From a virus, in IMG/VR virus record IMGVR_UViG_3300009129_001089: DNA of 64,000 nt; one strand, given 5' to 3'. The notes under the pieces were generated by a model that saw nothing but the letters and a program-made list of their open reading frames with translations, made no database searches and was not told the origin of the DNA. Below are positions 1 through 64,000 of this stretch, one piece after another. The position numbers were made by a program, and so were the translations under genes. Position 1 is the first letter of the stretch; each line of letters begins with the position of its first letter.

Positions 1-778
1 CAGGATCACCAAAACGTACATTGTATTCTATTACATATGGATCTCCATTGCAAATCATTAAACCAATATATAATACACCTCTGTAAGGGATACCTTCTTC
101 TCGCATTCCCCTAAGTGTTGGTTCGATTATTTCTCTTCTAATTCTTGTGTCTAGTTCATTTGTTATTAATGGTGCTGGTGCGTATGCACCCATTCCTCCT
201 GTGTTAGGTCCAGTATCTCTTTCACCTACACGTTTATGATCTTGACAATAAGGAAGTACTTTATAATCTTTTCCATCTGTTAATACAAAACAACTTGCTT
301 CGTCGCCTTGTATAAATTCTTCTATTAATATTTTATTTGATTTAGACTCAAATTTATTATCAATAAATGTTTGTTGAACATTAATAGCATCCTCTAATGC
401 ATCACAAACTGATACACCTTTTCCTCCGCATAATCCGTCCTCTTTAATAACAATAGGAAATTTTTCATTAGGACGCATTATTGCTTCTTCTATTGTTGAT
501 CGATTATATGTTTCCCATCTTGCAGTAGGAATATCATTACGAAGCATAAATTGTTTCGCCCATAATTTACTTGTTTCTAATCGACCCGCAAGTTTACTTG
601 GAGCAAATACTTTTTTAAGCATACCTTCATAATGCTCAGTAAGTCCGTCTGCTATAGGTTGTTCTGGTCCTATAATAACAAATTCCGAATTTTCTTTAAT
701 CGGAATGCTTTCTTTTTCCAATTTCCAACGTAAGGAATCTTCTCTTCCTCCGTCGCCTATCATAATAGTCGAAATCAT
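1..778 (-). CDS. purD: Phosphoribosylamine--glycine ligase (GAR synthetase), runs off the window edge
   Basis: Not in the ORF track. Hand translation from ATG 778 (overlapping the purF stop) gives GDGGRE, IGPEQP, LETSKLWAK, IKEDGLCGGKGV, QDHKRVGERDTGPNTGGMGAYAP and EYNVRFGDP, all PurD motifs. Confidence 0.95.
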   Translation of the reverse strand, partial: MISTIMIGDGGREDSLRWKLEKESIPIKENSEFVIIGPEQPIADGLTEHYEGMLKKVFAPSKLAGRLETSKLWAKQFMLRNDIPTARWETYNRSTIEEAIMRPNEKFPIVIKEDGLCGGKGVSVCDALEDAINVQQTFIDNKFESKSNKILIEEFIQGDEASCFVLTDGKDYKVLPYCQDHKRVGERDTGPNTGGMGAYAPAPLITNELDTRIRREIIEPTLRGMREEGIPYRGVLYIGLMICNGDPYVIEYNVRFGDP

Positions 779-2283
779 GCTACCTGTTGTTTATATCTGA
801 GTGTGCCTTCTTGTGTAGGATATTTAGATGTTAAACATGCCATACAAAGTTCACTACTATTTTTATTTAACGCTTTTACCATACCCTCTAACGACAAATA
901 TTGTAAACTATCTGCACCAAAATCGCTTGCTTTAGGTTTATTAGTACTTGTGTATAATTCTTTTATAGTTGGAAAATCTATTCCATAAAAACAAGGCGAA
1001 GTAATAGGAGGACATCCAATTCGTAAATGTACTTCTTTTGCTCCGCTCCATTCTTTTAAATTTGTTACTAATGCTCGCATTGTTGTACCACGTACAATAG
1101 AATCATCTATAAGTATAATTTTTTTACCCCGTAATACCTCACGCAAATGTGTAAATTTTAATTGTATATTGTATGTTCTATTTGTATTATCTATAAATGT
1201 TCTTCCTATAGAATGATTTTTAAGTAAGCCTTGTACAAAAGGTATATGGGTTTCTTGTGCATATTTTGCTCCTGCAACATACGAAGTTTCAGGTACAGGT
1301 ACTACAATATAATCACCGTTAAATTTAACTGTTTCTTCTATTGCTAATTGTTTTCCTATATTTTCTCGTACATGATATACAGATTCGCCATCCATTACAG
1401 ATGCAAGATGCCCAAAATAAATCCATTCAAAAAAACAATAACTAGTATTTTTTTTAGAATGTGTTTCTATTAATTTACTTGGACCAGAATAATATAAACT
1501 ATTACTTGGATATTGTAAATCCTTATCTATATAACTTTTTACAGTAAAATTATCGCCATCAGCAATAATCATTTCACCGGGTTTCAAATCTGTTGCTTCT
1601 ATTTGTAAATTAGAGAGAACTACGCTTTCTGATGTAAAAACTAATATGCCATCATCAGTAACACCATAACACATAGGTTTTAGCCCTAGTGGATCTCTGA
1701 CAGCAACCATTTTCCCGTCAGCATTTACAAAGGCAATGTTCCATGATCCGTCAAAATCTTTTAATAACGTTTTAAATATTTCAACAAAGTTTAATTCTTC
1801 TTGAGGCTTATGTGATTGGACTTCACGACTAAGAAAATGCATTATGACTTCTGTATCAGAATCATAAGTCATATTGTAACCTACTTTTTCTAAGCCACTT
1901 TTTAGTTTATCATAATTTGCTAGGTTGCCATTAAAGGCTAAACTAAACCATTTTGATTTTCTACCATGTGGACGTTCAAATGGTTGTGCTAATTGATCTC
2001 CATTATCACCACTTGTTGCATAACGAGTGTGACCTATTGCGGCATGACCACTATAATCTTCTAATAATTTTTTACTTTTATATTGATGGTTGATTTGAAA
2101 TACTTCGTGTACTTTACCATTGTCTTTATGTGTTTGGAGTATTCTCTTTCTATTTTGATTGTAAGAAGTAAGACCGGCACTAAGTTGACCCCGGTGTTGT
2201 AAATCTAATAATCCTCTAACAATGAGGGGGTAAACGTTTTTGGTTTTATCCTTTAACGAATACGCCCCAATAACTCCACACAT
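775..2283 (-). CDS. purF: Amidophosphoribosyltransferase (Fe-S type)
   Basis: N-terminal MCG, LQHRGQ, GHTRYAT, RDPLG, PRPP motif IDDSIVRGTT; cluster cysteines in CFFE, CFYG and CMAC. Confidence 0.97.
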   Translation of the reverse strand: MCGVIGAYSLKDKTKNVYPLIVRGLLDLQHRGQLSAGLTSYNQNRKRILQTHKDNGKVHEVFQINHQYKSKKLLEDYSGHAAIGHTRYATSGDNGDQLAQPFERPHGRKSKWFSLAFNGNLANYDKLKSGLEKVGYNMTYDSDTEVIMHFLSREVQSHKPQEELNFVEIFKTLLKDFDGSWNIAFVNADGKMVAVRDPLGLKPMCYGVTDDGILVFTSESVVLSNLQIEATDLKPGEMIIADGDNFTVKSYIDKDLQYPSNSLYYSGPSKLIETHSKKNTSYCFFEWIYFGHLASVMDGESVYHVRENIGKQLAIEETVKFNGDYIVVPVPETSYVAGAKYAQETHIPFVQGLLKNHSIGRTFIDNTNRTYNIQLKFTHLREVLRGKKIILIDDSIVRGTTMRALVTNLKEWSGAKEVHLRIGCPPITSPCFYGIDFPTIKELYTSTNKPKASDFGADSLQYLSLEGMVKALNKNSSELCMACLTSKYPTQEGTLRYKQQVA

Positions 2284-3516
2284 TTAAAATTGCTCGTCTT
2301 CTGTTGACCCTTTAATTGCACTTAATGTATTACTACCAGTACATACTTGACTTATTTCGTCAAAGTAACCTGCACCTACTTCACGTTGGTGTTTTACTGC
2401 TGTAAATCCTAATTCTTGTGCTTTAAATTCTTTTTGTTGTAAATCTACAAATCCTGTCATACCAGTATTTTTATAATTTAAAGATAAATCAAACATACTA
2501 TAATTTAAACTATGAAAACCTGCGAGTGTAATAAACTGATATGTTACTCCTAGTTCGCCTAGTTCATCTTTGAAATTGCGTATTTCAGTATCGCTTAATT
2601 TTGACTTCCAATTAAATGATGGTGAACAATTATATGCAAACATTTTATTTGGAAACTCCTTACGAATTTCTGCACAAAATTCCCTGCATTCGCCTATGTC
2701 GGGTAAAGATGTTTCCATCCAAAGCAAATCACAGTAAGGCGCATATGCAAGTCCTCTTGAAACCGCTTGTGCCATTCCTGCATTTGTTTTATAAAATCCT
2801 TCGGTTGTTCTTTCACCTGTAATAAACGTATGATCATATTCGTCAGCATCAGTTACTAACAATGCACCTGCTAATGAATCTGTTCTTGCAATTAAAACAG
2901 TATCAACGCCCATTATATCTGCGGCAAGTCTAGAAGCAATAAGTTTTGATACCATTTCTTTAGTAGGTACTAACACTTTACCACCCATGTGTCCGCATTT
3001 TTTAGCAGAAGATAATTGGTCTTCTAAATGCACACCGGCGGCACCGGCTTCAATCATGTCTTTCATTAATTCATGGGCATTAAGGACTCCTCCGAATCCT
3101 GATTCCATGTCTGCAACAATAGGAAGAAAATAATCTATATCTCCTTCACCTTCCATTGTTTGTATTTGATCTGCACGGATAAACGTATTATTAATTCGTT
3201 TTACTACGATTGGTACACTATTGGCCGCATATAATGATTGATCTGGATACATCTCCATACTATCATTTGCATCGCCTGCTACTTGCCAACCACTAAGATA
3301 TACCGAATCTAACCCAGCCTTTGCTTGTTGCATTGCTTGGTTACCTGTTAATGCACCTAAGGCACTAACGTAAGGTTGATTGTGTAATTTGTGCCATAAC
3401 TTTTTAGCACCATTTTGTGCTAATGTATATTCAACTTTAACTGACCCACTTAGTCGCTTTACGTCTGAGTCGGCATATGGTCGGATAATCCCGTCCCATC
3501 TATTTTCTTTGCTCAA
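2284..3516 (-). CDS. aceA: Isocitrate lyase
   Basis: [65 protein letters not shown]; TTG start. Confidence 0.97.
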
Positions 3517-3527
3517 TTTTTATCTCC

Positions 3528-4370
3528 TTAAAATTTGCTTGTATACTCTGTCACGATAGCATACTTTCGTTGAACATCAGTTAAATTTTCTCCGTCTCTA
3601 AATGATTGTTTATCTAATTGTTGTTTTGGATCGCCATGTGGCCATATACGCCAACTATCATTATCTATAACGTCTGCAATAACAATTTCTTTATTTGAAT
3701 TAATACCTACTTCTATTTTCATATCTATTAAATCTACATTAACTTTTTTCCATGCTTTTTCTATTGTTTCAAAACATGGTATCATTAATGAATTTCTAAT
3801 ATATTCTAATGTTACAGGATCTACTACAGGTATTATGTCCATTAATGGTTGCATATCATGTCGTGGTTGCTTAGGAGGATAAAGTAACCACGTTTCATCA
3901 TGTGGTTCTATTAAAGGGTCTGTGTATACAGTTTCTGTCCATTCTCCGTTTCGTAGGTATAATTCTCGAGCTTTATCTTCAGAAATCATTTCACCTTTAA
4001 CTATTGCATGTTTATGAAAAAATTCAGTTTTTACAGGATCAAATAAATCTGAAGAGGATGCTTGAGGTTCTCGTTTAATATAACTACCATATGGCCTTCT
4101 ACGTATAACACATTCAATAGGAATCATTCTACATTTATCTGCAACAAATGATGTTTCGTCATTTCTGCTTTTATATGCAACTGGTATTCCTTCACGTTTC
4201 AGTAACGCAAATACATGAATTGTCTGGCTTGTTTTATCTTGTGCTACAGGTAGGTCTGCTTGTATTGCGGCATCATTTGCCGTAAGTGAATCTTTTGTTC
4301 GTATTCTAACTAAACTTTTATCATCTAAGGATTCTATTAGTTTAGTTTTACCTTCAATTAGTATTTCCAT
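3528..4370 (-). CDS. purC: SAICAR synthetase
   Basis: EGKTK, KDSLTA, IPIECVIRR..YGS, LIDMKIEVG, ADVIDNDSWRIW, DKQSFRD. Confidence 0.93.
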   Translation of the reverse strand: MEILIEGKTKLIESLDDKSLVRIRTKDSLTANDAAIQADLPVAQDKTSQTIHVFALLKREGIPVAYKSRNDETSFVADKCRMIPIECVIRRRPYGSYIKREPQASSSDLFDPVKTEFFHKHAIVKGEMISEDKARELYLRNGEWTETVYTDPLIEPHDETWLLYPPKQPRHDMQPLMDIIPVVDPVTLEYIRNSLMIPCFETIEKAWKKVNVDLIDMKIEVGINSNKEIVIADVIDNDSWRIWPHGDPKQQLDKQSFRDGENLTDVQRKYAIVTEYTSKF

Positions 4371-4569
4371 GTCCGTCTTGTTTTATTGACACATGATACC
4401 CTTGATCAAAAAGACTTTTTGCAAGGTTCTGTGCTTCTTTTAAAGTTTGACAAAATCTTTTTCTAACGTCCTTGGGATCAGGCGGAATCCATTTTGCCTG
4501 CTCTTTCATTTGGGCATGATTATTGTTTCTATTATCGTTATACTTAAAATATTCTACCCAAATATTCAT
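4354..4569 (-). CDS. Hypothetical protein
   Basis: Tiles the operon between purC and speD. Confidence 0.6.
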   Translation of the reverse strand: MNIWVEYFKYNDNRNNNHAQMKEQAKWIPPDPKDVRKRFCQTLKEAQNLAKSLFDQGYHVSIKQDGHGNTN

Positions 4570-4577
4570 ATTATATC

Positions 4578-4997
4578 CTAAATAAATTTCGGATCACCGT
4601 AGTCGACAAGACCTGACCAATGTGCTTTTGTCGAAAATGTAGGTTTTAATTCATGTTCTCTATCCATTAACGTATATGCAACTTTTTCAGGTTCCATTAT
4701 GTTTAGGTGTTGCAAAACGTCATGTTTACTAAACTCTGCACAACTATATACATCAAATTGTACTAATGCTGGATCTGTTTCATCCCATATGTGAATAGCA
4801 ATATGTGATGTTTCAATCATTACAAATCCTGTAATTCCTCTATTTCCACATACATCAATGTAACTAGCGAAAGGCCCTTTGATAATTTTCATATCAATTA
4901 ATTTAACTAGTTGTTTAAGCCATTTCTTTAATACTTTTTCTTCTTTAATTGGTTTAGTAACTTCAGCTCGAACCAATAAATGTTTGTGTACCGGCAT
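4578..4997 (-). CDS. speD: S-adenosylmethionine decarboxylase proenzyme
   Basis: HLLV, GITG...IETSHIAIHIW (pyruvoyl-forming Ser), QFDVYSC. Confidence 0.85.
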   Translation of the reverse strand: MPVHKHLLVRAEVTKPIKEEKVLKKWLKQLVKLIDMKIIKGPFASYIDVCGNRGITGFVMIETSHIAIHIWDETDPALVQFDVYSCAEFSKHDVLQHLNIMEPEKVAYTLMDREHELKPTFSTKAHWSGLVDYGDPKFI

Positions 4998-5002
4998 TCA
5001 TA

Positions 5003-5173
5003 TTACCTCTCTGCTGGGTGAATCGGATTATGTAAATATTTCATAGGTTCCCGATTATGTTCTTCATTTATTATTTGTTCTAACTTTTCTCTTAAAGATT
5101 TGTCTCTTTCTTTGTATTCTTCGTAGTTTTTTTCTATTGCTTCCATGTAAAGTTGGACAACAGAATTACTCAC
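5003..5173 (-). CDS. Small hypothetical protein (56 aa)
   Basis: Hand-read ORF from a GTG overlapping the upstream stop: MSNSVVQLYMEAIEKNYEEY...PAER; fills the gap exactly. Confidence 0.55.
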   Translation of the reverse strand: MSNSVVQLYMEAIEKNYEEYKERDKSLREKLEQIINEEHNREPMKYLHNPIHPAER

Positions 5174-5387
5174 TGTTTAACTCCTTTTCACATTCACTAT
5201 CTAGTAGGCCACCAGAACAATTCTTCCACGATGGTTTTGTATCGCACATACCAGTTTTGTATTCGCATTTGTAATGAGTCTTTTTGTATCTTTGTCTCTC
5301 TTTCTCTTTGTTGATTGATATAATTATACCACTCGTAAGAACAACAAGAGAAACTATACCAAGCACCCATTTAGTTACGTCTCCCAC
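5166..5387 (-). CDS. Small membrane-anchored Cys-rich protein
   Basis: N-terminal hydrophobic helix; 4 Cys in the C-terminal part. Confidence 0.6.
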   Translation of the reverse strand: MGDVTKWVLGIVSLVVLTSGIIISINKEKERQRYKKTHYKCEYKTGMCDTKPSWKNCSGGLLDSECEKELNSE

Positions 5388-5395
5388 ATATTACC

Positions 5396-5593
5396 TCATA
5401 GCCATATAGCCGGATCATATTTACATCCTCTGCATTTTCGTGGCACCCATGCTTCTTTAACAGGATCATATTTTTGTGTTTTCGATTTTCCATTTAATAA
5501 CCAAGGATAAAGCCCTGTTCTTTTTTTATGCGTTGAATCTGTTGAACACGAAAACATTAACATACCTAATAGAAAGACTGTTAAAAGTTTCAT
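5396..5593 (-). CDS. Putative small lipoprotein
   Basis: MKLLTVFLLGMLMFSC signal/lipobox-like start; TAAATA motif just upstream. Confidence 0.55.
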   Translation of the reverse strand: MKLLTVFLLGMLMFSCSTDSTHKKRTGLYPWLLNGKSKTQKYDPVKEAWVPRKCRGCKYDPAIWL

Positions 5594-5609
5594 CTTAACA
5601 GTATTTATT

Positions 5610-5686
5610 TGGTAGGCATGGTTGGACTCGAACCAACGACTTCCACCGTATCAGAGTGGCGTTCTAACCAGCTGAACTACACGCCT
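5610..5686 (-). tRNA. tRNA-Ile(GAT)
   Basis: Cloverleaf; anticodon arm CCACT-CTGATAC-GGTGG; GTTCGAG T-loop; encoded CCA. Confidence 0.93.
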
Positions 5687-5688
5687 AT

Positions 5689-5765
5689 TGGGTCGACAGA
5701 CGAGGCTCGAACTCGCAACCTTTGGAACCACAATCCAATGCTCTACCAATTGAGCTACTGTCAAC
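5689..5765 (-). tRNA. tRNA-His(GTG)
   Basis: Anticodon arm TTGGA-TTGTGGT-TCCAA; G-1 and C discriminator; CCA. Confidence 0.92.
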
Positions 5766-5771
5766 AATAAA

Positions 5772-5848
5772 TGGTAGACGAGATGGGATTTGAACCCATG
5801 ACCTGAACCTTATAAGAATCCTGCTCTAACCAACTGAGCTACTCGTCT
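5772..5848 (-). tRNA. tRNA-Ile(TAT)
   Basis: AGACGAG/CTCGTCT acceptor stem; anticodon loop CTTATAA in a GU-rich stem; TTCAAAT T-loop; ACCA. Confidence 0.85.
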
Positions 5849-5855
5849 TCAACAC

Positions 5856-5932
5856 TGGCTCCCCGGGCTGGACTCGAACCAGCGACCCACAGATTAACAG
5901 TCTGTTGCTACTACCAACTGAGCTACCGAGGA
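5856..5932 (-). tRNA. tRNA-Asn(GTT)
   Basis: ACAGA-CTGTTAA-TCTGT anticodon arm; GCCA end. Confidence 0.93.
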
Positions 5933-5952
5933 ATAATTAAATATATTGCTAG

Positions 5953-6029
5953 TGGCGGTCCCAACGGGATTCGAACCCGTGTTGCCGGCGTGACAGGCCG
6001 GTGTCCTAGGCCGACTAGACGATGGGACC
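5953..6029 (-). tRNA. tRNA-Asp(GTC)
   Basis: CCGGC-CTGTCAC-GCCGG anticodon arm; GCCA end. Confidence 0.94.
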
Positions 6030-6034
6030 AAATC

Positions 6035-6111
6035 TGGTAGGGATGACTGGATTCGAACCAGCGACCTCTACATCCCAAATGTAGCGTTCTCCCAGACTGA
6101 ACTACATCCCT
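6035..6111 (-). tRNA. tRNA-Pro(TGG)
   Basis: CTACA-TTTGGGA-TGTAG anticodon arm; AGGGATG/CATCCCT acceptor stem; ACCA. Confidence 0.92.
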
Positions 6112-6704
6112 GGATAAACAAAGAATGTGACTGTCAATCTATCAGTTCCTGCGCCTTCGGCACTATGTACCAATTTTGCATTATACATAATCATTCTATT
6201 AAATTTATTTTCAATTATACTAGTTTTTTCAAAACTAGTTTTATCTATCATATTAACATTTGTTGGCATTTCTGTGCTTCCGTCCCAGCCTGTTTCTTTA
6301 TGCTTATAAAAACAAGTACCTGTATCAGGAGCAGGATTATTATCTAAATAAATTACACCTGCTAGAACTGGATTACCATCTTGATGTATATTTCGTTCAT
6401 CATTTTTTGTTTGTCGTTGAAACAATGCATTTATAGTTATATTATCATTTGGTATTAATGCTAATATTTTTTTTTGAAATTCTTTATATATTTTAGGTAA
6501 AATATTTTCACATAATAATGATCGTTGTCCTGGAAATGTCATTCCTATTTTAAGAATTTCTAATATTTTATTATCATTATCTTCGTCTATTGTTGCTGTA
6601 TTACTCAACTGATCGCAATAATAAAAATCTTGTTTTAATGCTTCTTCTCTAACATTATTAGGGTCATCAAAAAAATTATCATATACAGTAATAATATTTT
6701 TCAT
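6102..6704 (-). CDS. 2OG-Fe(II) oxygenase (DUF6445-like)
   Basis: DNFFDDP, FPGQR, IHQD, AGVIYL, GTCFY, NRMIMY..LVH, RLT. Confidence 0.8.
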   Translation of the reverse strand: MKNIITVYDNFFDDPNNVREEALKQDFYYCDQLSNTATIDEDNDNKILEILKIGMTFPGQRSLLCENILPKIYKEFQKKILALIPNDNITINALFQRQTKNDERNIHQDGNPVLAGVIYLDNNPAPDTGTCFYKHKETGWDGSTEMPTNVNMIDKTSFEKTSIIENKFNRMIMYNAKLVHSAEGAGTDRLTVTFFVYPGM

Positions 6705-7222
6705 TTGTACACACCTAATATTAAAGTTAATCTTTCATTACCTGCTTCCTCTGCTCTATGTACAAGGTTACCGTTATACATAATCATTCTATTAAATTTA
6801 TTTTCTATTACACTTGTTCTGTTAAAATCGGACCCTATTAAAACTTCTATACTATCTGGTTTTTTGGTACTACCATCCCATCCTGTTTCTTTATGAGTAT
6901 AAAAACCTGTACCACTATTTGGCATAGGAGTTTCATCTAAATATACTATACATGTTAAAAATGTATCAACGTCTTGATGTATTTTTCTATAATCATTTTT
7001 TCCTTGTTTTTGAAACCTAGCAGTTATTGTTGAATTTTTAGGTATTAATGGTTCTAAGGACAATTTTAATTCTCTATACATCTCTGGTAAAATATTTTTA
7101 CATTGGTCTGTTCGTATTCCAGGATAATTTCCTAATTGATCAAAGGTTTGTTCTAATGCTTTCTTTCGAATTTCGTTGGGATGCATAAAAAAATCATCGT
7201 ATACTATTAATCTATAATCCAT
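6701..7222 (-). CDS. 2OG-Fe(II) oxygenase (DUF6445-like), paralogue
   Basis: YPGIRT, IHQD, VYL, GTGFY, NRMIMY..LVH, RLT. Confidence 0.8.
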   Translation of the reverse strand: MDYRLIVYDDFFMHPNEIRKKALEQTFDQLGNYPGIRTDQCKNILPEMYRELKLSLEPLIPKNSTITARFQKQGKNDYRKIHQDVDTFLTCIVYLDETPMPNSGTGFYTHKETGWDGSTKKPDSIEVLIGSDFNRTSVIENKFNRMIMYNGNLVHRAEEAGNERLTLILGVYK

Positions 7223-7887
7223 TATGCTAATTTAAATATAAAAGATGTTTGTGTTAATCTACAATTTTCCTTAGTATCCCCAAAACAAGTTCCAGGAGCA
7301 TGTAATAATTTACTATCATATAATACAATTCTATTAAAGGTATTTCCGACTACAGAGTCTACTTCAAAATTATCCTTATTTTGGTCTTGCCTATTCGCAG
7401 GATATATATCGTTAAATGCTAGATCTGGTACTCTATCTTTGTTTATGCCATTCCATCCTGTCTTTTTATGTGAATAAAATATAGTACCACTATTAGGTCC
7501 GGGGTTAGGTGTTAAGTAAACAATAATGGCCATAATAGGATCTGTATCTTGATGAATACTTTTATTAACATTATCATGATCTTTAGTTTGTAATGTAAAA
7601 TATGTATCTACTTCTAATTTAGTTTCATCACTAAACTTACAATATTGGTTCACAAAAGTTCGAGTATATTCATCTGCTTCAGGTAATATTTTACTAGCTC
7701 GTATTGTTCGTTCACCACAAAAATTTCCTATTTTAGATATCTCAACAACATCATCATTATCTAATTCTTCTGTTCTAATTGTATCATGCAAATAATCTGC
7801 AGGATAAAATTCCTGTTTTAATAATTTATTTCTAATTAGAAATGGATCTGGGTAAAAATTTTCATATATAATTGAATTTAATCTCAT
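7222..7887 (-). CDS. 2OG-Fe(II) oxygenase (DUF6445-like), paralogue
   Basis: IHQD, VYLTP, GTIFY, FNRIVLYD..LLH, RLTQ. Confidence 0.8.
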   Translation of the reverse strand: MRLNSIIYENFYPDPFLIRNKLLKQEFYPADYLHDTIRTEELDNDDVVEISKIGNFCGERTIRASKILPEADEYTRTFVNQYCKFSDETKLEVDTYFTLQTKDHDNVNKSIHQDTDPIMAIIVYLTPNPGPNSGTIFYSHKKTGWNGINKDRVPDLAFNDIYPANRQDQNKDNFEVDSVVGNTFNRIVLYDSKLLHAPGTCFGDTKENCRLTQTSFIFKLA

Positions 7888-7905
7888 AATATTCCTATAT
7901 GGATA

Positions 7906-7981
7906 TGGAGCTGGCGACAGGAATTGAACCCGTGACCTGAGGTTTACAAAACCTCTGCTCTACCAACTGAGCTACGCCAGC
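7906..7981 (-). tRNA. tRNA-Thr(TGT)
   Basis: GAGGT-TTTGTAA-ACCTC anticodon arm; GCTGGCG/CGCCAGC acceptor stem; CCA. Confidence 0.93.
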
Positions 7982-7988
7982 ACTATAC

Positions 7989-8306
7989 TTATTTAAATCT
8001 AACTTTAGGTTCGGTCTTTTGTTGGTATGTCGCCTTAATTTCGGATTTTCTAGCATGTTCAACTATTTCGTCATAGTCTGGATTCTGCCATCGCTCGTGC
8101 CAATCGCAATCAGGGGTAGACACTTCAGTATAAGTACCATCAGGATGTTTCTTGCCAATTTTTTTGCCCCCTTGTTTATGTTTCTTTTTTTCTTGCTTTT
8201 TACGTTCCCGGTTTTCTAGATTAATCATGTGCCGGTATTGGGGCGAACGCTCTAGTGCTTCGTCTCTAAAATGTGGTTTATCTGTCATATTAATGTGCTC
8301 TTGCAA
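7989..8306 (-). CDS. Hypothetical basic protein (start may be the internal Met of MTDKP)
   Basis: ORF track; operon tiling. Confidence 0.55.
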   Translation of the reverse strand: MQEHINMTDKPHFRDEALERSPQYRHMINLENRERKKQEKKKHKQGGKKIGKKHPDGTYTEVSTPDCDWHERWQNPDYDEIVEHARKSEIKATYQQKTEPKVRFK

Positions 8307-8472
8307 ATTCTATTCGTTTTAATGCATGGGCAGTATATTCTACTCTATCCTGCCAATAATAATAGTCTTCAACTGTTCGTGCATGTTTAACTTTATAAAA
8401 AGCCTCACGCAACTTTTTTACTAGGTCTTTCTTCGATTCCTTCATTTTCTTTCTCTTTAAGAAGGTTATCAA
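8290..8472 (-). CDS. Hypothetical protein
   Basis: ORF track; operon tiling. Confidence 0.5.
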   Translation of the reverse strand: MITFLKRKKMKESKKDLVKKLREAFYKVKHARTVEDYYYWQDRVEYTAHALKRIEFARAH

Positions 8473-8668
8473 TATCGCCCATAGAAATAATTTTCTCGGC
8501 GTGCTCTACCTCATAATCGAGGATCTCGTAATCTAGCTCAGCCTTTGCCTCTTTAAATAAAAGGCTTTTAAGCCGGCTAGAGGCCTCAAGCAAAGTATTA
8601 AATTCGCTTGTTCTAATTCTAATCCCACCTTGGGGTCTTTCTTCAGTAATTAATTTTAATCTATACAT
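8405..8668 (-). CDS. Hypothetical protein
   Basis: Preceded by TATAAATA (8676-8683) and a sigma70-like promoter. Confidence 0.6.
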   Translation of the reverse strand: MYRLKLITEERPQGGIRIRTSEFNTLLEASSRLKSLLFKEAKAELDYEILDYEVEHAEKIISMGDIDNLLKEKENEGIEERPSKKVA

Positions 8669-8701
8669 TACTTAATATTTATAGGACTGACTTCTATAAC
8701 T

Positions 8702-8730
8702 AGTATAACATCTATAATTATTGAAGTCAA
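8702..8730 (-). promoter_or_regulatory. Sigma70-type promoter TTGACT-17-TATACT with extended -10 TG
   Basis: Minus strand ttgact-tcaataattatagatgt-tatact. Confidence 0.75.
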
Positions 8731-9389
8731 TCGGTTAATGGAGGAAAGTTGGGTATATTATCGGAAAAAACAAAATAGTCTCCGTTAAATAACCAACGGT
8801 TATAAACATCTTTTATTTCATTTGTACCATGTAATAGGTATGCAGGAAATAAAAAAAGATCACCTACGATTGGTTGACATTCATATTCATGTCGCCATTC
8901 GCAAGTGTATTCAAGGGCATTCCAAGGAAATAGTCCTTTTGGTCCATTATATATAGGACTTAAAAACCATAAACTAGGGAGAGTACCCTCTAAATGAAAA
9001 TAATATGTATAACTAAATAATGCACCTTCGTGATCATGCAATCCTGAACCTGTACTATTGCCAAAATTTAAGAATGCACTTGTTTTTTTTATTTGTTGGT
9101 AGGTTGTATCAATTTGTAAATCCTTAATAAACTTGTCTGCACTTTCGTCAATAAAGTCAAATACTTCTTTAAAGACAGGATTTTTAAATTCTTTTCCGTA
9201 TGTAGGTGAGTTGGTCCAAAACCGTTTTTGAACAGAAGTGTATCCTTTATAATTTACATTTGCCCCATGTTCAAATGGGACATCAGGATCCATTGTTCTT
9301 TTGGCTTCGTCTAATATTTGTTTATGAAAAGATTTGTCTTTATTAATATTAGTGTGATAAATCTTATGTGGAAATATTTGATGTATCAT
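8727..9389 (-). CDS. 2OG-Fe(II) oxygenase (TIGR02466-like)
   Basis: LHDH, FSYTYY, GDLFLFPAYLLH, distal Arg. Confidence 0.78.
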   Translation of the reverse strand: MIHQIFPHKIYHTNINKDKSFHKQILDEAKRTMDPDVPFEHGANVNYKGYTSVQKRFWTNSPTYGKEFKNPVFKEVFDFIDESADKFIKDLQIDTTYQQIKKTSAFLNFGNSTGSGLHDHEGALFSYTYYFHLEGTLPSLWFLSPIYNGPKGLFPWNALEYTCEWRHEYECQPIVGDLFLFPAYLLHGTNEIKDVYNRWLFNGDYFVFSDNIPNFPPLTD

Positions 9390-9525
9390 TTACTTTTTGT
9401 TTTGCAATTTCAAAATATTCTTGTTGTCTACGAGTATGTTCTTTTTGACATAATTCTAAAACTTCTCTTAATTTTTCATCGCTTAACACTCTTATTTGGG
9501 TTTCGGTTATTGGAAAATCTATCAT
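9364..9525 (-). CDS. Small hypothetical protein (53 aa)
   Basis: Hand-read ORF MIDFPITETQIRVLSDEKLREVLELC..., starting at an ATGA overlap with the upstream stop. Confidence 0.5.
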   Translation of the reverse strand: MIDFPITETQIRVLSDEKLREVLELCQKEHTRRQQEYFEIAKQKVNDTSNIST

Positions 9526-9767
9526 AGCCATTTAAGTTTAAATAGTACTTTTAATTTTGGATTTGTAATATCTGCATATATATAAAATTTCATCAAATGT
9601 TCTTGTGGACTATACATTTGAACATATCGATAATCTTTATCGTATTTAAATTTTGTATTATCAAACCAAATTCGATATTTTTCTAATAGTTTACTTGCCT
9701 TTGCTTGATGCCAAGGTTCATCATCTGCATTATCAGAGCATATAAAACTAACTAACTTCCGGCGCAC
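9522..9767 (-). CDS. Hypothetical protein
   Basis: ORF track; operon tiling. Confidence 0.55.
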   Translation of the reverse strand: MRRKLVSFICSDNADDEPWHQAKASKLLEKYRIWFDNTKFKYDKDYRYVQMYSPQEHLMKFYIYADITNPKLKVLFKLKWL

Positions 9768-9999
9768 CTAATAATCCTACTAAGTCAGGATATCCGCCTT
9801 TTAAATATTTCCCTTCATATATAATCTGTGGAAATATTTTATATGGTCCGATTTTATTATAGAGGTCCCTTGGTGTTAAATCTTCTCCTACAGTTTGCAT
9901 AGTAAATTCTATGTTATTCTGCTCAAACAATTCTTTTGCCTTATTACAATATGAACAATCTGGTATTTTTACATGTGTGTATAATATTGTTTCACTCAT
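9748..9999 (-). CDS. Glutaredoxin
   Basis: CSYC, FPQI, GGY. Confidence 0.85.
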   Translation of the reverse strand: MSETILYTHVKIPDCSYCNKAKELFEQNNIEFTMQTVGEDLTPRDLYNKIGPYKIFPQIIYEGKYLKGGYPDLVGLLGAPEVS

Positions 10000-11155
10000 T
10001 TTCTCTCACTATTTTGTTTATGTTTTCTTCAAAATTATCTAAATTAAATACAGGACTTGCATTATATATGCTAGTCAGGGGTCGTTTAGTTAAATCTTTA
10101 CTTTTTGTGTGCCATAGATGTTTTGCCGCACCGATTGCAATTCCAGCATCATCGGCAACAGGTTCTATGAATATATTTACATCTGGCGGAAGTTCTTGTG
10201 TGTATCTAAAATTTGCCAAACAATTCAATGCATAACCACCACTAAAACAAATATTCTTGCAAGCATCAAAATCACAATGATCAAATACAAAATTTAAAAC
10301 TGCATCTTCACTTTCTTTTTGCATTTTTTTGGCTAAATTTGCATAGTCATGATATTTGTCTTTTATATCTCGCATTTGTCCTCTCTCTAAAAAAGGCACA
10401 TCTTTTATAATTTCGTTTAAAGTAAAATCTATTTCAGGTTTAATTTCATATCTAAAATTTTCTCCTAATTTTCCTTCGTCTTTAGTTGGCATTCTATTAT
10501 ATTCATTAAATGATATTGTGCAACCAAAACTATCATTATATCGTGAAGGAACCCATATATTAAAAAAAGGAGGTAAACTTTCATCTATAGTACCATATGC
10601 ACTTAGCCCCATAAGTTTACCATTTTCTAACTCGTCTTCTCCTATTAAATTTGTTATAATAGAATATAATCTAGTTATACCAAACCAATGAGAAGGGTTA
10701 TGTGCTATGCGATTAAAATTAGCAGGATACGATGTTTCAAATATAGTTTCTGTTTCTCTACCTACAAAACTATCTTGTTCTTCTCTATAATCTATTGAAC
10801 CTTGGGAATCGACTACAACAGAATATGCTTCGTCAAACCCTGAATCATAAAAAGCAAGAGAAGCATGACATAAATGATGTTGTCCTGCATAATCTATTGC
10901 TTCTGTTTCTGCCATTTTTTCTGCAAATATTTTCCAGAAATTAGTAGAAAATAATTCTGCAATATCTTCTGTAGGTGATGAATAAGCAACGGCATCTAGT
11001 TTACCTAAGGATAAACAATGTAATGCGGCTTTCATAGGGTTAGCATCTCGTTTCGTATTAGACAACGATTCTTCTTTAATATAAGATTCGATTTCGCCGT
11101 TATTTAATACTACTGCCTGTGAATCATGTGCAACACCTAATCCTAAAATTCTCAT
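9992..11155 (-). CDS. Carbamoyltransferase N-terminal (Kae1-like) domain, NodU/CmcH family
   Basis: ILG..AHDS, HHLCHA, VVDSQG, GKLMGLSAYG, SGGYALNCLAN, DDAGIAIGAA. Confidence 0.88.
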   Translation of the reverse strand: MRILGLGVAHDSQAVVLNNGEIESYIKEESLSNTKRDANPMKAALHCLSLGKLDAVAYSSPTEDIAELFSTNFWKIFAEKMAETEAIDYAGQHHLCHASLAFYDSGFDEAYSVVVDSQGSIDYREEQDSFVGRETETIFETSYPANFNRIAHNPSHWFGITRLYSIITNLIGEDELENGKLMGLSAYGTIDESLPPFFNIWVPSRYNDSFGCTISFNEYNRMPTKDEGKLGENFRYEIKPEIDFTLNEIIKDVPFLERGQMRDIKDKYHDYANLAKKMQKESEDAVLNFVFDHCDFDACKNICFSGGYALNCLANFRYTQELPPDVNIFIEPVADDAGIAIGAAKHLWHTKSKDLTKRPLTSIYNASPVFNLDNFEENINKIVRENE

Positions 11156-11703
11156 ACTACTGCCTTTTCTATTTCAGGAAACCAAACAAAATCTAATTTA
11201 CTATCTAAAAAAACCTCAATTGCTTTTGCAGGGTTAAACACAATTGGTTGACCGGCTAGATTAAAACTAGTATTGAGTATTAAAGGTATACTAGTCTGAT
11301 TATAAAATTCATTAATTAAATCATAGTATAAAGGATTTTGATCCCTATTAACAGTTTGCAATCTACAAGTACCGTCAACATGTATCACTGCTGGTATTTT
11401 TTCCCATTTGTCTTCCTTTACTGGAACAGCATAACTCATAAAAGGCGAGGATTTAAGTCTACCCATTTCAAACCATTCGTGTGCATATTCTTCTAATATA
11501 CTACATGCAAATGGTCTGTACCATTCTCTATTTTTAACTTCATTAACTCTATCTTTACCATCTTCCATTCTAGGATCAGCAATAATAGATCTATTACCTA
11601 ATGCTCTAGGTCCTAATTCTAATTTACCTTGAAAAATAGCACCTATTTCTTTATTAATTAATTTACTTACTATATCTTTAATAGTACATCTTAATGTTTC
11701 CAT
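11152..11703 (-). CDS. Carbamoyltransferase C-terminal (YrdC-like) domain
   Basis: ELGPRALGNRSI, KNREWYRPFA, HVDGTCRLQTV, LNTSFNLAGQP. Confidence 0.9.
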   Translation of the reverse strand: METLRCTIKDIVSKLINKEIGAIFQGKLELGPRALGNRSIIADPRMEDGKDRVNEVKNREWYRPFACSILEEYAHEWFEMGRLKSSPFMSYAVPVKEDKWEKIPAVIHVDGTCRLQTVNRDQNPLYYDLINEFYNQTSIPLILNTSFNLAGQPIVFNPAKAIEVFLDSKLDFVWFPEIEKAVV

Positions 11704-12524
11704 TAGGATCCTAACATGCCATCTTCCATATTTTGATCTCTTTTGGCTTGCTCTAATTCCTCTTGTTCTTTATGAGCAATAGAATCTTTATTTGGATCAA
11801 AATTAATATAATCTGCATTTTCTCTAGTCCACTTTGCATCTTCTAATGCTCCCGCTCTAAGTAATTCTTCAAAAGGTACAGGGTCTCCTTCTTGCTCGAT
11901 CCGTTCTGCCGTTGGTACATCATAATACCAACGAGTTTCGTCAGGCGGGTCTTGTCGTCTTCCGGTAGATATTAAATATTTGTAAACATTGTCCCAATGA
12001 GTTACTTTATAAGGATCTACATCGTGTGCAACATTGTCTTCTTTTCCGTCTTCAACAAAAAGTTGTTCGACAGTATTATTTTCAACTACCATTGCATAAC
12101 GCCATGATCTTTTGCCGTATCCCATATTTGATTTATCTACTAACATGCCAATTTTTTCTGTAAATTCTCCATTACCATCTGCTATCCAATCTACTTTAAT
12201 AACAAAATGGGCCCATAACCAAGATTGCATACAGAAACTATCATTTACGCCAATAAAATATATATTTTCTATATCTTTTGTATACATCATATCAAATTGC
12301 CCATCATACATTTGCATTTGATGTGTACAATTGTCTGTCCATGCTCCAGGAATGCCTACTATTACGCATCTATCTTTGAACATTTTTTCAGAATTCCACT
12401 TTTGCCAAAGTCGCGGTGGTGCTTTATCCCATGCCGCGGCATGTCCAATAGGACCATTAACTCCTACTTCTCTTCTATACATGTCCCAAGTAATAATAGG
12501 AAGTGTGTCGCCTTCTTTAATCAT
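11703..12524 (-). CDS. Peroxiredoxin (Prx5/redoxin-like) with C-terminal extension
   Basis: PGAWTDNCT, VNDSF, ADGNGEFT, RSWRYAMVV. Confidence 0.8.
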   Translation of the reverse strand: MIKEGDTLPIITWDMYRREVGVNGPIGHAAAWDKAPPRLWQKWNSEKMFKDRCVIVGIPGAWTDNCTHQMQMYDGQFDMMYTKDIENIYFIGVNDSFCMQSWLWAHFVIKVDWIADGNGEFTEKIGMLVDKSNMGYGKRSWRYAMVVENNTVEQLFVEDGKEDNVAHDVDPYKVTHWDNVYKYLISTGRRQDPPDETRWYYDVPTAERIEQEGDPVPFEELLRAGALEDAKWTRENADYINFDPNKDSIAHKEQEELEQAKRDQNMEDGMLGS

Positions 12525-12535
12525 AAAATATCTCC

Positions 12536-14170
12536 TTAATGTCGATTATAAACATAATCTAATAATTCTTTATGTGTAATTGCATTTTCTGCAACTTCGT
12601 TTTTTATTTCTGTACACGTATCATAAACTAGTTTACCTATTTTATCTAACTTAAAATTATGTAACTCTCTTTGAGCATTATGAGCTCCTGCTAATCCTGA
12701 TCTTTTACCTACTGTTGCCCATGAACCAATTCCAAAAGGTTTTGAAGGATCTGACAAATATTCGTAACCTCTAGGAGGCCGATGGGCCCATGTCCATATT
12801 TTTTCTTTAAGGGATTCGGATATATTATCATCATTTTTAAAATATTTCCAATAGTCTGAATCCTGCCTTTTTTGAAGATGGCAAAAACAAATATAATCTC
12901 TTGTATGTTCAAATGCACTATTTACTGTATCATTATAATGGTTTACGTCTCGCCCTTCAAATTCCATTGCTTTATTAAACATCGGAAAAAATACTTGTGT
13001 TAAAAATCCTAAGGATAAAATTAATGCACTACCATCTAATGGTTCTAAAAATCCTTCCGATAATCCTACTGCCATACAATTTTTAACCCATGATCGTTTG
13101 TATCTACCTGGTGTCCACGATAATTGCTTACCTATTGAAGGATTGTACCCTTTATTATTCCAATGTTCTAATTGTTCTTTTTGAATTGTTTCTTTGTCAA
13201 CAAATTTATCTGAATAAACATACCCTGTTCCAATTCTATCTCGTAAAGGTATTTTAAACATCCATCCGTATTTTTGTGCATCCAGTATTGTAAAAACATT
13301 AGGATCTTCTCCTTCTTTATATTTTACACCACCATCAATTAGTGATACAGAATTTTGTGGAATATAGTTTGAATAATCTATCCATTCTTCGTTGAATATA
13401 TCGCCTAAAATTAATCGTCTAAATCCAGTACAATCAAAAAAGAAATCACCTTTTATTTTTCTTCCAGTATCTAATTTTAATTCTGTTAAATTTCCTGTTT
13501 TTCTATTTTGCTTCCAATTTACTACTTTACCATCTATTACTGTTATCTGTCGTTGGTTACATATTTTCTTTAAAAAATCTACAGATAAATTAGCATCCAT
13601 ATGCATACCCATTGTAGCAGAAAGGTCTTGGCCTAACATGCTTTCTAAACGAAGATTGCCTTCTTTTATTTTTTGGATTTGGGGTCTCCCATTTTCTTGT
13701 GTTATAAAAGGTACTTTATTTTCTAAAACTAAATTATCAAATCCATATTCGTTACAATCTTTATTAGCAAGATAGTACAAAATATCAAGACCCAAATCTA
13801 AATAAGGATTATAAAAATCAAAATTATTTGTTCGTGTATGTTCTATTTTTAAATCTAACATAACAGATAGTGCATGAAGCATATGATGGTATGATTCTCC
13901 TTCATAATTCCAATTGTCAAACCTTGCACTCATTTTAAATGTTCCGTTTGATTCTTTCATAAATTTATAAGGATCTATTCCTACTCTGTTTAGAAGTATT
14001 GGAACATTTTGAGCAGTCGATTCACCGACACCAATTGTACCTATACTAGAAGATTCTATAACTGTAACAGTTAACTCTGGCCATAAATTTGTACCAAACG
14101 CATATCTAACCAATAATGCTGTCATATATCCGGAAAACCCTCCGCCTACAATTACTATATCTTTTATCAT
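12536..14170 (-). CDS. Flavin-dependent (tryptophan) halogenase-like protein
   Basis: GGGFSG, IGVGEST, TFK, DCTGF, GWMFKIP, GFLEPLD. Confidence 0.85.
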   Translation of the reverse strand: MIKDIVIVGGGFSGYMTALLVRYAFGTNLWPELTVTVIESSSIGTIGVGESTAQNVPILLNRVGIDPYKFMKESNGTFKMSARFDNWNYEGESYHHMLHALSVMLDLKIEHTRTNNFDFYNPYLDLGLDILYYLANKDCNEYGFDNLVLENKVPFITQENGRPQIQKIKEGNLRLESMLGQDLSATMGMHMDANLSVDFLKKICNQRQITVIDGKVVNWKQNRKTGNLTELKLDTGRKIKGDFFFDCTGFRRLILGDIFNEEWIDYSNYIPQNSVSLIDGGVKYKEGEDPNVFTILDAQKYGWMFKIPLRDRIGTGYVYSDKFVDKETIQKEQLEHWNNKGYNPSIGKQLSWTPGRYKRSWVKNCMAVGLSEGFLEPLDGSALILSLGFLTQVFFPMFNKAMEFEGRDVNHYNDTVNSAFEHTRDYICFCHLQKRQDSDYWKYFKNDDNISESLKEKIWTWAHRPPRGYEYLSDPSKPFGIGSWATVGKRSGLAGAHNAQRELHNFKLDKIGKLVYDTCTEIKNEVAENAITHKELLDYVYNRH

Positions 14171-15021
14171 CTTAATTCTTCTATTGCTATTTTAATTTCA
14201 TCAAAAGGAATGTTGTCTATACCTTCGGAAAAACAACATGTATGATCTTTGTGACTTGTTAAACAAGGTGAACAATGTCTTTTGTTATATAAGTTTATAT
14301 TTTGTTCCCAGCCATATTGTTTAGGATCATTTGCTCCCCAAAGAAATAATCCTTTTTTCTTAAAAACTCTAGATGCATGATTTAAAAAATTATCACATCC
14401 TATTACAAATGTTGCCATAGGAATAGATGATAATGCTTGTCTAATAGATATCTGATCCATTAAATTAATTACATTATCTCGTTCTTCAAATTCTAAATCA
14501 TAATCTTTAGATCCTATTTGTAAAAATACAATATCTTTATATGTATCAAAAATTTGTTCCCAAACTTTTTTATTAATTGTTTTTCCTGACATTAATTGTT
14601 CATTTTTAGGTGCAGAAAAAACTACTGATGTTGTAAAATCTTTAAAAATATCATCTGGTAATTTATCATTATCTAATAATATTTCCATATCATTAGGTGA
14701 AGCCTCAACATTATATAATTCGCTCCGTTGTTGAAATAATCCTTTTTGTTTTGTGAAGAATGCCCAACTTAAAAGACCAGTGATACATATATGTTTATCA
14801 TATGCATTTTTAAGTTGATCACTAATATTTATATGGTTATAATTTTTTGGTGCAGGAATTATAGTTTTTAAATAACTTGCACTATAAAATATTTCAGCAT
14901 TATCAAAATACGTAAATAAATCTATTTCATATTTGGGATGTTTTTCTTTTAACTTTTTAATAAATGCAGTATCTATTATTGCATCACCTAATCCGCCGTT
15001 ATGCTCAATGAGTAACTTCAT
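14167..15021 (-). CDS. Glycosyltransferase family 9-like
   Basis: GGLGD, QIG, GCDNFLNHAS, LWG, C-terminal CSPC. Confidence 0.78.
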   Translation of the reverse strand: MKLLIEHNGGLGDAIIDTAFIKKLKEKHPKYEIDLFTYFDNAEIFYSASYLKTIIPAPKNYNHINISDQLKNAYDKHICITGLLSWAFFTKQKGLFQQRSELYNVEASPNDMEILLDNDKLPDDIFKDFTTSVVFSAPKNEQLMSGKTINKKVWEQIFDTYKDIVFLQIGSKDYDLEFEERDNVINLMDQISIRQALSSIPMATFVIGCDNFLNHASRVFKKKGLFLWGANDPKQYGWEQNINLYNKRHCSPCLTSHKDHTCCFSEGIDNIPFDEIKIAIEELR

Positions 15022-15343
15022 ATTGGTCTAATTCTTTAGGTCTTTCATCCGAAACAGCCAATATATCGTTTTCATCTATCATGCGAATATCTTGAACAAA
15101 TGTATCTGTTTCTTTATCATGAACTGTAGCGGCCCATGTCCATCTTCCATGAGAAACTAAAATATACTGTCCTGGAACAACATCTTTTTGCTCTGGACCA
15201 ATTGCTCGTACTATAAACCATCTAGGTCTAATACCTTCTTCTTTACCGTCATCATCTAATAACTGAATTCCGCTGTCAGTTGTTCTTGCTCCAATTTCAC
15301 AAGAACTTGCTAATACTCTACTTTTTAGTGGTTTTACTTGCAT
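15005..15343 (-). CDS. groES: Co-chaperonin GroES-like
   Basis: VKPLKSRV, TDSGI.L, VRAIGP, ENDILAV. Confidence 0.82.
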   Translation of the reverse strand: MQVKPLKSRVLASSCEIGARTTDSGIQLLDDDGKEEGIRPRWFIVRAIGPEQKDVVPGQYILVSHGRWTWAATVHDKETDTFVQDIRMIDENDILAVSDERPKELDQYEVTH

Positions 15344-15710
15344 GTAACTCCTTTTCTTCTATTGAACCATCTGAGTATTCGTACTCTACAAACTCTTTGC
15401 CGTCACGTGTAAATTTACGTTCAGCAATTATTTCCCATTCTTTTTCTTCTATTACAGTTTGTTTTTTTGTTTTTGTACCAGTGATTTTTTCTTCTAAATC
15501 ATCTAGTGTTTTAACTTCTTCTTTAGGTGCAGTTAGTTTTTCTTTATAAAATTCTTTTTGCACTTCTTGGGCAGGTACTTCTATTTCGCCACCAGGACCA
15601 AGAATATCTCCTCTAGCATTCATAGGTATGTTACTAACGGCAACAGAAGTATCATTGGCTGCAATTAATGCGGCCATATTAATTTCTTTTCCCCTTGCTG
15701 TTTTTGTCAT
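15318..15710 (-). CDS. Hypothetical phage protein
   Basis: KTARGKEINM...NARGDILGPGG; operon tiling. Confidence 0.65.
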   Translation of the reverse strand: MTKTARGKEINMAALIAANDTSVAVSNIPMNARGDILGPGGEIEVPAQEVQKEFYKEKLTAPKEEVKTLDDLEEKITGTKTKKQTVIEEKEWEIIAERKFTRDGKEFVEYEYSDGSIEEKELHASKTTKK

Positions 15711-16231
15711 TTTAAAAACTCCTTTATGTTTAAGTCATGGTGTAAACTATTTACTTTATGCACACCTAACAGATATAAACAATAACTAGCAACAGAACTA
15801 CCTCTGCCTACACCCCAAACTATGTTATTTTCTCGCATAAAGTCTACAAAAAATATCATAAAACGTAATACATTTTTCATATTGCGTTCTTCAAACATTT
15901 GTATTTCTAATTCTACTCTATCTATTTCTTTTTGTGTTTTTGTTAATTCACGTATGTAATTATAAGGATTTATATTTTTATATTTGTCCGGTATGAACCA
16001 ATTGTCTAAACACTTTTGTATATATGCTTTTTTATCTTCGGTACTGCTTGTGAATTGCAGTTTAGGCATATCCAAATCATAATTATCTATTATACTATTA
16101 TATATCTCTAAATCTTCCGAGCGTTTACACTTAACATTTGTTAAATCAGACCCTTGATATAATAAGTCAAAAACTGCTTTATCATCGAGTATAATCTCGC
16201 CGTTATTATCTATATAATTGTCGTACCACAT
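15707..16231 (-). CDS. DnaE (family C polymerase) N-terminal palm fragment
   Basis: RVELE...VDFMRENNIVWGVGRGSSVASYCLYLLGVHKVNSLHHDLNIKEFLK aligns with DnaE RL..E...[34 protein letters not shown]. Confidence 0.85.
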   Translation of the reverse strand: MWYDNYIDNNGEIILDDKAVFDLLYQGSDLTNVKCKRSEDLEIYNSIIDNYDLDMPKLQFTSSTEDKKAYIQKCLDNWFIPDKYKNINPYNYIRELTKTQKEIDRVELEIQMFEERNMKNVLRFMIFFVDFMRENNIVWGVGRGSSVASYCLYLLGVHKVNSLHHDLNIKEFLK

Positions 16232-16458
16232 TAGCCTATTGATAATGAATCGTTATAATCTTCAGAAGATTCTAATTCTTTACGTAAACTTTCTTCAGAT
16301 TTTTCTTTGATTAATAATTCGATTTGATTAAGAATACCGGTTACTTGATCTCTAACTCTTAAGTTATTAATACCCATAAGTTTTTTTGTTAGTTCGGTTT
16401 TCTTTTCAGCAAGTTGCTCTACTGTTAGATTTGAAAAGTCTACAAAAGGATTAAACAT
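16231..16458 (-). CDS. Hypothetical protein
   Basis: ORF track; operon tiling. Confidence 0.6.
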   Translation of the reverse strand: MFNPFVDFSNLTVEQLAEKKTELTKKLMGINNLRVRDQVTGILNQIELLIKEKSEESLRKELESSEDYNDSLSIG

Positions 16459-16738
16459 TTTTAACTTTATTATGGTGCTCTTGCAATTCTTTATGTTTAT
16501 TCATTGAAGTAACTGCTAAAATCGCCCCAAACGATATGTGAAATATGGCACCTGCACCTAGTGTTAGAGGTTCCCACCTAGTTACACCTTCGGCCGCACA
16601 ATCGTGATTTGCACAATGTTCGGCCATTGCTAAATTCCACATTAAAGGAGCAATAAAAAAATCAATCAGGCAAAGAAACAAATAAACTAAACCTGCCCAA
16701 TCTCTCCAATGTCTATTAATGGTTTTGTTAATACCCAT
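16451..16738 (-). CDS. Small membrane protein, holin-like
   Basis: Two hydrophobic segments (WAGLVYLFLCLIDFFIAP; LTLGAGAIFHISFGAILAV) and a basic C-terminus. Confidence 0.5.
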   Translation of the reverse strand: MGINKTINRHWRDWAGLVYLFLCLIDFFIAPLMWNLAMAEHCANHDCAAEGVTRWEPLTLGAGAIFHISFGAILAVTSMNKHKELQEHHNKVKNV

Positions 16739-16752
16739 ATTACCTCTATTTT

Positions 16753-16989
16753 TTATCCATAGGGCCTTTTTTCCTTATTTAATATTATATTATCTTCATC
16801 TACACATTGTCGATAAGGATGTTTATAGTCAGTATTCCACCCTGCTCTAGTACCTCTTTGTAGTCCCCATCGATTCTTTTCCCAATATCCATAACAACCA
16901 TCTCCATTTGAATTTGTGAAGGTTGTACAACTACTAATAACAAAAATCCATATTGTTATCATTATTAAACCCCATAATGATATTCTCAT
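16753..16989 (-). CDS. Putative lipoprotein
   Basis: Hydrophobic signal ending ISSC. Confidence 0.5.
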   Translation of the reverse strand: MRISLWGLIMITIWIFVISSCTTFTNSNGDGCYGYWEKNRWGLQRGTRAGWNTDYKHPYRQCVDEDNIILNKEKRPYG

Positions 16990-17118
16990 AGTTTTGTTTA
17001 TACCTTATAACTTAATTTGCATTAATGCTTTTTCTTTTATTTGACTATTTTTTTCCTTTAGAATTTAAATTTTTTCTTTAATTTCTTTGGCCATGATAAT
17101 TTCCTATCTATATATCAT

Positions 17119-17835
17119 TTATTCGTCCTCCACGGGACGGGTTATTTCAAACATGCTACATTCCCATCCTTTTCCGGTGGTGTCACCACCCATATTGTCT
17201 AATTCAGTTGGATCTTTAGGATCATCATCAGGCATAATATAACTAATGCTATTCAAAAAATCGTTCCCATCTAGATCAATTGTATTGAACACCAATCGTC
17301 TTTCATCAAATTTGTGTCCATCGGGCAGTTCAAATTCGCAATCAATAAAGCCACCTTTTTCACTGCTATATGCAGTAAAATAATGACCGGGATCGTAACA
17401 GTAATTGTTACCTTCACTGGTATAGACTTCTCGTTCTTCACGAATCATTTCGTCTTCGAGCCAATAGTCTTTACCTATATCTTCAAAAGCATTTTCTTCT
17501 GCGTCTTCATATTTATCTCTAATAGCATATGCATTATCATAATTAATTGTCTCTTCTTGCCCTGGTACTTCTATATCTATATATGAGCTTTCTAAATCGC
17601 ATCCATAACAATGTTCAACATTATCACATTCATACCAACCTTCTCCATTTAAAAAATCCATATCTTCAGGAATACGATTTTCTTCTACATAATCAAATGC
17701 ATCCCAACAATATTTTTCTAATTCTTCGTCACCTAATGCTTTCCAATATTCATGTTGTTCTTCGGTAATTTTACCTAATACAAATTCTCCGCCGTATCCT
17801 CCAATGTAAATTTTAATTGTATTTTTTTCACTCAT
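17119..17835 (-). CDS. Acidic hypothetical protein
   Basis: Very D/E-rich; GGYGGE and SSEKGGF motifs. Confidence 0.7.
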   Translation of the reverse strand: MSEKNTIKIYIGGYGGEFVLGKITEEQHEYWKALGDEELEKYCWDAFDYVEENRIPEDMDFLNGEGWYECDNVEHCYGCDLESSYIDIEVPGQEETINYDNAYAIRDKYEDAEENAFEDIGKDYWLEDEMIREEREVYTSEGNNYCYDPGHYFTAYSSEKGGFIDCEFELPDGHKFDERRLVFNTIDLDGNDFLNSISYIMPDDDPKDPTELDNMGGDTTGKGWECSMFEITRPVEDE

Positions 17836-18248
17836 ACATCTCCGTCTAATCTATTTTCGCTACGTTCAGCGGTAAAATGTCCTTCAGGAAACCTTGCTTT
17901 AAGTTTATTCGCATTAATTTCTAATACTTCATTAGGATCAACATTTAATGCTGTACAAGCATTGGCCCAATACCATGCTACATCACCTAATTCTTTTATT
18001 AGTCTTGTGCGGATTCCCTCATCTAAAGTTTTTCCTTGGAACAAAACTTTTTTCACTACCTCAGTGAACTCACCGCCCTCTGATACTAAACCAAATGCGG
18101 CTGTTAATAGTCTTGGTATATTAATATTACCTTGTATATGTGCATCGGATGCTTCTAATTCTGCTAGTCTATGCAAAAAAGAAGTATACACTTTTGATTC
18201 GTCACTTGTAATAGAATCTACAAATTTTCGATATTCATCTAATTTCAT
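17832..18248 (-). CDS. MazG-like NTP pyrophosphohydrolase
   Basis: GLVSEGGEFTEVVKK, ELGDVAWY, N..KL.AR; start reassigned to the ATGA overlap with a GGAG RBS. Confidence 0.88.
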   Translation of the reverse strand: MKLDEYRKFVDSITSDESKVYTSFLHRLAELEASDAHIQGNINIPRLLTAAFGLVSEGGEFTEVVKKVLFQGKTLDEGIRTRLIKELGDVAWYWANACTALNVDPNEVLEINANKLKARFPEGHFTAERSENRLDGDV

Positions 18249-19900
18249 TCTTCTCCATTGAATATATTTTGTTTTAACCATTCATAATGAGTAGGTAAGG
18301 TTTTTACATACTTTAAATTTTTTGCTCTTTTTTCTGCTAACCATGTATCTAAACTACGTAACCATTCTTTTGTCTTATTAAAATCAGCATTTTGTCTAAC
18401 ATGTTGTTCTTTTATATCTCGTAAATATAATGGATTAAAATCCATTCCTGCCATAATAACACTAAGGGCTTCCTGAGGTTGAAAACTTTGATATGGATTT
18501 TCTAAAAACATATGCGGACCTAATACTTTATCTTTATAATAATTTAATGCTTCACATGCTGGAAAAATATTTCCATCATATTGTATTTCATTAGTAACAT
18601 ATTCCCAATAATCTGTGTCATTTCTTTTACAAAAGGCATAATGAAACATTATAAAAGATGCAAATGCCATATCTGCATGTATCCACGAATTAAAACTTTG
18701 TTTTAAATATCCTGTTACATTTTCACCATTATCGCCCATTTCTAGAGCATTACAAATATTTGTTATATTTTTATGGGTAAGTAATAATCCTGTACTTTCT
18801 AATGGTTCAATAAATCCACAACTTAATCCTACTGCTATAACATTTTTACACCAAGGTTCTTGCCTAATACCAGTTTTCATATCTATATGTAAAATATCTC
18901 GTATTGGTTCTTTTCCTGCAATAGGTTTTCTATGCTTTAACAAATATTCTCTAAATTCTTTTTCTGCTTCGTCCTTGGAAATAAAATCAGAACAATAAAC
19001 ATATCCTGTACCAATTCTATCATATAAAGGAATATTCCAACACCAACCAGCATTCATTGTGGTTGCATTAGTATTAGTTTCCATTTCTACATTTTTATCT
19101 GTATATGAAATAGATGTTGCTAATGCTTTATCATTAATTAATATATCACTAAATGAATTAAAAGGAACATTTAAAACTTTTTCTTGAAGAACACTATTAA
19201 AACCTGTACAATCAACAAAAAGATCTGCAGAATATTTTTCTTCACTTCCTTCTAATTTTAAATAATCTATATAACCATTTTCTTTTTGTACTGCATTTGT
19301 GTAGGTACCTAAAACATGTTTAACTCCTCGCGGTTCACAATAATGTAACCTCAACCACTCTCCAAATTTAGAGGCGTCAAAATGATACGCCCTATCTGTT
19401 GCAACTCCACTACGCATTCCTGCAAGAGATGTTGTTTGAAAATTATAAAAAAACTTATCTTCATTTAAAGTAAATTTATTATGATCTATTAATTCAATTG
19501 TATCCCAAAGAAACTCAGCATATTCTGTAGGAGGAGTATTACATAGTAATTTTCGTTGAAACCATTGATCTTTTCTTTTAAGAGGGGATTGTTCTTCTAC
19601 ATATCTAGGATAAAAACCAAAGGGATAATGAAAGCGAGTTCCTTTACCATCCCAATTTGTAAAATCTATTGATAATTTATATGTTGCTTTACAAAAAGGC
19701 ATCCAGTCGGTGTCTTTTATGTCTAACATTTTTAAAAAATCATTTATTTCTGCTAAAGTGCTTTCGCCAACACCTATGGTGTTTATATTTGCAGATTCAA
19801 TTAACGTAATATCTTTATTTGGGAATCTACTAATAAGACCAGCGGCAGTCATCCAACCGGATGATCCTCCGCCTAATATTATAATTTTATTGATTTGCAT
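18245..19900 (-). CDS. Flavin-dependent (tryptophan) halogenase-like protein
   Basis: GGGSSG, IGVGEST, ATYK (catalytic Lys), AYHFDA, GWCWNIP, FIEPLESTG. Confidence 0.9.
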   Translation of the reverse strand: MQINKIIILGGGSSGWMTAAGLISRFPNKDITLIESANINTIGVGESTLAEINDFLKMLDIKDTDWMPFCKATYKLSIDFTNWDGKGTRFHYPFGFYPRYVEEQSPLKRKDQWFQRKLLCNTPPTEYAEFLWDTIELIDHNKFTLNEDKFFYNFQTTSLAGMRSGVATDRAYHFDASKFGEWLRLHYCEPRGVKHVLGTYTNAVQKENGYIDYLKLEGSEEKYSADLFVDCTGFNSVLQEKVLNVPFNSFSDILINDKALATSISYTDKNVEMETNTNATTMNAGWCWNIPLYDRIGTGYVYCSDFISKDEAEKEFREYLLKHRKPIAGKEPIRDILHIDMKTGIRQEPWCKNVIAVGLSCGFIEPLESTGLLLTHKNITNICNALEMGDNGENVTGYLKQSFNSWIHADMAFASFIMFHYAFCKRNDTDYWEYVTNEIQYDGNIFPACEALNYYKDKVLGPHMFLENPYQSFQPQEALSVIMAGMDFNPLYLRDIKEQHVRQNADFNKTKEWLRSLDTWLAEKRAKNLKYVKTLPTHYEWLKQNIFNGEE

Positions 19901-19919
19901 TAATTAGTTTTAAATTATA

Positions 19920-20324
19920 TTACCATCCTAGGCCTGGCATTTGTCCGTCTGCTGGTATATCTTTTACTGGTGTAAAACTTTCTCCACAACCACAAACATG
20001 TTCATATTTTAATCGTTTAAATATAAATCCTTGTTCTACTAGATTGCCAACTTTATAATCGACTTCAACATCCCCAATAATATCATTAAGAATGTATTCG
20101 TCTACTACTAGTTTAACACCATATTGTTCAAAAATCAAGTCAGTAGGATCTACTGTATCTTCATAATCTAAACTATACTTCCAACCAGAACATCCGCCTG
20201 AATTTGCTCCTACTCTTAAATATGAATCTGCCCAATGTTTATCTTCATCGATACACATTTGTTTAAATTCTACAGCGGCCTTTTCTGTTATTTTAAGCTC
20301 ACATCCAACTTGGTTTGTATCCAT
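19920..20324 (-). CDS. A-type Fe-S carrier (IscA/HesB)
   Basis: GGCSG, CGCGESF; start at MDTNQ. Confidence 0.85.
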   Translation of the reverse strand: MDTNQVGCELKITEKAAVEFKQMCIDEDKHWADSYLRVGANSGGCSGWKYSLDYEDTVDPTDLIFEQYGVKLVVDEYILNDIIGDVEVDYKVGNLVEQGFIFKRLKYEHVCGCGESFTPVKDIPADGQMPGLGW

Positions 20325-20667
20325 CTTCTTTTTCCTTATGTTCATACATAAATGATGTCCTGCAACCACAGGAACCTTTTGCTGAGGGATTATTAAATTT
20401 CAGACCACGATCATTTAAATCATTTGACCAGTCTACTTCTGTATCTTTAATATATATGTGGCTTTTTTTATCTACTAAAATGTTAAGTCCGAATGACTCA
20501 AATTCTAAATCAAATTTGCCTTTTCTACTATCAAAATCTACTGTATAGGTAAAACCAGAACACCCTCCGCCTTTGACGCCTACTCGTACTCTTGTGTCGT
20601 CGCCAACTTTTTGCTCATTCATTATATTTGATATTACTTTTACAGCTCGTTTTGTAAATGTTACCAT
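20299..20667 (-). CDS. iscA: A-type Fe-S carrier (IscA/HesB)
   Basis: RVGVKGGGCSGFTY, FNNP, CGCRTSF. Confidence 0.88.
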   Translation of the reverse strand: MVTFTKRAVKVISNIMNEQKVGDDTRVRVGVKGGGCSGFTYTVDFDSRKGKFDLEFESFGLNILVDKKSHIYIKDTEVDWSNDLNDRGLKFNNPSAKGSCGCRTSFMYEHKEKEDGYKPSWM

Positions 20668-21011
20668 GTTGGGGGAGAATCTCCATCGGCGGTTTCAGTT
20701 AATAATTGGATAACATCTTTTCGTTTTATCATAGTCGAAAGATGATAATATGTTCCTTCATCTCTTCGTTGGAGTTTTCCATATTCATCAGAACCATCAG
20801 TCCAACATTCTAACGCATTACGAATATAAGGATCACCGGGTAAACTCCACGGAGGTCTATTAACATGTGTAATATCTCTCATGGGTTTTATATCCGTTAC
20901 TCCGTACCATTCTTTAAGATGTGTTAGTAATTCTTCAATATTCATGGCAGAAATATCATCCCATCCTAGATGTTTTCCTTTTCTGCCGGCGTGCCAAAAT
21001 TTTTGAGGCAT
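20661..21011 (-). CDS. Hypothetical protein
   Basis: ORF track; operon tiling. Confidence 0.6.
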   Translation of the reverse strand: MPQKFWHAGRKGKHLGWDDISAMNIEELLTHLKEWYGVTDIKPMRDITHVNRPPWSLPGDPYIRNALECWTDGSDEYGKLQRRDEGTYYHLSTMIKRKDVIQLLTETADGDSPPTW

Positions 21012-21017
21012 AAATTC

Positions 21018-21338
21018 TCACCCCGCTTTCTTGATGGTCCCCAAAAGTTCCTTTACTAGAGTTGCTTTTGTTTTGCGTTTATCCAACTCAATGTTGAATT
21101 CTTTTCTACCTAACGCTTCTAATTGACCTTTCGTCTTTTTCATTAACGAAGTCTTTGTATGTTTTGGACCTGCTTTTTTTGCTTTAGCCTTTGGTGCAGG
21201 TGTCTTTTCTTCCTTTGGTGGTATTTCTCCGGGCTCATAATTCGGTGTAGGTCTTCCTACCATTCCTTCTTCTATTGTACTTGCAGGAGGAACCGGTGAA
21301 CCGGTGAGCCAGTCTACCATATTTTTAAAAAATCCCAT
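21018..21338 (-). CDS. Basic protein with a C-terminal Rho-N/HeH-like helical motif
   Basis: LMKKTKGQLEALGR..IELDKRKTKATLVKEL after a Pro/Lys-rich linker. Confidence 0.55.
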   Translation of the reverse strand: MGFFKNMVDWLTGSPVPPASTIEEGMVGRPTPNYEPGEIPPKEEKTPAPKAKAKKAGPKHTKTSLMKKTKGQLEALGRKEFNIELDKRKTKATLVKELLGTIKKAG

Positions 21339-21339
21339 A

Positions 21340-21723
21340 TTACCTTTTTTGTTTGTTTTTATAATCTTGTATTGCTGATTTAATTGCGTCTTCGGCTAGT
21401 ACCGAACAATGAATCTTTACAGGAGGTAAAGATAACTCTTCAACAATGTCTACATTTTTAATACTATCTGCTTCTTCTATGGATTTACCTTTAATCCATT
21501 CTGTGGCTAAACTCGAAGAAGCAATTGCCGAACCACATCCGAATGTTTTGAATTTAGCATCAATAATCTCATTATTGTCGCCTACTTTAATTTGCAGTTT
21601 CATAACATCGCCACACTCAGGAGCACCCACCAAGCCAGTACCGACATTGTTATCGCTCCCATCCAGACTGCCAACATTTTTAGGTTCATTATAATGCTCC
21701 AATACATTTTCGCTGTATGCCAT
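21340..21723 (-). CDS. iscU: Fe-S scaffold IscU
   Basis: GAPECGDVM, FKTFGCGSAIASSS, LPPVKIHCSVLAEDA. Confidence 0.96.
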   Translation of the reverse strand: MAYSENVLEHYNEPKNVGSLDGSDNNVGTGLVGAPECGDVMKLQIKVGDNNEIIDAKFKTFGCGSAIASSSLATEWIKGKSIEEADSIKNVDIVEELSLPPVKIHCSVLAEDAIKSAIQDYKNKQKR

Positions 21724-21739
21724 ATAATTCCTTGTTAAA

Positions 21740-22429
21740 TTAAAACCAATAATATTTATCGCCTATAAAAAAGGTTTGTGTAATTCTAAACTTTTCTAAA
21801 TAATCTTTATGTTTAACTTCTGCCGAATGGGGAATTCTTTGTTGATATAATATCATAGTATTTGGTACCATTTTTGATTCATATATACGTTGTCCGTCTA
21901 TTGAACTTGTATAAAATCCTGTTCCTCCTGCACATTCTTCTAATAAATTTAAATATATAACTCCTGCAAACATACCTGGAGATGGTGGTTGTTTATCTCT
22001 GTGAGGCAATAAAGATACTAATGGTTGTGTTGCTGTTGTACGTTTTTGAATATGTTTTGTGTTTAATATGCCTGTTGTAAAAGGAAAATATATTGGTTTA
22101 GTATGTGGACCTCCCCATTCTTCAGAAAAATGTTTTAATAAAACATCATTTATTAATGTCCATAATGGAGTTTGGTCGCAAATATAATGAGCTCTATGAC
22201 CAGGATAATTTGTATGTTTATCTACATTTCTGGCAAACATACAAGGAAGTTCTAATGCAAATTGTCTTACAGAAATATAATCTTCATATACATCAGGAAT
22301 TTCTGCTACTTTGAGAGGAAATCTATCTTCTATATCTATATCAATTATTTTAATGTCACGTTCTTTGTTTATATCAACATCAAAAACATTACTATCGATA
22401 ATTTTTGGTATAGATGGTTGTTCTATCAT
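21740..22429 (-). CDS. 2OG-Fe(II) oxygenase (DUF6445-like)
   Basis: YPG.R, PHRD, AGVIYL, GGTGFY, PHS, RITQ. Confidence 0.78.
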   Translation of the reverse strand: MIEQPSIPKIIDSNVFDVDINKERDIKIIDIDIEDRFPLKVAEIPDVYEDYISVRQFALELPCMFARNVDKHTNYPGHRAHYICDQTPLWTLINDVLLKHFSEEWGGPHTKPIYFPFTTGILNTKHIQKRTTATQPLVSLLPHRDKQPPSPGMFAGVIYLNLLEECAGGTGFYTSSIDGQRIYESKMVPNTMILYQQRIPHSAEVKHKDYLEKFRITQTFFIGDKYYWF

Positions 22430-22962
22430 TGTCCGTCTACATCAAATAAATCTTCATTCCATTCTCTATGACCTTCTCTGTAAGCCATATTAGTTTGAGT
22501 TTCTCTTACTTCTACTCTGAAACACCAAAGACGCTCTGCTTCTCCGGGGCCCCACATATCTGGAATAAATACTCCATTTACATATTTGTATAGCTGATCA
22601 GCAAGACCTTCGCATCCAAGTTTTGGTAATATAGTAAGTTTTGCTAATCCTGCTTTTTCTAGTTGTTTGTAAAGTTCCATCTCTGGTTCATCTTCGGCAA
22701 CTAATAGAGTATGGTCAAACTGTTCATCAAGAAATTGTTTAAGTTCGCCTAAACCACCATAATCTGCAACCCAGTTTCTAACATCTAAATGATCTGTACC
22801 AAAAAAGAATCGCATACTAAAACTATAACCATGAATAATATTACAATGACTGTCTGCTCTCCATTGTCTATATGCACATGGAAATTTATCAACGTATTCT
22901 TTCGTGCTATTATATTTGTATGTTCTTGGTTGCCTATTTTCTAAAGTTATTGTGTCGCTCAT
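22426..22962 (-). CDS. queD: 6-carboxytetrahydropterin synthase / PTPS family
   Basis: SHCNIIHGY, DYGGL, FDHTLLV, GCE, VEVRET; start at MSDTI (ATGA overlap). Confidence 0.8.
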   Translation of the reverse strand: MSDTITLENRQPRTYKYNSTKEYVDKFPCAYRQWRADSHCNIIHGYSFSMRFFFGTDHLDVRNWVADYGGLGELKQFLDEQFDHTLLVAEDEPEMELYKQLEKAGLAKLTILPKLGCEGLADQLYKYVNGVFIPDMWGPGEAERLWCFRVEVRETQTNMAYREGHREWNEDLFDVDGQ

Positions 22963-23363
22963 GCTGGATCCTTGCTTTCCTGTAATTTTTGTTTTATAAT
23001 TTGTTCTGTACATAACATACCGAACATATTTGACATTGATCGTTGTTCTTCTGTTAATTCACCGCCCCAATTTTTTAAAAATTCTTTTGCTGGTACTGCT
23101 TCTCTAAGTCCATCCATTATACAACCACAAATGTTTTTTAAATCATCTGGCCAAAGTTGATCTGATTTGTATTGTGCATCTTCAAATGTCATATAACATC
23201 CATTAATAAATCCATATATTACACCTGAAGGATATTTAGGTTCAAATATTGTTTTGCTTTCTTCGGCATGCACTTTTCCATAACTGTCAGTTATTAAAGT
23301 CATGCAGGTTATTGGTAAACTTATAGCAAAAAATAATAATATTGCAATTATAATTTTTCCCAT
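22959..23363 (-). CDS. Secreted or membrane-anchored hypothetical protein
   Basis: N-terminal signal; C..CxC..C pattern. Confidence 0.6.
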   Translation of the reverse strand: MGKIIIAILLFFAISLPITCMTLITDSYGKVHAEESKTIFEPKYPSGVIYGFINGCYMTFEDAQYKSDQLWPDDLKNICGCIMDGLREAVPAKEFLKNWGGELTEEQRSMSNMFGMLCTEQIIKQKLQESKDPA

Positions 23364-23704
23364 GTTGAATCTCCTAATTGTCTTACTTTAGCAATACACT
23401 TTCCGTATGGAGATTTGGGTTTCCATTCTTCTGGTGCTATTAATGTTAAAGTTAATTTTTTATTTTTTTCGTACAAATAATATTCTTTTAAATGTACTGG
23501 CTTAAAGCCATATTCTGCTGTTGCTATTTTCTCTGCTAATTCCACTCTGTCTACAATTTCTTTTACTTGTTCTACTAATAAATCTGCATGTTCTTGTAAT
23601 TTTTTTATTTGTTCATTTGCGTGATGACGCATTGCTGTCAAACTATCTTGTTTGACTAAATCTATTTCAAAATTACCTTTCCATACTATATTTTTTCCAC
23701 TCAT
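23348..23704 (-). CDS. DUF2452-like protein
   Basis: FKPV..YYLY..LTLIAPEEW..D.TW pattern, recalled from the family. Confidence 0.55.
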   Translation of the reverse strand: MSGKNIVWKGNFEIDLVKQDSLTAMRHHANEQIKKLQEHADLLVEQVKEIVDRVELAEKIATAEYGFKPVHLKEYYLYEKNKKLTLTLIAPEEWKPKSPYGKCIAKVRQLGDSTWEKL

Positions 23705-23785
23705 TTATATGTATATTATTGCAAGTATTTTACCTGTAATAGCACCAGCAATAATTGCAAATAAAATTAGATACAGTTTCCACAT
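23705..23785 (-). CDS. Possible 26-aa hydrophobic peptide
   Basis: MWKLYLILFAIIAGAITGKILAIIYI; its stop abuts the next ATG. Confidence 0.35.
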   Translation of the reverse strand: MWKLYLILFAIIAGAITGKILAIIYI

Positions 23786-23851
23786 TCATAGGCCTAATTG
23801 GTAAATGATGTTTGTACTCCTAATAATTGTGTCAAACATATATTTCTTTTT

Positions 23852-24049
23852 TTAGGTATTTACTGCTTTATTACATTCATACCTAATATTATTTAAACAA
23901 TTATTACATATGGTATTATTTTCTCGTTTTTCTTTCGTTTTTTCTAATACATGGTCTAATATTTTAAGTATTTTTCTTTTAGTATTTTTTATTTGGCTTG
24001 AAAGATAATTTTCAGAAAAGGTTATATATTTGTTTTTTATATAATGCAT
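23852..24049 (-). CDS. Hypothetical protein
   Basis: AGGAG RBS; CxxC motif. Confidence 0.45.
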   Translation of the reverse strand: MHYIKNKYITFSENYLSSQIKNTKRKILKILDHVLEKTKEKRENNTICNNCLNNIRYECNKAVNT

Positions 24050-24063
24050 AATTTGCTCCTATT

Positions 24064-24306
24064 TTATATAATTGTATTAGTAAGTTTTGACGATGTATCA
24101 CGCAACCCTTGCACATATGCTTCTCGCCAATGTTCATTTAATGCATTTTCTACTAATTCTGCTATTTCAGGTTTATTTAAAACAAATTCTCGTAATAATC
24201 GAACGTCGCAATGAGTAACCTCATGCGGACAATGTTCGAGACATTCTTGAATATTTACTTCAAAACACGTTCTATCTTCAACTTTACTTTTTTCTTGTGG
24301 TTCCAT
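24064..24306 (-). CDS. Small Cys-motif protein, paralogue A
   Basis: ECLEHCP..C.VR..LVE.AL.EHW..AY.QG..DT shared with its neighbour. Confidence 0.7.
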   Translation of the reverse strand: MEPQEKSKVEDRTCFEVNIQECLEHCPHEVTHCDVRLLREFVLNKPEIAELVENALNEHWREAYVQGLRDTSSKLTNTII

Positions 24307-24543
24307 TTAAACACTTCCTTTATAAGATAATACTGTAAAATCTTTTACACCGTCTTTAATATCATTTAGCGTATCTACTACTCCTTGATCGTAGGCGGTC
24401 ATCCAATGTTCGTCTAATGCCTGTTCTACTAAATCTACTGTTGATGTATTACGAACTGCAACTCTTAAATCTCTAACAGTACAATATGTTTCTGGACATT
24501 CTGTGATACATTCCTCGACCGGTATTTGATTACAATTTACCAT
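24307..24543 (-). CDS. Small Cys-motif protein, paralogue B
   Basis: ECITECP..C.VR..LVE.AL.EHW..AY.QG..DT; AGGAG RBS. Confidence 0.7.
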   Translation of the reverse strand: MVNCNQIPVEECITECPETYCTVRDLRVAVRNTSTVDLVEQALDEHWMTAYDQGVVDTLNDIKDGVKDFTVLSYKGSV

Positions 24544-24562
24544 AGTTTTCTCCTTTATTTTA

Positions 24563-25102
24563 TTATGTTAAATTAAGTTGTGCAAAGGAGGCTTGTACAC
24601 CCAATATTTGATTATAACAGTCATATAAACAATGATGTTTTGCAGTTTTAGGAAGTTGCATATCTACAAGGCTGTACAATGTTCGGGTGTCCCGTATTTG
24701 CCAAAATTTCCACGGATTGCCTCTCTGTAGTATTTTATTTATAGTTTCTATAATCATTATATCGAATATAGAACCATGAGCCCAAAACTGATCGCACCCT
24801 TTACAAAACATGTAAAAGTCTTTTAATACATCTGCTATGTCACATCTATCTTCCGGAGCAAATGCTTCTTCTTTAACTTCATCGTCTTGTTTTGCCCACC
24901 ATTCTAAAGTGGGTTCGTCTGTTCGCAAACCTATTTTTGTACAAGATTCAGGATCAACACGTCTGTAAAAATGTTCCATATTAAATGGATCCTTATCTAC
25001 ATCATTGTCTGTGGGCCTGAACCGTATAGCACCAAATGTTAATAATACTGCATCGGGTCGAGTACTAAGGCATTCAACATCTATCATCACATGGTTTTTC
25101 AT
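24563..25102 (-). CDS. DEDDh 3'-5' exonuclease (Rv2179c/DUF5051-like)
   Basis: MIDVECL, WWAKQ, WAHGSIFD, RDTRT, HHCLYD. Confidence 0.85.
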   Translation of the reverse strand: MKNHVMIDVECLSTRPDAVLLTFGAIRFRPTDNDVDKDPFNMEHFYRRVDPESCTKIGLRTDEPTLEWWAKQDDEVKEEAFAPEDRCDIADVLKDFYMFCKGCDQFWAHGSIFDIMIIETINKILQRGNPWKFWQIRDTRTLYSLVDMQLPKTAKHHCLYDCYNQILGVQASFAQLNLT

Positions 25103-25108
25103 GTGTTT

Positions 25109-25137
25109 ATTATAACATAAAAAATTTATAAAGTCAA
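25109..25137 (-). promoter_or_regulatory. Sigma70-type promoter TTGACT-17-TATAAT, extended -10
   Basis: Minus strand ttgact-ttataaattttttatgt-tataat. Confidence 0.8.
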
Positions 25138-26711
25138 ATTGATTCGTACCATTCTGTTAGAAAATCATAATGGTTAGGAAAAGTTTTTATTACATTGTCC
25201 ATTCTATGTTTATGAACATCTAATACCATTTTACTATACTGTATAAAATCATCACTATATGATCTTTTAATATTTTCGTAATGACCAAATCCTTTTAATA
25301 ATTGCCACCAATGACCAGAAGCAAATATAGGAGAATTTGCTTCAACATATCTAAAACCTGGCATGTCTTTCATTTGCATATCATAAAACATAGTTTGGGA
25401 TAAAGGCCCATCTTTTATTGCATTATACATAGGCATTATTTTATCTGGTATTGGTCTTTCTTTTATTTCTTTCCAAAATTGTGTATCATTTTTTGGCGCC
25501 ATTCTATAATGCATATATATAAAATCTACCATTTCATCTACTTGTATACTAAACATTCGACTTATATGCGATCCCATAGCCTCATTATACATATTTTGTG
25601 TTTCATATAATAACTTGGCTAAATTACCTATTGCAATTACTGTAAATGCTAAATTTGTTGCTTCTAATGGTTCTAAAAATCCTGCAGAAAGCCCAACAGC
25701 ATATACATTTTTAATGGATATTGTTTCTCGTGTTCCTGCTTTAAATGGTATATGTAATGCTGGCGAATCCCAATCATTTATTTTTGTTCGTATTTCTTTT
25801 TCTGCATCATCTTTATCTATATATTTGTCACTGTAAACATATCCATAGGCTAAATCATCATAGGTAGGTATTGTCCACATCCAGCCCGAAGTCATTGCAG
25901 TAGATTTGGTATAAGGATGACATTCTTTTTGGGGATTGGTATATTTTTTTCTTATCGCTATAGCATTATTTGTAGGTAAAATCTCCTGTACCGAATGCCA
26001 TTGGCATTGATATATAAGATCAAATAAAACAGAATTAAATCCCGAACAATCTACAAAAATATCACCTGAAAGATTTTCCATTCTATCTTCTAAAATTAAC
26101 TCTTTTACATATCCTTCTTGATCTAAATTTGCATCTACGACACTATCAACGACATGTGTTACACCAAGTTTTATACATTCTTGTTTTAAAAAATCTATTA
26201 CTGCAATATTGTCCCATTGTACTGCATTAGGCGGAGGAGTAGAATGACCATTAAGATAATTAAATCGCTCCTTACCCATTTTAGGTGATTTATTGTTTAT
26301 TGCTAATCGATATGAAGGAAACCAATTAGACCAATCTTTTGCAGTCATGCCTGTTGCTATTGCGGCATCATGTGTACCATACGAATCATATTCTGTTGTA
26401 TCTAGTATACTAAATACTGCCGATTCACTATCGACTAAAAATTGATTATCAGGATTCCATCCGTCAAACATTACTCCCGATTTATAAGTTGCCTTACATT
26501 TTGGCATCCAGTCTGTTTGATTATATCCTGCGAATTCGAAAAAAGCAGAAACCGATGGTTGAGTACTTTCACCTACTCCTATGGTGGATATCTTTTTTGA
26601 TTCTATTACTGTTATATTATATTCTTTTCTTTTTAGTAAGAATAGTGCGGCCATCCACCCAGAGGTTCCGCCACCTATAATAACAATATCTTTTACTTTT
26701 ATATCTTTCAT
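25134..26711 (-). CDS. Flavin-dependent (tryptophan) halogenase-like protein
   Basis: GGGTSG, IGVGEST, ATYK, DCSGF, GWMWTIP, FLEPLEAT. Confidence 0.9.
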   Translation of the reverse strand: MKDIKVKDIVIIGGGTSGWMAALFLLKRKEYNITVIESKKISTIGVGESTQPSVSAFFEFAGYNQTDWMPKCKATYKSGVMFDGWNPDNQFLVDSESAVFSILDTTEYDSYGTHDAAIATGMTAKDWSNWFPSYRLAINNKSPKMGKERFNYLNGHSTPPPNAVQWDNIAVIDFLKQECIKLGVTHVVDSVVDANLDQEGYVKELILEDRMENLSGDIFVDCSGFNSVLFDLIYQCQWHSVQEILPTNNAIAIRKKYTNPQKECHPYTKSTAMTSGWMWTIPTYDDLAYGYVYSDKYIDKDDAEKEIRTKINDWDSPALHIPFKAGTRETISIKNVYAVGLSAGFLEPLEATNLAFTVIAIGNLAKLLYETQNMYNEAMGSHISRMFSIQVDEMVDFIYMHYRMAPKNDTQFWKEIKERPIPDKIMPMYNAIKDGPLSQTMFYDMQMKDMPGFRYVEANSPIFASGHWWQLLKGFGHYENIKRSYSDDFIQYSKMVLDVHKHRMDNVIKTFPNHYDFLTEWYESI

Positions 26712-26712
26712 A

Positions 26713-26997
26713 TTAATTTAATAATTTAGAATTAGGAATAAGTTCGGATAATTCGTCTTGGTCACCTTCGTAGACTTCAACTACTTCTCCGTTATCACCT
26801 AATTTAGAAACTGAAATTGATTTTTCTATTGACCCGTTTTCTAATTGTTTTACATCTAATTCAAAAAGAATATTGTCATGTGTAACTACTTCTATATGTC
26901 CTTCTTTAATAAAATTAGGATTAATATCGGGATCGTCTTCGATATTATCGTTAAAGGTTTGTATTACTTTTCGAAGCTCATATAATATATCATTCAT
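26713..26997 (-). CDS. Acidic hypothetical protein
   Basis: ORF track; operon tiling. Confidence 0.55.
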   Translation of the reverse strand: MNDILYELRKVIQTFNDNIEDDPDINPNFIKEGHIEVVTHDNILFELDVKQLENGSIEKSISVSKLGDNGEVVEVYEGDQDELSELIPNSKLLN

Positions 26998-27239
26998 AGA
27001 AGTTTTAATATTATAGAAACAGAAGGGTCAGAAAGCCAAAAAAGGCGTTTAACATTAACTCGCCCTTGCTTAAATTTTTTAAGAGTATTTTTTTGAGCTT
27101 TCCAACCAGTTCTACCTAACGTCCTGTTTAGGTAATGAACAATAGAATAGAAATGATCTCTATCACGTATGTTCAAAGATACAGCGACATATTCTTCTTT
27201 GTCTACCTTATAGGCTTTGCCTTTCCTTAATTTTTGCAT
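26994..27239 (-). CDS. Basic hypothetical protein
   Basis: ORF track; operon tiling. Confidence 0.55.
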   Translation of the reverse strand: MQKLRKGKAYKVDKEEYVAVSLNIRDRDHFYSIVHYLNRTLGRTGWKAQKNTLKKFKQGRVNVKRLFWLSDPSVSIILKLL

Positions 27240-27270
27240 ACCGTATCTCTTAGTATATTAAAAAATAAAA

Positions 27271-27587
27271 CATGTAATCAGCGGTATTATTGCCATATAC
27301 TCAATTTAAGAACGAAAGCAAAATCTTTTTGTTTTTAGCCATATCGCGAATAGGCTAAGGTTTGTTGATTTCGCATTTCCTGAACCGGCTACGATTAATT
27401 TTCAACATGCTTGCATATTACAGGCAGAGGTTAATAAGAGCGAACCGAACTTTGTCACATCCTGTTTCTATCGGTAGGCGGACTTTATGGTCATTTGAAA
27501 CACATCTTGATCAAGTTTACTACTATAAACAGCACGTAATTGATTAGATCAGTTCTTCCTGTTTACATGACGATATTTGTCCGCCTA
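27271..27587 (-). ncRNA. Candidate structured non-coding RNA (unassigned)
   Basis: 350-nt gap with raised GC; nested inverted repeats (TAGGCGGAC 27475-83 / GTCCGCCTA 27579-87 and others); begins just after a GATAAATA motif. Confidence 0.5.
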
Positions 27588-27590
27588 AAA

Positions 27591-28346
27591 TTATTTATCT
27601 TCAATATACTCTGTTAATTCGTAAATCTTGCCATTAGGGCCGGAAAGAAGGTATTTTCCTGATCTTTTATCAAGTGATGCCATGCCCATTTTATCATTAT
27701 AATTAAATGCTATTATAGTTCGTTGGCCGGGCCCTTTAAATGGATATGCTATATGCCCAATAGATGCTGGAAACAATATTACTAATCCTGGTTCAGGTTG
27801 TACATAATATGAATGATTTATTTCTAAAGTATGCTCATCATAAATTCCGTTACTTAATAAATGTAACATACCATCAGGAAATGTCTCTGGTTTAATACTA
27901 TCGGGTACTTCTAAAAATAAAACTGCCGATAACGCACATTGGGGATGAGTATGCCATGCTTGATAATCTCCTTCTTTATATCGTACAGTCCATAAATTTG
28001 TAACTTCAAATTCTCTACTTTTAATCCAATTAGCCGTACCCATATTATGATGCATATCTACATATAATTTTGCGAGGTTTTCTAAAAATTTAGTAACTTC
28101 ACCTCGAACTTTAATCCATTCGTCATCTTCGTATGCATTCCAAGTTGTAAGATCATTCATCTTTATATTACGTTGATATGCATTATATGATGATGTATTA
28201 CCTATTTGATTTGTTATATTTTCTTCTTCAGTTATTTTATCCGGCATTCGGTTGTTTAATTCTAAGAAATATTTAAACACCGGTTCATCAGATATGTTAA
28301 AAGCGGAAATATGTGTATGGAATATATTACGAGGTTGTATTTTCAT
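27591..28346 (-). CDS. 2OG-Fe(II) oxygenase (TIGR02466-like)
   Basis: GDYQAWHTH, LSAVLFL, FPASIGH.AYPF, RTIIAFN. Confidence 0.82.
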   Translation of the reverse strand: MKIQPRNIFHTHISAFNISDEPVFKYFLELNNRMPDKITEEENITNQIGNTSSYNAYQRNIKMNDLTTWNAYEDDEWIKVRGEVTKFLENLAKLYVDMHHNMGTANWIKSREFEVTNLWTVRYKEGDYQAWHTHPQCALSAVLFLEVPDSIKPETFPDGMLHLLSNGIYDEHTLEINHSYYVQPEPGLVILFPASIGHIAYPFKGPGQRTIIAFNYNDKMGMASLDKRSGKYLLSGPNGKIYELTEYIEDK

Positions 28347-29473
28347 TTTAATATCATTACTTGAGTTCTCATAGGTAAATCCATGTATCCTTTTGGAAAA
28401 TTAAATTTATGAAAATATTCTCCCGGAAATAAAATACATTTATTTATTTTGCCAGGTATAGATTGAATTAAATCATATTCTGTTAATGTATGCTGTTCGT
28501 CCCATACCGAATCACTTAGTTGTTTATTTGTTTTAAATTTATCTGTTTCTGTTAGTTGACCATAATGCCACGATTCGTAATAAAATAATTGTGATATTAT
28601 TTCTTCTTTTTTTAATTCGTCTTGGGTTATTTTATATCTTTCATGATCAGAAACCTTCATAGGTTTATGTTTCCAAAATTGAATTTCAGGGATTTCCTTC
28701 CATTGAGGATCGGTATTAAAATCTAAAAATATAAAACATACAAAACTATTTTCGGGTAACCATTGGGGCCTATTAGGATGATTTTGTAATTTTAATCTTT
28801 TAGATGTTGGCAAATAATTATAAAAAAAATATGATTTTTTTAAAGCCCCCGGATATATAGGTCGTTCTGCAGAAATAATGTCTAACTCGGTAGCACTATC
28901 ATAAAGTCTTTGCTTACATTGTTCACGTTCTTTATTCCAAGAATGACATTTATCTATTTCCTCGGGAGGGACAAGCATACTATCTAAAAGATGTTTCTCG
29001 CCTTTTTCAAAAAGTTCATCCCAACATGCCGTCAAAACATTATCATGATGTGAATTATATGCATCAACATGCATTTCATAATCCCAATATGTAGAACTAA
29101 TACATTGGCTTTCAACACTAGTAACATCTTTATCATACACTTCTTTAATGATAGGTTTAAGTGTGTCTAATGTATTATAATCTGGAAAAATATCCGACAC
29201 AGTTCCAGCTGGACCGACAGGTAACAATCGAGGATATAATCTATCTCTTGTTTCAGGTTTTAAAGTTAATCGTTTTTCTATTTCTTTAAGAACTTTTTTA
29301 GATTCTTCTGAATTATCTAAATAATCGTTATTATATTTCCAATAATCAGATTCTTGAGTATGATCTGGACACATGGATCTTAATTCTTTTAAATCTTCAT
29401 AAAAATCTTCAAAAGATAATGCTATATTGTCACCAATAACATGTCGAGTATAATTAGTTGTTTTTATTTTCAT
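28343..29473 (-). CDS. Divergent oxygenase-like (DUF6445-like) protein
   Basis: EDFYED, FIFL, FWKHK, NKCILFPGEYFH, RTQ; no clear proximal HxD. Confidence 0.5.
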   Translation of the reverse strand: MKIKTTNYTRHVIGDNIALSFEDFYEDLKELRSMCPDHTQESDYWKYNNDYLDNSEESKKVLKEIEKRLTLKPETRDRLYPRLLPVGPAGTVSDIFPDYNTLDTLKPIIKEVYDKDVTSVESQCISSTYWDYEMHVDAYNSHHDNVLTACWDELFEKGEKHLLDSMLVPPEEIDKCHSWNKEREQCKQRLYDSATELDIISAERPIYPGALKKSYFFYNYLPTSKRLKLQNHPNRPQWLPENSFVCFIFLDFNTDPQWKEIPEIQFWKHKPMKVSDHERYKITQDELKKEEIISQLFYYESWHYGQLTETDKFKTNKQLSDSVWDEQHTLTEYDLIQSIPGKINKCILFPGEYFHKFNFPKGYMDLPMRTQVMILK

Positions 29474-30029
29474 AAGGTAGTTTTTCTATTTTTCTATAAT
29501 TTCTACATCTTCCGAATTCATGTATTGCCATTCCACCAATTCGTCTAAATTGGATATTGGGAAAGGAATGAAAGGTCCAGAGAAGTTGTCTTGTGGTAGC
29601 AGATTCCACTGAGAAGTGGCGTTCTGAGCCTCTACTACAATAATGGAGAGATCCTTCGTAGATATTTCTGTATTCTTCTTCTCCGCCAATGTCAAATCCT
29701 ATAAGATATATTATATTTGGTAATTGCGTTGCGGCATAATAACATGCTAATGCTCCACAATTCCATTTTTTCCATTTATTATTTGTTTCGATATGTGTCG
29801 CCGAAGGACAACTATATTTATTCGGTGAAATTACTGTATGTGCTTTTGAATAACCACTTACATGAATTTCATTGCACATTCTATCATCAACACAAAAAAG
29901 AATGTCAGGTTGAAATTCTCTATATATTGCATTACATCCGTATACTATATAATCTTTTTTTAGTTGCCAAAGATCTATATTTTTTCTACTAACACCATTT
30001 CCGACAACTATAATATCATACTGTTTCAA
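29454..30029 (-). CDS. Rossmann-like transferase (DUF115/GT29-like)
   Basis: VVGNGVSR, YGCNAIYR, VD, IYLIGFD. Confidence 0.6.
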   Translation of the reverse strand: MKQYDIIVVGNGVSRKNIDLWQLKKDYIVYGCNAIYREFQPDILFCVDDRMCNEIHVSGYSKAHTVISPNKYSCPSATHIETNNKWKKWNCGALACYYAATQLPNIIYLIGFDIGGEEEYRNIYEGSLHYCSRGSERHFSVESATTRQLLWTFHSFPNIQFRRIGGMAIHEFGRCRNYRKIEKLPYENKNN

Positions 30030-30324
30030 TTTCGACGTTTAGAGGATGGCCTTTAGATCTTGCCAAATGAGTAGTTTCTAATGCTTTTTGTTCGGCTATT
30101 TCATAAAAAAACACACCAGCAGTTCCTTTACCTTTTTCATGAATATCTATCATTATCTTTTCTGCGGCTTCTTTTGAATGATGAAAAATAGCCATTAATG
30201 CTTCTACAACAAATTCCATTGGTGTAAAATTATCATTAATAAAAATGACTTGATATTTTTCGGGTTCTTTTAAATTTTGAACTGTTTTTGTATCTTTTTC
30301 AACTATAGTTTCAACATCAGGCAT
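30016..30324 (-). CDS. clpS: ClpS N-end-rule adaptor
   Basis: YQVIFINDNFTPMEFVV, IHEKGKG, EIAEQK, HPL. Confidence 0.93.
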   Translation of the reverse strand: MPDVETIVEKDTKTVQNLKEPEKYQVIFINDNFTPMEFVVEALMAIFHHSKEAAEKIMIDIHEKGKGTAGVFFYEIAEQKALETTHLARSKGHPLNVEIETV

Positions 30325-30357
30325 GAGCAAACCTTTTTTTATATTTAGTTAATATGA

Positions 30358-30383
30358 ATGCGGTGCCAGTTTTGACACCGCAT
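30358..30383 (-). terminator. Stem-loop downstream of hsp20
   Basis: ATGCGGTGTCA-AAAC-TGGCACCGCAT hairpin; weak U-tail. Confidence 0.6.
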
Positions 30384-30393
30384 ATAAAGTTGC

Positions 30394-30855
30394 TTAATTA
30401 ACCGTGATAGGAATTACCTTAGGCTTTTCTTCCTCAGGAATTTCCTGTTCTAAATCAATAGTCAACATGCCATTTTTAAGGGTTGCATCCTTAACTAGCA
30501 CATGTGGACCTAAACGAAAAGTTCGCTCAAAAGAACGGTTAGCAATACCACGATGAGCAAAATGATCTTTGTCATCATTTTCTTTACTTTCAATTTTACC
30601 TTTAACTGTAAGATTGCGTTCTTTTTGTGAAACTTCTATATCATCTTCACCAAAGCCAGCAATGGCCATTGAAATTACCCATTTACCGTCATCAAGTTGC
30701 TCGATGTTGTAGGGTGGATACCCTGTAGACGAACCTGTATATGTGTTAGAAAACTGCTCTAAGTCTCTAAACATACGGTCCATTCCAACCGTAAACGGTG
30801 TTAGTGAAGTAATGAAATCGCTAAGATTTTCGGTTGTGAGGTGTCTATGTGTCAT
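30394..30855 (-). CDS. Small heat shock protein (Hsp20/IbpA family)
   Basis: YPPYNIE, AIAGF, HRGIANRSFER, NGMLTIDL, PEEEKP; start ATG 30855 after AAGGAGA. Confidence 0.93.
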   Translation of the reverse strand: MTHRHLTTENLSDFITSLTPFTVGMDRMFRDLEQFSNTYTGSSTGYPPYNIEQLDDGKWVISMAIAGFGEDDIEVSQKERNLTVKGKIESKENDDKDHFAHRGIANRSFERTFRLGPHVLVKDATLKNGMLTIDLEQEIPEEEKPKVIPITVN

Positions 30856-30914
30856 AATTTTCTCCTTTTTTATAAGCAAGACAGAGTTAGATTAACCCAT
30901 TATGGCATTAATCT
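30853..30914 (-). promoter_or_regulatory. ROSE-like RNA thermometer in the hsp20 5' UTR
   Basis: UCUUGCUU-AUAAAA-AAGGAGA pairs over the SD with a bulged G; upstream hairpin 30889-30914. Confidence 0.65.
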
Positions 30915-30936
30915 TCTCCTCATATTATTTATCACT

Positions 30937-30965
30937 ATTATAACATGGTATAATGATAAAGTCAA
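30937..30965 (-). promoter_or_regulatory. Sigma70-type promoter TTGACT-17-TATAAT, followed by GATAAATA
   Basis: Minus strand ttgact-ttatcattataccatgt-tataat. Confidence 0.8.
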
Positions 30966-31174
30966 TAATTTTTTATTCTACCTTCATATAATTTTTCCAA
31001 GTTTCGTTCTATACGACGAATTGCTTGAGCTTTAAGTCTGCGCCTTTTCTTTGACGGTTTTTCATAGGATTGTCGGTCCCTACATTCTTTTAACGTGCCT
31101 TCGGCATTAATTTTTTTCTTTAATAATTTAATTGCTTTTTCTGCATTATTATTTCTTACTTCAATTGTTAACAT
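30962..31174 (-). CDS. rpsU: Ribosomal protein bS21
   Basis: IEVRNNNAEKAIKLLKKK..EG..E..RQSYEKPS.KRR. Confidence 0.88.
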   Translation of the reverse strand: MLTIEVRNNNAEKAIKLLKKKINAEGTLKECRDRQSYEKPSKKRRRLKAQAIRRIERNLEKLYEGRIKNY

Positions 31175-31716
31175 TTTAAAATTGCTACGATACTTGAACC
31201 GACAAATTTAGGCTCTGAAAGGAAATCTGTTTTCAAACTTTTCGATAATCGTTCAAAAAGTTCTAATCCGTGCTCTTTGTATATATACCGTTCGCGACCT
31301 TTAAATCGAACTACAATTTTTACTTGATCACCTTTATCTAAAAACTTTTTAATTTTGTTTGCTTTAACTTCAAAATCATGGTTATCAATTTTTGGTCTAA
31401 ATTGCATTTCTTTTAACTCAGTCCGAGTTGCACGAGCATTTTTTGCTAGAGCTTTCTTCCTTTGTTGTTCTTTATATACGTATTTATTTAAATCCACAAT
31501 TTTTGCAACCGGTGGATCTGCTTTTTCAGATACAACTACAACCTCTAATTCCCGTTCACGAGCAATTGATATGGCTTTTCTAGTCTCCATAACTCCCAAT
31601 TGTTCGCCCTTTTCATCTATAAGCCGTAACATAGGGTGGCTTATATAATTACTTCGTCTGTTGTTTTTTCCCGTAAACGAGGAATGGTTCCTGTTGTTTC
31701 GTGATCGTGTCTTCAT
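31168..31716 (-). CDS. infC: Translation initiation factor IF3
   Basis: [47 protein letters not shown]. Confidence 0.92.
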
Positions 31717-32881
31717 TTATAACTACCTTTTCTATGCCTTTCTTTTCGTATGTTGGTAAGTTAAATTGCACATCTAATAATGCATTTTCTATAACTGATC
31801 GCAATCCTCTTGCGCCGACTTTTGTATCATTACAAATTTTAACTATTTCTTCACATGCTTTATCTGTAAATTCTAATTTAACATTATCCATTTCAAATAT
31901 TCGTTTAAATTGTTTAATAATGCTATTTTTAGGTTCTTGTAATACTTGTATTAACTGTTTTTTTGTAAGTTCTTTTAAACCTACACGTACAGGTACTCTA
32001 CCTACTAATTCAGGTATCATGCCATACTCAACTAAATCGTCTGGTTCTACTCGATTAAAATAATTTGTGTCATCTTGTTGTTCATCTATTATTGCTCCAA
32101 ATCCTATCGATTTTGTTTTGTTTAATCGTTTTTTAATATGCTTTTCTAAATCTATAAATGCTCCTCCTAATATAAACAATATGTTTTTAGTATCAACTTC
32201 TACTATTTCAGATTGAGGATGCTTTCTTCCACCTGCTGGGGGTACACGAACTTCGGTGCCTTCTATCATTTTTAACAATGCTTGTTGGACTCCTTCGCCG
32301 CTTACATCTCTCGTAATACTTGCAGATTCAGATTTTCGTCCTTTTTTATCTATTTCATCAACATATACAATACCTTTTTCTGCCCTATCAATATCATATT
32401 CTGCATTATGCAATAGTTTAGTTATTAAATTTTCTACATCATCGCCTACATATCCTGCTTCTGTTACTGTAGTTGCATCGGCTATTGCAAATGGCACATC
32501 TAATATTTTTGCTACTGTACTTGCCATTAATGTTTTACCACAGCCAGACGGACCTAATAACAGTACATTAGATTTATCCAATTCTATGTCTGATGCTATA
32601 TGATTAATTCGTTTATAATGATTATATACTGCTACTGATAAGACTTTTTTTGCTTCGTGTTGACCAATGACAAATTCATTTAAATGGTCGTAAATTGCTT
32701 GTGGGGTGTAAACATAATGTTCATTAATTTCACTTTCTTCTTCACTAATAATATCAAAGGAAAGTTTAATACATTCGTCGCATATAAAAGCGCCGTTGTC
32801 AGGACCTTGAATTAATTTTTTAACTTCTTCTCGAGTTTTATTACAAAAACTACAGATAAAGTTTTTAGTGTTCGGGTTCAT
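31649..32881 (-). CDS. clpX: ClpX AAA+ unfoldase
   Basis: CSFC/CDEC zinc domain, [38 protein letters not shown] loop, GARGLR. Confidence 0.97.
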
Positions 32882-34478
32882 GTGGTGTATTAATCCAACT
32901 CACTTTCTTGCTCTTGCCGGATGCTAAAGATTTTAATAATGACCTTCCTTTACTAACTAATGGTTCTAAAACTGTTTTATTTGTTTTATCAACTAATACT
33001 GGTACTACTTCGTCGTCTTCTTTTTCTAATTCTTTTGCTACTTTTTCTCTTACTTCAGGATCTGCTTTCTCTAATATTTCTTTTATTTCATTTATATTCT
33101 GTTCTGTTTCTTCATCTTTTTCTGGATGAATAATTCCAGCAATTCCTGGTTCAGGTGATCGTGTTGCTTTTCCTATTGCAGGTCTAATATCGTCCCGCTG
33201 AACTTCCTCACTTGCTTCTGAAACGCCAACCTCTTCTTCCTCTTTATGTTCAACAACATCTTCATCAACTCTAACTTCTCGCTCAGGTTCAGGCGGTTCC
33301 GGCTCAGGCTCTGGTTCTGTTTCAGGAATTGGTCTTTCTGGTATATCTTCCTGTTCAATTCTAACATCATTATCGTCTTCCTTTCGCATATTTAAAGGTT
33401 TTAAATCAATATATTGCCGTATAGTCATATTTCCTGCAATAACTAATAATACTGCAAGAGGATCAAAAACAAATATTAATAATAAAATAACTCCTCTAAC
33501 TGCACTATCTAACATACCCGATGCATTATCACCATATATAAATTCTGCAATATATTTTACCGGACCAACTTCTACTTCTAATGCTCTGTATGTTTTTTCT
33601 AAAACCAATTTATCATCCCTAACGCTATCGACTATTACTTGTTCTGCTTCAATAAATCCTTCTAATTCGTTTACACGTTTATCTATATCTTCTGTTTTTA
33701 AATTAGATTGTTCTTTAAGTGTAGCAATACGTTTATTAACTGCATCTACATCAGGTGCATATCTTTTATCTATTTCTAATAAATCTAATTTGAGTTGATC
33801 TTGTATTTTACCAATATCTCTACGAGCAATCCATGCAATGCCTCTTTCACGTTGTCGTATTTTATCTATTTCTTCTTGATTGTCACCTTCACGTTTACTA
33901 ATAAGTGCTATATCATCTTTTGTTCTTTGATCTGAATCTTTTAATTTTTCTTGTTGTATATCAATTGCGCCTTTGGCAGTTAATCTTAATGCTTCTTTTT
34001 CTGTATCAATACGACTGTATAATCGTTGTAGTTGCTCTTCTTCACTAGCAACTATATTATCTACTCTAACGTTTTCGCCTTTGTTTAACCGATCTATTTC
34101 ATCTGTCCAGCGTGTTATTTTTGCATTTGCTCTAACTAACTTGCCTTCATAAACTGTTATTTGGGCAACTTGCTCTTCAGACATTGCAGTTTGTTCTAAG
34201 TGTGCTTTAGATAAAAACCCAAAGATACCCATAGATGTAATAAACATTAAACCTACTACTGCACCTGTAAGATATATTTTAAGAAATCTAGGTACTACCT
34301 TCCAATAATTATAAAGCCAACTTGCTGTAACTAATTTACCTACTTCTAATACTCCGCCCATAATAGCAATTGCCAAAGCGGCTCCACTAAAAATAGCCAT
34401 TAGTCCAACAATAGAATACCAGGCGGCTACTCCTGATATTAATAATGCCGTAAATAGCACAAATAAACCAAATATCAT
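32865..34478 (-). CDS. Membrane-anchored coiled-coil protein
   Basis: 3 N-terminal TM helices, long heptad region, [10 protein letters not shown], further TM, acidic Pro-rich tail. Confidence 0.75.
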
Positions 34479-35260
34479 TCCGATAATGCCTCCGTTAGTC
34501 CAATTTTTGTTATAGTTGTATTAAAATCATGCCATGCATCTTCTACTATTTTAGTAGGTGGTAATTTATAATCTAATCCAACTGGGTCTATATCAAAAGA
34601 ATATGAAATTCTGTCTTTTGAAGATTTGTTTACATCTGTTCCGTGTAATGCAACAGAAGGAAATATTACGAACTGCCCCGGCTTTACTTTTATATGAGAT
34701 CTTTCAGCAGGCCCTTTGTTAGGTTCGTATAATAAAAAATGTCCATATGGATCGCCCCTGTCAAACCAAAGATCTCCTTGGTCAGGACTATGAGATGGAT
34801 AATATGCTGAGGCAAACATATGACGAGAATGATTGTGTCCTCTAATTACATCACCTGGTTTTGTTATTGTCGACCAGCATCGTTCTATGTATAACATACA
34901 ATTTTCTGGTGCTTTTAAAGATGCACCTACATACTTTGCATAATCATATGCACATGTCATAATTTTACCTAAAAGTTCCTGAGGAAATCCAGGAAAATTA
35001 TGACACCTATTCATAATCCATGTATGGGCACCAATAAACGATTCTTTATTATCATTATATTTTGTACGGACACCCATTTCGGCACCAGGTATTTCCCAAA
35101 AAGTATCAGCGTGTTCTTGTGAAAATTTATCAAGAGTATATGCCCGTTCCACCAACCATTGGTTTATTGAGTGATGGCAGTCAAGGTCATATACACCTAT
35201 TCTAAACCCAAAGGGTTCATATATTTGTCTTTTTATAATTTGCTTATCGGGTTTGGCCAT
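34475..35260 (-). CDS. 2OG-Fe(II) oxygenase (TIGR02466-like)
   Basis: HNH, ASAYYP, FPSVALH, RISYSFD. Confidence 0.82.
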   Translation of the reverse strand: MAKPDKQIIKRQIYEPFGFRIGVYDLDCHHSINQWLVERAYTLDKFSQEHADTFWEIPGAEMGVRTKYNDNKESFIGAHTWIMNRCHNFPGFPQELLGKIMTCAYDYAKYVGASLKAPENCMLYIERCWSTITKPGDVIRGHNHSRHMFASAYYPSHSPDQGDLWFDRGDPYGHFLLYEPNKGPAERSHIKVKPGQFVIFPSVALHGTDVNKSSKDRISYSFDIDPVGLDYKLPPTKIVEDAWHDFNTTITKIGLTEALSE

Positions 35261-35263
35261 ATA

Positions 35264-35986
35264 TTATGGATGACTATGTGTCGCATTTTGAATAGTCTCG
35301 GTACAGCCCATTTTTCCATATAATGTGGCTACATCCGTATCTAAAACAGGACATGTAATTTCTTTTCGTTGGTAATAAAGTTTATTTTCAGTACCTGCTG
35401 TTATTTTTTTAGGATAATAAACATGTCTAAGTTGGGAAGTTGAAACGCCATTGAACGATATTCCTTCGGCGGCTAATCTTTTTACTGCTAATGCTCCGGC
35501 AGTATATGTTGAATCTGGGTGTGTTGGTTGTTTTGCATATGTTACTGTAAATGTACTTGATGCTGTAGGAACACCTGTGCCTGCAGGTAATGTTTCACTA
35601 TCGATTTCAAAACGTACAATTTCTTCTGTTTCTCCTAGTCTAGCAAGCATATTATGAAAACGCATATTACTTCGTTCTATTGCTTCTGCTTTAGCATCTG
35701 TGCTAATATTAGCTGAAGTATATGCAGAACTATCTGCACTTGCAACTGTTCCATTTGTGCTGGAGGCAGTCATAGATCCAGTAGTAATAGCATATTCATA
35801 TAATTTAGGAGTAGCGGCACCATCAGCATTTGAATTAGAAATATTTGTAGTACTATTAACTGTTAGCGGATCATTTAAAAAAGTTGCACCTGCATGGTTT
35901 TCTCCGGACCCATTTGTTTTACCTTGGGTAGAAGATCCATCTGATCCGTATGCTGGGCTTGTTATTGTAAATCGTTCTTGTGACAT
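35264..35986 (-). CDS. Thr/Ser-rich hypothetical protein, possibly virion-associated
   Basis: Composition; AGGAG RBS. Confidence 0.6.
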   Translation of the reverse strand: MSQERFTITSPAYGSDGSSTQGKTNGSGENHAGATFLNDPLTVNSTTNISNSNADGAATPKLYEYAITTGSMTASSTNGTVASADSSAYTSANISTDAKAEAIERSNMRFHNMLARLGETEEIVRFEIDSETLPAGTGVPTASSTFTVTYAKQPTHPDSTYTAGALAVKRLAAEGISFNGVSTSQLRHVYYPKKITAGTENKLYYQRKEITCPVLDTDVATLYGKMGCTETIQNATHSHP

Positions 35987-36008
35987 TTATAACTCCTAAG
36001 TGTTTTAA

Positions 36009-36368
36009 TTATTTATCTTCATTTGTTGGATAAGGGGTAGCAAATCCTTCTTTTATAATTAAGTCATTTATGTTTGTAAGTTCGCCATGTTCTTCTTTAA
36101 CAAAAATAGTTCCTAATATTCTTCCAACTTTACCTCGTTTATTTAACATTGTTCGTACTACAATTTCCTTAGGTAAAATTTCTATTAATCTATTCTTTGA
36201 TGCTAATCCCTTTTCTCGTTCTACACTATCATGTGATTTAGGATCGGGAGCATTAACACCAAATAGTTTGATACGTTGGCCAATATGGACTTGAAATCCC
36301 ATATCAATATCGGCATCAATAGTACCCCCATCTATAACTCTTACAAGTCGTGCTTTGTATTCGTACAT
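36009..36368 (-). CDS. Thermonuclease (SNase)-fold protein with substituted catalytic acids
   Basis: RVIDGGTID.DIDMGF, RIKLFGVNAPD, GRILG. Confidence 0.75.
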   Translation of the reverse strand: MYEYKARLVRVIDGGTIDADIDMGFQVHIGQRIKLFGVNAPDPKSHDSVEREKGLASKNRLIEILPKEIVVRTMLNKRGKVGRILGTIFVKEEHGELTNINDLIIKEGFATPYPTNEDK

Positions 36369-36381
36369 GCATAATCCTCTT

Positions 36382-37059
36382 TTAATCTAAATTTTCTATA
36401 TACTTTAAAATTTTATTAATTAAATTTCGCATAGTTTTATTATCTGTATCTTCAAAACTAGAAAGATACGCAACGAAATTTATGCTATCTTTTAGAATAC
36501 TTAAATCACCCGTTCTAAATGCATTTATGATAGTTTCTTTATCATGCCGACGTAACAATTCACTTGCTATATTGTACGAAAAAGCTTCTACTTCGTCGGG
36601 TTTTCCTAAATAATCTCTTTCTGCCTTGCCTTTTTCAGGTCCTGTATATTCAGAGCCTGGATGGCGTAATTTTCTTTTTCTTGCCTGTCTTTGATGAATT
36701 CTTTCGTGTCCTATTGCATCATTAATTCTAACAACCAATTCATCAAAACCTTCTTTAGAGAAACTATAAGTTCTCTGTCTATTATTAAACAACAAATCTA
36801 AATTTGTTGCATAATGATCTGGATCATTCCATTTATCAACACTTTGGGAATAACCAGCATTCATATTTATTTCATCCTTAGGTACGTTAGATGTGTTTGT
36901 AAATTCAACCTCAACTCTATATGGTTCTAACGCATCTTGGACAATACTAGTTAATTTATATTTGTCTAATCGTTGCCCTACTATTTCTGGCTCCATACTT
37001 TTTAATGAAGCCAGTAATTTTTTATGTGCATACGGTTTTGTTACTTCATATATAAACAT
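36382..37059 (-). CDS. HExxH-motif (zincin-like) protein
   Basis: GHERIHQRQ and Y....DEVEAF. Confidence 0.6.
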   Translation of the reverse strand: MFIYEVTKPYAHKKLLASLKSMEPEIVGQRLDKYKLTSIVQDALEPYRVEVEFTNTSNVPKDEINMNAGYSQSVDKWNDPDHYATNLDLLFNNRQRTYSFSKEGFDELVVRINDAIGHERIHQRQARKRKLRHPGSEYTGPEKGKAERDYLGKPDEVEAFSYNIASELLRRHDKETIINAFRTGDLSILKDSINFVAYLSSFEDTDNKTMRNLINKILKYIENLD

Positions 37060-37067
37060 ACAAATAT

Positions 37068-37691
37068 TTATCGTGATGCGAGTAGTTTAGGATTCTCCCA
37101 TCTATAGAATAAATGTGTATCTATTGTTACCGTTTTAACAAAATTTTTACGTTTTGACCATCGAGGAAACTTCTCCATCCAACCTGCATGATAATGAGTT
37201 GCTCCTTCGGTAAAATCAATAATCATCATCGAGCGTTTAAGAAAATATTCTGATAAGGCCAATGAATATGCCCAGGCTTTTTTATTTTTTGGTTCATCTA
37301 ATTTTCCATCGCAATACCAACTAAATTGACAGCGGTCTCTAAAAGGATAATATTTTTTCTTTTTCTCATTGTAATAATGTTTTCCTTCATGAACTACTTT
37401 ACAAATAGAAGCAGGAAATCTTTTATCTGCAACTCTATTCATTGTAACCAATATTACCGCAATCTTTCCTGATAAACTTTCATTCCTTGCTTCATGATAA
37501 ATGTTCATAGCAAGACATTCTACTTGTTCTTTTGAGAACACCATAAACGTATTTCTAAATTTTGGTTCTGTATGTTGTTCAATTTGCTTTGTGGCTTTTG
37601 ATATCTCGCCCTGGATTCCTAACGCCATTCCACCTAAAAAAAGATATGACAAGGCGGTTAGTATAATTTTTTTCATACTATTATTCCTCAC
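37068..37691 (-). CDS. Cell wall hydrolase (SleB/Hydrolase_2)
   Basis: CLAMNIYHEARNE, NRV, CQFSWYCDG, GATHYHA, HLFY; N-terminal signal. Confidence 0.9.
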   Translation of the reverse strand: MRNNSMKKIILTALSYLFLGGMALGIQGEISKATKQIEQHTEPKFRNTFMVFSKEQVECLAMNIYHEARNESLSGKIAVILVTMNRVADKRFPASICKVVHEGKHYYNEKKKKYYPFRDRCQFSWYCDGKLDEPKNKKAWAYSLALSEYFLKRSMMIIDFTEGATHYHAGWMEKFPRWSKRKNFVKTVTIDTHLFYRWENPKLLASR

Positions 37692-37754
37692 TAAATTTTA
37701 AATATTAAATTATTTTTTTTGTCATTGGTGTAAACCTCAAATTCGTAAAAGGAA

Positions 37755-37790
37755 TCCCTGCCTAGGATCATTCGTGAAATAAGACAGGGA
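37755..37790 (-). terminator. Large-loop hairpin followed by a U-rich tract
   Basis: TCCCTGTCT...AGGCAGGGA then TTCCTTTT. Confidence 0.4.
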
Positions 37791-37808
37791 CTAGTTTAGA
37801 ATTCCTCG

Positions 37809-38036
37809 TTACTTCTTGTTGTAGATTCCCCAAAGGATCCATAACGCGATTAAGCCAACAAGTCCTTCTCCACCTAATGCTTTCACGAAACTGATTACAT
37901 TACCTAGGATGTCGATAGGAAGGAATACTACGTTTGTACCAAAAATGATTTGGAATACAACGCCTAATGCTATGACCGAAAGACCAATTTCTGTAAGTCC
38001 TCTAATCCAAGCAGATACATTTTTAATAATGTCCAT
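37809..38036 (-). CDS. Small integral membrane protein
   Basis: Almost wholly hydrophobic; AGGAG RBS. Confidence 0.75.
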   Translation of the reverse strand: MDIIKNVSAWIRGLTEIGLSVIALGVVFQIIFGTNVVFLPIDILGNVISFVKALGGEGLVGLIALWILWGIYNKK

Positions 38037-38156
38037 AGTTTTTTACTCCTGTTAGTGATTATCTATAATCACTAGTATATTTACCTGGTTTTTTAGTATA
38101 TTTGGTTGTTTTGACCACTTTTCAGTGTTTTTTGGTGGTTAACTATTACTATAATA

Positions 38157-38175
38157 AGGGGGACTTAGTCCCCCT
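38157..38175 (-). terminator. Rho-independent terminator-like hairpin
   Basis: AGGGGGACT-AA-GTCCCCCT inverted repeat just after the stop at 38184. Confidence 0.7.
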
Positions 38176-38183
38176 AATTTAAA

Positions 38184-38414
38184 TTATTTGTTTTCAACAA
38201 ATTCGTAGAGCTCAGTGGCCTTAGTCTTAATATCATCAATGCTATATGACTTTGGCTGAAGTTCTTTCCAAAACTCCATAGTTGCGGTACCGTTCTCTAT
38301 TGCTAGATTCCAAGCATCCGTAACAAATTGCTCTTGCCTTGCTGTTTGTTCTTGAAGATAGCCTTGGGCCATTTCAAGTAATTTGAATCTAAGTTCAAAT
38401 GGATTACTAGACAT
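38184..38414 (-). CDS. Hypothetical phage protein (NPFELR type)
   Basis: Start reassigned to ATG 38414 after ACACACAAGGAG; the track extension lies in the tmRNA. Confidence 0.75.
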   Translation of the reverse strand: MSSNPFELRFKLLEMAQGYLQEQTARQEQFVTDAWNLAIENGTATMEFWKELQPKSYSIDDIKTKATELYEFVENK

Positions 38415-38445
38415 AATTTTCTCCTTGTGTGTGTCTGTGTGTAAT

Positions 38446-38854
38446 GGGGGAATTCTTCTGTTCCCAAGTGACCCCCCGGAGGACAATCCTCTAACTCGGC
38501 TACTGATTATGCGGCAAGCATAACCTGTGCAGGTGAATAATCGTTATTATTTGCGATTATGTTTTTTGTTGTCTCGTCGTTGCATCCCACGGTGTCGATA
38601 TCTATTTCACCCCCATCAACTAAAAACTAAAAGAGCCAAATACTGTTATTTTCTAAAAAATTTATTCCAAACAAAACAATACCTATTATAAGACTAATAA
38701 TAACGATTGTAGCAAATTCCCCGTCCATACCGATTCTCCCCGGAAGTACGAGTTTCATTTATTCCATTAAATGCTTCTAATTTTTATTTGGTGGAGGTGG
38801 GCGGAATCGCACCGCCGTCCAGTCGTTTTCAACAAAGAGTCTTTAACAACATTA
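38446..38854 (-). ncRNA. ssrA: Circularly permuted two-piece tmRNA; tag ANNNDYSPAQVMLAA
   Basis: Acceptor piece ends GGCGG-TGCGATT-CCGCC-CACCTCC-ACCA (38816-38789). Coding piece starts GGGGGTG (38614) with a G3.U70 pair. Tag frame 38554-38507. Inter-piece helix CAACGACGAG/CTCTTTGTTG. Outer ends are approximate. Confidence 0.92.
38627..38728 (-). CDS. 33-aa single-TM peptide inside the tmRNA intervening segment (43 aa from ATG 38758)
   Basis: MDGEFATIVIISLIIGIVLFGINFLENNSIWLF, with a GGGGAG RBS 8 nt upstream. Confidence 0.6.
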   Translation of the reverse strand: MDGEFATIVIISLIIGIVLFGINFLENNSIWLF

Positions 38855-38860
38855 ATATTT

Positions 38861-38889
38861 ATTATAACATAATTAAAATTGTGTGTCAA
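38861..38889 (-). promoter_or_regulatory. Perfect sigma70 promoter TTGACA-17-TATAAT (extended -10) for ssrA, overlapping ATAAATA
   Basis: Minus strand ttgaca-cacaattttaattatgt-tataat-aaata. Confidence 0.88.
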
Positions 38890-38898
38890 CCGTCTATT

Positions 38899-41319
38899 TT
38901 ATGCACTTATTACATTACTATTATCAATTCTTATCCAATTAGCACCGTTATATACAACCATGCAAGCACCACCTGTTTCATTTGAACACCATGCTTGTGA
39001 ACCTTGATCATTAGCACTATAAAATGCCGCTAATGCATTTAGTTCAGCAACTGTATAACTAGGTGTTTTAATTGTGCCTGCCGCCGAAGATACTGTTAAT
39101 GAAGCAGTTGAATTTCCTGCTGAATTAATTGTAAATGTAGATTGAAATGTACTTGCCATTGCAATACCTGAAGTATTTTCTACAGGAGAAACATGATCAT
39201 CAGATGAACCTATTGTAGGATACATTGCTGATGTATTTTGACCAACTATAGTTAATTGATATACATTGCTTGCAATCATGTTTTCTACTGGTGTGTATGT
39301 TAATAACTTATTACTATATGTAATAGTTCCGCCTGTTTCAAATGTATTTGTTGTAGAATTTTTAAATTTTACTGAACCACTACCTGCTGTTAATACTGCA
39401 ACATTACCTGTTGCTGTCCAATATGACGAACTAGTTGGTGGTACTTGGTTTGTGTTATTGGCTACTGCTGAAGAATATTCTGCTCCATTATATTCTACCA
39501 AATCACCTATTGAATATACTTTAGTAGCCGACCATGTAGTTTGAGTATCACCTAATGTAAACGTACTAAAATCCATATCTTGATTAAATCGTACTTGAAC
39601 TATTCCGTCAATTACAACGGTTGTATCGCCCGAACTAGGTGTAATTTCAAGAATTCTAGGTCGCTCAGATGCCAATGTTGTGACTGTACCTGCGGCAATT
39701 GCATCTGGTGTTTCTAATGATCCTTGGGTAAATTCATATTTGTAACCAATTACATTACCACAATAATCTTTTTCTGCAACTTGGGTATAAACAGGTGCAA
39801 TATAAGATTCTCCTGCAGATGCTAATGCAATTGAATCTTCGTCTAAAAATGCATCAAATATATTAGTTAAAATTGTACCATCTGTTCGTTGAACAGGATA
39901 TCCTGCCAATTGATTCCATATTGTTAATATATTTTGAGCGTTATTAATTGCAGTAGGCATATCTTGATAATTTGCTATTGCTTTTTGTTGTTGTTCTGGA
40001 GTTTGATCAGGTAATGATGTTCCTACATAATTTGTTGCACCTTCTCCTGCTACTGCCTCTTTACATGTAAATTGAATTGCTTGTATAGAAAGCATTTCTT
40101 TGCCAGAAATTGAGGTAGGTTTAAGTGGAGAAGTATCATGGTTAGTCGAACCAACTGCAAATGTAAATGTTGAACTTTGATAGGTTGAAGTATCTAAAAC
40201 AACTGTCCCACCAAATATTGTATCTCCGTCACCTTCTGGCTTAGGATTAATTGCTTGTACTCCTGTTGAGTTCCAAATTCGTTCATTACTACCATTGATA
40301 TCTGGTCCGCCAAGTATTCTTATAGTTCCGTAATATCCCGAACTAGGTGCCGTAGAATCAGGTAACCTACAAGTAAGTGATGCTGGATCCATTTTTTCTG
40401 TAAATTTAACAACAACATCTAATGTAACTTTTGTCGATGTTGTTGCTGTTGCATTGTTTATTTTTGTAACTATTATTGGTGCTACTTCTGTCCCATCTGC
40501 GGCAAATTGTACAGTACTATATCCTGATTGAAATATTTGTACTTCGGGATTACTATCAGGTAATGTTACAGGTGCAAGGCTATCTCCTGTGCCTCCGCCC
40601 AATCCATTTTGCTCCATTGCCGCATTTGCTATGTCATTTTCAAATTGTATAATTCTTTTAAAATCATCAGCAATAGACATTAATTGTGCAATCCAATCAT
40701 CAACCATACCACTAATATCTATACCTGCTTCTAATGCATCACGAATTTCTTGTAACAATCCACCATTTATATAAGCATCTGTATTGAGCTTTCCTGTAGA
40801 AAAATCAAAACAGACACTTGCTCTATCTGGTATTACTCTACCTAATTTATTAAGAATTGCTTCGCCTTTACCTAAAAATGCTCCCATAACTGTTTCCAAT
40901 AAATTTGGAATAGGTTTGGGATTTATCGGTGTGGCACAAAAGTTAATCATACTTGCTATTGCCGCGGCTTCACCAATAACTGCATTAAGTCTCATTAATG
41001 TAGCAGATAAACCTGTATGGGTATTAAATGCTTGAAGAGCCGATCGGCATGCCCCTAATGCACCCATTAATGCCGCATTTGCACTTGCAAGACCTAATAA
41101 TTCATTTAGGTTCATATCTAAACAAATTTGTATTTGAGGCATAGGTTTTAAACCATTGCCTGCAAGTAAATTACAAATCATAGTTTTCATATTTCCGCCT
41201 ATTTCTGCCCGTACTACTGTAGAATCTCCATATGTACCTTCAAGACCTACCGAGTGCTTTTCAGCTGAAATATAATTATTAAATGTTTGTAAATTGTCTC
41301 TAAATTCGCTGTATGCCAT
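38899..41319 (-). CDS. Large putative virion protein with Ig-like (Big_5-like) and CBM5/12-like modules
   Basis: VKFTEKMD and P...TP....VRFNQDMD Ig-like motifs; WSATKVYSIGDLVEYNGAEY...PP...W module. Confidence 0.7.
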   Translation of the reverse strand: MAYSEFRDNLQTFNNYISAEKHSVGLEGTYGDSTVVRAEIGGNMKTMICNLLAGNGLKPMPQIQICLDMNLNELLGLASANAALMGALGACRSALQAFNTHTGLSATLMRLNAVIGEAAAIASMINFCATPINPKPIPNLLETVMGAFLGKGEAILNKLGRVIPDRASVCFDFSTGKLNTDAYINGGLLQEIRDALEAGIDISGMVDDWIAQLMSIADDFKRIIQFENDIANAAMEQNGLGGGTGDSLAPVTLPDSNPEVQIFQSGYSTVQFAADGTEVAPIIVTKINNATATTSTKVTLDVVVKFTEKMDPASLTCRLPDSTAPSSGYYGTIRILGGPDINGSNERIWNSTGVQAINPKPEGDGDTIFGGTVVLDTSTYQSSTFTFAVGSTNHDTSPLKPTSISGKEMLSIQAIQFTCKEAVAGEGATNYVGTSLPDQTPEQQQKAIANYQDMPTAINNAQNILTIWNQLAGYPVQRTDGTILTNIFDAFLDEDSIALASAGESYIAPVYTQVAEKDYCGNVIGYKYEFTQGSLETPDAIAAGTVTTLASERPRILEITPSSGDTTVVIDGIVQVRFNQDMDFSTFTLGDTQTTWSATKVYSIGDLVEYNGAEYSSAVANNTNQVPPTSSSYWTATGNVAVLTAGSGSVKFKNSTTNTFETGGTITYSNKLLTYTPVENMIASNVYQLTIVGQNTSAMYPTIGSSDDHVSPVENTSGIAMASTFQSTFTINSAGNSTASLTVSSAAGTIKTPSYTVAELNALAAFYSANDQGSQAWCSNETGGACMVVYNGANWIRIDNSNVISA

Positions 41320-41897
41320 TATCCACCTATCTTAACATTAGGAGAAATCATTTTTTCCAATTTTTTCTTAATTGCTTTATCATAAATGCCGTAATAACTT
41401 TGTTTCGGATTAGGATTACTAGGCGGTGTTTTAGTTAAATCTAATCCAGTTTTATTACATTTGTCCCAATCTGCATCGCCAGGACTTGCTTCAACTGAAG
41501 GCAAATACCATTGATAATCTGGTGGAACTCCATTTGAAGTATTACCTGGACCTGCTCCGGCACATGCATTACTAGGAGGAGTAGACCCGCCACTACCATA
41601 TTTTTGACGTAAATTATGCCACATTTCCATATCGGATTCATTGGCGGCACTATTACCGTCTATAAAACATGTTTTTGGGGTATTAACTCTATGTGAGGGC
41701 TGAAGTGAATCCCGTGTTTTTATTGCATCTGTATAAGATGTATCAGGAGCCGTTTGGTGCAACGATATAGGTTTATCATTACATTTTACTGTAGGATTTG
41801 GAATGAAATTTATTCGACTGTAATCCATCATTTCCAAACCGTTTGCTACACAAACCTTGCTTGAAGGTTTTGTTAATTCTGTCATTGCCGCGGGCAT
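41319..41897 (-). CDS. PAAR-like spike-tip protein with a large insertion
   Basis: MPAA start, NPTVKCNDKPI, H, C-terminal SPNVKIGG. Confidence 0.45.
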   Translation of the reverse strand: MPAAMTELTKPSSKVCVANGLEMMDYSRINFIPNPTVKCNDKPISLHQTAPDTSYTDAIKTRDSLQPSHRVNTPKTCFIDGNSAANESDMEMWHNLRQKYGSGGSTPPSNACAGAGPGNTSNGVPPDYQWYLPSVEASPGDADWDKCNKTGLDLTKTPPSNPNPKQSYYGIYDKAIKKKLEKMISPNVKIGG

Positions 41898-41908
41898 TCA
41901 TATTTCCT

Positions 41909-42202
41909 TTATACTAATGTTATACCGCTCATTTGTGAACTGTATTCTTTTGCTATACTTTCTACAGGTTCAGCAATTGCAACGATATGTTTTTTACTAA
42001 TTTTTACTGCCTTACCTGATTTCATATCTACGGCTTGTAACCAAGGCATTAATGCTATGCCTTGTTGTGTTATTCCTACCATAAATGGTCTATCTACAGT
42101 ATATGAATCAGCATCATCTTCTACGTAAGAGCATATTAACTCTTCGGATGTTGTTAATTTTAATGTAACAACATCTCCTTTTTTATTTGTTTCTACTAAC
42201 AT
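41909..42202 (-). CDS. Small beta-barrel (Sm-like) phage protein
   Basis: VVTLKLTTSEELI, P....L.PW, Y pattern. Confidence 0.5.
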   Translation of the reverse strand: MLVETNKKGDVVTLKLTTSEELICSYVEDDADSYTVDRPFMVGITQQGIALMPWLQAVDMKSGKAVKISKKHIVAIAEPVESIAKEYSSQMSGITLV

Positions 42203-42204
42203 AT

Positions 42205-42480
42205 TTATTTGTTTTTTAGGAGTTGATCGACAGCGGATATTTTTACAGGAATTAAATTTGTTCTATAAATTGCTTTCCATAATTCATTGGCTCCGCCTAC
42301 CCGCCAATTACCATAATAAACAAGCGGAGCCTTATCTGCATTGTGTTTTTCTTTAAATTCTTTTTTTGGTATATCTATGCCAATACGAATTTCATCATAT
42401 TCGACTCCTCGTTCTTCCATTATTATTTTTGCATGGTCACATAATTTACAATTATCAATAGTGTAAATTGTTACATTCAT
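42205..42480 (-). CDS. Glutaredoxin/NrdH-like redoxin
   Basis: CKLC, AP, VGG; directly downstream of the RNR. Confidence 0.8.
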   Translation of the reverse strand: MNVTIYTIDNCKLCDHAKIIMEERGVEYDEIRIGIDIPKKEFKEKHNADKAPLVYYGNWRVGGANELWKAIYRTNLIPVKISAVDQLLKNK

Positions 42481-44816
42481 GCAACTTCTTTTAATAATGT
42501 TGTCTTAGGATCTTCTTCTTCTAATGCCCATTCTTTTTGTTCTTCATCAAAATCAATAGGACATCCACCTGGTGCTACACCACAATCAACATGTTCTCTA
42601 CCTATATCTTCTGTCATTGCAACTGCAATTGCTCTGCTAATTTCTTCATATTTAAATTTAGAAACTGCTTCTTCTGGTTGATATTCATATGCAGAAATAT
42701 CTGCTTGTGGCATTACAGAACATGCTCTTACAGTAGATTGGTGCTGTTTAATCATATCTTTAAAATGCTTATAATCTACAATTTCAGGTACATACTTAAG
42801 AGTATAACTAATTTGATTGCCAACATCTTCTGCTAAAGTCCCATCTTCATTGACACCTTGAATCCAATATTTTTCCCCTAACTTTAACCATTGATATTGT
42901 TCTTGCGGTGTTGCTTCACCTGCTGTAACAAGATTTTCTTCCAAACCTAATCCAGCAATAACTGGTTCTGTCGGAAACCCTACAATAGTAGTTCCACTAT
43001 ACTGTACTAATTCTTTTGTAGGATAACCATTTTTCTTATATTGCTCTACCAATGGATCGTCATTTCTAAACTGTACCCATCGCATATACCATGCTAATGC
43101 TGGTAAATGCCAACCTTCAGTAAGACCAAATAATTTACTTGTAGTTCCGGCAGGTTTAATGGTAGTCATTGTATGAGGAATTGTTTGTCCTAAATAAGCA
43201 GAATATTTTTTTGCTTCGTCTTTGACAGCTCTATTAAAACGTGCCATTGCCATCCAAAAATCTTTAGATTTTTCTTCATTTATTAAATCTCTAAATCCTA
43301 ATTTAAAAAATTTCCAGGCAAACTCTTGCACACCTGTTAATCCTACTCCTATCCTATTTGTACGTTCTACTTCTTTACCATATATGCTATTCATGCCGTT
43401 TACACGCAATAAAGCCCTCGTAGCAACACGGAAAGCCTCCTCTGCTTCATCTAATGTGTCTGCATGATAAGGTACTACGTCTGCAATAACACAAAATCCG
43501 CCTAATACATTTAATGCAATTTCTCCACACGGATTTGTAATTGTATGAAACTTCTTTTTCTTTGCACGTTTCGCAAGACGACTCATTAATATTTGTGTAT
43601 CTTCTCTAAGTTGGTACTTAGGACTACCGACATAATCACCACGATTTAAGTCATCCCATCCTTCGTCGTTTTGTACTAACATATCAGAGTTAAGTATGCC
43701 TGGTTCGCCTGTACCATCAGCATAAGCGGCTTCTGTAAGCAGTTTAAACACAGCTCTAGCATGTTTTGTTAAGTCATCATTATATTTGGCATCACCACGT
43801 TTTACATTAAGCCTATTCCAAAAATCTTTATCTGTAGTAACAGAATTATTACTTGACCATAAAAAGCCCATTGGAGGATACGCAGAATCTTTATTATATT
43901 GAACTATATCTTCCATGTTTAATCCAATATATTCAATAGGTCTTTTAACTGTAATAAAATTCAATACAGTTTTATCCTTCCATGTTTTAGTACTCATCCT
44001 AGCGGCCCGTCGAGCGCCTCCTACAAGTACACATTCAGCCATGTAATGATCTACATACATCGACTGTCGCCATGGCTCCATGCCAGCATCTTTAATAGTT
44101 GCACATTTTTCAAAGGCATTTAATAAAGATACAGGACCACTTGCTGGTCTATTCTGCATCCCCCCAATGGGTGTTCCTTTTGCTCGTACTTTACTAAAAT
44201 CTAATACAAGCATTTTATCTTTATGAATTTTTTCAAAAGCGGCATTTTCCCAAATTTCTAATGCCTGGGCCCATCCTTCTCTACTATCTGGAATTTCATA
44301 CCAAAGAGTATTTTCTCCTTGACCGTATTTGTGTTTTCCATCTCGCAATGATGTATGTGCTGAATAATCAAAATCTGGATGACTTTCGTCTAATACACAT
44401 CGTAATTGGGGTGCATTATTCCAATCAACCAACATCATGTCATCATCATAACATCGTCCAACCCCTGATCCGTTTAACAGTAAATAAAAAAGTATAAAAC
44501 TTGTGCTTGATGTAGCACAATTTGTAAACACTTCCATATTTCGTTCTGGCTGTTTTTCATCACCATGTTGTAAGTGTCTGCCACTCATTAACAGACTTGC
44601 TTTTGCTATATGTTTTTTTAATAATCTAAATTCTCTATCTTTATCTTCTTCTTTAGGGCATAACAAACTATTACCCATTGCTACTCTATTAGCAACATCA
44701 TGCCATGTTTCCCATTCTCCGTTTGGTTTTTTTCTTAATACTGTTCGTTCGGCAACGGCTTGTCCCATACCAGGATGAAATGACCTGACATTCGGAAAAA
44801 AGGTTGGTTTCTTCAT
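42477..44816 (-). CDS. nrdJ: Class II (adenosylcobalamin-dependent) ribonucleotide reductase
   Basis: SGRHL, FTNC, GSGVG, DSREGW, VLVGGARRAARM, TNPCGEI, TTIKPAGT, C-terminal C...GGCP; start at MKKPT after GAGGAG. Confidence 0.88.
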   Translation of the reverse strand: MKKPTFFPNVRSFHPGMGQAVAERTVLRKKPNGEWETWHDVANRVAMGNSLLCPKEEDKDREFRLLKKHIAKASLLMSGRHLQHGDEKQPERNMEVFTNCATSSTSFILFYLLLNGSGVGRCYDDDMMLVDWNNAPQLRCVLDESHPDFDYSAHTSLRDGKHKYGQGENTLWYEIPDSREGWAQALEIWENAAFEKIHKDKMLVLDFSKVRAKGTPIGGMQNRPASGPVSLLNAFEKCATIKDAGMEPWRQSMYVDHYMAECVLVGGARRAARMSTKTWKDKTVLNFITVKRPIEYIGLNMEDIVQYNKDSAYPPMGFLWSSNNSVTTDKDFWNRLNVKRGDAKYNDDLTKHARAVFKLLTEAAYADGTGEPGILNSDMLVQNDEGWDDLNRGDYVGSPKYQLREDTQILMSRLAKRAKKKKFHTITNPCGEIALNVLGGFCVIADVVPYHADTLDEAEEAFRVATRALLRVNGMNSIYGKEVERTNRIGVGLTGVQEFAWKFFKLGFRDLINEEKSKDFWMAMARFNRAVKDEAKKYSAYLGQTIPHTMTTIKPAGTTSKLFGLTEGWHLPALAWYMRWVQFRNDDPLVEQYKKNGYPTKELVQYSGTTIVGFPTEPVIAGLGLEENLVTAGEATPQEQYQWLKLGEKYWIQGVNEDGTLAEDVGNQISYTLKYVPEIVDYKHFKDMIKQHQSTVRACSVMPQADISAYEYQPEEAVSKFKYEEISRAIAVAMTEDIGREHVDCGVAPGGCPIDFDEEQKEWALEEEDPKTTLLKEVA

Positions 44817-44856
44817 TATTTTGTTCTCCTCGAGTTTCCTCTTATTGGTTAGTTTT

Positions 44857-45519
44857 TTATTTATAATATTCTTCCAATCGTTCTGTCCATTTTTCACATT
44901 TATCTTCAAATTTTTTCCCTTCGCAAATAAATTCTTGATATTGCTTTTCTCGTGAACACATTATTATAACGATTTTATTAATCTTAGTTCCATATAATTC
45001 ATTATGGGCCAATGCATATGCACAACATTGCAAATAATAATCTTCGATCCATTCTTCTTTTTTAGGTTTAGTTGTACTTTTATAGTCCATTATTGCTGGT
45101 GTACCATCATGTACTCCAACTAAATCTGTAGTACCTGCATATAAATCGGGATAATAAAGACTTATTTCTGAGCCCCATATTTCATTTATATTAACCAATC
45201 CTTTTTCTATAACAACTTCACTCATGTCTTTGGCTAATTTATAAACAAAATTATTACCATTAGGTCGTTCTTCACCTAATATATAATTTTCTAAATGTTT
45301 ATGAAATATAGTACCTAACCCCGAGGCTTCTTTTGTTATACGATTTGCTTCTTCTTCACCAACTCGTTTTTTCCATTCTATAAGAAATGTTTTATCTTTG
45401 GTTTTATCTAAGATTGTTGTAACAGAGGGGAGATTACCAGATGGGGTATTATATAACCTTTTGCCTGAATTATTGATCCGTTTTAGAGACGGATAGTCGT
45501 ACTTCTCTATAAGATTCAT
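44857..45519 (-). CDS. PD-(D/E)XK exonuclease
   Basis: PSVTTIL, GTIFH, E, YAGTTD, DYKS, Q..AY. Confidence 0.85.
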   Translation of the reverse strand: MNLIEKYDYPSLKRINNSGKRLYNTPSGNLPSVTTILDKTKDKTFLIEWKKRVGEEEANRITKEASGLGTIFHKHLENYILGEERPNGNNFVYKLAKDMSEVVIEKGLVNINEIWGSEISLYYPDLYAGTTDLVGVHDGTPAIMDYKSTTKPKKEEWIEDYYLQCCAYALAHNELYGTKINKIVIIMCSREKQYQEFICEGKKFEDKCEKWTERLEEYYK

Positions 45520-45525
45520 ATATAA

Positions 45526-45554
45526 AGTATAACATATTAATAAGTTTTTGTCAA
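45526..45554 (-). promoter_or_regulatory. Sigma70-type promoter TTGACA-17-TATACT, extended -10
   Basis: Minus strand ttgaca-aaaacttattaatatgt-tatact. Confidence 0.8.
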
Positions 45555-45979
45555 CGAATCCAGCCGACTTTTTCGCCTGCTTCTATTCTTCTAGTATGTT
45601 CGTCTTTACTGCTTGGATAACGCCATGCCCATATTGCAACTAAAGCCATAAAACCTCCTGACCATAATACTGCTTTTATATTATCTATTGCATAATATGT
45701 TATTATTAATGTACTTGCCATAACAATAAGCATAGACCATTTAGCATACATCGGAAACACTCTATATTCTGTCCAATTAGTTAAAAAAGGTCCAAAGTAT
45801 TTGTGATTGTAAATCCAGTCGTGCCATTTTTTGCTAGATTTAGCAAAACTATATGCGGCTATTACTAAAAATATACTAAAAGGTATACCAGGTGTAACTA
45901 CACCTATATATGCCATACCTAAACTAATCATGCCTAATGAAAACCATAAGGCTCTTTTAATTGTCCATTTTTCTTTCAT
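45551..45979 (-). CDS. YbaN/DUF454-like inner membrane protein
   Basis: IGVVTPGIP..F..AA..FAKSS...H..FGP...W. Confidence 0.8.
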   Translation of the reverse strand: MKEKWTIKRALWFSLGMISLGMAYIGVVTPGIPFSIFLVIAAYSFAKSSKKWHDWIYNHKYFGPFLTNWTEYRVFPMYAKWSMLIVMASTLIITYYAIDNIKAVLWSGGFMALVAIWAWRYPSSKDEHTRRIEAGEKVGWIR

Positions 45980-46692
45980 AATTTAAAATTTTTTGTTAGT
46001 TCTTTTTGAAATGCAGAAGTTATATCTTCTACTACTTTAGGCGGCGGAAGATCACTATTAATTCCTATGTATTTAATATCACATGAAGTAGATATTCTAT
46101 CTTCTGGCGATTTATTAATTTCTGTGTGATGCTTTAGGTACCCTGGAAATATTATTATTTGTCCTTGTTTACCTTCAATTCTTTCTCTAACAGGAACTTC
46201 ATTACAAGGGTATGTTCTCTTAGTTGCTTTTAAACCAGTGTTTTCCATATGTAAATCTCCTTGCTCTGGTAAAAATTTAGGATAATACGATACACTAAAC
46301 TTAGCATCAAATCGTGCATGATCGTGTGATCCTATATAATCGCCTTGCATAGTTATGTTAGTCCATGCTCGAGATACATATGGTACCAAATAAGGAAAAT
46401 TATGTTGATTAAATTCTGGTCCTAATTCTCGTGTATACTCATTTAATGCCCACATCACATCATCTAAAAATTTTAAAGGATAACCTGGTATGTAATGTGA
46501 TCTATGTATAAAAGGTTCTATATGATCTTTCATATCTTGAGGAGCATCCGACTCTTTCATTAGTTTAAAAATATCTGTATTCTCAACTAAATTTTTAGAG
46601 TAATATGCAAACTTAATGAAATCATCATTATATGATTCTGCATTAGGTAAGGTATATACACCTATACTTTCACCAAATATTTTTCTTATCAT
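45976..46692 (-). CDS. 2OG-Fe(II) oxygenase (TIGR02466-like)
   Basis: HDH, SVSYYP, FPGYLKH, RIS. Confidence 0.82.
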   Translation of the reverse strand: MIRKIFGESIGVYTLPNAESYNDDFIKFAYYSKNLVENTDIFKLMKESDAPQDMKDHIEPFIHRSHYIPGYPLKFLDDVMWALNEYTRELGPEFNQHNFPYLVPYVSRAWTNITMQGDYIGSHDHARFDAKFSVSYYPKFLPEQGDLHMENTGLKATKRTYPCNEVPVRERIEGKQGQIIIFPGYLKHHTEINKSPEDRISTSCDIKYIGINSDLPPPKVVEDITSAFQKELTKNFKL

Positions 46693-46695
46693 ATA

Positions 46696-47277
46696 TTAGT
46701 TTAAAAGAGTTGTTACTAAAGATATTCTAGGTGTCTCACCACCATTGGTGACTGTATGATACTTAGTATCATCATGTATCCATGCTTGTCCATCAGCAGG
46801 AATATGTATTACTTCATCTTCTATAATGTGCCTACATCCCGCATTTGATGTAATAGGAATGTGTATACGTTTTTCAGGATCTCTGTGCCAACTAATTGTT
46901 GACCTAGGTGGAAGCAACATTAATCGCATTCTACCTGTTTTATATTTTTCTGTTAATGTGTTATATACTTCGGCAAAATATGTATGTTTAAAATGTTCAT
47001 TAAATTCTGTATATGCATCTTCTTTAATTGGCTCACATCGTTCTACTTCTTCATAAGTATCATCAGGGCGTGTCCAGTAATATCCTCGAACTTTTTGGCC
47101 TTCCCAAGGATCGCCATTCTTTTTATGATTTAATGCTAACGTATATGTTTCGTTAAAGTCTTTACCAATTAATGCTTTAGCAAGATTCCTAACTGTATGA
47201 GTTGCTTTTCGTAATTCTGCAATATTAAATGCTAAAGGGAGTTTTATAAATAATTCGTTATATGTTACAATATTCAT
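46696..47277 (-). CDS. Aspartyl/asparaginyl beta-hydroxylase-like cupin
   Basis: RMRLM, WHRD, RIHIPI, HTVTNGG..R. Confidence 0.8.
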   Translation of the reverse strand: MNIVTYNELFIKLPLAFNIAELRKATHTVRNLAKALIGKDFNETYTLALNHKKNGDPWEGQKVRGYYWTRPDDTYEEVERCEPIKEDAYTEFNEHFKHTYFAEVYNTLTEKYKTGRMRLMLLPPRSTISWHRDPEKRIHIPITSNAGCRHIIEDEVIHIPADGQAWIHDDTKYHTVTNGGETPRISLVTTLLN

Positions 47278-47278
47278 A

Positions 47279-47626
47279 TTACCAACTAACTACCCACTTG
47301 AATGTGGTATTTGAGGCAGTATTTATTTGTCGATGGATACTGTATCCTAAATCAACAAAATACTTAATTACTTGTGCCATTTGATCTGTTTTTGTTGCAT
47401 CAGTAGTACCACCTTGCCAAACAGAATGATAACTTTCAGCAAGAACTTGTGCCGCATCACCGCTATTAGATTCTGTCATTGTAGTACCGTCATCAATAGT
47501 TGCTGTAAGTAAATTAGATTCTACTGCTGTTAAAATTGCCGCTTCGATGCTTGCTGTTTCTGTATTAATAACAGAATCTTTTCTTGCTTTATCTCTTGCT
47601 TGTTTTGCACTAATAAAATAAGCCAT
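47279..47626 (-). CDS. Hypothetical protein, putative virion
   Basis: ORF track; ends F..LGYSI..TFKWVVSW. Confidence 0.65.
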   Translation of the reverse strand: MAYFISAKQARDKARKDSVINTETASIEAAILTAVESNLLTATIDDGTTMTESNSGDAAQVLAESYHSVWQGGTTDATKTDQMAQVIKYFVDLGYSIHRQINTASNTTFKWVVSW

Positions 47627-47627
47627 T

Positions 47628-47966
47628 CTATATTCCTATTTCCTTATTTGCTTGTTTAACTGCTGTTTTATGTATTTTATTTACATCTGCTTCGCTTTTT
47701 TCAGGATTAGTAAATGCATCTGCATCAGTAATTGCAAGTTCAATTACATCATTACTGATATTTTTAATAAGTTGTTCTCCATTTAATAATTCGTATAAAC
47801 CACTCATTGTCATAGAATACCCCATTGCTTTAAGATCTTGCAATAAATTAATTGGAGATATCTGTGTAATACCTTCGGCTGCCGCCGAGGTTAATAATGT
47901 AAGTACTTCGTGTTTCATAGATTCGGGGTCAAATCTATTTTCCTGAATTATTTCGTTAGCTCGCAC
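47628..47966 (-). CDS. Hypothetical protein, putative head-associated
   Basis: MRANEIIQE N-terminus; GTG start overlaps the upstream TAG. Confidence 0.65.
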   Translation of the reverse strand: MRANEIIQENRFDPESMKHEVLTLLTSAAAEGITQISPINLLQDLKAMGYSMTMSGLYELLNGEQLIKNISNDVIELAITDADAFTNPEKSEADVNKIHKTAVKQANKEIGI

Positions 47967-48388
47967 TATTTTACCTTCATTCCACTTCCTGCTATGGCTT
48001 TAGGGTTAGGTCTATTTAAATCTGCTACAAATTCATCTGTACCACTACTAGCGGCAGATCCAAACTTTTGAAGGTCAGCAAAAAAGTCTTCATTACCATA
48101 TTTATTGTCAGGACCCATTTGTGTTATGTTCCAATCAGTATTACCTAATTTTTTAGAAAATTCATCTGCACCTTTATTTAATGCACGACCTGTTTTATAT
48201 GCACCTTTAGCAAAAGGTTGACCTACATGCTTTTGATATGCATCATATCCTTGGCTAGCCTGTTGTATGGCCGAGTCTCTGACTTGGCTTAAAAAATTTG
48301 TGACCGATGGTCCATATTTATTATATAGACCTTTTAGATCGGCAACTAATTCGTCATTACCATATTTGTCGGCTTCAGTTATTTTGAA
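47966..48388 (-). CDS. Start-less 140-codon reading frame; putative -1 frameshift extension of the upstream gene
   Basis: FKITEADKYGNDELVADL...GMKVK* opens at the A10 run 48389-48398; no ATG/GTG/TTG near its start; fills a 412-nt gap. Confidence 0.7.
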   Translation of the reverse strand, partial: FKITEADKYGNDELVADLKGLYNKYGPSVTNFLSQVRDSAIQQASQGYDAYQKHVGQPFAKGAYKTGRALNKGADEFSKKLGNTDWNITQMGPDNKYGNEDFFADLQKFGSAASSGTDEFVADLNRPNPKAIAGSGMKVK

Positions 48389-49434
48389 TTTTTTTTTTGA
48401 GCTAAAATTTGGGCGGCTTCTTTAATAGATACTTTTGTTAACTTGCCATTTTTTGCATGTTGAAGTAATAATTTTTTAGCCTGTTGCACCGATTCTTTAG
48501 GAATACGTCCTAATGGTTCACCTTCTACACCTGCGGCGGCTTCTTCACCGGCAAATTCGTCTTCAGTTGGTACAGCCATTTCATCACCTGGCATTGGTTC
48601 GCCCATATCGCCTGCAGGTGGCATTTCGCCTCCCATCATGTCATTCATAGGAGCTCCTTCACCTGTAAGAACTAGAACTGCTTGATCCATTTGTTCGCGA
48701 GTTGCTTTGATTGTTTCTAACGCCGCGGCTAGTGTTGCATCTGCTGATGCACTAAATGCATTTGCTTGCTCTGTACCAAATGATTCACGCATAGCATCTG
48801 TAAGTGGCATTAAATCTTCTACTTGCATAGATGCTAAATCTTCGGCCATTTTTTGCAATCTGTCTACCATATCTTTAGCGGCAAGAACTAATTCTGCTTG
48901 ATCTAAATCTTGTTCCATTAATGTACGAAGATTTGCTAGTGTTACTGAACGTGGATTTACTGAATCTTTTAGCGGTTTATTCAAATGTGGCTCTTTCGGC
49001 TTCCGATTCTTTTGTTTTTTCTTCAGCCACCGATCATGTTCATTCTTTCTCGCTTCTACATCACCCTTTGTCAGGTGGCGATGAGGTTCTTTGGCGTCGT
49101 GTTCTTGTACTTTTTTTTCTTGTGTTTCTTTGGCCATTTTGGATTCCTTAACTTTTGCTTTGATCTTTCGTTGTGTCGGGGAAACTTCTTTTAACATAAT
49201 TGCCAATGCTTCTGCAACCATAATAGTTTTTGCATAATCAGGATGCTGATGGAAATCTTTAACATTAGATTCATTAACAATCTCCGATTGTTTGTCTCTA
49301 ACTTTTTGCAATATATTTCTTATTGCTTCGTGTGTTACATCCTCTTTTTTAATAGAAAATCCAAATGTTTCTTGTAGATAATTATTAATTTTATCTAATT
49401 TGGTTTTACCATGGTCAAAGTCTGAAATATTCAT
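48379..49434 (-). CDS. Putative prohead core/scaffold-like protein
   Basis: Helical; acidic G/P/E/M-rich linker; several xxE-S/A sites; GATAAATA upstream. Confidence 0.6.
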   Translation of the reverse strand: MNISDFDHGKTKLDKINNYLQETFGFSIKKEDVTHEAIRNILQKVRDKQSEIVNESNVKDFHQHPDYAKTIMVAEALAIMLKEVSPTQRKIKAKVKESKMAKETQEKKVQEHDAKEPHRHLTKGDVEARKNEHDRWLKKKQKNRKPKEPHLNKPLKDSVNPRSVTLANLRTLMEQDLDQAELVLAAKDMVDRLQKMAEDLASMQVEDLMPLTDAMRESFGTEQANAFSASADATLAAALETIKATREQMDQAVLVLTGEGAPMNDMMGGEMPPAGDMGEPMPGDEMAVPTEDEFAGEEAAAGVEGEPLGRIPKESVQQAKKLLLQHAKNGKLTKVSIKEAAQILAQKKNSK

Positions 49435-49465
49435 AATTAAATCCCCGTTACTCAATTTATATTAT

Positions 49466-49663
49466 TTATCGAAAACTTGGATAAAGACGACCATTAATCC
49501 TATCAACAACCCCTTTAGTAATAAGATTTTTTGCTACCATCTTTTCTCGTTCTGACAAGTCTTCCTTTGTGCAACCTTGTTTACCACATATTTTGTCATA
49601 AACAGATGCTTCTTTATTTGAAATCATTACAGGACATGGCCCTGCCACCTCTACCACTTTCAT
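49466..49663 (-). CDS. Small winged-helix-like hypothetical protein
   Basis: LSERE..VA.NL..KGV. Confidence 0.6.
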   Translation of the reverse strand: MKVVEVAGPCPVMISNKEASVYDKICGKQGCTKEDLSEREKMVAKNLITKGVVDRINGRLYPSFR

Positions 49664-50118
49664 GCTATGTTCCTTATTGCTGAGCCCTTTGCAGATTTGG
49701 GTAACTGCCTAACAGCCCGCATTGCACCTGACTTTTTAACATCTCCTGAATAAACTTCATTACCATTTGGATCTGTCATAGATATATTAATTCCTCCTGC
49801 AGGTTCGCCTGTTTGTTGTTCTTCTTCAGCATCAGCAGTTTGACCTTTTACTGTTGGCCTAGTAGGTTTTACAGTAGATTTTGATTGATTAACTGCGGCT
49901 GTTCCTGTACCTGAAGGACCTGTAAGTTCTGCAAGATAAGGTTTAACAATTTCGCTTGCTTCCCACATATTATTTGCTTTAAGTTCTTGAACAAGACTTA
50001 ATATTTCACTAAGCCTCATTTGTCCTGCCATTGCTTGTGCTTGTTCAGGTGGTATCTGTAATAAATCAGCAATTATTTCTGCTGTAGTGCTTTCATTTAA
50101 TGCTAATAATGCTTTCAT
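49660..50118 (-). CDS. Hypothetical protein
   Basis: ORF track; operon tiling. Confidence 0.6.
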   Translation of the reverse strand: MKALLALNESTTAEIIADLLQIPPEQAQAMAGQMRLSEILSLVQELKANNMWEASEIVKPYLAELTGPSGTGTAAVNQSKSTVKPTRPTVKGQTADAEEEQQTGEPAGGINISMTDPNGNEVYSGDVKKSGAMRAVRQLPKSAKGSAIRNIA

Positions 50119-50396
50119 TGTTTATTTAACGCCCTTACCCGTTTACTTGCAGGATTAAATCGTTTAGTTTTCTTTGCTTTTCGTGCCATTTTCGAACCTA
50201 ATCTTGCTTTTGTTTTTTTAAGTTGGAATCGTTTTTTCATATCAATTGGAGCGGAACATTGCATTGGAGTTGCAACAACTCTGCCCTTTCGTTTACCAAA
50301 AGAACATCTATATTTTCGTGTAATATTGTTTTTGCCTTTTTTCGCCCAAACAATTTTTGTTTCAATAAGAGGCTCTGCTACTTCGATAATATGCAT
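50115..50396 (-). CDS. Highly basic hypothetical protein
   Basis: K/R-rich; YRC..G.RKGRVV...C; MHIIEV N-terminus. Confidence 0.7.
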   Translation of the reverse strand: MHIIEVAEPLIETKIVWAKKGKNNITRKYRCSFGKRKGRVVATPMQCSAPIDMKKRFQLKKTKARLGSKMARKAKKTKRFNPASKRVRALNKQ

Positions 50397-50427
50397 TTAT
50401 TAATTCCTGTTATTGTATTTATTGTTA

Positions 50428-50742
50428 TTAGGGAAGAAGTGTAAAGATGCCTGTAACTAATGTACCTATAATTACAACTGCACCGGATAAAATTAATTTC
50501 ATTAAATTTGATATACGAGATTCCAAGGCACTTTGCCTTGTTTCAATAGCTTGAAATCTATCTGTATGATGATTTGTTGCAAATTCTTTGATAACATTTA
50601 TAGATTGCTCCATCTTATCAAATCGTACATAACTACGTTCTATACGTCTAACAACTTCATCTAATTTATCTTCTAAGCGAGTGTATCTCTCACCACAAAG
50701 TTCTACATGAGCTTCTAAACTCGCTTTTTCTATATCAGACAT
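50428..50742 (-). CDS. Coiled-coil protein with a C-terminal TM anchor
   Basis: LEAHVELC.ERY; C-terminal hydrophobic helix. Confidence 0.7.
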   Translation of the reverse strand: MSDIEKASLEAHVELCGERYTRLEDKLDEVVRRIERSYVRFDKMEQSINVIKEFATNHHTDRFQAIETRQSALESRISNLMKLILSGAVVIIGTLVTGIFTLLP

Positions 50743-50821
50743 TTATTTTCCAAATCACTTTTACTAGTGCTTTTACACTAATTACACGATATAGTAATAT
50801 CGATTTGGAGCCAGTATTCGC

Positions 50822-51340
50822 CTAAAGTATTTCAGCCATTTCGATGATTGTGTTTCTATTGACATTATCATCAACATTAGTATTTATTATATTTCCGACA
50901 ATATTGCTTGTTGAGTCGGTTAAATTGGACGATCCTTCTATAGGCATACCGAATAATTCAGTTTGTAATAATGTAATATTCCATGCACCTGGGTTTTCTG
51001 AAGCAAATTTTACGGTCCAAAGTTCTTTTGTACCAGTATACGCAGAGCCTAAATTTACACTATGAGCATTATTAAAAGATGAAACAGTAACTGATTGTGA
51101 ATTAACGGATATCATTACTGGTTGGCATCTAAAACCAATAGACTGAATTAAAATATTTAAATTTTGAGCTTGATGATATGATTTAGATTCTACATTTGTT
51201 AAATCTAATTTAGTGCCATCGCCTTTATAGGGCGATGCATTAGCACCCATATCTGAATCTGAAAAATCTATTAAACTGAATATTGAAAAGAATTCAATAT
51301 TTGCGCCGATAAACTCTCCGGCGTCATGAAATGTTGCCAT
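50822..51340 (-). CDS. Hypothetical protein, putative virion
   Basis: CTAAATA upstream. Confidence 0.65.
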   Translation of the reverse strand: MATFHDAGEFIGANIEFFSIFSLIDFSDSDMGANASPYKGDGTKLDLTNVESKSYHQAQNLNILIQSIGFRCQPVMISVNSQSVTVSSFNNAHSVNLGSAYTGTKELWTVKFASENPGAWNITLLQTELFGMPIEGSSNLTDSTSNIVGNIINTNVDDNVNRNTIIEMAEIL

Positions 51341-51368
51341 GTAACCTTTATTCGTATTTAGCGGTCAT

Positions 51369-51397
51369 AAAAAAAGGCGCCTAAAAATAGACGCCTT
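51369..51397 (-). terminator. Rho-independent terminator
   Basis: AAGGCGTCTA-TTT-TTAGGCGCC hairpin followed by T7. Confidence 0.8.
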
Positions 51398-51411
51398 AAT
51401 TCTATATGCTA

Positions 51412-51747
51412 TTACTCAAATGTTAAATATTTGGTAATTACACAATCTGCACTTGCACCAGTGTCACCATCATCAATGGTTCCAGCGGTTGTTGTTGCGC
51501 CTGCACCTAATGGCCAGGTTGATAAATCAATACCACCTTCACATAAAACATATGCGACATCACTTGCTGGGGTTTCCCATGCTAATACTGTAGTCCGCTG
51601 TCCAATGTAGGAAAGGATCTTCTGAAAGTTTGAATCAGAATCTGTATGTGATGTATGAATTCCGGTTGATGCTAATTTGTACACAAACATAGGTGCGCCA
51701 TATGTAGCATTCGTAGGTACACTTCTTGCGTTGTCGTCTAAAGCCAT
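51412..51747 (-). CDS. Hypothetical protein, putative highly expressed virion protein
   Basis: Own GATAAATA, strong AAGGAG RBS and own terminator. Confidence 0.7.
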   Translation of the reverse strand: MALDDNARSVPTNATYGAPMFVYKLASTGIHTSHTDSDSNFQKILSYIGQRTTVLAWETPASDVAYVLCEGGIDLSTWPLGAGATTTAGTIDDGDTGASADCVITKYLTFE

Positions 51748-51791
51748 AATTAATCTCCTTAATAACTTTACTCTTTATTTTATTTATCAGA

Positions 51792-52379
51792 TTATGAGTA
51801 TTTTCGTTGAATTTCGGTTATATCATCATATACTTCTATGTATCTTGCTTTTGTTCGTACAAATGATAATATTTGTGTTAATGTTTGATATTTACGTTGT
51901 TGCCCCATTACATGCCAATCTTGAACGTATCTTCTAGCAGATCTCAAAACACTATTGTTTACCCGTAAAGTATTTTGTGCATTTAATAAAAATCGTTGAA
52001 CAAATTCTCTTTCTACATTTGTATTGACCAGGCGATCAAGAAACATAAGCAATAGAGGTTTATTGATCGAGCCTAAATTAGCGTTGATAAGCAAATACAG
52101 ATCTGTACCACCTATATAAAATGTGTCAAAGTCTCGATATGATTTTGTTCGTTTTGCGTAATGTACTGCCTTTTTGTGTGTTTCTGGTTCGTTATAAAAT
52201 ATGTATAATAATAGTAGATATAAAAAAGTTAAATCTTTAAGACCTTGCTTGCCTAAATTGTTTAATACTTGGGGTTGCCTAAATAATCGACTTTCAGTTA
52301 AAGTATTAATAATTTGAAAGCCACTTTGTTTTTCTTCTGCTAGAAGATCTAATTCATTCTGTATCGTTGTTAATGTCAT
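51792..52379 (-). CDS. Hypothetical protein
   Basis: LTESRLFR, Y..F..F...GTDLY. Confidence 0.7.
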   Translation of the reverse strand: MTLTTIQNELDLLAEEKQSGFQIINTLTESRLFRQPQVLNNLGKQGLKDLTFLYLLLLYIFYNEPETHKKAVHYAKRTKSYRDFDTFYIGGTDLYLLINANLGSINKPLLLMFLDRLVNTNVEREFVQRFLLNAQNTLRVNNSVLRSARRYVQDWHVMGQQRKYQTLTQILSFVRTKARYIEVYDDITEIQRKYS

Positions 52380-52554
52380 CGCACAATGCGCCTTTTATTC
52401 GCTTTGTAATATTAGAAACTTTAAATTTATGATTAAAATCTGGCTTAGAATGAAATGCTTTTCCTTTACGCCGTTTAAATCGTTTATTAATATCTTTTTT
52501 TGCCTTTATTCGCGGACTTATATCATTTAAAATATCTTTAATTTTCATTTTCAT
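52354..52554 (-). CDS. Small basic protein
   Basis: MKIKDIL; K/R-rich. Confidence 0.55.
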   Translation of the reverse strand: MKMKIKDILNDISPRIKAKKDINKRFKRRKGKAFHSKPDFNHKFKVSNITKRIKGALCDDINNDTE

Positions 52555-52795
52555 CCTGCTCTTTTACTTTACGCATACCTCTAGTAAATTTGCGTACATC
52601 TTCGGTTCGTATTGCATTAATTAATCTTTTATTTAAATCGGCCGCTTGATCTTGCGAATATGATTCTTGTATCAAATGTATTAAATTAATAACACTTGCA
52701 ATAATATGTTCTGCTCTAGATTCAACTAATAATGAATTATCACGTTTAGTTGCAATAGAACTAATCTCTTCAAATAAACTCTTTGTGGATGTCAT
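52538..52795 (-). CDS. Hypothetical phage protein
   Basis: ESRA.HII.S.INL..RL.NAI..KF.RG; GAGG RBS. Confidence 0.7.
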   Translation of the reverse strand: MTSTKSLFEEISSIATKRDNSLLVESRAEHIIASVINLIHLIQESYSQDQAADLNKRLINAIRTEDVRKFTRGMRKVKEQDENEN

Positions 52796-52818
52796 TTACA
52801 ATCCTCTTAAAACTATAT

Positions 52819-52836
52819 AATATTTAGCTAAATATT
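52819..52836. promoter_or_regulatory. Perfect 18-bp palindrome carrying back-to-back CTAAATA late-promoter-like motifs
   Basis: AATATTTAGCTAAATATT between divergent genes. Confidence 0.65.
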
Positions 52837-52839
52837 GTT

Positions 52840-53121
52840 ATGAAAGCTCTCGATTTAAATGAACTAAGTCCATACCAAGCAGGGTGGCAAGCACCACCTG
52901 ATCAAGAAGCAATGGCACAAGCCGAAGAACCTGCTGATCCGTCTGGTGTAATTGGTGCTATACAAGGCTTAGATCCGTCAGCATTACATCCTGATCCCCA
53001 AATGGGTCCTCAACTAAAAGACAATGCTACTGCCGCTATTAATTTAATGGCAAGTGGTAGAGATGTACATCCTACTCAGGGTCAAGCACTCCTGAAAGCT
53101 CTTCAGCTATTAATTTCTTAA
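52840..53121 (+). CDS. Hypothetical protein (plus strand)
   Basis: Occupies an otherwise empty gap; MKALDLNEL; 3' end overlaps the GT9 gene by 50 nt. Confidence 0.7.
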   Translation: MKALDLNELSPYQAGWQAPPDQEAMAQAEEPADPSGVIGAIQGLDPSALHPDPQMGPQLKDNATAAINLMASGRDVHPTQGQALLKALQLLIS

Positions 53122-54094
53122 TATTTCGTTTTAAATTATCATACTCTACTGGTACTCCATCTTTAATACAACATTCTTTATGCCATTCTGATGGTTCTGA
53201 TTGTATCCTACATGGAGCACATGGAGGTGCATACCAAAGATTATAGTTATTTTTGTATCCAAATACTTGTGGAGAAGTACAACCAAATATAACTATACCC
53301 TTTTTGTTATATCCTGCACTTGCATGTCCTAAAAAACTATCAGGAATAATATGAAATTTTGACCATTTTAATAATGAAATTGCCTGTCTAATTGTTGTTT
53401 TGTCCATAAAAGATACATAATTATCCCATTCTCCTAAATCCATTCCATCACCATTATTACCTTTTGTTGTACCGATACCTATAAATGTTAGTTCAGGAAA
53501 ATCTTTAAAAAGTCTAGGATAAATTTCTATTGGAATTTGCTTACCTTGGTTATTTGGCCAAGGATCTCGTAATACTGTTGGTTGAATAATTACAGGATTT
53601 TTAATAAGTTCTAATTTATTATACGCCCATACATTTTCATCATTTGTTAAATGGATATTTATATCATGATAATTGCAATCAGAGACTCCCATTAACTCGG
53701 CGGCTAAATCTATTCTATGCATTGGTGTTGCATAAAACATTTCTTGATCATACGGAAAAGGATTATAAACAACAACCTTTTTGTATACTCGCAACTCCTT
53801 TAAATGTGTTGTCCAATAATTCCATGTATAGACATTATTAATATAAGGATTATGTTGTATTATTTCTTCTGTCCATTCGCCAATATCTGAATTATCGGCA
53901 TTTCGTAGTGCTATATCTACTATGTGCAATTCAGATAATTTACGTAATATAGGCAAACACATTAATACATCACCTATACCACCAAATATTTTAAGTAATA
54001 TTCGATTTGCTTCAGAATTTGCAGTATTCAATTGATCACATTCTACATTTGTTGTAAAATAATTAGCATGTTTTAATTGTTCTTCTTGTTTCAT
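53072..54094 (-). CDS. Glycosyltransferase family 9-like
   Basis: GGIGDVLM.LP, NPYI, PDSFLGHAS, IFG.T, CAPC. Confidence 0.8.
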   Translation of the reverse strand: MKQEEQLKHANYFTTNVECDQLNTANSEANRILLKIFGGIGDVLMCLPILRKLSELHIVDIALRNADNSDIGEWTEEIIQHNPYINNVYTWNYWTTHLKELRVYKKVVVYNPFPYDQEMFYATPMHRIDLAAELMGVSDCNYHDINIHLTNDENVWAYNKLELIKNPVIIQPTVLRDPWPNNQGKQIPIEIYPRLFKDFPELTFIGIGTTKGNNGDGMDLGEWDNYVSFMDKTTIRQAISLLKWSKFHIIPDSFLGHASAGYNKKGIVIFGCTSPQVFGYKNNYNLWYAPPCAPCRIQSEPSEWHKECCIKDGVPVEYDNLKRNIKKLIAEELSGVLDPE

Positions 54095-55482
54095 TCCATG
54101 CCTTTTAACATATTTCTTAGTCTATCACTATGATCTACAGTATCTTCGACTACCTGATTTTCTGTTAATCCAGATTTAACTTTTGAAAGAGTTGATTTCT
54201 TTTTAAGTGTAGCATATATATCTTCTGTTGGGCTTACTTCTTCTCCTTCAGGTAAATCTGATATTCGTAATGTACTACCATCAAATTCTAAATCTATTTT
54301 TTGTCCTACACCACTACTAGATCTAGTTTTCATAAATTGTATTTGTATTCGTCCACGCTCTCGCATTGCTCGAGAACTGAATATACCAATAACATTATCT
54401 GCTGTTTGTATCTTACTAAGTCCACCTGCAATATGCGAATGATCAAATTCTATTTCATCTACTGCTCCTCTGTTTAATTGAGATGCGGTTGCAAATAATA
54501 AATCTAATTCTACTGCTAAATTTCTAAGTTCCTCACTAACAAACTTATCTTTAATAAACAAATCACTCGGAGGTACTTTCTTTTGTGCAGGCATCATTAA
54601 ATCTAAATAATCTATTACTATAGCATCAGGTCGTATACCAGTTTGTACTGTATATTCTTTTAAATATGCTCGTATATCGTTCACTGTACATCCACTTACT
54701 AATTGTACTATTTGAATTGCTCCTGCTTTTTTCTTTTGCATTTTAACACGTAAATCTACATCATCTAAATTTTTATATAATTCCTTTGTAGAATAACCAG
54801 TGTTCATTGCATCCATTCGCATAGCAGTCAAATTTTCACTTAGTTCCAAACTAACATACACAACATTTAATTTCATTAACGACCAATTAACTGCAAGATT
54901 TTGTAAGAATATACTTTTACCTGCGCCACTACCTCCTGCAAATATATTAAGTTCGCCCTTATTAAATCCGCCAAATAATTTAGCATCCATTGATTCCCAA
55001 CCAGTACTTGTTCCGCCATTTAATGTTTTTAAATTACGCAATCTATCGCCAGGATCAACATAATAATCTGTACCTAAATTTTTTGCTAAACTAACTTGGA
55101 CAGCATCTTTAATTATTTTTTCTACTGCTCCAAATTGATTTTCTTCCAATAAATCCGTTGAACCAAGAATTGCATTTGCTAATGCTTTATGTTTACAAAA
55201 TTGTTCAAAATCATCTAAAAACCAATCTTGATGTCGTTCGTCGACATCTTTAACTAATGTAAATTCTATTCCTGCTTCTGCTTTAATTTGTTCTGGTGTA
55301 GGTAATGCAGAATACCCCGACACATGTTCTTGTATAAATTTTACACTTTTTCTAAATTTTCTATCAAAGTATTCTGCATCTAAAATTGCTTGGCATCTAG
55401 CATACAATTCAGAATCTGATAATAAAAACTCTACATAAAGTTTTTGCATATCTTCTGTATATTCTTTTACTTCTTCAGCCAT
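54091..55482 (-). CDS. Replicative DnaB/gp41-like helicase
   Basis: GGSGAGKS, SLE, IDYLDLM, TASQLNR, KTRSS. Confidence 0.92.
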   Translation of the reverse strand: MAEEVKEYTEDMQKLYVEFLLSDSELYARCQAILDAEYFDRKFRKSVKFIQEHVSGYSALPTPEQIKAEAGIEFTLVKDVDERHQDWFLDDFEQFCKHKALANAILGSTDLLEENQFGAVEKIIKDAVQVSLAKNLGTDYYVDPGDRLRNLKTLNGGTSTGWESMDAKLFGGFNKGELNIFAGGSGAGKSIFLQNLAVNWSLMKLNVVYVSLELSENLTAMRMDAMNTGYSTKELYKNLDDVDLRVKMQKKKAGAIQIVQLVSGCTVNDIRAYLKEYTVQTGIRPDAIVIDYLDLMMPAQKKVPPSDLFIKDKFVSEELRNLAVELDLLFATASQLNRGAVDEIEFDHSHIAGGLSKIQTADNVIGIFSSRAMRERGRIQIQFMKTRSSSGVGQKIDLEFDGSTLRISDLPEGEEVSPTEDIYATLKKKSTLSKVKSGLTENQVVEDTVDHSDRLRNMLKGME

Positions 55483-56554
55483 TTACCTTTCCTTTTTTTA
55501 ATATGTCCATTAATGTATCATTTGAAGAAATATATTCATTAAAAATTAAATGATGCACTTCTTCTGTTTGCCAATTCAATTCATTATGTATTTTATCTCT
55601 ATATGTCATTATCATCCAATCCATTGCACTAAATGGATGAATTCTTTTATCAGTATTTTTTGTTTCTAATTTTGCATAATTTAATCCTATAGTATCTTTT
55701 CTATTTTGCCGTCTAAAATCTGCAATAGGATTACCTGTTGGATGGGGATCTTCCATATAATTAAAATCTTCAACTCTACCTAATGGCGGAAACCAATGAA
55801 AATACCAAACATTATATAGTTGACTTAATAGATTTAATAAAATCATTTCTGCAAATGCTTCTTCTTGCCTTGCTTGTGAACCTAAATGATCATGCAAAAG
55901 TACTTTGCCTAACTCACCATAAATTGCTCTCATTCTATGAGCATCGTCTAGTCCTTCTATTAATGCTGGAATTTCGATATGATCAATACAACTACTAAAA
56001 CATGATTCAAATAAACCAGATTGATCTATAGAAAAATCAGCATCTGTTTGATGAATCCATCTAGGTGTTGATATATCTCCTTCTGGTCCACCGGGAGTAA
56101 ATGGTATTTTATTAAAAACATAATCAGGATACCATGGGACCGTTGCTGTCTGATATCGTTTTCCAAGAAAACTACGAGCATCAGGTAAATTATATGTAAT
56201 ATTATGTCTAGTTTTATATTTAAAAGTCTCATGATCAACAATACCAAATCGTGTCATATACCAAGTTGTAGTTTGGACGATATATAAATCTTTTGGTTTA
56301 TTACTTTGCAATGATAAAACTAGTTTATCTAAAATATCTTTATTACTAGAACAAGGTGTAACTTCAAAATTTATTAATTCAAATTTTTCTGCTAATAATC
56401 TTTCCCAACCTTTATCGTCTTCGTCGTCATCTTTTATAATAGTATCATTTACTACTTTAGTATTTTCTGAATGCATGGTTACATCCCACATTAATTTCAT
56501 TGCTTCGTAACCTGTACAAAAAGAATGATAATCTCCAAATATTCCTACTTCCAT
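55475..56554 (-). CDS. SGNH-like protein, degenerate paralogue
   Basis: MEVGIFGDYHSF, NKDIL, YIVQTT.W shared with its neighbour. Confidence 0.55.
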   Translation of the reverse strand: MEVGIFGDYHSFCTGYEAMKLMWDVTMHSENTKVVNDTIIKDDDEDDKGWERLLAEKFELINFEVTPCSSNKDILDKLVLSLQSNKPKDLYIVQTTTWYMTRFGIVDHETFKYKTRHNITYNLPDARSFLGKRYQTATVPWYPDYVFNKIPFTPGGPEGDISTPRWIHQTDADFSIDQSGLFESCFSSCIDHIEIPALIEGLDDAHRMRAIYGELGKVLLHDHLGSQARQEEAFAEMILLNLLSQLYNVWYFHWFPPLGRVEDFNYMEDPHPTGNPIADFRRQNRKDTIGLNYAKLETKNTDKRIHPFSAMDWMIMTYRDKIHNELNWQTEEVHHLIFNEYISSNDTLMDILKKGKVNG

Positions 56555-57480
56555 TCGAGTTCCTTTTTAAAATCTTTATTTGATAATAGATATTCTACTA
56601 CCATTTTATGTGCCTCATTATTTAAATGTGTACCGCGATCAGTTACATAATCTGTAACTACTTTTTTTGCACCAATTTTTTTATTTAAAAATGTTTCAAT
56701 ATCTTGCGACTGTATTTCTTTATCACGTGTTTTTGTTTTCCATTTTTCGTTTAATATATCTATTTCTAATGATAAAACATCTTTCCTAGTTTCAGGATCT
56801 ACATATTGTAAATCTTTAATTGTTCCAAAAGGAGGATTCCAATAAAAATACCATATGTTATGTTGTAGAGATAACATATTTAATATATTAAACATCATAT
56901 AATTTTCATCTAAAAAATAAACAGAAGCAAAATGATCCATTATAATTGTCGTAATTGCTTGGCCATATACTTCCTTCATTTCATCAGCACCTTCGGCACA
57001 CCAATCTTTGCCCCAAATAAATTGACTATGTCCTGTCCCAGGTGTATCAATATGAATTGGTTGACATGGAAGAAAAGATGCACAATAATTTGGTAGATAT
57101 TTTTTATCTATATCTGTTCGTTGCCCGTGATATGTTTTAGTATCATATGTATATACTTGTATATTTTTATTAACATTAAATAATTTTTTTACATATTGTA
57201 ATACACCAAAGGTAAATCTATGCCATTGTGTAGTTTGTACAATATACATATCACAAGGATTATTCTCTATTGCATATGTTAAATTTTCTAATATATCTTT
57301 ATTACCGCCTCCTAATACTGGAAATAATGTAAAATTATGTTGAGGGTATAATTCTGCTAATATAGCACCATATCCTTTATTAAGGTTATCAGTTTTGTTT
57401 TCATTTAATTCATATAAGGTATCTGCTAATGTTTTGCCTGTGCCAAATGAATGCGAACAACCAAAAATACCTATTTCCAT
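56545..57480 (-). CDS. SGNH/GDSL-like hydrolase
   Basis: IFGCSHS (block I), GGGN, D..THLN..AH. Confidence 0.6.
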   Translation of the reverse strand: MEIGIFGCSHSFGTGKTLADTLYELNENKTDNLNKGYGAILAELYPQHNFTLFPVLGGGNKDILENLTYAIENNPCDMYIVQTTQWHRFTFGVLQYVKKLFNVNKNIQVYTYDTKTYHGQRTDIDKKYLPNYCASFLPCQPIHIDTPGTGHSQFIWGKDWCAEGADEMKEVYGQAITTIIMDHFASVYFLDENYMMFNILNMLSLQHNIWYFYWNPPFGTIKDLQYVDPETRKDVLSLEIDILNEKWKTKTRDKEIQSQDIETFLNKKIGAKKVVTDYVTDRGTHLNNEAHKMVVEYLLSNKDFKKELEWK

Positions 57481-58463
57481 AATTGACTTTTTACTTTTAT
57501 TTTTGTTTTATTTGTCTCTACAAAATCTAATATACTTTTAAGAGTAAATGGTCTTCCAAATTTGTTTACTGCATCAGCACAATCTTTTGCTTCATACCAT
57601 GGAGGAAAGCTCACAGGCCAATTATAATATACTGCTTGCCTTACTACATCTATACCTGCTTTGTCTTGGTCTGGAACAAAAATAACTTCTTTACCTAATT
57701 GATTTATTATTTGTGCTTGTTGATAATTTATATTACTACCACCTATCGCTACACCATCAATTGCAATTGCATCAAACGGTCCTTCTGTAACTAATACATA
57801 TTTTCTATTATTTTTTTGGGCATCTAAATTAAATACAAAATCTTTAGGCTGTTGTTGATAGTACTTAGGATATTTATATTGTTTTTCGCCTACCCATCTT
57901 GCAGTAAAACCGACTACTTTACTTTTGTACTTATATGGTAATATAATTCTATTTTGCATTTGGCCTATTACTGTATTACTATAATGCCAATCTGCTAAGT
58001 CTATTAACCCTCTTTCGCTAATATATTCTAATGCTTTATTAAACAATGGATTAAATTCCCATTGATCTAGTGGTTTAGAACCAGTAGGTAAATTTGTTTC
58101 TGGCCAATTTATTTTGTATTCGGGTGTTTCTTCTTTTACTGGTTGAACCAAATCTGCTTCTCGCATTGTTTCCAATGTAAGACGTTGTATATCAGATCTA
58201 GGTATGCCTAAATATTTTAATAATTTTTTAAATTTATCAGAAAATCTATCTGGATGTTTCCAACCAGTCTTGTAATTACAATTAAAACAATGATAAACGA
58301 TGCCTCCGTCAGGAGTAAACATGACCCCTCCTCTGTGTCGTCTATCAGGTCTTGCTTGTCCAAAATGTATACAACATGGACAATTTATTGTTAACCAACC
58401 AGATGGGGTTTGTTTTGTATCTATAGGTAAGTTTGATCTAACTACATCCAGAACTATACTCAT
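57471..58463 (-). CDS. DNA primase (zinc finger + TOPRIM)
   Basis: NCPCC..HCFNC, VTEGPFDA, PDQDKAG, KD. Confidence 0.9.
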   Translation of the reverse strand: MSIVLDVVRSNLPIDTKQTPSGWLTINCPCCIHFGQARPDRRHRGGVMFTPDGGIVYHCFNCNYKTGWKHPDRFSDKFKKLLKYLGIPRSDIQRLTLETMREADLVQPVKEETPEYKINWPETNLPTGSKPLDQWEFNPLFNKALEYISERGLIDLADWHYSNTVIGQMQNRIILPYKYKSKVVGFTARWVGEKQYKYPKYYQQQPKDFVFNLDAQKNNRKYVLVTEGPFDAIAIDGVAIGGSNINYQQAQIINQLGKEVIFVPDQDKAGIDVVRQAVYYNWPVSFPPWYEAKDCADAVNKFGRPFTLKSILDFVETNKTKIKVKSQLWK

Positions 58464-58472
58464 ACATATAGT

Positions 58473-59264
58473 TTAACTTCTATAAAGAATTTTGTCAACC
58501 GTTCCTGTATTAGTTGAATCGGGATCGTGTGCAAATCGAACCCAATTTAAATTTGCTGTAAAGTTAATAGGTTCAAGTTTTGTAGTAGCCTCATCATATG
58601 GTTTATGTTCGGTACCAGAACCTATTGTAATAGGAAACCACCCTGTGGCTGTTTGTTCAATTGATCCTTCAACATGAAGATTACCAATATAATTTGTTAG
58701 GTATGCAACAAATGTATGAAGACCTTTAGTATCAGGAGAAATAGATGCAACTTCTATTGCTGAACTGTATTCTTTAGATCCTGTTCCTCCAGGAGTTGTA
58801 AATGTTATTATTGCCGATTCTGAAAATGCCGGAATCGGACCATCTTTAACTTCAACTGCTACTTTGACATTGTTTGCTCTATCTGCAAATAATGTTAATG
58901 TTTCACCATCAACATTTTCAAATGTTAATGATAAATCATAAAACCCTGATTCGTTACCTATTAAATCTTTATTTCTAATTGTTAGTTTTGCTTGACCTGT
59001 AGTATTATCTATTTCTTCCACTAGTCTAGAAAATAGTAAATTGCCCGTTGTGTGATTTACTAAATATGCTGTAAGTGTACCAGATGCTAAACTAACAGGT
59101 TTTCGATCTTTGTCTTTGACATAGAAATTTAAGACGCTGTCGACGCCTTTATAGATTTTAATAATTTTATTATTCATAGGAGGATTCACCGTTTTGTTAA
59201 TATCGTCGGCCAACATAAAATGGATGTCAGCATCATACTTAAATAGTGTTAGCGTTTCTGCCAT
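58473..59264 (-). CDS. Putative virion structural protein (beta-rich)
   Basis: IYKGVD..L.F.VK..DRKP; ends KILYRS; GATAAATA upstream. Confidence 0.6.
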   Translation of the reverse strand: MAETLTLFKYDADIHFMLADDINKTVNPPMNNKIIKIYKGVDSVLNFYVKDKDRKPVSLASGTLTAYLVNHTTGNLLFSRLVEEIDNTTGQAKLTIRNKDLIGNESGFYDLSLTFENVDGETLTLFADRANNVKVAVEVKDGPIPAFSESAIITFTTPGGTGSKEYSSAIEVASISPDTKGLHTFVAYLTNYIGNLHVEGSIEQTATGWFPITIGSGTEHKPYDEATTKLEPINFTANLNWVRFAHDPDSTNTGTVDKILYRS

Positions 59265-59302
59265 GCGTTATCTCACTTAAATATATTTATCGCAAATTAA
59301 TT

Positions 59303-59683
59303 ATGGAATTAGAAACAGAAATTAAAGAGTTTTTAGATAAGTTCCCATTTCTCAGTTTATGTAGATATGGAACGAACGAGTACATTGGAATAGTACAAAA
59401 TGTTAGCAATAATATAGCCTCTGTATACGTATATAATAAATTAAAAGAAAAAGACGAAAAGAAATTATTCTTAGACCTAGGCGAAGAATGGTGGTGGGAA
59501 TCAAATAGAACAATTCCCATTAACATTATATTAGGTCAACGATGGGCACCGTTTAAACCTATTTTAACTACATTTACTATTAAAGATTTTGAAATATTAT
59601 ACGGGCCTACCATTTCATTACAAAATGTAATACAAAAACGAGTTAAACGACGCCAGATTCAGTTAATTCGCAAAGCGAATTAA
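59303..59683 (+). CDS. Hypothetical phage protein (WWWESNR motif), plus strand
   Basis: Start at ATG 59303 (MELETE); TAAATA at 59278-83; overlaps the dnaE fragment by 41 nt. Confidence 0.75.
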   Translation: MELETEIKEFLDKFPFLSLCRYGTNEYIGIVQNVSNNIASVYVYNKLKEKDEKKLFLDLGEEWWWESNRTIPINIILGQRWAPFKPILTTFTIKDFEILYGPTISLQNVIQKRVKRRQIQLIRKAN

Positions 59684-60227
59684 GTTGAACTATAATCGCA
59701 TAAGCATAACTCACAGCATGGGATTTTTTAAAATAATATGAATTATCTTTTGGTTTGGACCATACTTGCTCTTGTATTGTTTGCCACGATTCTCCCAACA
59801 ATTGTCTCTTTGCTGGTCGTATAATCGCAAGCACCATAGCAAGTTGATCTATAGATTTAGGTTGCATTTGAGCAACAATATCATAATGATCATGAATATG
59901 AAATAATTGTTCGACTATTTCTTTATGAAGTAATAAATCCCAGTCTGGTTCTCTTTCTAATAATCTATTTAAATGTGCTTCGTTACTTACATATTCATAT
60001 ATGTTTACATTAAGCAAATCTATTTTAAAATAACCTAAATCTTCTGCTTCTTTATAATTTATTGTACTTAAATTAGTGCTAGGATCATACGGCATATCAT
60101 GAAAATATACACCTGTATTATGCTTTTTTACTGAATCTGTTATAATACTTGCTGGTATGTGTTTTAATTTAGTTAACACATCATCTCTATTTTTTAAGTC
60201 AATATCAATATCTGTCATTTTTTTCAC
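59643..60227 (-). CDS. DnaE (family C polymerase) catalytic C-terminal fragment
   Basis: TDIDID, KHNTGV, GYFKIDLL, LAIIRPA, YYFKKSHAVSYA match DnaE PDxDxD, HAGGV, GLVKxDxL, ALxRPG, FNKSHxxAY. Confidence 0.88.
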   Translation of the reverse strand: MKKMTDIDIDLKNRDDVLTKLKHIPASIITDSVKKHNTGVYFHDMPYDPSTNLSTINYKEAEDLGYFKIDLLNVNIYEYVSNEAHLNRLLEREPDWDLLLHKEIVEQLFHIHDHYDIVAQMQPKSIDQLAMVLAIIRPAKRQLLGESWQTIQEQVWSKPKDNSYYFKKSHAVSYAYAIIVQLNSLCELTESGVV

Positions 60228-60867
60228 ACCAATTAAAATTAAAAGAAACGGATATCCTAAGATTTGGTGTTTGATTTACGTCTACCAAATGATCTGCCCA
60301 CGAAGGAAACATCAATACATCTCCTGTTCTTGTATTAATTTCTCTAGATCCAAATATTTTTTCTCTTACCCATTTATCATTTTTAAAAAAAGCGTTCGGT
60401 ACCATCCATAATTTTGATTCCCGTCTAATATCGTCAAAAATAATATCACCTTGATTTTCATTTTTTTGTATATAAAACGCTCCCGAATACCCTGTTGGTC
60501 CGTGATTATGACTTCTATTAAATGCTCCTGAATGATTTATATTAAACCATAAAGATAATATTCTAGCCTCTAAATTAAGATTTAATTTGTTAAATTCATA
60601 ATCTTCTGCTATTTTATCAATACCATCAGATAACATTTCTAATATTTCTGTTATACAATCAATATCTTCTTTTTCTTTAAAATATTTGTTTATATTATGT
60701 ATATCCTGGGGGCTTTGCCAACCAGTACCGGTTCGTAGTTCAGATGGACATAAATCTTGTACTCTAATAGCAAATTTTGCAAATTTTTGTTGATCAAAAT
60801 TTTCTATATTAAATTTATATACATTTATAGGAAATAATAATACGTTATCTTGTGATACAAGTTTCAT
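60205..60867 (-). CDS. 2OG-Fe(II) oxygenase (TIGR02466-like)
   Basis: GWQS, WFNIN, HNH, SGAFY, FPSWADH.V, RISVSFN. Confidence 0.85.
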   Translation of the reverse strand: MKLVSQDNVLLFPINVYKFNIENFDQQKFAKFAIRVQDLCPSELRTGTGWQSPQDIHNINKYFKEKEDIDCITEILEMLSDGIDKIAEDYEFNKLNLNLEARILSLWFNINHSGAFNRSHNHGPTGYSGAFYIQKNENQGDIIFDDIRRESKLWMVPNAFFKNDKWVREKIFGSREINTRTGDVLMFPSWADHLVDVNQTPNLRISVSFNFNWCEKNDRY

Positions 60868-61594
60868 CTATAATTTCTAATTCATTTAAAGATGCAGGAT
60901 ATTTCTTTAATTTATGCTTCCATGTATTAACGTTAATATGGTTAACTACTAATTCTAATTCCCGTTCATTTAATCTATCCACCATCCGCTGACCAGCATC
61001 AGTACCATAAATAATCCAAGGACTAATACGTCCGGTGATAATAAAGTGAGTTGCCATACTCGCGGATACTTTGTCAAAAAATTCTGTCCAATGTCCGTTA
61101 TTTTCATTGCCCCATTCCTCTGCTAATAATATGACAGATTCGACTGCCCTCTTAGGATCTTCTTTTAATGAATACAATTTAATAAATTCTTCTAATACAA
61201 AACTTTTTGTCCAATCTTTTATTTTAACACCTTGTTGCATAACAAATTTCATAAATTCTTGTTGCTGATCCAATGGCAACTTGAGTTCTGAAAGATATTT
61301 GCCAAATGTATAAAATCCGTTGTATTCAGGTGAATTAATAAATTTTTCTAATGGTGGTGTACTTCCATATACATTACCAGGCATACAAGTTTTATGAAAT
61401 ACACAAAATGCTTCAAAGGCCATTCTACTAGGCAATTCGTCTTTTGCATTCCATCTATGTTTTTGTTGACACATATGAACGGCAAGAGTTCGTTCACGTT
61501 TAAATGATTTATGGCAATACTTACATTTAAAAGATTCGGTTAATTTCTTTGTCTGTGAGTCCTTGCTGGTTAGCATAGTCTTTGAGTTCATCAA
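60845..61594 (-). CDS. C2H2 zinc-finger hypothetical protein
   Basis: CKYCHKSF..E.TL..HMC; GRISPW; start uncertain. Confidence 0.7.
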   Translation of the reverse strand: MMNSKTMLTSKDSQTKKLTESFKCKYCHKSFKRERTLAVHMCQQKHRWNAKDELPSRMAFEAFCVFHKTCMPGNVYGSTPPLEKFINSPEYNGFYTFGKYLSELKLPLDQQQEFMKFVMQQGVKIKDWTKSFVLEEFIKLYSLKEDPKRAVESVILLAEEWGNENNGHWTEFFDKVSASMATHFIITGRISPWIIYGTDAGQRMVDRLNERELELVVNHINVNTWKHKLKKYPASLNELEIIDETCITR

Positions 61595-61979
61595 TTGTAT
61601 TTAATTCTATTAATGTATCTAGTTCACTATCTTTTAATTCTGGAAATGCTTTTGCAAGCCATGTTTTTACCTTAGGTTTTTCTTTACGTTTACCCGGCTT
61701 AATCCAAGGATGAAATTGTTTTTTACCTATACCACATAATGACATGAGCAACCATTGTAATTCTACATGATTTTTTAAATCACTAAAATTAACATTAACA
61801 AGATCGTTAACCATTTGTAAATAATGATCGCGAAATATAGGACTATCAACACTAGAAGCATATCGCATATAAAGCCACGTACTAAACTTCTTTTGTTGTT
61901 CTGGATCTAAATTATTATAAAATTTTTTATTCCGTTTGTCAATAGCCAAACAAACATCTTTTAGCGGTACACTAGACAT
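61527..61979 (-). CDS. Clamp-loader small subunit-like (T4 gp62-like) protein
   Basis: W...RY.S, N..VN, H..LQW.L, K.FHPWIK pattern; replication context. Confidence 0.55.
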   Translation of the reverse strand: MSSVPLKDVCLAIDKRNKKFYNNLDPEQQKKFSTWLYMRYASSVDSPIFRDHYLQMVNDLVNVNFSDLKNHVELQWLLMSLCGIGKKQFHPWIKPGKRKEKPKVKTWLAKAFPELKDSELDTLIELNTIDELKDYANQQGLTDKEINRIF

Positions 61980-62483
61980 TTAAATCCATATTTGCTCTAT
62001 ACGTAATACATCAGGCACTTTATTAATTTCTTTTACAAAATATGCACATCGTGGTTTTGGTTTATTTTCTATCGGAATTGTTAAAATATGTCCTGGTTTT
62101 AATTTAGGAAAAAACCATTTAGTTTCAGAAAAAACATTTTCAATAGTAATTGGTAAAAATTCTGGCATAACATCTGACAGCGGATTTAAACAAAATGCTT
62201 TAAAATCTCGATCATTTAATGTCATCAAAGGCATTATTTCTGCATCACCTACATCAGGTTCACTAATAATTAAACTCCAATCTAACGGAATATTAAGTTG
62301 GTGTGGGCCAATTCGAATAGCCGCCGCAGGTGCATTAAACGATTCTAAAAAAACCAAAGGCATAAAAATATAATCCACATCCTCAGGAGTTGAATAATCC
62401 AAAACACTATATCGTATATCATCTATTTCTTCAGGTACTGTATCTAATTCATATGGTAGGTTATCTAATGTTAATATTTTCAT
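61980..62483 (-). CDS. Hypothetical phage protein
   Basis: DYIFMPLVFLESF, KWFFPKLK; coupled to the helicase gene. Confidence 0.7.
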   Translation of the reverse strand: MKILTLDNLPYELDTVPEEIDDIRYSVLDYSTPEDVDYIFMPLVFLESFNAPAAAIRIGPHQLNIPLDWSLIISEPDVGDAEIMPLMTLNDRDFKAFCLNPLSDVMPEFLPITIENVFSETKWFFPKLKPGHILTIPIENKPKPRCAYFVKEINKVPDVLRIEQIWI

Positions 62484-63931
62484 ATTGTAACTTTTTCTAT
62501 TGTAAAAGGATACTTAGCATCCGTGTAAAACTTTTTACGTTTGGTTAGATGTCGCTTACTAAACTTTGCTGAAGATGTAATATCCCACACCCTTACAAAG
62601 TCTTTATCTTGGGCTTTTCTAATTCCACGCCCGATTGATTGAATGACCCTGACAAAACTTTTGCCTGGTTCGACGAGGACCAAATTGAATATCCGAGGAA
62701 TATTGATACCAATAGATGCAACCCCATAAGTAGCAATAATGATTTTGTTGTCAGAGTCTTGAACTTCGCTATATTGTTCTCGTCTGTCTGAGGATTTAAC
62801 CGATCCAGATATAAATACGCTCTCATCTCCTAACCTTTCTTGTAGCATTTGTCCTGCTTTAATACGGTCTACTAAAATTAAGGTATTTCCATCTTTTACT
62901 ATATTTTTAAATAAACCTGAAAGATAGTCCATCCTATCTTCGTTGGTTGTTAAGTAGGTAAGTTCGGATTGATAATTTGGATATGCAACTATATCCTGTA
63001 CTTGTATTATATTTATTTCGCAGTTTGCTAAGACTTCTTGCTCTTGTAAATCTGATGCACTTAATCTGTTTATTACATCGCCTAATGACACTTTTAAACT
63101 AGCATATTGCCAATCTTCTTTTGGTATAGTACCAGTAAGCCCCCAACGTATAGGTATTGTAGCAAAAGGCCCTGTTAATAATTTACGGAGTACATCTGCC
63201 TTAGCCATGTGTACTTCGTCTACTATAAGGCATACTACGCCTTTGACAAATGTTTTAAGACCTATATCAATCTCTCCATCTTTAAATCGCTTGTCCATAG
63301 AATTAAGGCTCTGCCAGGTGCATATAGTGTGGCTCTTACCAATATCCTTTCTATCCCCAAAATATACCCCGCAATCGAGCCCTAAATTCTTATAGTCATC
63401 TTCCGTTTGTGTAACAAGATCTTTATTAGGTACAATGACTATACTTCGTCCATATTGCTCTACAGAATAACTTAAAGTAGCCGTAATTAACGTTTTACCT
63501 GCTCCTGTAGCAATCTCCTGCAGGCATTGTGGTTCTGCTAAAAACTGATTTATAACATCAACTTGATAATCTCTAAGTACAATATTTTGTCCTTCATGTG
63601 TATGTCCTTTAGGCCATGCTAATTTATTATGTATTGTACTAGTAACTTCATTAAAATTAAATGTTTGATTTTTTCGTTTGTCTTTAAGTTTAATATCATA
63701 TTTTTCATTAAGTATAGGGATAATATCATCTAATAAATTAAGATAAGTAACACCGCCCATACTAAAGAAAGAAACACAACCATCCCATCTACCTAATTTA
63801 TATGCAGGTACATGGTATGCATGTGGTAAAAAATACTTAAACTTTTTTTCTAATTGCCGTCGTGTAACCAGATCAAGGTCATGGATTTTAACATTAACTT
63901 CATCTTTTATTTCAATTATACATTCTGGCAT
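62480..63931 (-). CDS. uvsW: UvsW-like superfamily 2 helicase
   Basis: LRDYQ, ATGAGKT, DEVH, GLTGT, GINIPRI, QSIGRGIR; start at MPEC (63931). Confidence 0.88.
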   Translation of the reverse strand: MPECIIEIKDEVNVKIHDLDLVTRRQLEKKFKYFLPHAYHVPAYKLGRWDGCVSFFSMGGVTYLNLLDDIIPILNEKYDIKLKDKRKNQTFNFNEVTSTIHNKLAWPKGHTHEGQNIVLRDYQVDVINQFLAEPQCLQEIATGAGKTLITATLSYSVEQYGRSIVIVPNKDLVTQTEDDYKNLGLDCGVYFGDRKDIGKSHTICTWQSLNSMDKRFKDGEIDIGLKTFVKGVVCLIVDEVHMAKADVLRKLLTGPFATIPIRWGLTGTIPKEDWQYASLKVSLGDVINRLSASDLQEQEVLANCEINIIQVQDIVAYPNYQSELTYLTTNEDRMDYLSGLFKNIVKDGNTLILVDRIKAGQMLQERLGDESVFISGSVKSSDRREQYSEVQDSDNKIIIATYGVASIGINIPRIFNLVLVEPGKSFVRVIQSIGRGIRKAQDKDFVRVWDITSSAKFSKRHLTKRKKFYTDAKYPFTIEKVTI

Positions 63932-63939
63932 CAGGTCAT

Positions 63940-63968
63940 AAAAAAAGGAGTTCAAAGAACTCCTTTTT
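63940..63968. terminator. Bidirectional rho-independent terminator
   Basis: A7-GGAGTTC-AAA-GAACTCC-T5. Confidence 0.8.
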
Positions 63969-64000
63969 GTTTAAGGGTTAATAATTACTTACGTTTTATG

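What the first reader, a model, noticed from the sequence alone, without database searches (positions are those of the whole stretch)
15707..60227. Minimal, intein-less, two-gene DnaE-like nucleotidyltransferase split across 43 kb
Seen: ORF 15707-16231 ends ...GVGRGSSVASYCLYLLGVHKVNSLHHDLNIKEFLK*, and ORF 59643-60227 begins (MKK)MTDIDIDL. Established: in bacterial DnaE these segments are contiguous (GPGRGS...[22 protein letters not shown]), so the halves complement each other almost to the residue. The C half has all three catalytic Asp (DxD, KxD) and the FxKSH..Y motif; the N half has the GRGS nucleotide-binding motif. Together they are about 370 aa. PHP, most of thumb and fingers, HhH, OB and clamp-binding regions appear absent. 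Neither half carries split-intein ends, and both are intact and translationally coupled to neighbours, which argues against decay. Inference: a non-covalent heterodimeric mini-Pol III core too stripped to be a replicase. It could act in priming, end-tailing or other template-poor nucleotidyl transfer, or counter-defence. Similar fragments may exist in related jumbo phages; novelty is unverified.
Basis: partly seen in the sequence, partly recalled or inferred. Interest (0 to 1): 0.85.

Follow-up and report, generated by a model that had tools for sequence, protein, structure and literature searches.

The report
Two-gene mini DnaE polymerase
Two small genes 43 kb apart in this uncultured marine jumbo phage encode the two halves of a stripped-down relative of the bacterial replicative DNA polymerase. 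The pair is real, conserved and almost certainly works as one enzyme, but the family was already described by computation in 2021 and its job is still untested.

Summary
ORF 15707-16231 (-) is the first part of a DnaE-type palm and carries the GRGS loop. ORF 59643-60227 (-) is the rest of the palm, with all three catalytic Asp, plus a compacted fingers core.

Both are intact, overlap their neighbours' starts or stops, and are under purifying selection (dN/dS 0.05-0.19). The catalytic residues are invariant across 97 diverse C-half homologs.

Nine complete or large relatives show no PHP domain. Five of them were also scanned for HhH and extra fingers pieces and have none. All seven complete or near-complete relatives carry a family B polymerase.

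New here:
- Three independent clusters of natural single-chain N+C fusions (375-376 aa).
- An AlphaFold model of one fusion (pLDDT 86.9, pTM 0.85) superposes on DnaE as one body (Z 19-21).
- The fusion clade is nested among split forms.
- The N half nearly always ends at ...EF(L/M)(K/R).

The core interpretation is supported: an intein-less two-subunit mini Pol III that is not the replicase. It is not new. Iyer et al. 2021 (PMC7824862) described this "minimal", split Pol III alpha of group 2.2 jumbo phages, and this scan has met it on other genomes.

The function is unknown. I favour short-patch templated DNA synthesis at the fork.

The parts
15707..16231 (-). N half of the mini Pol III alpha (174 aa). 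Residues ~98-174 match E. coli DnaE 316-392 and include the invariant W-G-V-G-R-G-S-S loop. It ends ...EFLK. Residues 1-~95 have no sequence match and a lower-confidence fold.
   Evidence: (phrog_11127, 7.7e-49). dN/dS 0.05-0.19.
59643..60227 (-). C half of the mini Pol III alpha (194 aa from GTG 60227; 191 aa from ATG 60218, the start that gene callers use). Numbering from the GTG start: DxD at D6/D8, third Asp in K68-I-D70, R137-P138 motif, K167-S-H170...Y motif. Thumb and most of the fingers are deleted.
   Evidence: (phrog_11778, 8.8e-74). dN/dS 0.08-0.15.
59303..59683 (+). Conserved small opposite-strand gene (about 126 aa, phrog_11637, function unknown), convergent with the C-half 3' end and overlapping it by 41 nt. 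A gene of this size and orientation follows the C half in all relatives examined and also follows the fused genes. Context; a possible partner.
   Evidence: Look-alike search uninformative.
57471..58463 (-). DnaG/Toprim-type DNA primase, two genes downstream of the C half (context).
   Evidence: (phrog_47, 1.3e-34).
54091..55482 (-). DnaB-like replicative helicase in the same module (context).
62480..63955 (-). UvsW-like DEAD/ResIII helicase that opens the conserved module holding the C half (context).
58473..59264 (-). Homolog of a protein found by mass spectrometry in PA5oct virions and annotated as structural in 121Q. It always lies between the C half and the primase (context).
15005..15710 (-). 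Conserved 130-aa gene (start overlaps the N-half stop, ATGA) and a GroES-like gene just downstream of the N half, as in PA5oct and G007 (context).

Best explanation
The two ORFs are the two subunits of the 'minimal split Pol III alpha' of group 2.2 jumbo phages (Rak2, 121Q, PA5oct, Atu_ph07 and relatives).

Shown:
- The N half supplies the first part of the DnaE palm, with the GRGS loop.
- The C half supplies the strands carrying the three catalytic aspartates and a compacted fingers core (RP and KSH..Y motifs).
- The break falls between the GS loop and the DxD, inside the Pol-beta-type nucleotidyltransferase fold.
- Both genes are conserved, co-occur, are under purifying selection, and have been re-joined in nature.

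Inferred:
- Neither half can be active alone, because the active site is split between them.
- The two polypeptides associate non-covalently into a polymerase core of roughly 43 kDa with a composite active site.
- With no PHP, thumb, clamp-binding, HhH or OB parts, the enzyme should be distributive and non-proofreading. It probably depends on other replisome proteins to hold DNA.
- A family B polymerase is the replicase.

Most likely role (inferred, about 50% of my belief): short-patch templated DNA synthesis at the phage fork. That means either extending primase-made primers before hand-off to the family B enzyme, as B. subtilis DnaE and eukaryotic Pol alpha do, or gap filling and repair.
For: Homology of both halves to DnaE by sequence and fold.

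Invariant D6, D8, K68, D70, P138 in 97 C halves, and invariant W-G-V-G-R-G-S-S in 37 N halves.

dN/dS 0.05-0.19.

Co-occurrence:
- About 96 phage records carry each half, with matching host genera.
- All five complete isolate genomes have exactly one strong N-half match and a C half.
- IMG/VR contigs G001-G003 and the complete, terminal-repeat-bounded G006 have both.

Natural fusions P0183, P0272, P0273, in N-to-C order with a ~10-residue linker, from ENA and Logan samples, sitting at the C-half locus.

Fusion model: pLDDT 86.9, pTM 0.85. One superposition on Mtb, Taq and E. coli DnaE and on PolC gives Z 21.1, 20.1, 15.4 and 17.7. The next fold scores Z 3.9. Minimal Pol-beta-type transferases align to model residues ~103-278, a range that spans the junction..

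Replication context conserved from alpha- and gammaproteobacterial phages to marine contigs.

Family B polymerase in all seven complete or near-complete relatives.

Same description in Iyer et al. 2021 (PMC7824862).
Against: No biochemical or genetic data exist for any member; none was found in searches.

The heterodimer itself was not modelled. Only a natural fusion from a lineage 32-42% identical to the window's proteins was folded, and its C part rested on 13 sequences.

The two genes sit in different modules, in reversed order, 30-230 kb apart. Co-expression is therefore assumed. The PA5oct omics paper gives no gene-level timing.

Without a thumb or a duplex-binding domain, it is unclear how primer-template DNA is held.

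The window's own genome could not be searched for a family B polymerase or for other DnaE pieces; none lies in the window.

The specific role is analogy plus gene neighbourhood only.
Confidence: 0.85

Rival explanations
1. A two-subunit nucleotidyltransferase that is not a templated DNA polymerase. Examples: terminal transferase or end-tailing, synthesis of a nucleotide signal or decoy for counter-defence, or RNA 3'-end addition.
For: Only the minimal Pol-beta-type core plus a small helical part remains. The thumb and all duplex- or ssDNA-binding domains are gone. The core also resembles CCA-adding and terminal uridylyl transferases, weakly (Z 2.5-3.9).
Against: It keeps DnaE-specific fingers motifs (RP, KSH..Y), invariant or nearly so. 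In DnaE these act in templated dNTP selection (established knowledge). Fold similarity to DnaE/PolC is far higher (Z 12-21) than to any non-templated transferase. The C half lies between the recombination helicase and the primase/DnaB genes in every relative.
Confidence: 0.08
2. The two proteins act separately. The C half alone is a tiny polymerase or Mg-dependent enzyme, and the N half has its own role (for example NTP binding) in the chaperone/protease/MazG module where it lies.
For: The genes are never adjacent in split genomes. They lie in different modules 30-230 kb apart. One 543-kb contig shows an N half only.
Against: That contig lacks the entire UvsW/primase/DnaB module, so it is incomplete or chimeric. 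Every other complete genome has both. Nature has fused them in DnaE order. The break separates the GS loop from the catalytic Asp within one fold.
Confidence: 0.04
3. These are two pieces of an ordinary multi-piece replicase whose other DnaE domains (PHP, thumb, clamp-binding, OB) are encoded elsewhere as further, very divergent genes.
For: The C half itself escapes Pfam's palm model, so HMM scans can miss divergent pieces. Several conserved neighbours have no known function.
Against: No PHP match in nine complete or large relatives. No HHH_6 match and no additional fingers or palm match above a family cut-off in the five isolate genomes. All complete relatives have a full family B polymerase. 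Natural fusions add nothing beyond N+C. Iyer et al. reached the same conclusion.
Confidence: 0.03
4. These are decaying remnants of a captured host dnaE gene.
For: Small size and loss of most domains.
Against: dN/dS 0.05-0.19. Invariant catalytic residues across more than 400 clusters at 50% identity. Conserved termini. Conserved synteny across phages of distant hosts.
Confidence: 0.005

Closest known systems
Minimal split DNA polymerase III alpha of group 2.2 jumbo phages (Iyer, Anantharaman, Krishnan, Burroughs, Aravind 2021, Viruses 13:63, PMC7824862)
   Same: Everything that defines it:
- Two separate, distantly located genes.
- An N-terminal NTP-binding part and a C-terminal Mg- and template-binding part.
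- No other Pol III domain in the genome (shown in relatives).
- A family B polymerase alongside (shown in relatives).
Both halves fall in the PHROGs built from those phages (11127, 11778). Identity to PA5oct is 45% (N half) and 54% (C half). The whole 44-kb interval is colinear with PA5oct.
   Different: Nothing of kind. This is an uncultured marine member with 31-35% G+C. Added here: derived single-chain fusions, the fixed break point, dN/dS values, a fold model, and the family's abundance in ocean metagenomes.
Bacterial C-family replicases DnaE and PolC (for example E. coli DnaE 2HNH/5FKV, Taq 3E0D, Mtb DnaE1 5LEW, G. kaustophilus PolC 3F2B)
   Same: Pol-beta-type palm with GS loop, three catalytic Asp, RPG and FNKSH..Y fingers motifs, in the same order. 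Fold Z 12-21.
   Different: About 365 residues in two chains, against 1100-1450 in one. No PHP, thumb, outer fingers, clamp-binding/HhH, OB or tau-binding parts. Not the phage's main replicase.
Split-intein DnaE of cyanobacteria (DnaE-n/DnaE-c, joined by protein trans-splicing)
   Same: A DnaE encoded by two distant genes.
   Different: No intein halves at the break. From memory, the cyanobacterial break lies far downstream in the fingers, whereas here it is inside the palm. Those genes make a full-length replicase after splicing. Here the halves must stay non-covalent.
B. subtilis DnaE and eukaryotic Pol alpha as primer-extending polymerases (functional analogy only)
   Same: A second, non-proofreading polymerase working beside the main replicase. 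Here it is encoded next to the primase and helicase genes.
   Different: No experimental link. The analogy rests on gene neighbourhood and domain loss.
Split family B polymerase of chimalliviruses (2026 preprint PMC13648687; only its title and abstract were seen)
   Same: Another jumbo-phage polymerase made from separate polypeptides.
   Different: Different polymerase family, different phage group, and it is the replicase.

Membership tests
C-family DNA polymerase catalytic core (DnaE/PolC) | Pol-beta-type palm with the G-S nucleotide-binding loop | tested here: met
   N half: PF07733 E 5.5e-11. Aligns to E. coli DnaE 316-392 including GRGS. GRGS invariant in 37 homologs.
C-family DNA polymerase catalytic core (DnaE/PolC) | Three catalytic aspartates (E. 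coli D401, D403, D555 by established knowledge) | tested here: met
   C-half D6, D8 and D70 are invariant in 97 homologs. They align to the Taq PDIDTDF and E. coli KFDFLG blocks.
C-family DNA polymerase catalytic core (DnaE/PolC) | Fingers motifs RPG and FNKSH..Y | tested here: met
   R137-P138 and K167-S-H170..Y align to E. coli 630-641 and 753-768. Invariant or nearly so.
C-family DNA polymerase catalytic core (DnaE/PolC) | Overall palm and fingers fold | tested here: met
   Natural fusion model: Z 21.1 (5LEW), 20.1 (3E0D), 17.7 (3F2C), 15.4 (5FKV), with 320-339 residues aligned; next fold Z 3.9. The window's C-half model finds DnaE/PolC as its top 16 Foldseek hits.
Full-length bacterial replicase DnaE | N-terminal PHP domain | tested here: not met
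   Absent from both ORFs. No PF02811 match in nine complete or large relatives. The window's own genome could not be searched.
Full-length bacterial replicase DnaE | Thumb, clamp-binding/HhH and OB domains | tested here: not met
   Only ~57 residues lie between the DxD and the third Asp, against ~150 in E. coli. The protein ends near E. coli residue 780. No PF14579 match in five relatives.
Minimal split Pol III alpha of group 2.2 jumbo phages (Iyer 2021) | Two stand-alone proteins from distantly located genes, split between the NTP-binding and Mg/template-binding parts | tested here: met
   43.4 kb apart in the window. 30-230 kb apart in relatives. The same break point...EF(L/M)(K/R), in nearly all of 94 N halves.
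Minimal split Pol III alpha of group 2.2 jumbo phages (Iyer 2021) | Sequence membership with the phage proteins that define the family | tested here: met
   phrog_11127 E 7.7e-49 and phrog_11778 E 8.8e-74. tblastn to PA5oct, 121Q, GAP32, Atu_ph07, E 1e-22 to 1e-64.
Minimal split Pol III alpha of group 2.2 jumbo phages (Iyer 2021) | Genome also encodes a family B polymerase and no other Pol III alpha domain | tested here: inconclusive
Met in five isolate genomes and in G003 and G006. Not testable for the window's own genome, which is not held, and no family B gene lies in the window.
Split-intein trans-spliced DnaE | N-intein after the N-extein and C-intein before the C-extein | tested here: not met
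   The N half stops right after EFLK. The C half begins 3-5 residues before the DxD. Natural fusions need only a ~10-residue linker.

The most novel reading that the evidence does not exclude
The pair is an obligate heterodimer whose active site is built across two polypeptides: the GS loop from one and the three Asp from the other. It is a dedicated primer-extension polymerase that takes RNA primers from the neighbouring primase and hands short DNA stretches to the family B replicase, a Pol alpha-like step in a phage replisome. Splitting the genes between two expression modules would gate its activity in time.
Probability: 0.2. Interest if true: 0.7.

Novelty: already known. Interest (0 to 1): 0.3.

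Why it matters
This is the smallest known derivative of the bacterial replicative polymerase, and its catalytic fold is cut in two. If active, it would define the minimal C-family polymerase core, give a natural two-piece polymerase, and add a second polymerase to T4-like replisomes.

The family is very common in the ocean: at least 8000 clusters at 90% identity and 436 at 50%. No experimental work on it was found.

For this scan the value is mainly negative. The finding is real but published, and it has already been met on other genomes. The modest additions are the natural fusions, which give a ready single-chain construct for biochemistry and an argument that the termini meet in the complex.

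Tried and rejected
- Searching the window's own genome was not possible; none is held.
- No near-identical record exists in the phage collection.
- The search for longer proteins with the C half gave only one TolB-domain chimera, P0121, which I discounted. The real fusions came from the exhaustive representative search.
- Composite alignments of the fusion with many separate halves failed. MAFFT stacked the N halves onto the C part (A2, A3). After local tests, a set of 37 N halves plus 10 C halves aligned correctly (A6), so the C part of the fusion model rests on only 13 sequences.
- A true heterodimer model of the window's own two proteins could not be made.
- G007 (543 kb) looked like a genome with an N half only. 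A full six-frame HMM search and neighbour searches showed the whole replication module is missing, so I rejected it as evidence.
- Two dN/dS rows (L033, L041) were out of register and are discarded.
- PA5oct 'DNA polymerase III' gp270 is a DnaQ/RNase T exonuclease, not a DnaE piece, and has no homolog in the window.
- The PA5oct omics paper gives no gene-level timing for the two genes.
- The look-alike search for the conserved opposite-strand gene was uninformative.
- The N-terminal ~95 residues of the N half remain unassigned. They could be a PHP vestige, early palm or something new. The aligner gave only range ends.
Full report
**Observation**

Both ORFs are present as described, on the minus strand. 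The N half (15707-16231, 174 aa) ends ...GVGRGSS...NIKEFLK. The C half (59643-60227) starts (V/M)KKMTDIDIDL. Gene callers use the ATG at 60218, giving 191 aa. In several close relatives the codon after the upstream start is a stop, so the internal ATG is probably the real start there.

The upstream gene's TAA shares a base with the N-half ATG. The N-half TGA overlaps the next gene's ATG, with an AAGGAG site upstream. The C-half start overlaps the preceding 2OG-Fe(II) oxygenase gene by 14-23 nt.

Along the transcribed strand the C half comes first, the reverse of the protein order.

**Homology to DnaE**

The N half matches Pfam DNA_pol3_alpha (E 5.5e-11). It aligns to E. coli DnaE 316-392, through GPGRGS to ERFL.

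The C half is too divergent for single-sequence detection. A profile of 97 diverse homologs hits only DnaE chains in the PDB (E 1.5e-5), in three colinear blocks:
- DxD against Taq 460-475.
- K-x-D through RPG against E. coli 538-641.
- FxKSH..Y against E. coli 739-768.

Only ~57 residues separate the DxD from the third Asp, against ~150 in E. coli, so the thumb is gone. About 100 residues of the fingers are also deleted, and the protein ends near E. coli residue 780.

The window's C-half model is very confident (pLDDT 96.4). Its 16 best Foldseek matches are all DnaE or PolC.

**Is it a working gene pair?**

D6, D8, K68, D70 and P138 are invariant in the 97 C halves, and R137, K140, K167 and H170 nearly so. 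W-G-V-G-R-G-S-S is invariant in 37 N halves.

Against close marine relatives, dN/dS is 0.05-0.19 for the N half and 0.08-0.15 for the C half (two misregistered rows ignored).

The N half ends at ...EF(L/M)(K/R) followed by a stop in nearly all of 94 sequences. There is no room for intein pieces at either end.

**Co-occurrence**

About 96 phage records carry each half, with matching host genera. Five further records, all Cellulophaga phages, match only the N-half query.

Five complete isolate genomes (Phosso, PA5oct, 121Q, Atu_ph07, Vibrio phage 2.275.O) each have one strong N-half match and one C half. So do IMG/VR contigs G001-G003 and the complete G006, which has direct terminal repeats.

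The distance between the genes ranges from about 30 kb to about 230 kb, so the separation is old.

One 543-kb contig (G007) has an N half only. A full-sensitivity six-frame search confirmed this. The contig also lacks every homolog of the UvsW, primase and DnaB neighbours, so the replication module is simply missing and the case says nothing.

**No further DnaE pieces**

PHP gave no hit in nine complete or large relatives. HHH_6 gave no hit in the five isolate genomes. The fingers model gave only the weak hit inside the C half itself, and the palm model gave one strong match, the N half, in each of those five genomes.

PA5oct's 'DNA polymerase III' gp270 is a DnaQ/RNase T exonuclease.

All seven complete or near-complete relatives carry a family B polymerase.

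The window's own genome is not held, and no family B gene lies in the window.

**Natural fusions and the fold**

The exhaustive search of 1.84 billion representatives found 436 clusters at 50% identity, nearly all about 190 aa. One of them, P0183, is 375 aa.

Its first 180 residues are an N half (32% identity to the window's, E 5e-17). A linker of about 10 residues follows, then a C half.

Two more clusters, P0272 and P0273 (78-81% identical), come from other samples and another source. Two contigs show the fused gene at the C-half locus, followed by the usual small opposite-strand gene; the larger contig also carries the homolog of the 'structural' gene.

In a tree of 105 C parts (the 97 rows of A4, three fused, five extra; midpoint root), the fused clade is nested within a 0.99-supported clade of otherwise split forms. 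The fusion is therefore a derived re-joining, not the ancestral state.

Folded with a checked composite alignment (A6), the fusion gives pLDDT 86.9 and pTM 0.85.

One superposition on DnaE covers 320-339 of 375 residues: Z 21.1 for Mtb DnaE1, 20.1 for Taq, 15.4 for E. coli and 17.7 for PolC. The next fold, CCA-adding enzymes, scores 3.9.

The minimal Pol-beta-type transferases align to model residues ~103-278, a range that spans the junction. So the break cuts through the catalytic fold and the active site must be composite.

**Context**

The 44-kb interval is colinear with PA5oct. In order it holds: UvsW-like helicase, two conserved unknowns, [2OG oxygenase], C half, small opposite-strand gene, virion-associated protein, primase, DnaB helicase, exonuclease, ribonucleotide reductase, ClpX, S21, ClpS, MazG, N half, a 130-aa gene and GroES-like.

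The core around the C half recurs in 121Q, Atu_ph07, Phosso, a Vibrio phage and marine contigs.

**Mechanism and rivals**

Shown: homology, intact catalytic residues, selection, co-occurrence, re-fusion, a DnaE-like arrangement in the fusion model, and replication context.

Inferred: non-covalent assembly into one enzyme, distributive and non-proofreading synthesis, and dependence on partners for holding DNA.

I favour short-patch templated DNA synthesis at the fork, either primer extension before hand-off to the family B enzyme, or gap filling and repair. Iyer et al. suggested strand-specific synthesis or repair.

A non-templated transferase role is less likely, because DnaE-specific fingers motifs are retained and the fold match to DnaE is far stronger than to any other transferase. 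Independent action of the halves, hidden further pieces, and gene decay are each argued against by the tests above.

**Novelty**

Iyer et al. 2021 (PMC7824862, sections 3.4.1 and 3.5) describe a 'phage-specific minimal version' of Pol III alpha in group 2.2 jumbo phages. [quoted passage not shown]

Many GenBank records already label one or both halves as DNA polymerase. This scan has met the C half on other genomes, and one follow-up reached the same attribution.

I found no experimental study.

Noticed in passing
window 12536-14170 and 18245-19900 (both -): Two large flavin-dependent tryptophan-halogenase family genes (PF04820, E 4e-85 and 5e-103) flank the N-half module.
   Followed up: no
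window 59303-59683 (+): In a window where 94 of 104 ORFs are on the minus strand, a small plus-strand gene (phrog_11637, unknown function) overlaps the C-half 3' end by 41 nt. A gene of this size and orientation follows the C half in every relative examined and also follows the natural fusions. It could be a partner or regulator.
   Followed up: partly
window 30016-32881 (-): Phage-encoded ClpX (31649-32881), ribosomal protein S21 homolog (30962-31174), small heat-shock-like protein (30394-30879) and ClpS (30016-30330), colinear with PA5oct.
   Followed up: no
window 42477-44909 (-): The ribonucleotide reductase here carries the B12-dependent (class II) insertion domain, whereas PA5oct has a class Ia alpha/beta pair at the syntenic place.
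   Followed up: no
PA5oct MK797984.1 217.6-221.4 kb; Atu_ph07 NC_042013.1 212.3-213.7 kb: The family B polymerase matches fall in two separate open frames in PA5oct (825 + 379 aa) and Atu_ph07 (578 + 418 aa), against about 1010 aa in one frame in 121Q, Phosso and the Vibrio phage. This could be a split gene, an intron or intein, or a frameshift.
   Followed up: no
IMG/VR contig IMGVR_UViG_3300024239_000011 (G007, 543,035 bp): CheckV rates it 100% complete, yet it has no UvsW, primase, DnaB or C-half homolog while carrying the MazG / N-half / GroES module. G+C is 48.7%. It is probably incomplete or chimeric.
   Followed up: partly
window 60218-60227 and loci L021, L022, L024, L026, L028, L029: The window's GTG start sits where distant relatives begin MKK-x-TDIDID. 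Several close marine relatives have a stop at the second codon after that position, so the start has moved to the internal ATG.
   Followed up: partly
window 38899-41319 (-): An 806-aa protein with a CBM_5_12 carbohydrate-binding module, below the Pfam cut-off (E 8e-5). It may be a tail fibre or host-binding protein.
   Followed up: no

Follow-up and report, generated by a model that had tools for sequence, protein, structure and literature searches.

Can the segment that is removed from a two-piece tmRNA during its maturation harbor a protein-coding gene of its own? The locus described here raises this question directly. In a 64,000-nt stretch of viral DNA (IMG/VR record IMGVR_UViG_3300009129_001089; the window hereafter, meaning the whole stretch that was analysed), a permuted tmRNA gene carries, between its encoded CCA end and its 5' end, an intervening segment that contains an open reading frame (ORF) with a Shine-Dalgarno (SD) sequence ahead of it. 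Circularly permuted, two-piece tmRNA genes are known from Alphaproteobacteria (Keiler, Shapiro and Williams 2000, cited in PMC9004378), and two-piece tmRNAs of phages have been published as well, including their position upstream of a small gene, with Melnitz and Mosig as examples (PMC9004378). Work on bacteria and phages describes maturation as cleavage of the precursor into two pieces with loss of the intervening segment (PMC9004378, PMC11915505). Such segments are treated as throw-away, and annotation pipelines expect no genes inside a stable-RNA gene. The unusual contents of intervening sequences given in the 2025 tmRNA database paper are a tRNA gene and a repetitive element, with no protein-coding gene (PMC11915505); indeed, we found no description in the literature of a protein-coding gene in a tmRNA intervening segment.

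Overall, we believe, with a probability of roughly 0.78, that the spacer of this tmRNA carries a genuine, translated 33-codon gene (38728-38627) for a single-pass membrane peptide, and that it does so as an accessory, exchangeable cassette. The features to which the argument refers are these, in the order in which they would be transcribed:

38861..38889, minus strand: sigma-70-type promoter of the tmRNA unit (TTGACA-17-TATAAT with TG before the -10, 12/12 matches)
38789..38851, minus strand: acceptor piece (T-arm, 3' acceptor strand, encoded CCA at 38791-38789), RF04321 positions 1 to ~62
38615..38788, minus strand: intervening segment (spacer), 174 nt, of which ~150 nt are treated as an insertion relative to the Rfam model
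38773..38788, minus strand: predicted 5' strand of the closing stem, made up of the first ~16 nt of the spacer, unpaired probability 0.10-0.13
38736..38741, minus strand: Shine-Dalgarno sequence GGGGAG, 7 nt ahead of the ATG, its GGAG common to four alleles
38627..38728, minus strand: spacer ORF, 33 codons and TAG, for a predicted single-pass membrane peptide (four alleles, no indels, pN < pS)
38615..38640, minus strand: predicted 3' strand of the closing stem, with the last ORF codons, the TAG and the T-run, then TTGAT before the 5' G, from the fold and the unpaired probabilities
38446..38614, minus strand: tmRNA coding piece (5' GGGGGTG from 38614, tag frame, 3' helices), matched by RF04321 to 38507 and by RF01849 to 38446
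38507..38554, minus strand: tag reading frame (GCA resume codon, 15 codons, L-A-A end, TAA), aligned to the Rfam tag region
38184..38414, minus strand: 76-codon gene from the ORF list, co-oriented and directly after the tmRNA, with relatives encoded on 125 viral contigs

The earlier note on this DNA, made from the letters alone, had proposed a permuted tmRNA behind a very strong promoter, and both proposals are upheld. The Rfam model RF04321 (tmRNA_permuted) matches the minus strand at 38851-38507 with 83 bits against a gathering score of 47 and over its full model positions 1-213, and RF01849 (alpha_tmRNA) scores 56.8 bits against a gathering score of 50 at the same locus, its match reaching 38446. 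In this match, which lies above the curated threshold, the pieces follow one another in the permuted order, acceptor piece and then coding piece. ARAGORN, run on the window, did not call the permuted tmRNA at 38851-38507. The two strands of the acceptor stem, CACCTCC and GGGGGTG, pair at 7/7 positions, the third being a G-U pair (G3-U), and ACCA stands at 38792-38789; the spacer boundaries given in the note, from the CCA at one end to the 5' GGGGGTG at the other, are thus those recovered here. The promoter at 38889-38861 is the sole perfect site within 37600-39200, and the RNA model begins ~10 nt downstream of it.

In its general architecture, the window tmRNA resembles the known permuted tmRNAs, with an acceptor piece bearing CCA, an intervening segment, a coding piece with a tag frame and an alpha-type structure, and it resembles those of Mosig and Melnitz in lying directly upstream of a small co-oriented gene. 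Taken by itself, the tmRNA is unremarkable within the permuted alpha-type family, and we assume, by analogy with that family, that it too is cut into two pieces with removal of the spacer. A search for a terminator-like site between the tmRNA and the 76-codon gene found none, the first such site (38174-38159) lying past that gene, and the 76-codon gene probably shares a transcript with the tmRNA. In phage Mosig, ssrA is followed by a late-transcription accessory gene, to which this 76-codon gene has no detectable relation. What sets the window apart is the spacer: in published descriptions of permuted tmRNAs the intervening segment is regarded as a short discarded stretch, and in Pelagibacter phage Mosig it is 44 nt long, stem-closed and ORF-less, whereas here, at 174 nt, it contains a gene with an SD of its own.

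An SD-led ORF for a single-pass membrane peptide inside this segment had likewise been proposed from the letters, and its coordinates, its SD and its single hydrophobic segment all hold. The acidic N-terminus of the peptide is followed by a hydrophobic core, and the tail is short; the one hydrophobic segment reaches a maximum 17-residue Kyte-Doolittle mean of 2.93. Whether such a frame is a gene is a matter for comparison with its relatives. Alleles of the spacer were found without use of the peptide sequence, by an exact DNA pattern on the conserved spacer start and leader in metagenome contigs, and a profile search of 1.84 billion representative proteins served as a second source. Together these yield four alleles: that of the window, L293 (P0003), L290/L291/L002 and L415 (P0004). 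The note had named homologous spacers lacking the frame or the ribosome-binding site as evidence that would count against a gene. On balance the outcome favors the gene: all four alleles keep GGAG 7-8 nt ahead of the ATG, a frame of 33 codons and a TAG at the identical place. The ORFs differ at 9-37 positions per 99 nt (up to 37%) and there is not a single gap in any of the six allele pairs, whereas the 59-nt leader of the same alleles has gaps of 1, 4 and 5 nt.

The pattern of substitution points the same way, with less force. Between the window and the other alleles, pS is 0.43-0.52 in the ORF and 0.39-0.47 in the two flanking genes, and pN is 0.18-0.35 in the ORF and 0.04-0.19 in the flanking genes. 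Because pS matches that of the flanking genes and pN is lower than pS, the ORF appears to diverge at the neutral rate at silent sites and to be under moderate constraint at replacement sites, with a pN/pS of 0.4-0.75 that is drawn from only four alleles of 33 codons. When the observed substitutions were permuted over the ORF and the trials counted in which the frame stayed open and the BLOSUM score was no lower than the real one, P was 0.037, 0.19 and 0.29 for three pairs; the frame stayed open in 45-82% of the simulated trials, and the differences between alleles are not enriched at third codon positions. The hydrophobic core is kept in all three alleles examined (maximum 17-residue hydropathy 2.6-2.9), among which ten peptide columns are invariant. 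In the tail, which belongs to the 3' strand of the closing stem, only 1-3 of 15 positions differ between alleles, and the last codons and the stop of the ORF are also under RNA-level constraint from that stem. Frame and length are kept at substantial divergence, and constraint on the amino-acid sequence is weak. For the family of the window itself, the evidence for coding is only moderate.

At the level of the class, the evidence for coding is strong. Our sample was drawn from 80 viral contigs recognized by the 76-codon gene downstream and from 120 that matched a degenerate pattern for the acceptor arm; we accepted as permuted tmRNAs those with a T-arm, ACCA and a downstream GGG-started strand that pairs at 7/7 acceptor positions and is followed by TCGA; of 13 relatives checked against Rfam, 12 were assigned to tmRNA_permuted, with alpha as well as beta types among them. 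The sample holds 109 distinct viral permuted-tmRNA spacers. Those of 60-97 nt contain no ATG ORF of over 7 codons (0/26, counted on the sense strand), and none shorter than 98 nt is filled by a sense ORF. Among the spacers of at least 95 nt, 41 of 48 have one sense ATG ORF that covers at least 70% of the spacer, compared with 3 of 48 on the antisense strand; two further long spacers have a GTG-started ORF of 52 codons, and five long spacer types (L034, L035, L086, L100, L113) have no ORF. For 33 of the 48, the shuffle P is at most 0.01. It would appear that the long spacers are long because there is a gene inside. Rfam models found no glutamine riboswitch and no other family inside the long spacers tested.

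The spacer ORFs fall into about 11 unrelated families, most of which encode single-pass membrane peptides 27-41 residues in length. The SD typically comes directly after the CCA in these families, and the stop lies in or beside the TTGAT that precedes the 5' G. The pN/pS is 0.20-0.24 in families A and C1, and family D, which is hydrophilic and basic with 52-59 residues, has conserved motifs, in-frame indels, a pS of 0.69 and a pN of 0.35. The bacterial genome contigs that we scanned hold mainly standard tmRNAs and only ~7 permuted ones, too few to serve as a control; six of these have spacers of 3-34 nt and one has a spacer of 249 nt, and the longest ATG ORF among them is of 6 codons.

Close relatives of the window have other cassettes in this slot or an empty one. 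Between the coding piece and the end of the downstream gene, contig L125 shares 85-100% identity with the window, contig L132 is 80-92% identical to it through the upstream 806-codon gene and the acceptor piece, and in both the spacer is non-homologous and encodes another peptide family; the collapse of identity falls exactly in the spacer. In L290 and L293 the spacer is homologous to that of the window and the ORF is its most diverged stretch, at 52-78% (in 40-nt steps of the comparison) versus 85-100% in the flanks. A single tmRNA backbone occurs with ORF-less spacers of 15 nt and 26 nt and also with spacers of 102-105 nt of two families, and family A is present in two acceptor-stem types. 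In relatives farther off, namely L003, Pelagibacter phage Mosig and L137, the spacers are short and ORF-less, and the spacer of Caulobacter phage CcrRogue is ORF-less at 104 nt. The ORF-less spacers in distant relatives argue that the ORF is an accessory cassette and not part of tmRNA function. The comparisons indicate, then, that the spacer is an exchangeable slot for small genes in related phages, and that the ORF in it is fast-evolving and dispensable for the tmRNA. The alignments show that the ORF is maintained as an ORF and that the slot is exchangeable.

The spacer is also, by prediction, a closed structure. Folded together with the acceptor strands, it has a minimum free energy of -49.2 kcal/mol (z = -3.2) and forms a nearly continuous helix that runs from the acceptor stem into a closing stem, so that a terminal inverted repeat would close the window spacer as a helix. 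The nucleotides of this stem are the conserved parts of the spacer in all four alleles. In the window, the predicted unpaired probability is 0.99 for the SD, which would lie in a hairpin loop, 0.73 for the AUG and 0.00 for the stop codon, and the SD is predicted to be mostly unpaired in 3 of the 4 alleles. The two ends of the 48 long spacers also pair more strongly than those of shuffled sequences (mean z = -2.25; 29 spacers lie below -2), although each family uses different paired sequences. Where the leader is short, the stem takes in the SD and the AUG.

One alternative is that translation of the spacer matters only in cis, where it would time or gate the folding and processing of the tmRNA, and that the peptide is a by-product. 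A ribosome might, for example, hold the closing and acceptor stems open until it terminates at an in-stem stop codon. The predicted position of the window stop codon inside the closing stem fits such a role, as does the fact that in most other families the SD and AUG are predicted to pair with the end of the ORF on its 3' side; the weak constraint on the peptide sequence in the window family and the acceptance of unrelated peptides in the slot fit it as well. At the same time, the same tmRNA backbone occurs in relatives with ORF-less spacers of 15-44 nt, so an ORF is not required for tmRNA maturation. Moreover, several families show family-specific residue conservation and a pN below pS, and most cassettes encode a single-pass membrane peptide, a uniformity that no purely cis role would require. 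We therefore consider a role in cis alone improbable as an account of these ORFs.

A second alternative holds that the spacer is a non-coding structural or selfish insert with terminal inverted repeats, and that the open frame arose by accident from a base composition rich in A+T and biased toward T. An inverted repeat is indeed formed by the two spacer ends, and the composition of the spacer (71% A+T, 39% T) favors hydrophobic codons; the earlier note warned that T-rich DNA can yield hydrophobic ORFs by chance. For the window by itself, in 5000 dinucleotide-preserving shuffles of the spacer, an ATG ORF of at least 33 codons arose with a probability of 0.041, and the substitution tests within the family are weak. 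Once an SD is also required, however, the probability in the window alone drops to 0.005, and the antisense strand of the window spacer has no ATG ORF whatever. Taken alone, the window is suggestive of coding and not decisive. The comparative data carry the ORF well past chance: the alleles keep SD, ATG, length and stop without an indel at a neutral level of synonymous divergence, and across the class, in related and unrelated phages alike, 41-43 of the 48 long spacers are filled by a sense ORF against 3 by an antisense ORF, with none among spacers below 98 nt. We regard an accidental frame in a non-coding insert as very improbable.

That the true gene is the 43-codon form from 38758 (P0001), as automatic gene callers predict, is scarcely credible, since although the in-frame ATG at that position opens the longest ORF in the spacer and a 43-residue product is called on 24 contigs, no SD is seen ahead of 38758, the upstream ATG is out of frame in L292, L278 and other contigs, which have a 1-nt deletion between the two ATGs (GGGGAG to GGGAG), and in the 173-nt spacers of L293 and L290, and in L415 its position is occupied by CTG. 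The gene is best taken to start at 38728 because the SD and the second ATG are kept in all alleles and the 43-codon form is not conserved; of the two starts that had been offered for the ORF, the inner one holds and the outer one is lost through a 1-nt indel or loss of the ATG. Look-ups of identical proteins were used here only to show the 1-nt leader indel, because proteins selected for identity are unusable for dN/dS.

Regardless of how the peptide acts, a general pathway can be proposed for expression of the 33-codon gene. Transcription from the consensus promoter would yield a precursor comprising the acceptor piece, the stem-closed spacer with its SD-led ORF, the coding piece and a further small gene. 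The closing helix would extend the acceptor stem and so join the two acceptor strands despite the 174-nt insert, leaving the SD exposed in an internal hairpin loop of the spacer, as the fold predicts. The nascent precursor, the excised stem-closed fragment or both could then serve ribosomes as template for the ORF, the fragment being released as host enzymes cut at the CCA and, through RNase P, at the 5' G; the peptide would insert into the host inner membrane. The spacer would serve as a permissive, highly transcribed slot, and the small genes found there in related phages are of at least eleven unrelated kinds.

A bolder version of this pathway, which we hold tentatively and at somewhat less than even odds, is that processing of the tmRNA precursor by RNase P and 3' nucleases releases a stem-closed mini-mRNA with paired, protective ends and an exposed SD, and that aquatic phages use this arrangement as a standard, recombination-friendly slot for fast-evolving small genes, mostly membrane peptides that act on the host envelope, whose output would be tied to the strongest promoter class and to the supply of tmRNA. 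If this is true, it would represent a new route of mRNA production, as a by-product of stable-RNA processing. If the spacer ORFs are translated, by whichever route, they would constitute an overlooked class of small phage proteins, mostly membrane peptides, that are exchanged as cassettes. The locus would also be a tractable system for the competition of translation with RNA folding and processing on a single transcript.

Several known systems share parts of this design. Among the nearest are the bacterial 23S rRNA intervening sequences with an S23p ORF that PMC4990558 describes for Coxiella burnetii and Leptospira, which are likewise stem-closed, ORF-bearing and excised from the precursor of a stable RNA. 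By the account given there, in vitro synthesis of S23p requires that a promoter and a ribosome-binding site be engineered, and the authors deem the intervening sequence a selfish element (PMC4990558). In contrast to S23p, the tmRNA spacer ORFs have an SD of their own, belong to many unrelated families and are exchanged from phage to phage. The host RNA differs as well, being a tmRNA, and the window peptide matches no Pfam or NCBIfam family, that of S23p included. Processing of a tmRNA spacer is expected to proceed by RNase P and 3' trimming, unlike the enzymes that process the 23S rRNA intervening sequences.

The T-loop of some tmRNA genes contains group I introns that carry homing-endonuclease genes (PMC11915505), which provide another case in which coding sequence is nested in a tmRNA gene and absent from the mature RNA. 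The window spacer, in contrast, has no intron fold, self-splicing or endonuclease, and it lies between the CCA and the 5' end, not in the T-loop. The peptide itself calls to mind a different group. Type I toxins of the hok/Sok kind are single-transmembrane peptides of ~30-50 residues, and in their mRNA the 5' and 3' ends pair through a fold-back inhibition element. The window peptide is likewise predicted to span the membrane once, and its RNA to be closed by pairing of its ends, such that processing could control translation. There is, however, no sequence relation to hok, the SD of the window is predicted to be exposed and not sequestered, and no antisense RNA is evident in the spacer, where a promoter scan found no strong plus-strand site.

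Searches for relatives of the phage and of the peptide add little to this picture. The window phage belongs to an uncultured marine lineage and has no isolate match: a set of 50,697 phage records yielded no match to the locus by blastn, nor to the peptide or a family D protein by tblastn, only distant tmRNA fragments. Nothing points to a function for the peptide, because the profile search of the representative proteins found no homologue of its family outside the tmRNA slot and no Pfam, PHROG or NCBIfam model matched it. Several candidates were set aside in the course of these searches. A repeat protein (P0005) in the profile search is a false positive, matches in the ESM Atlas are to small membrane proteins of a generic kind, whose 0.83 falls short of the level required, and a DNA pattern on the start of the peptide gave mostly chance matches in viral contigs. 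A word-based protein search with the 43-residue query returned only the window's own product and a read-through artefact. Profile-profile comparison showed no kinship between the window family and the C-type spacer peptides, and for this reason we do not count their resemblance in an N-terminal M-D and in an aromatic-acidic character as homology.

Our guess is that the peptide acts in the inner membrane of the host as a small modulator or as a toxin-like factor, with a part in host takeover, exclusion or the timing of lysis. A fixed link between spacer peptide and lysis is unsupported, because relatives place hydrophilic proteins in the same slot. As a separate observation, a putative lysis cassette stands two genes downstream, where a 75-codon ORF with hydrophobic stretches is followed by a Hydrolase_2 cell-wall hydrolase that has a hydrophobic stretch at its own N-terminus. 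Automated annotation of the spacer gene is prone to two kinds of error: gene callers extend it to the 43-residue form, and under a code in which TAG is reassigned they fuse the peptide to the tag frame, giving products of 73 and 108 residues.

Two database entries, of 73 and 108 residues (P0002, from loci L278-L287, and P0004, from L415, which carries an allele of the spacer), consist of the spacer-encoded membrane peptide joined in frame to the tmRNA tag frame, and we reject both as real proteins: they are artefacts of gene calling with a TAG-reassigned code, in which the calls run past the peptide's TAG into the tmRNA. The permuted tmRNA at 38507-38851 was not detected by ARAGORN, as against an Rfam score of 83 bits. 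The spacer is probably longer than ARAGORN's permuted search permits, and ARAGORN-based surveys would therefore under-count phage tmRNAs that bear such ORFs.

The surroundings of the tmRNA unit include the following features:

38899-41319, minus strand: 806-codon gene, upstream of the tmRNA
38415-38445, minus strand: CA-repeat leader (ACACACA runs), immediately 5' of the Shine-Dalgarno sequence of the 76-codon gene
37809-38036, minus strand: 75-codon ORF with hydrophobic stretches
37068-37691, minus strand: Hydrolase_2 (SleB-type) cell-wall hydrolase, its N-terminal stretch hydrophobic

The 806-codon gene ends 10 nt ahead of the tmRNA promoter. It resembles a CBM5/12 carbohydrate-binding module and an Ig-like domain weakly, with scores below the cut-off in both cases, and its product probably has a structural or adhesive role. 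On the other side, the Hydrolase_2 gene comes after the 75-codon ORF on the same strand, and the two resemble a holin-endolysin pair that begins two genes past the tmRNA.

The 76-codon gene, which directly follows the tmRNA, seems dispensable, because natural variants of this phage (L273, L278, L280, L281 and L283) whose spacer ORF is identical to that of the window lack it; in these variants the gap that separates the tmRNA from the 75-codon gene is about 280 nt shorter. Its CA-repeat leader is kept in all relatives compared, including three (L128, L158 and L179) that have it though they are without an upstream tmRNA. The order CA repeat, Shine-Dalgarno, ATG occurs a single time within the window, at this gene, and the leader may act as an enhancer of translation or as a promoter element specific to the phage.

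Other viral tmRNA spacers have quite different contents. Those of six loci (L130, L131, L160, L177, L188 and L203) encode family D, a basic, hydrophilic protein family of 52-59 residues with no match to a Pfam family or an isolate phage. Its C-terminal acidic-aromatic motif, D-W-D-x-D-L-W-D, is conserved and resembles a docking tail.

Elsewhere in the window lie three paralogues, an unusual number for a single phage segment, each with a match to the PHROG whose annotation is tryptophan halogenase (E-values 2e-92 to 4e-135):

12536-14170, minus strand: tryptophan halogenase PHROG match
18245-19900, minus strand: tryptophan halogenase PHROG match
25134-26711, minus strand: tryptophan halogenase PHROG match
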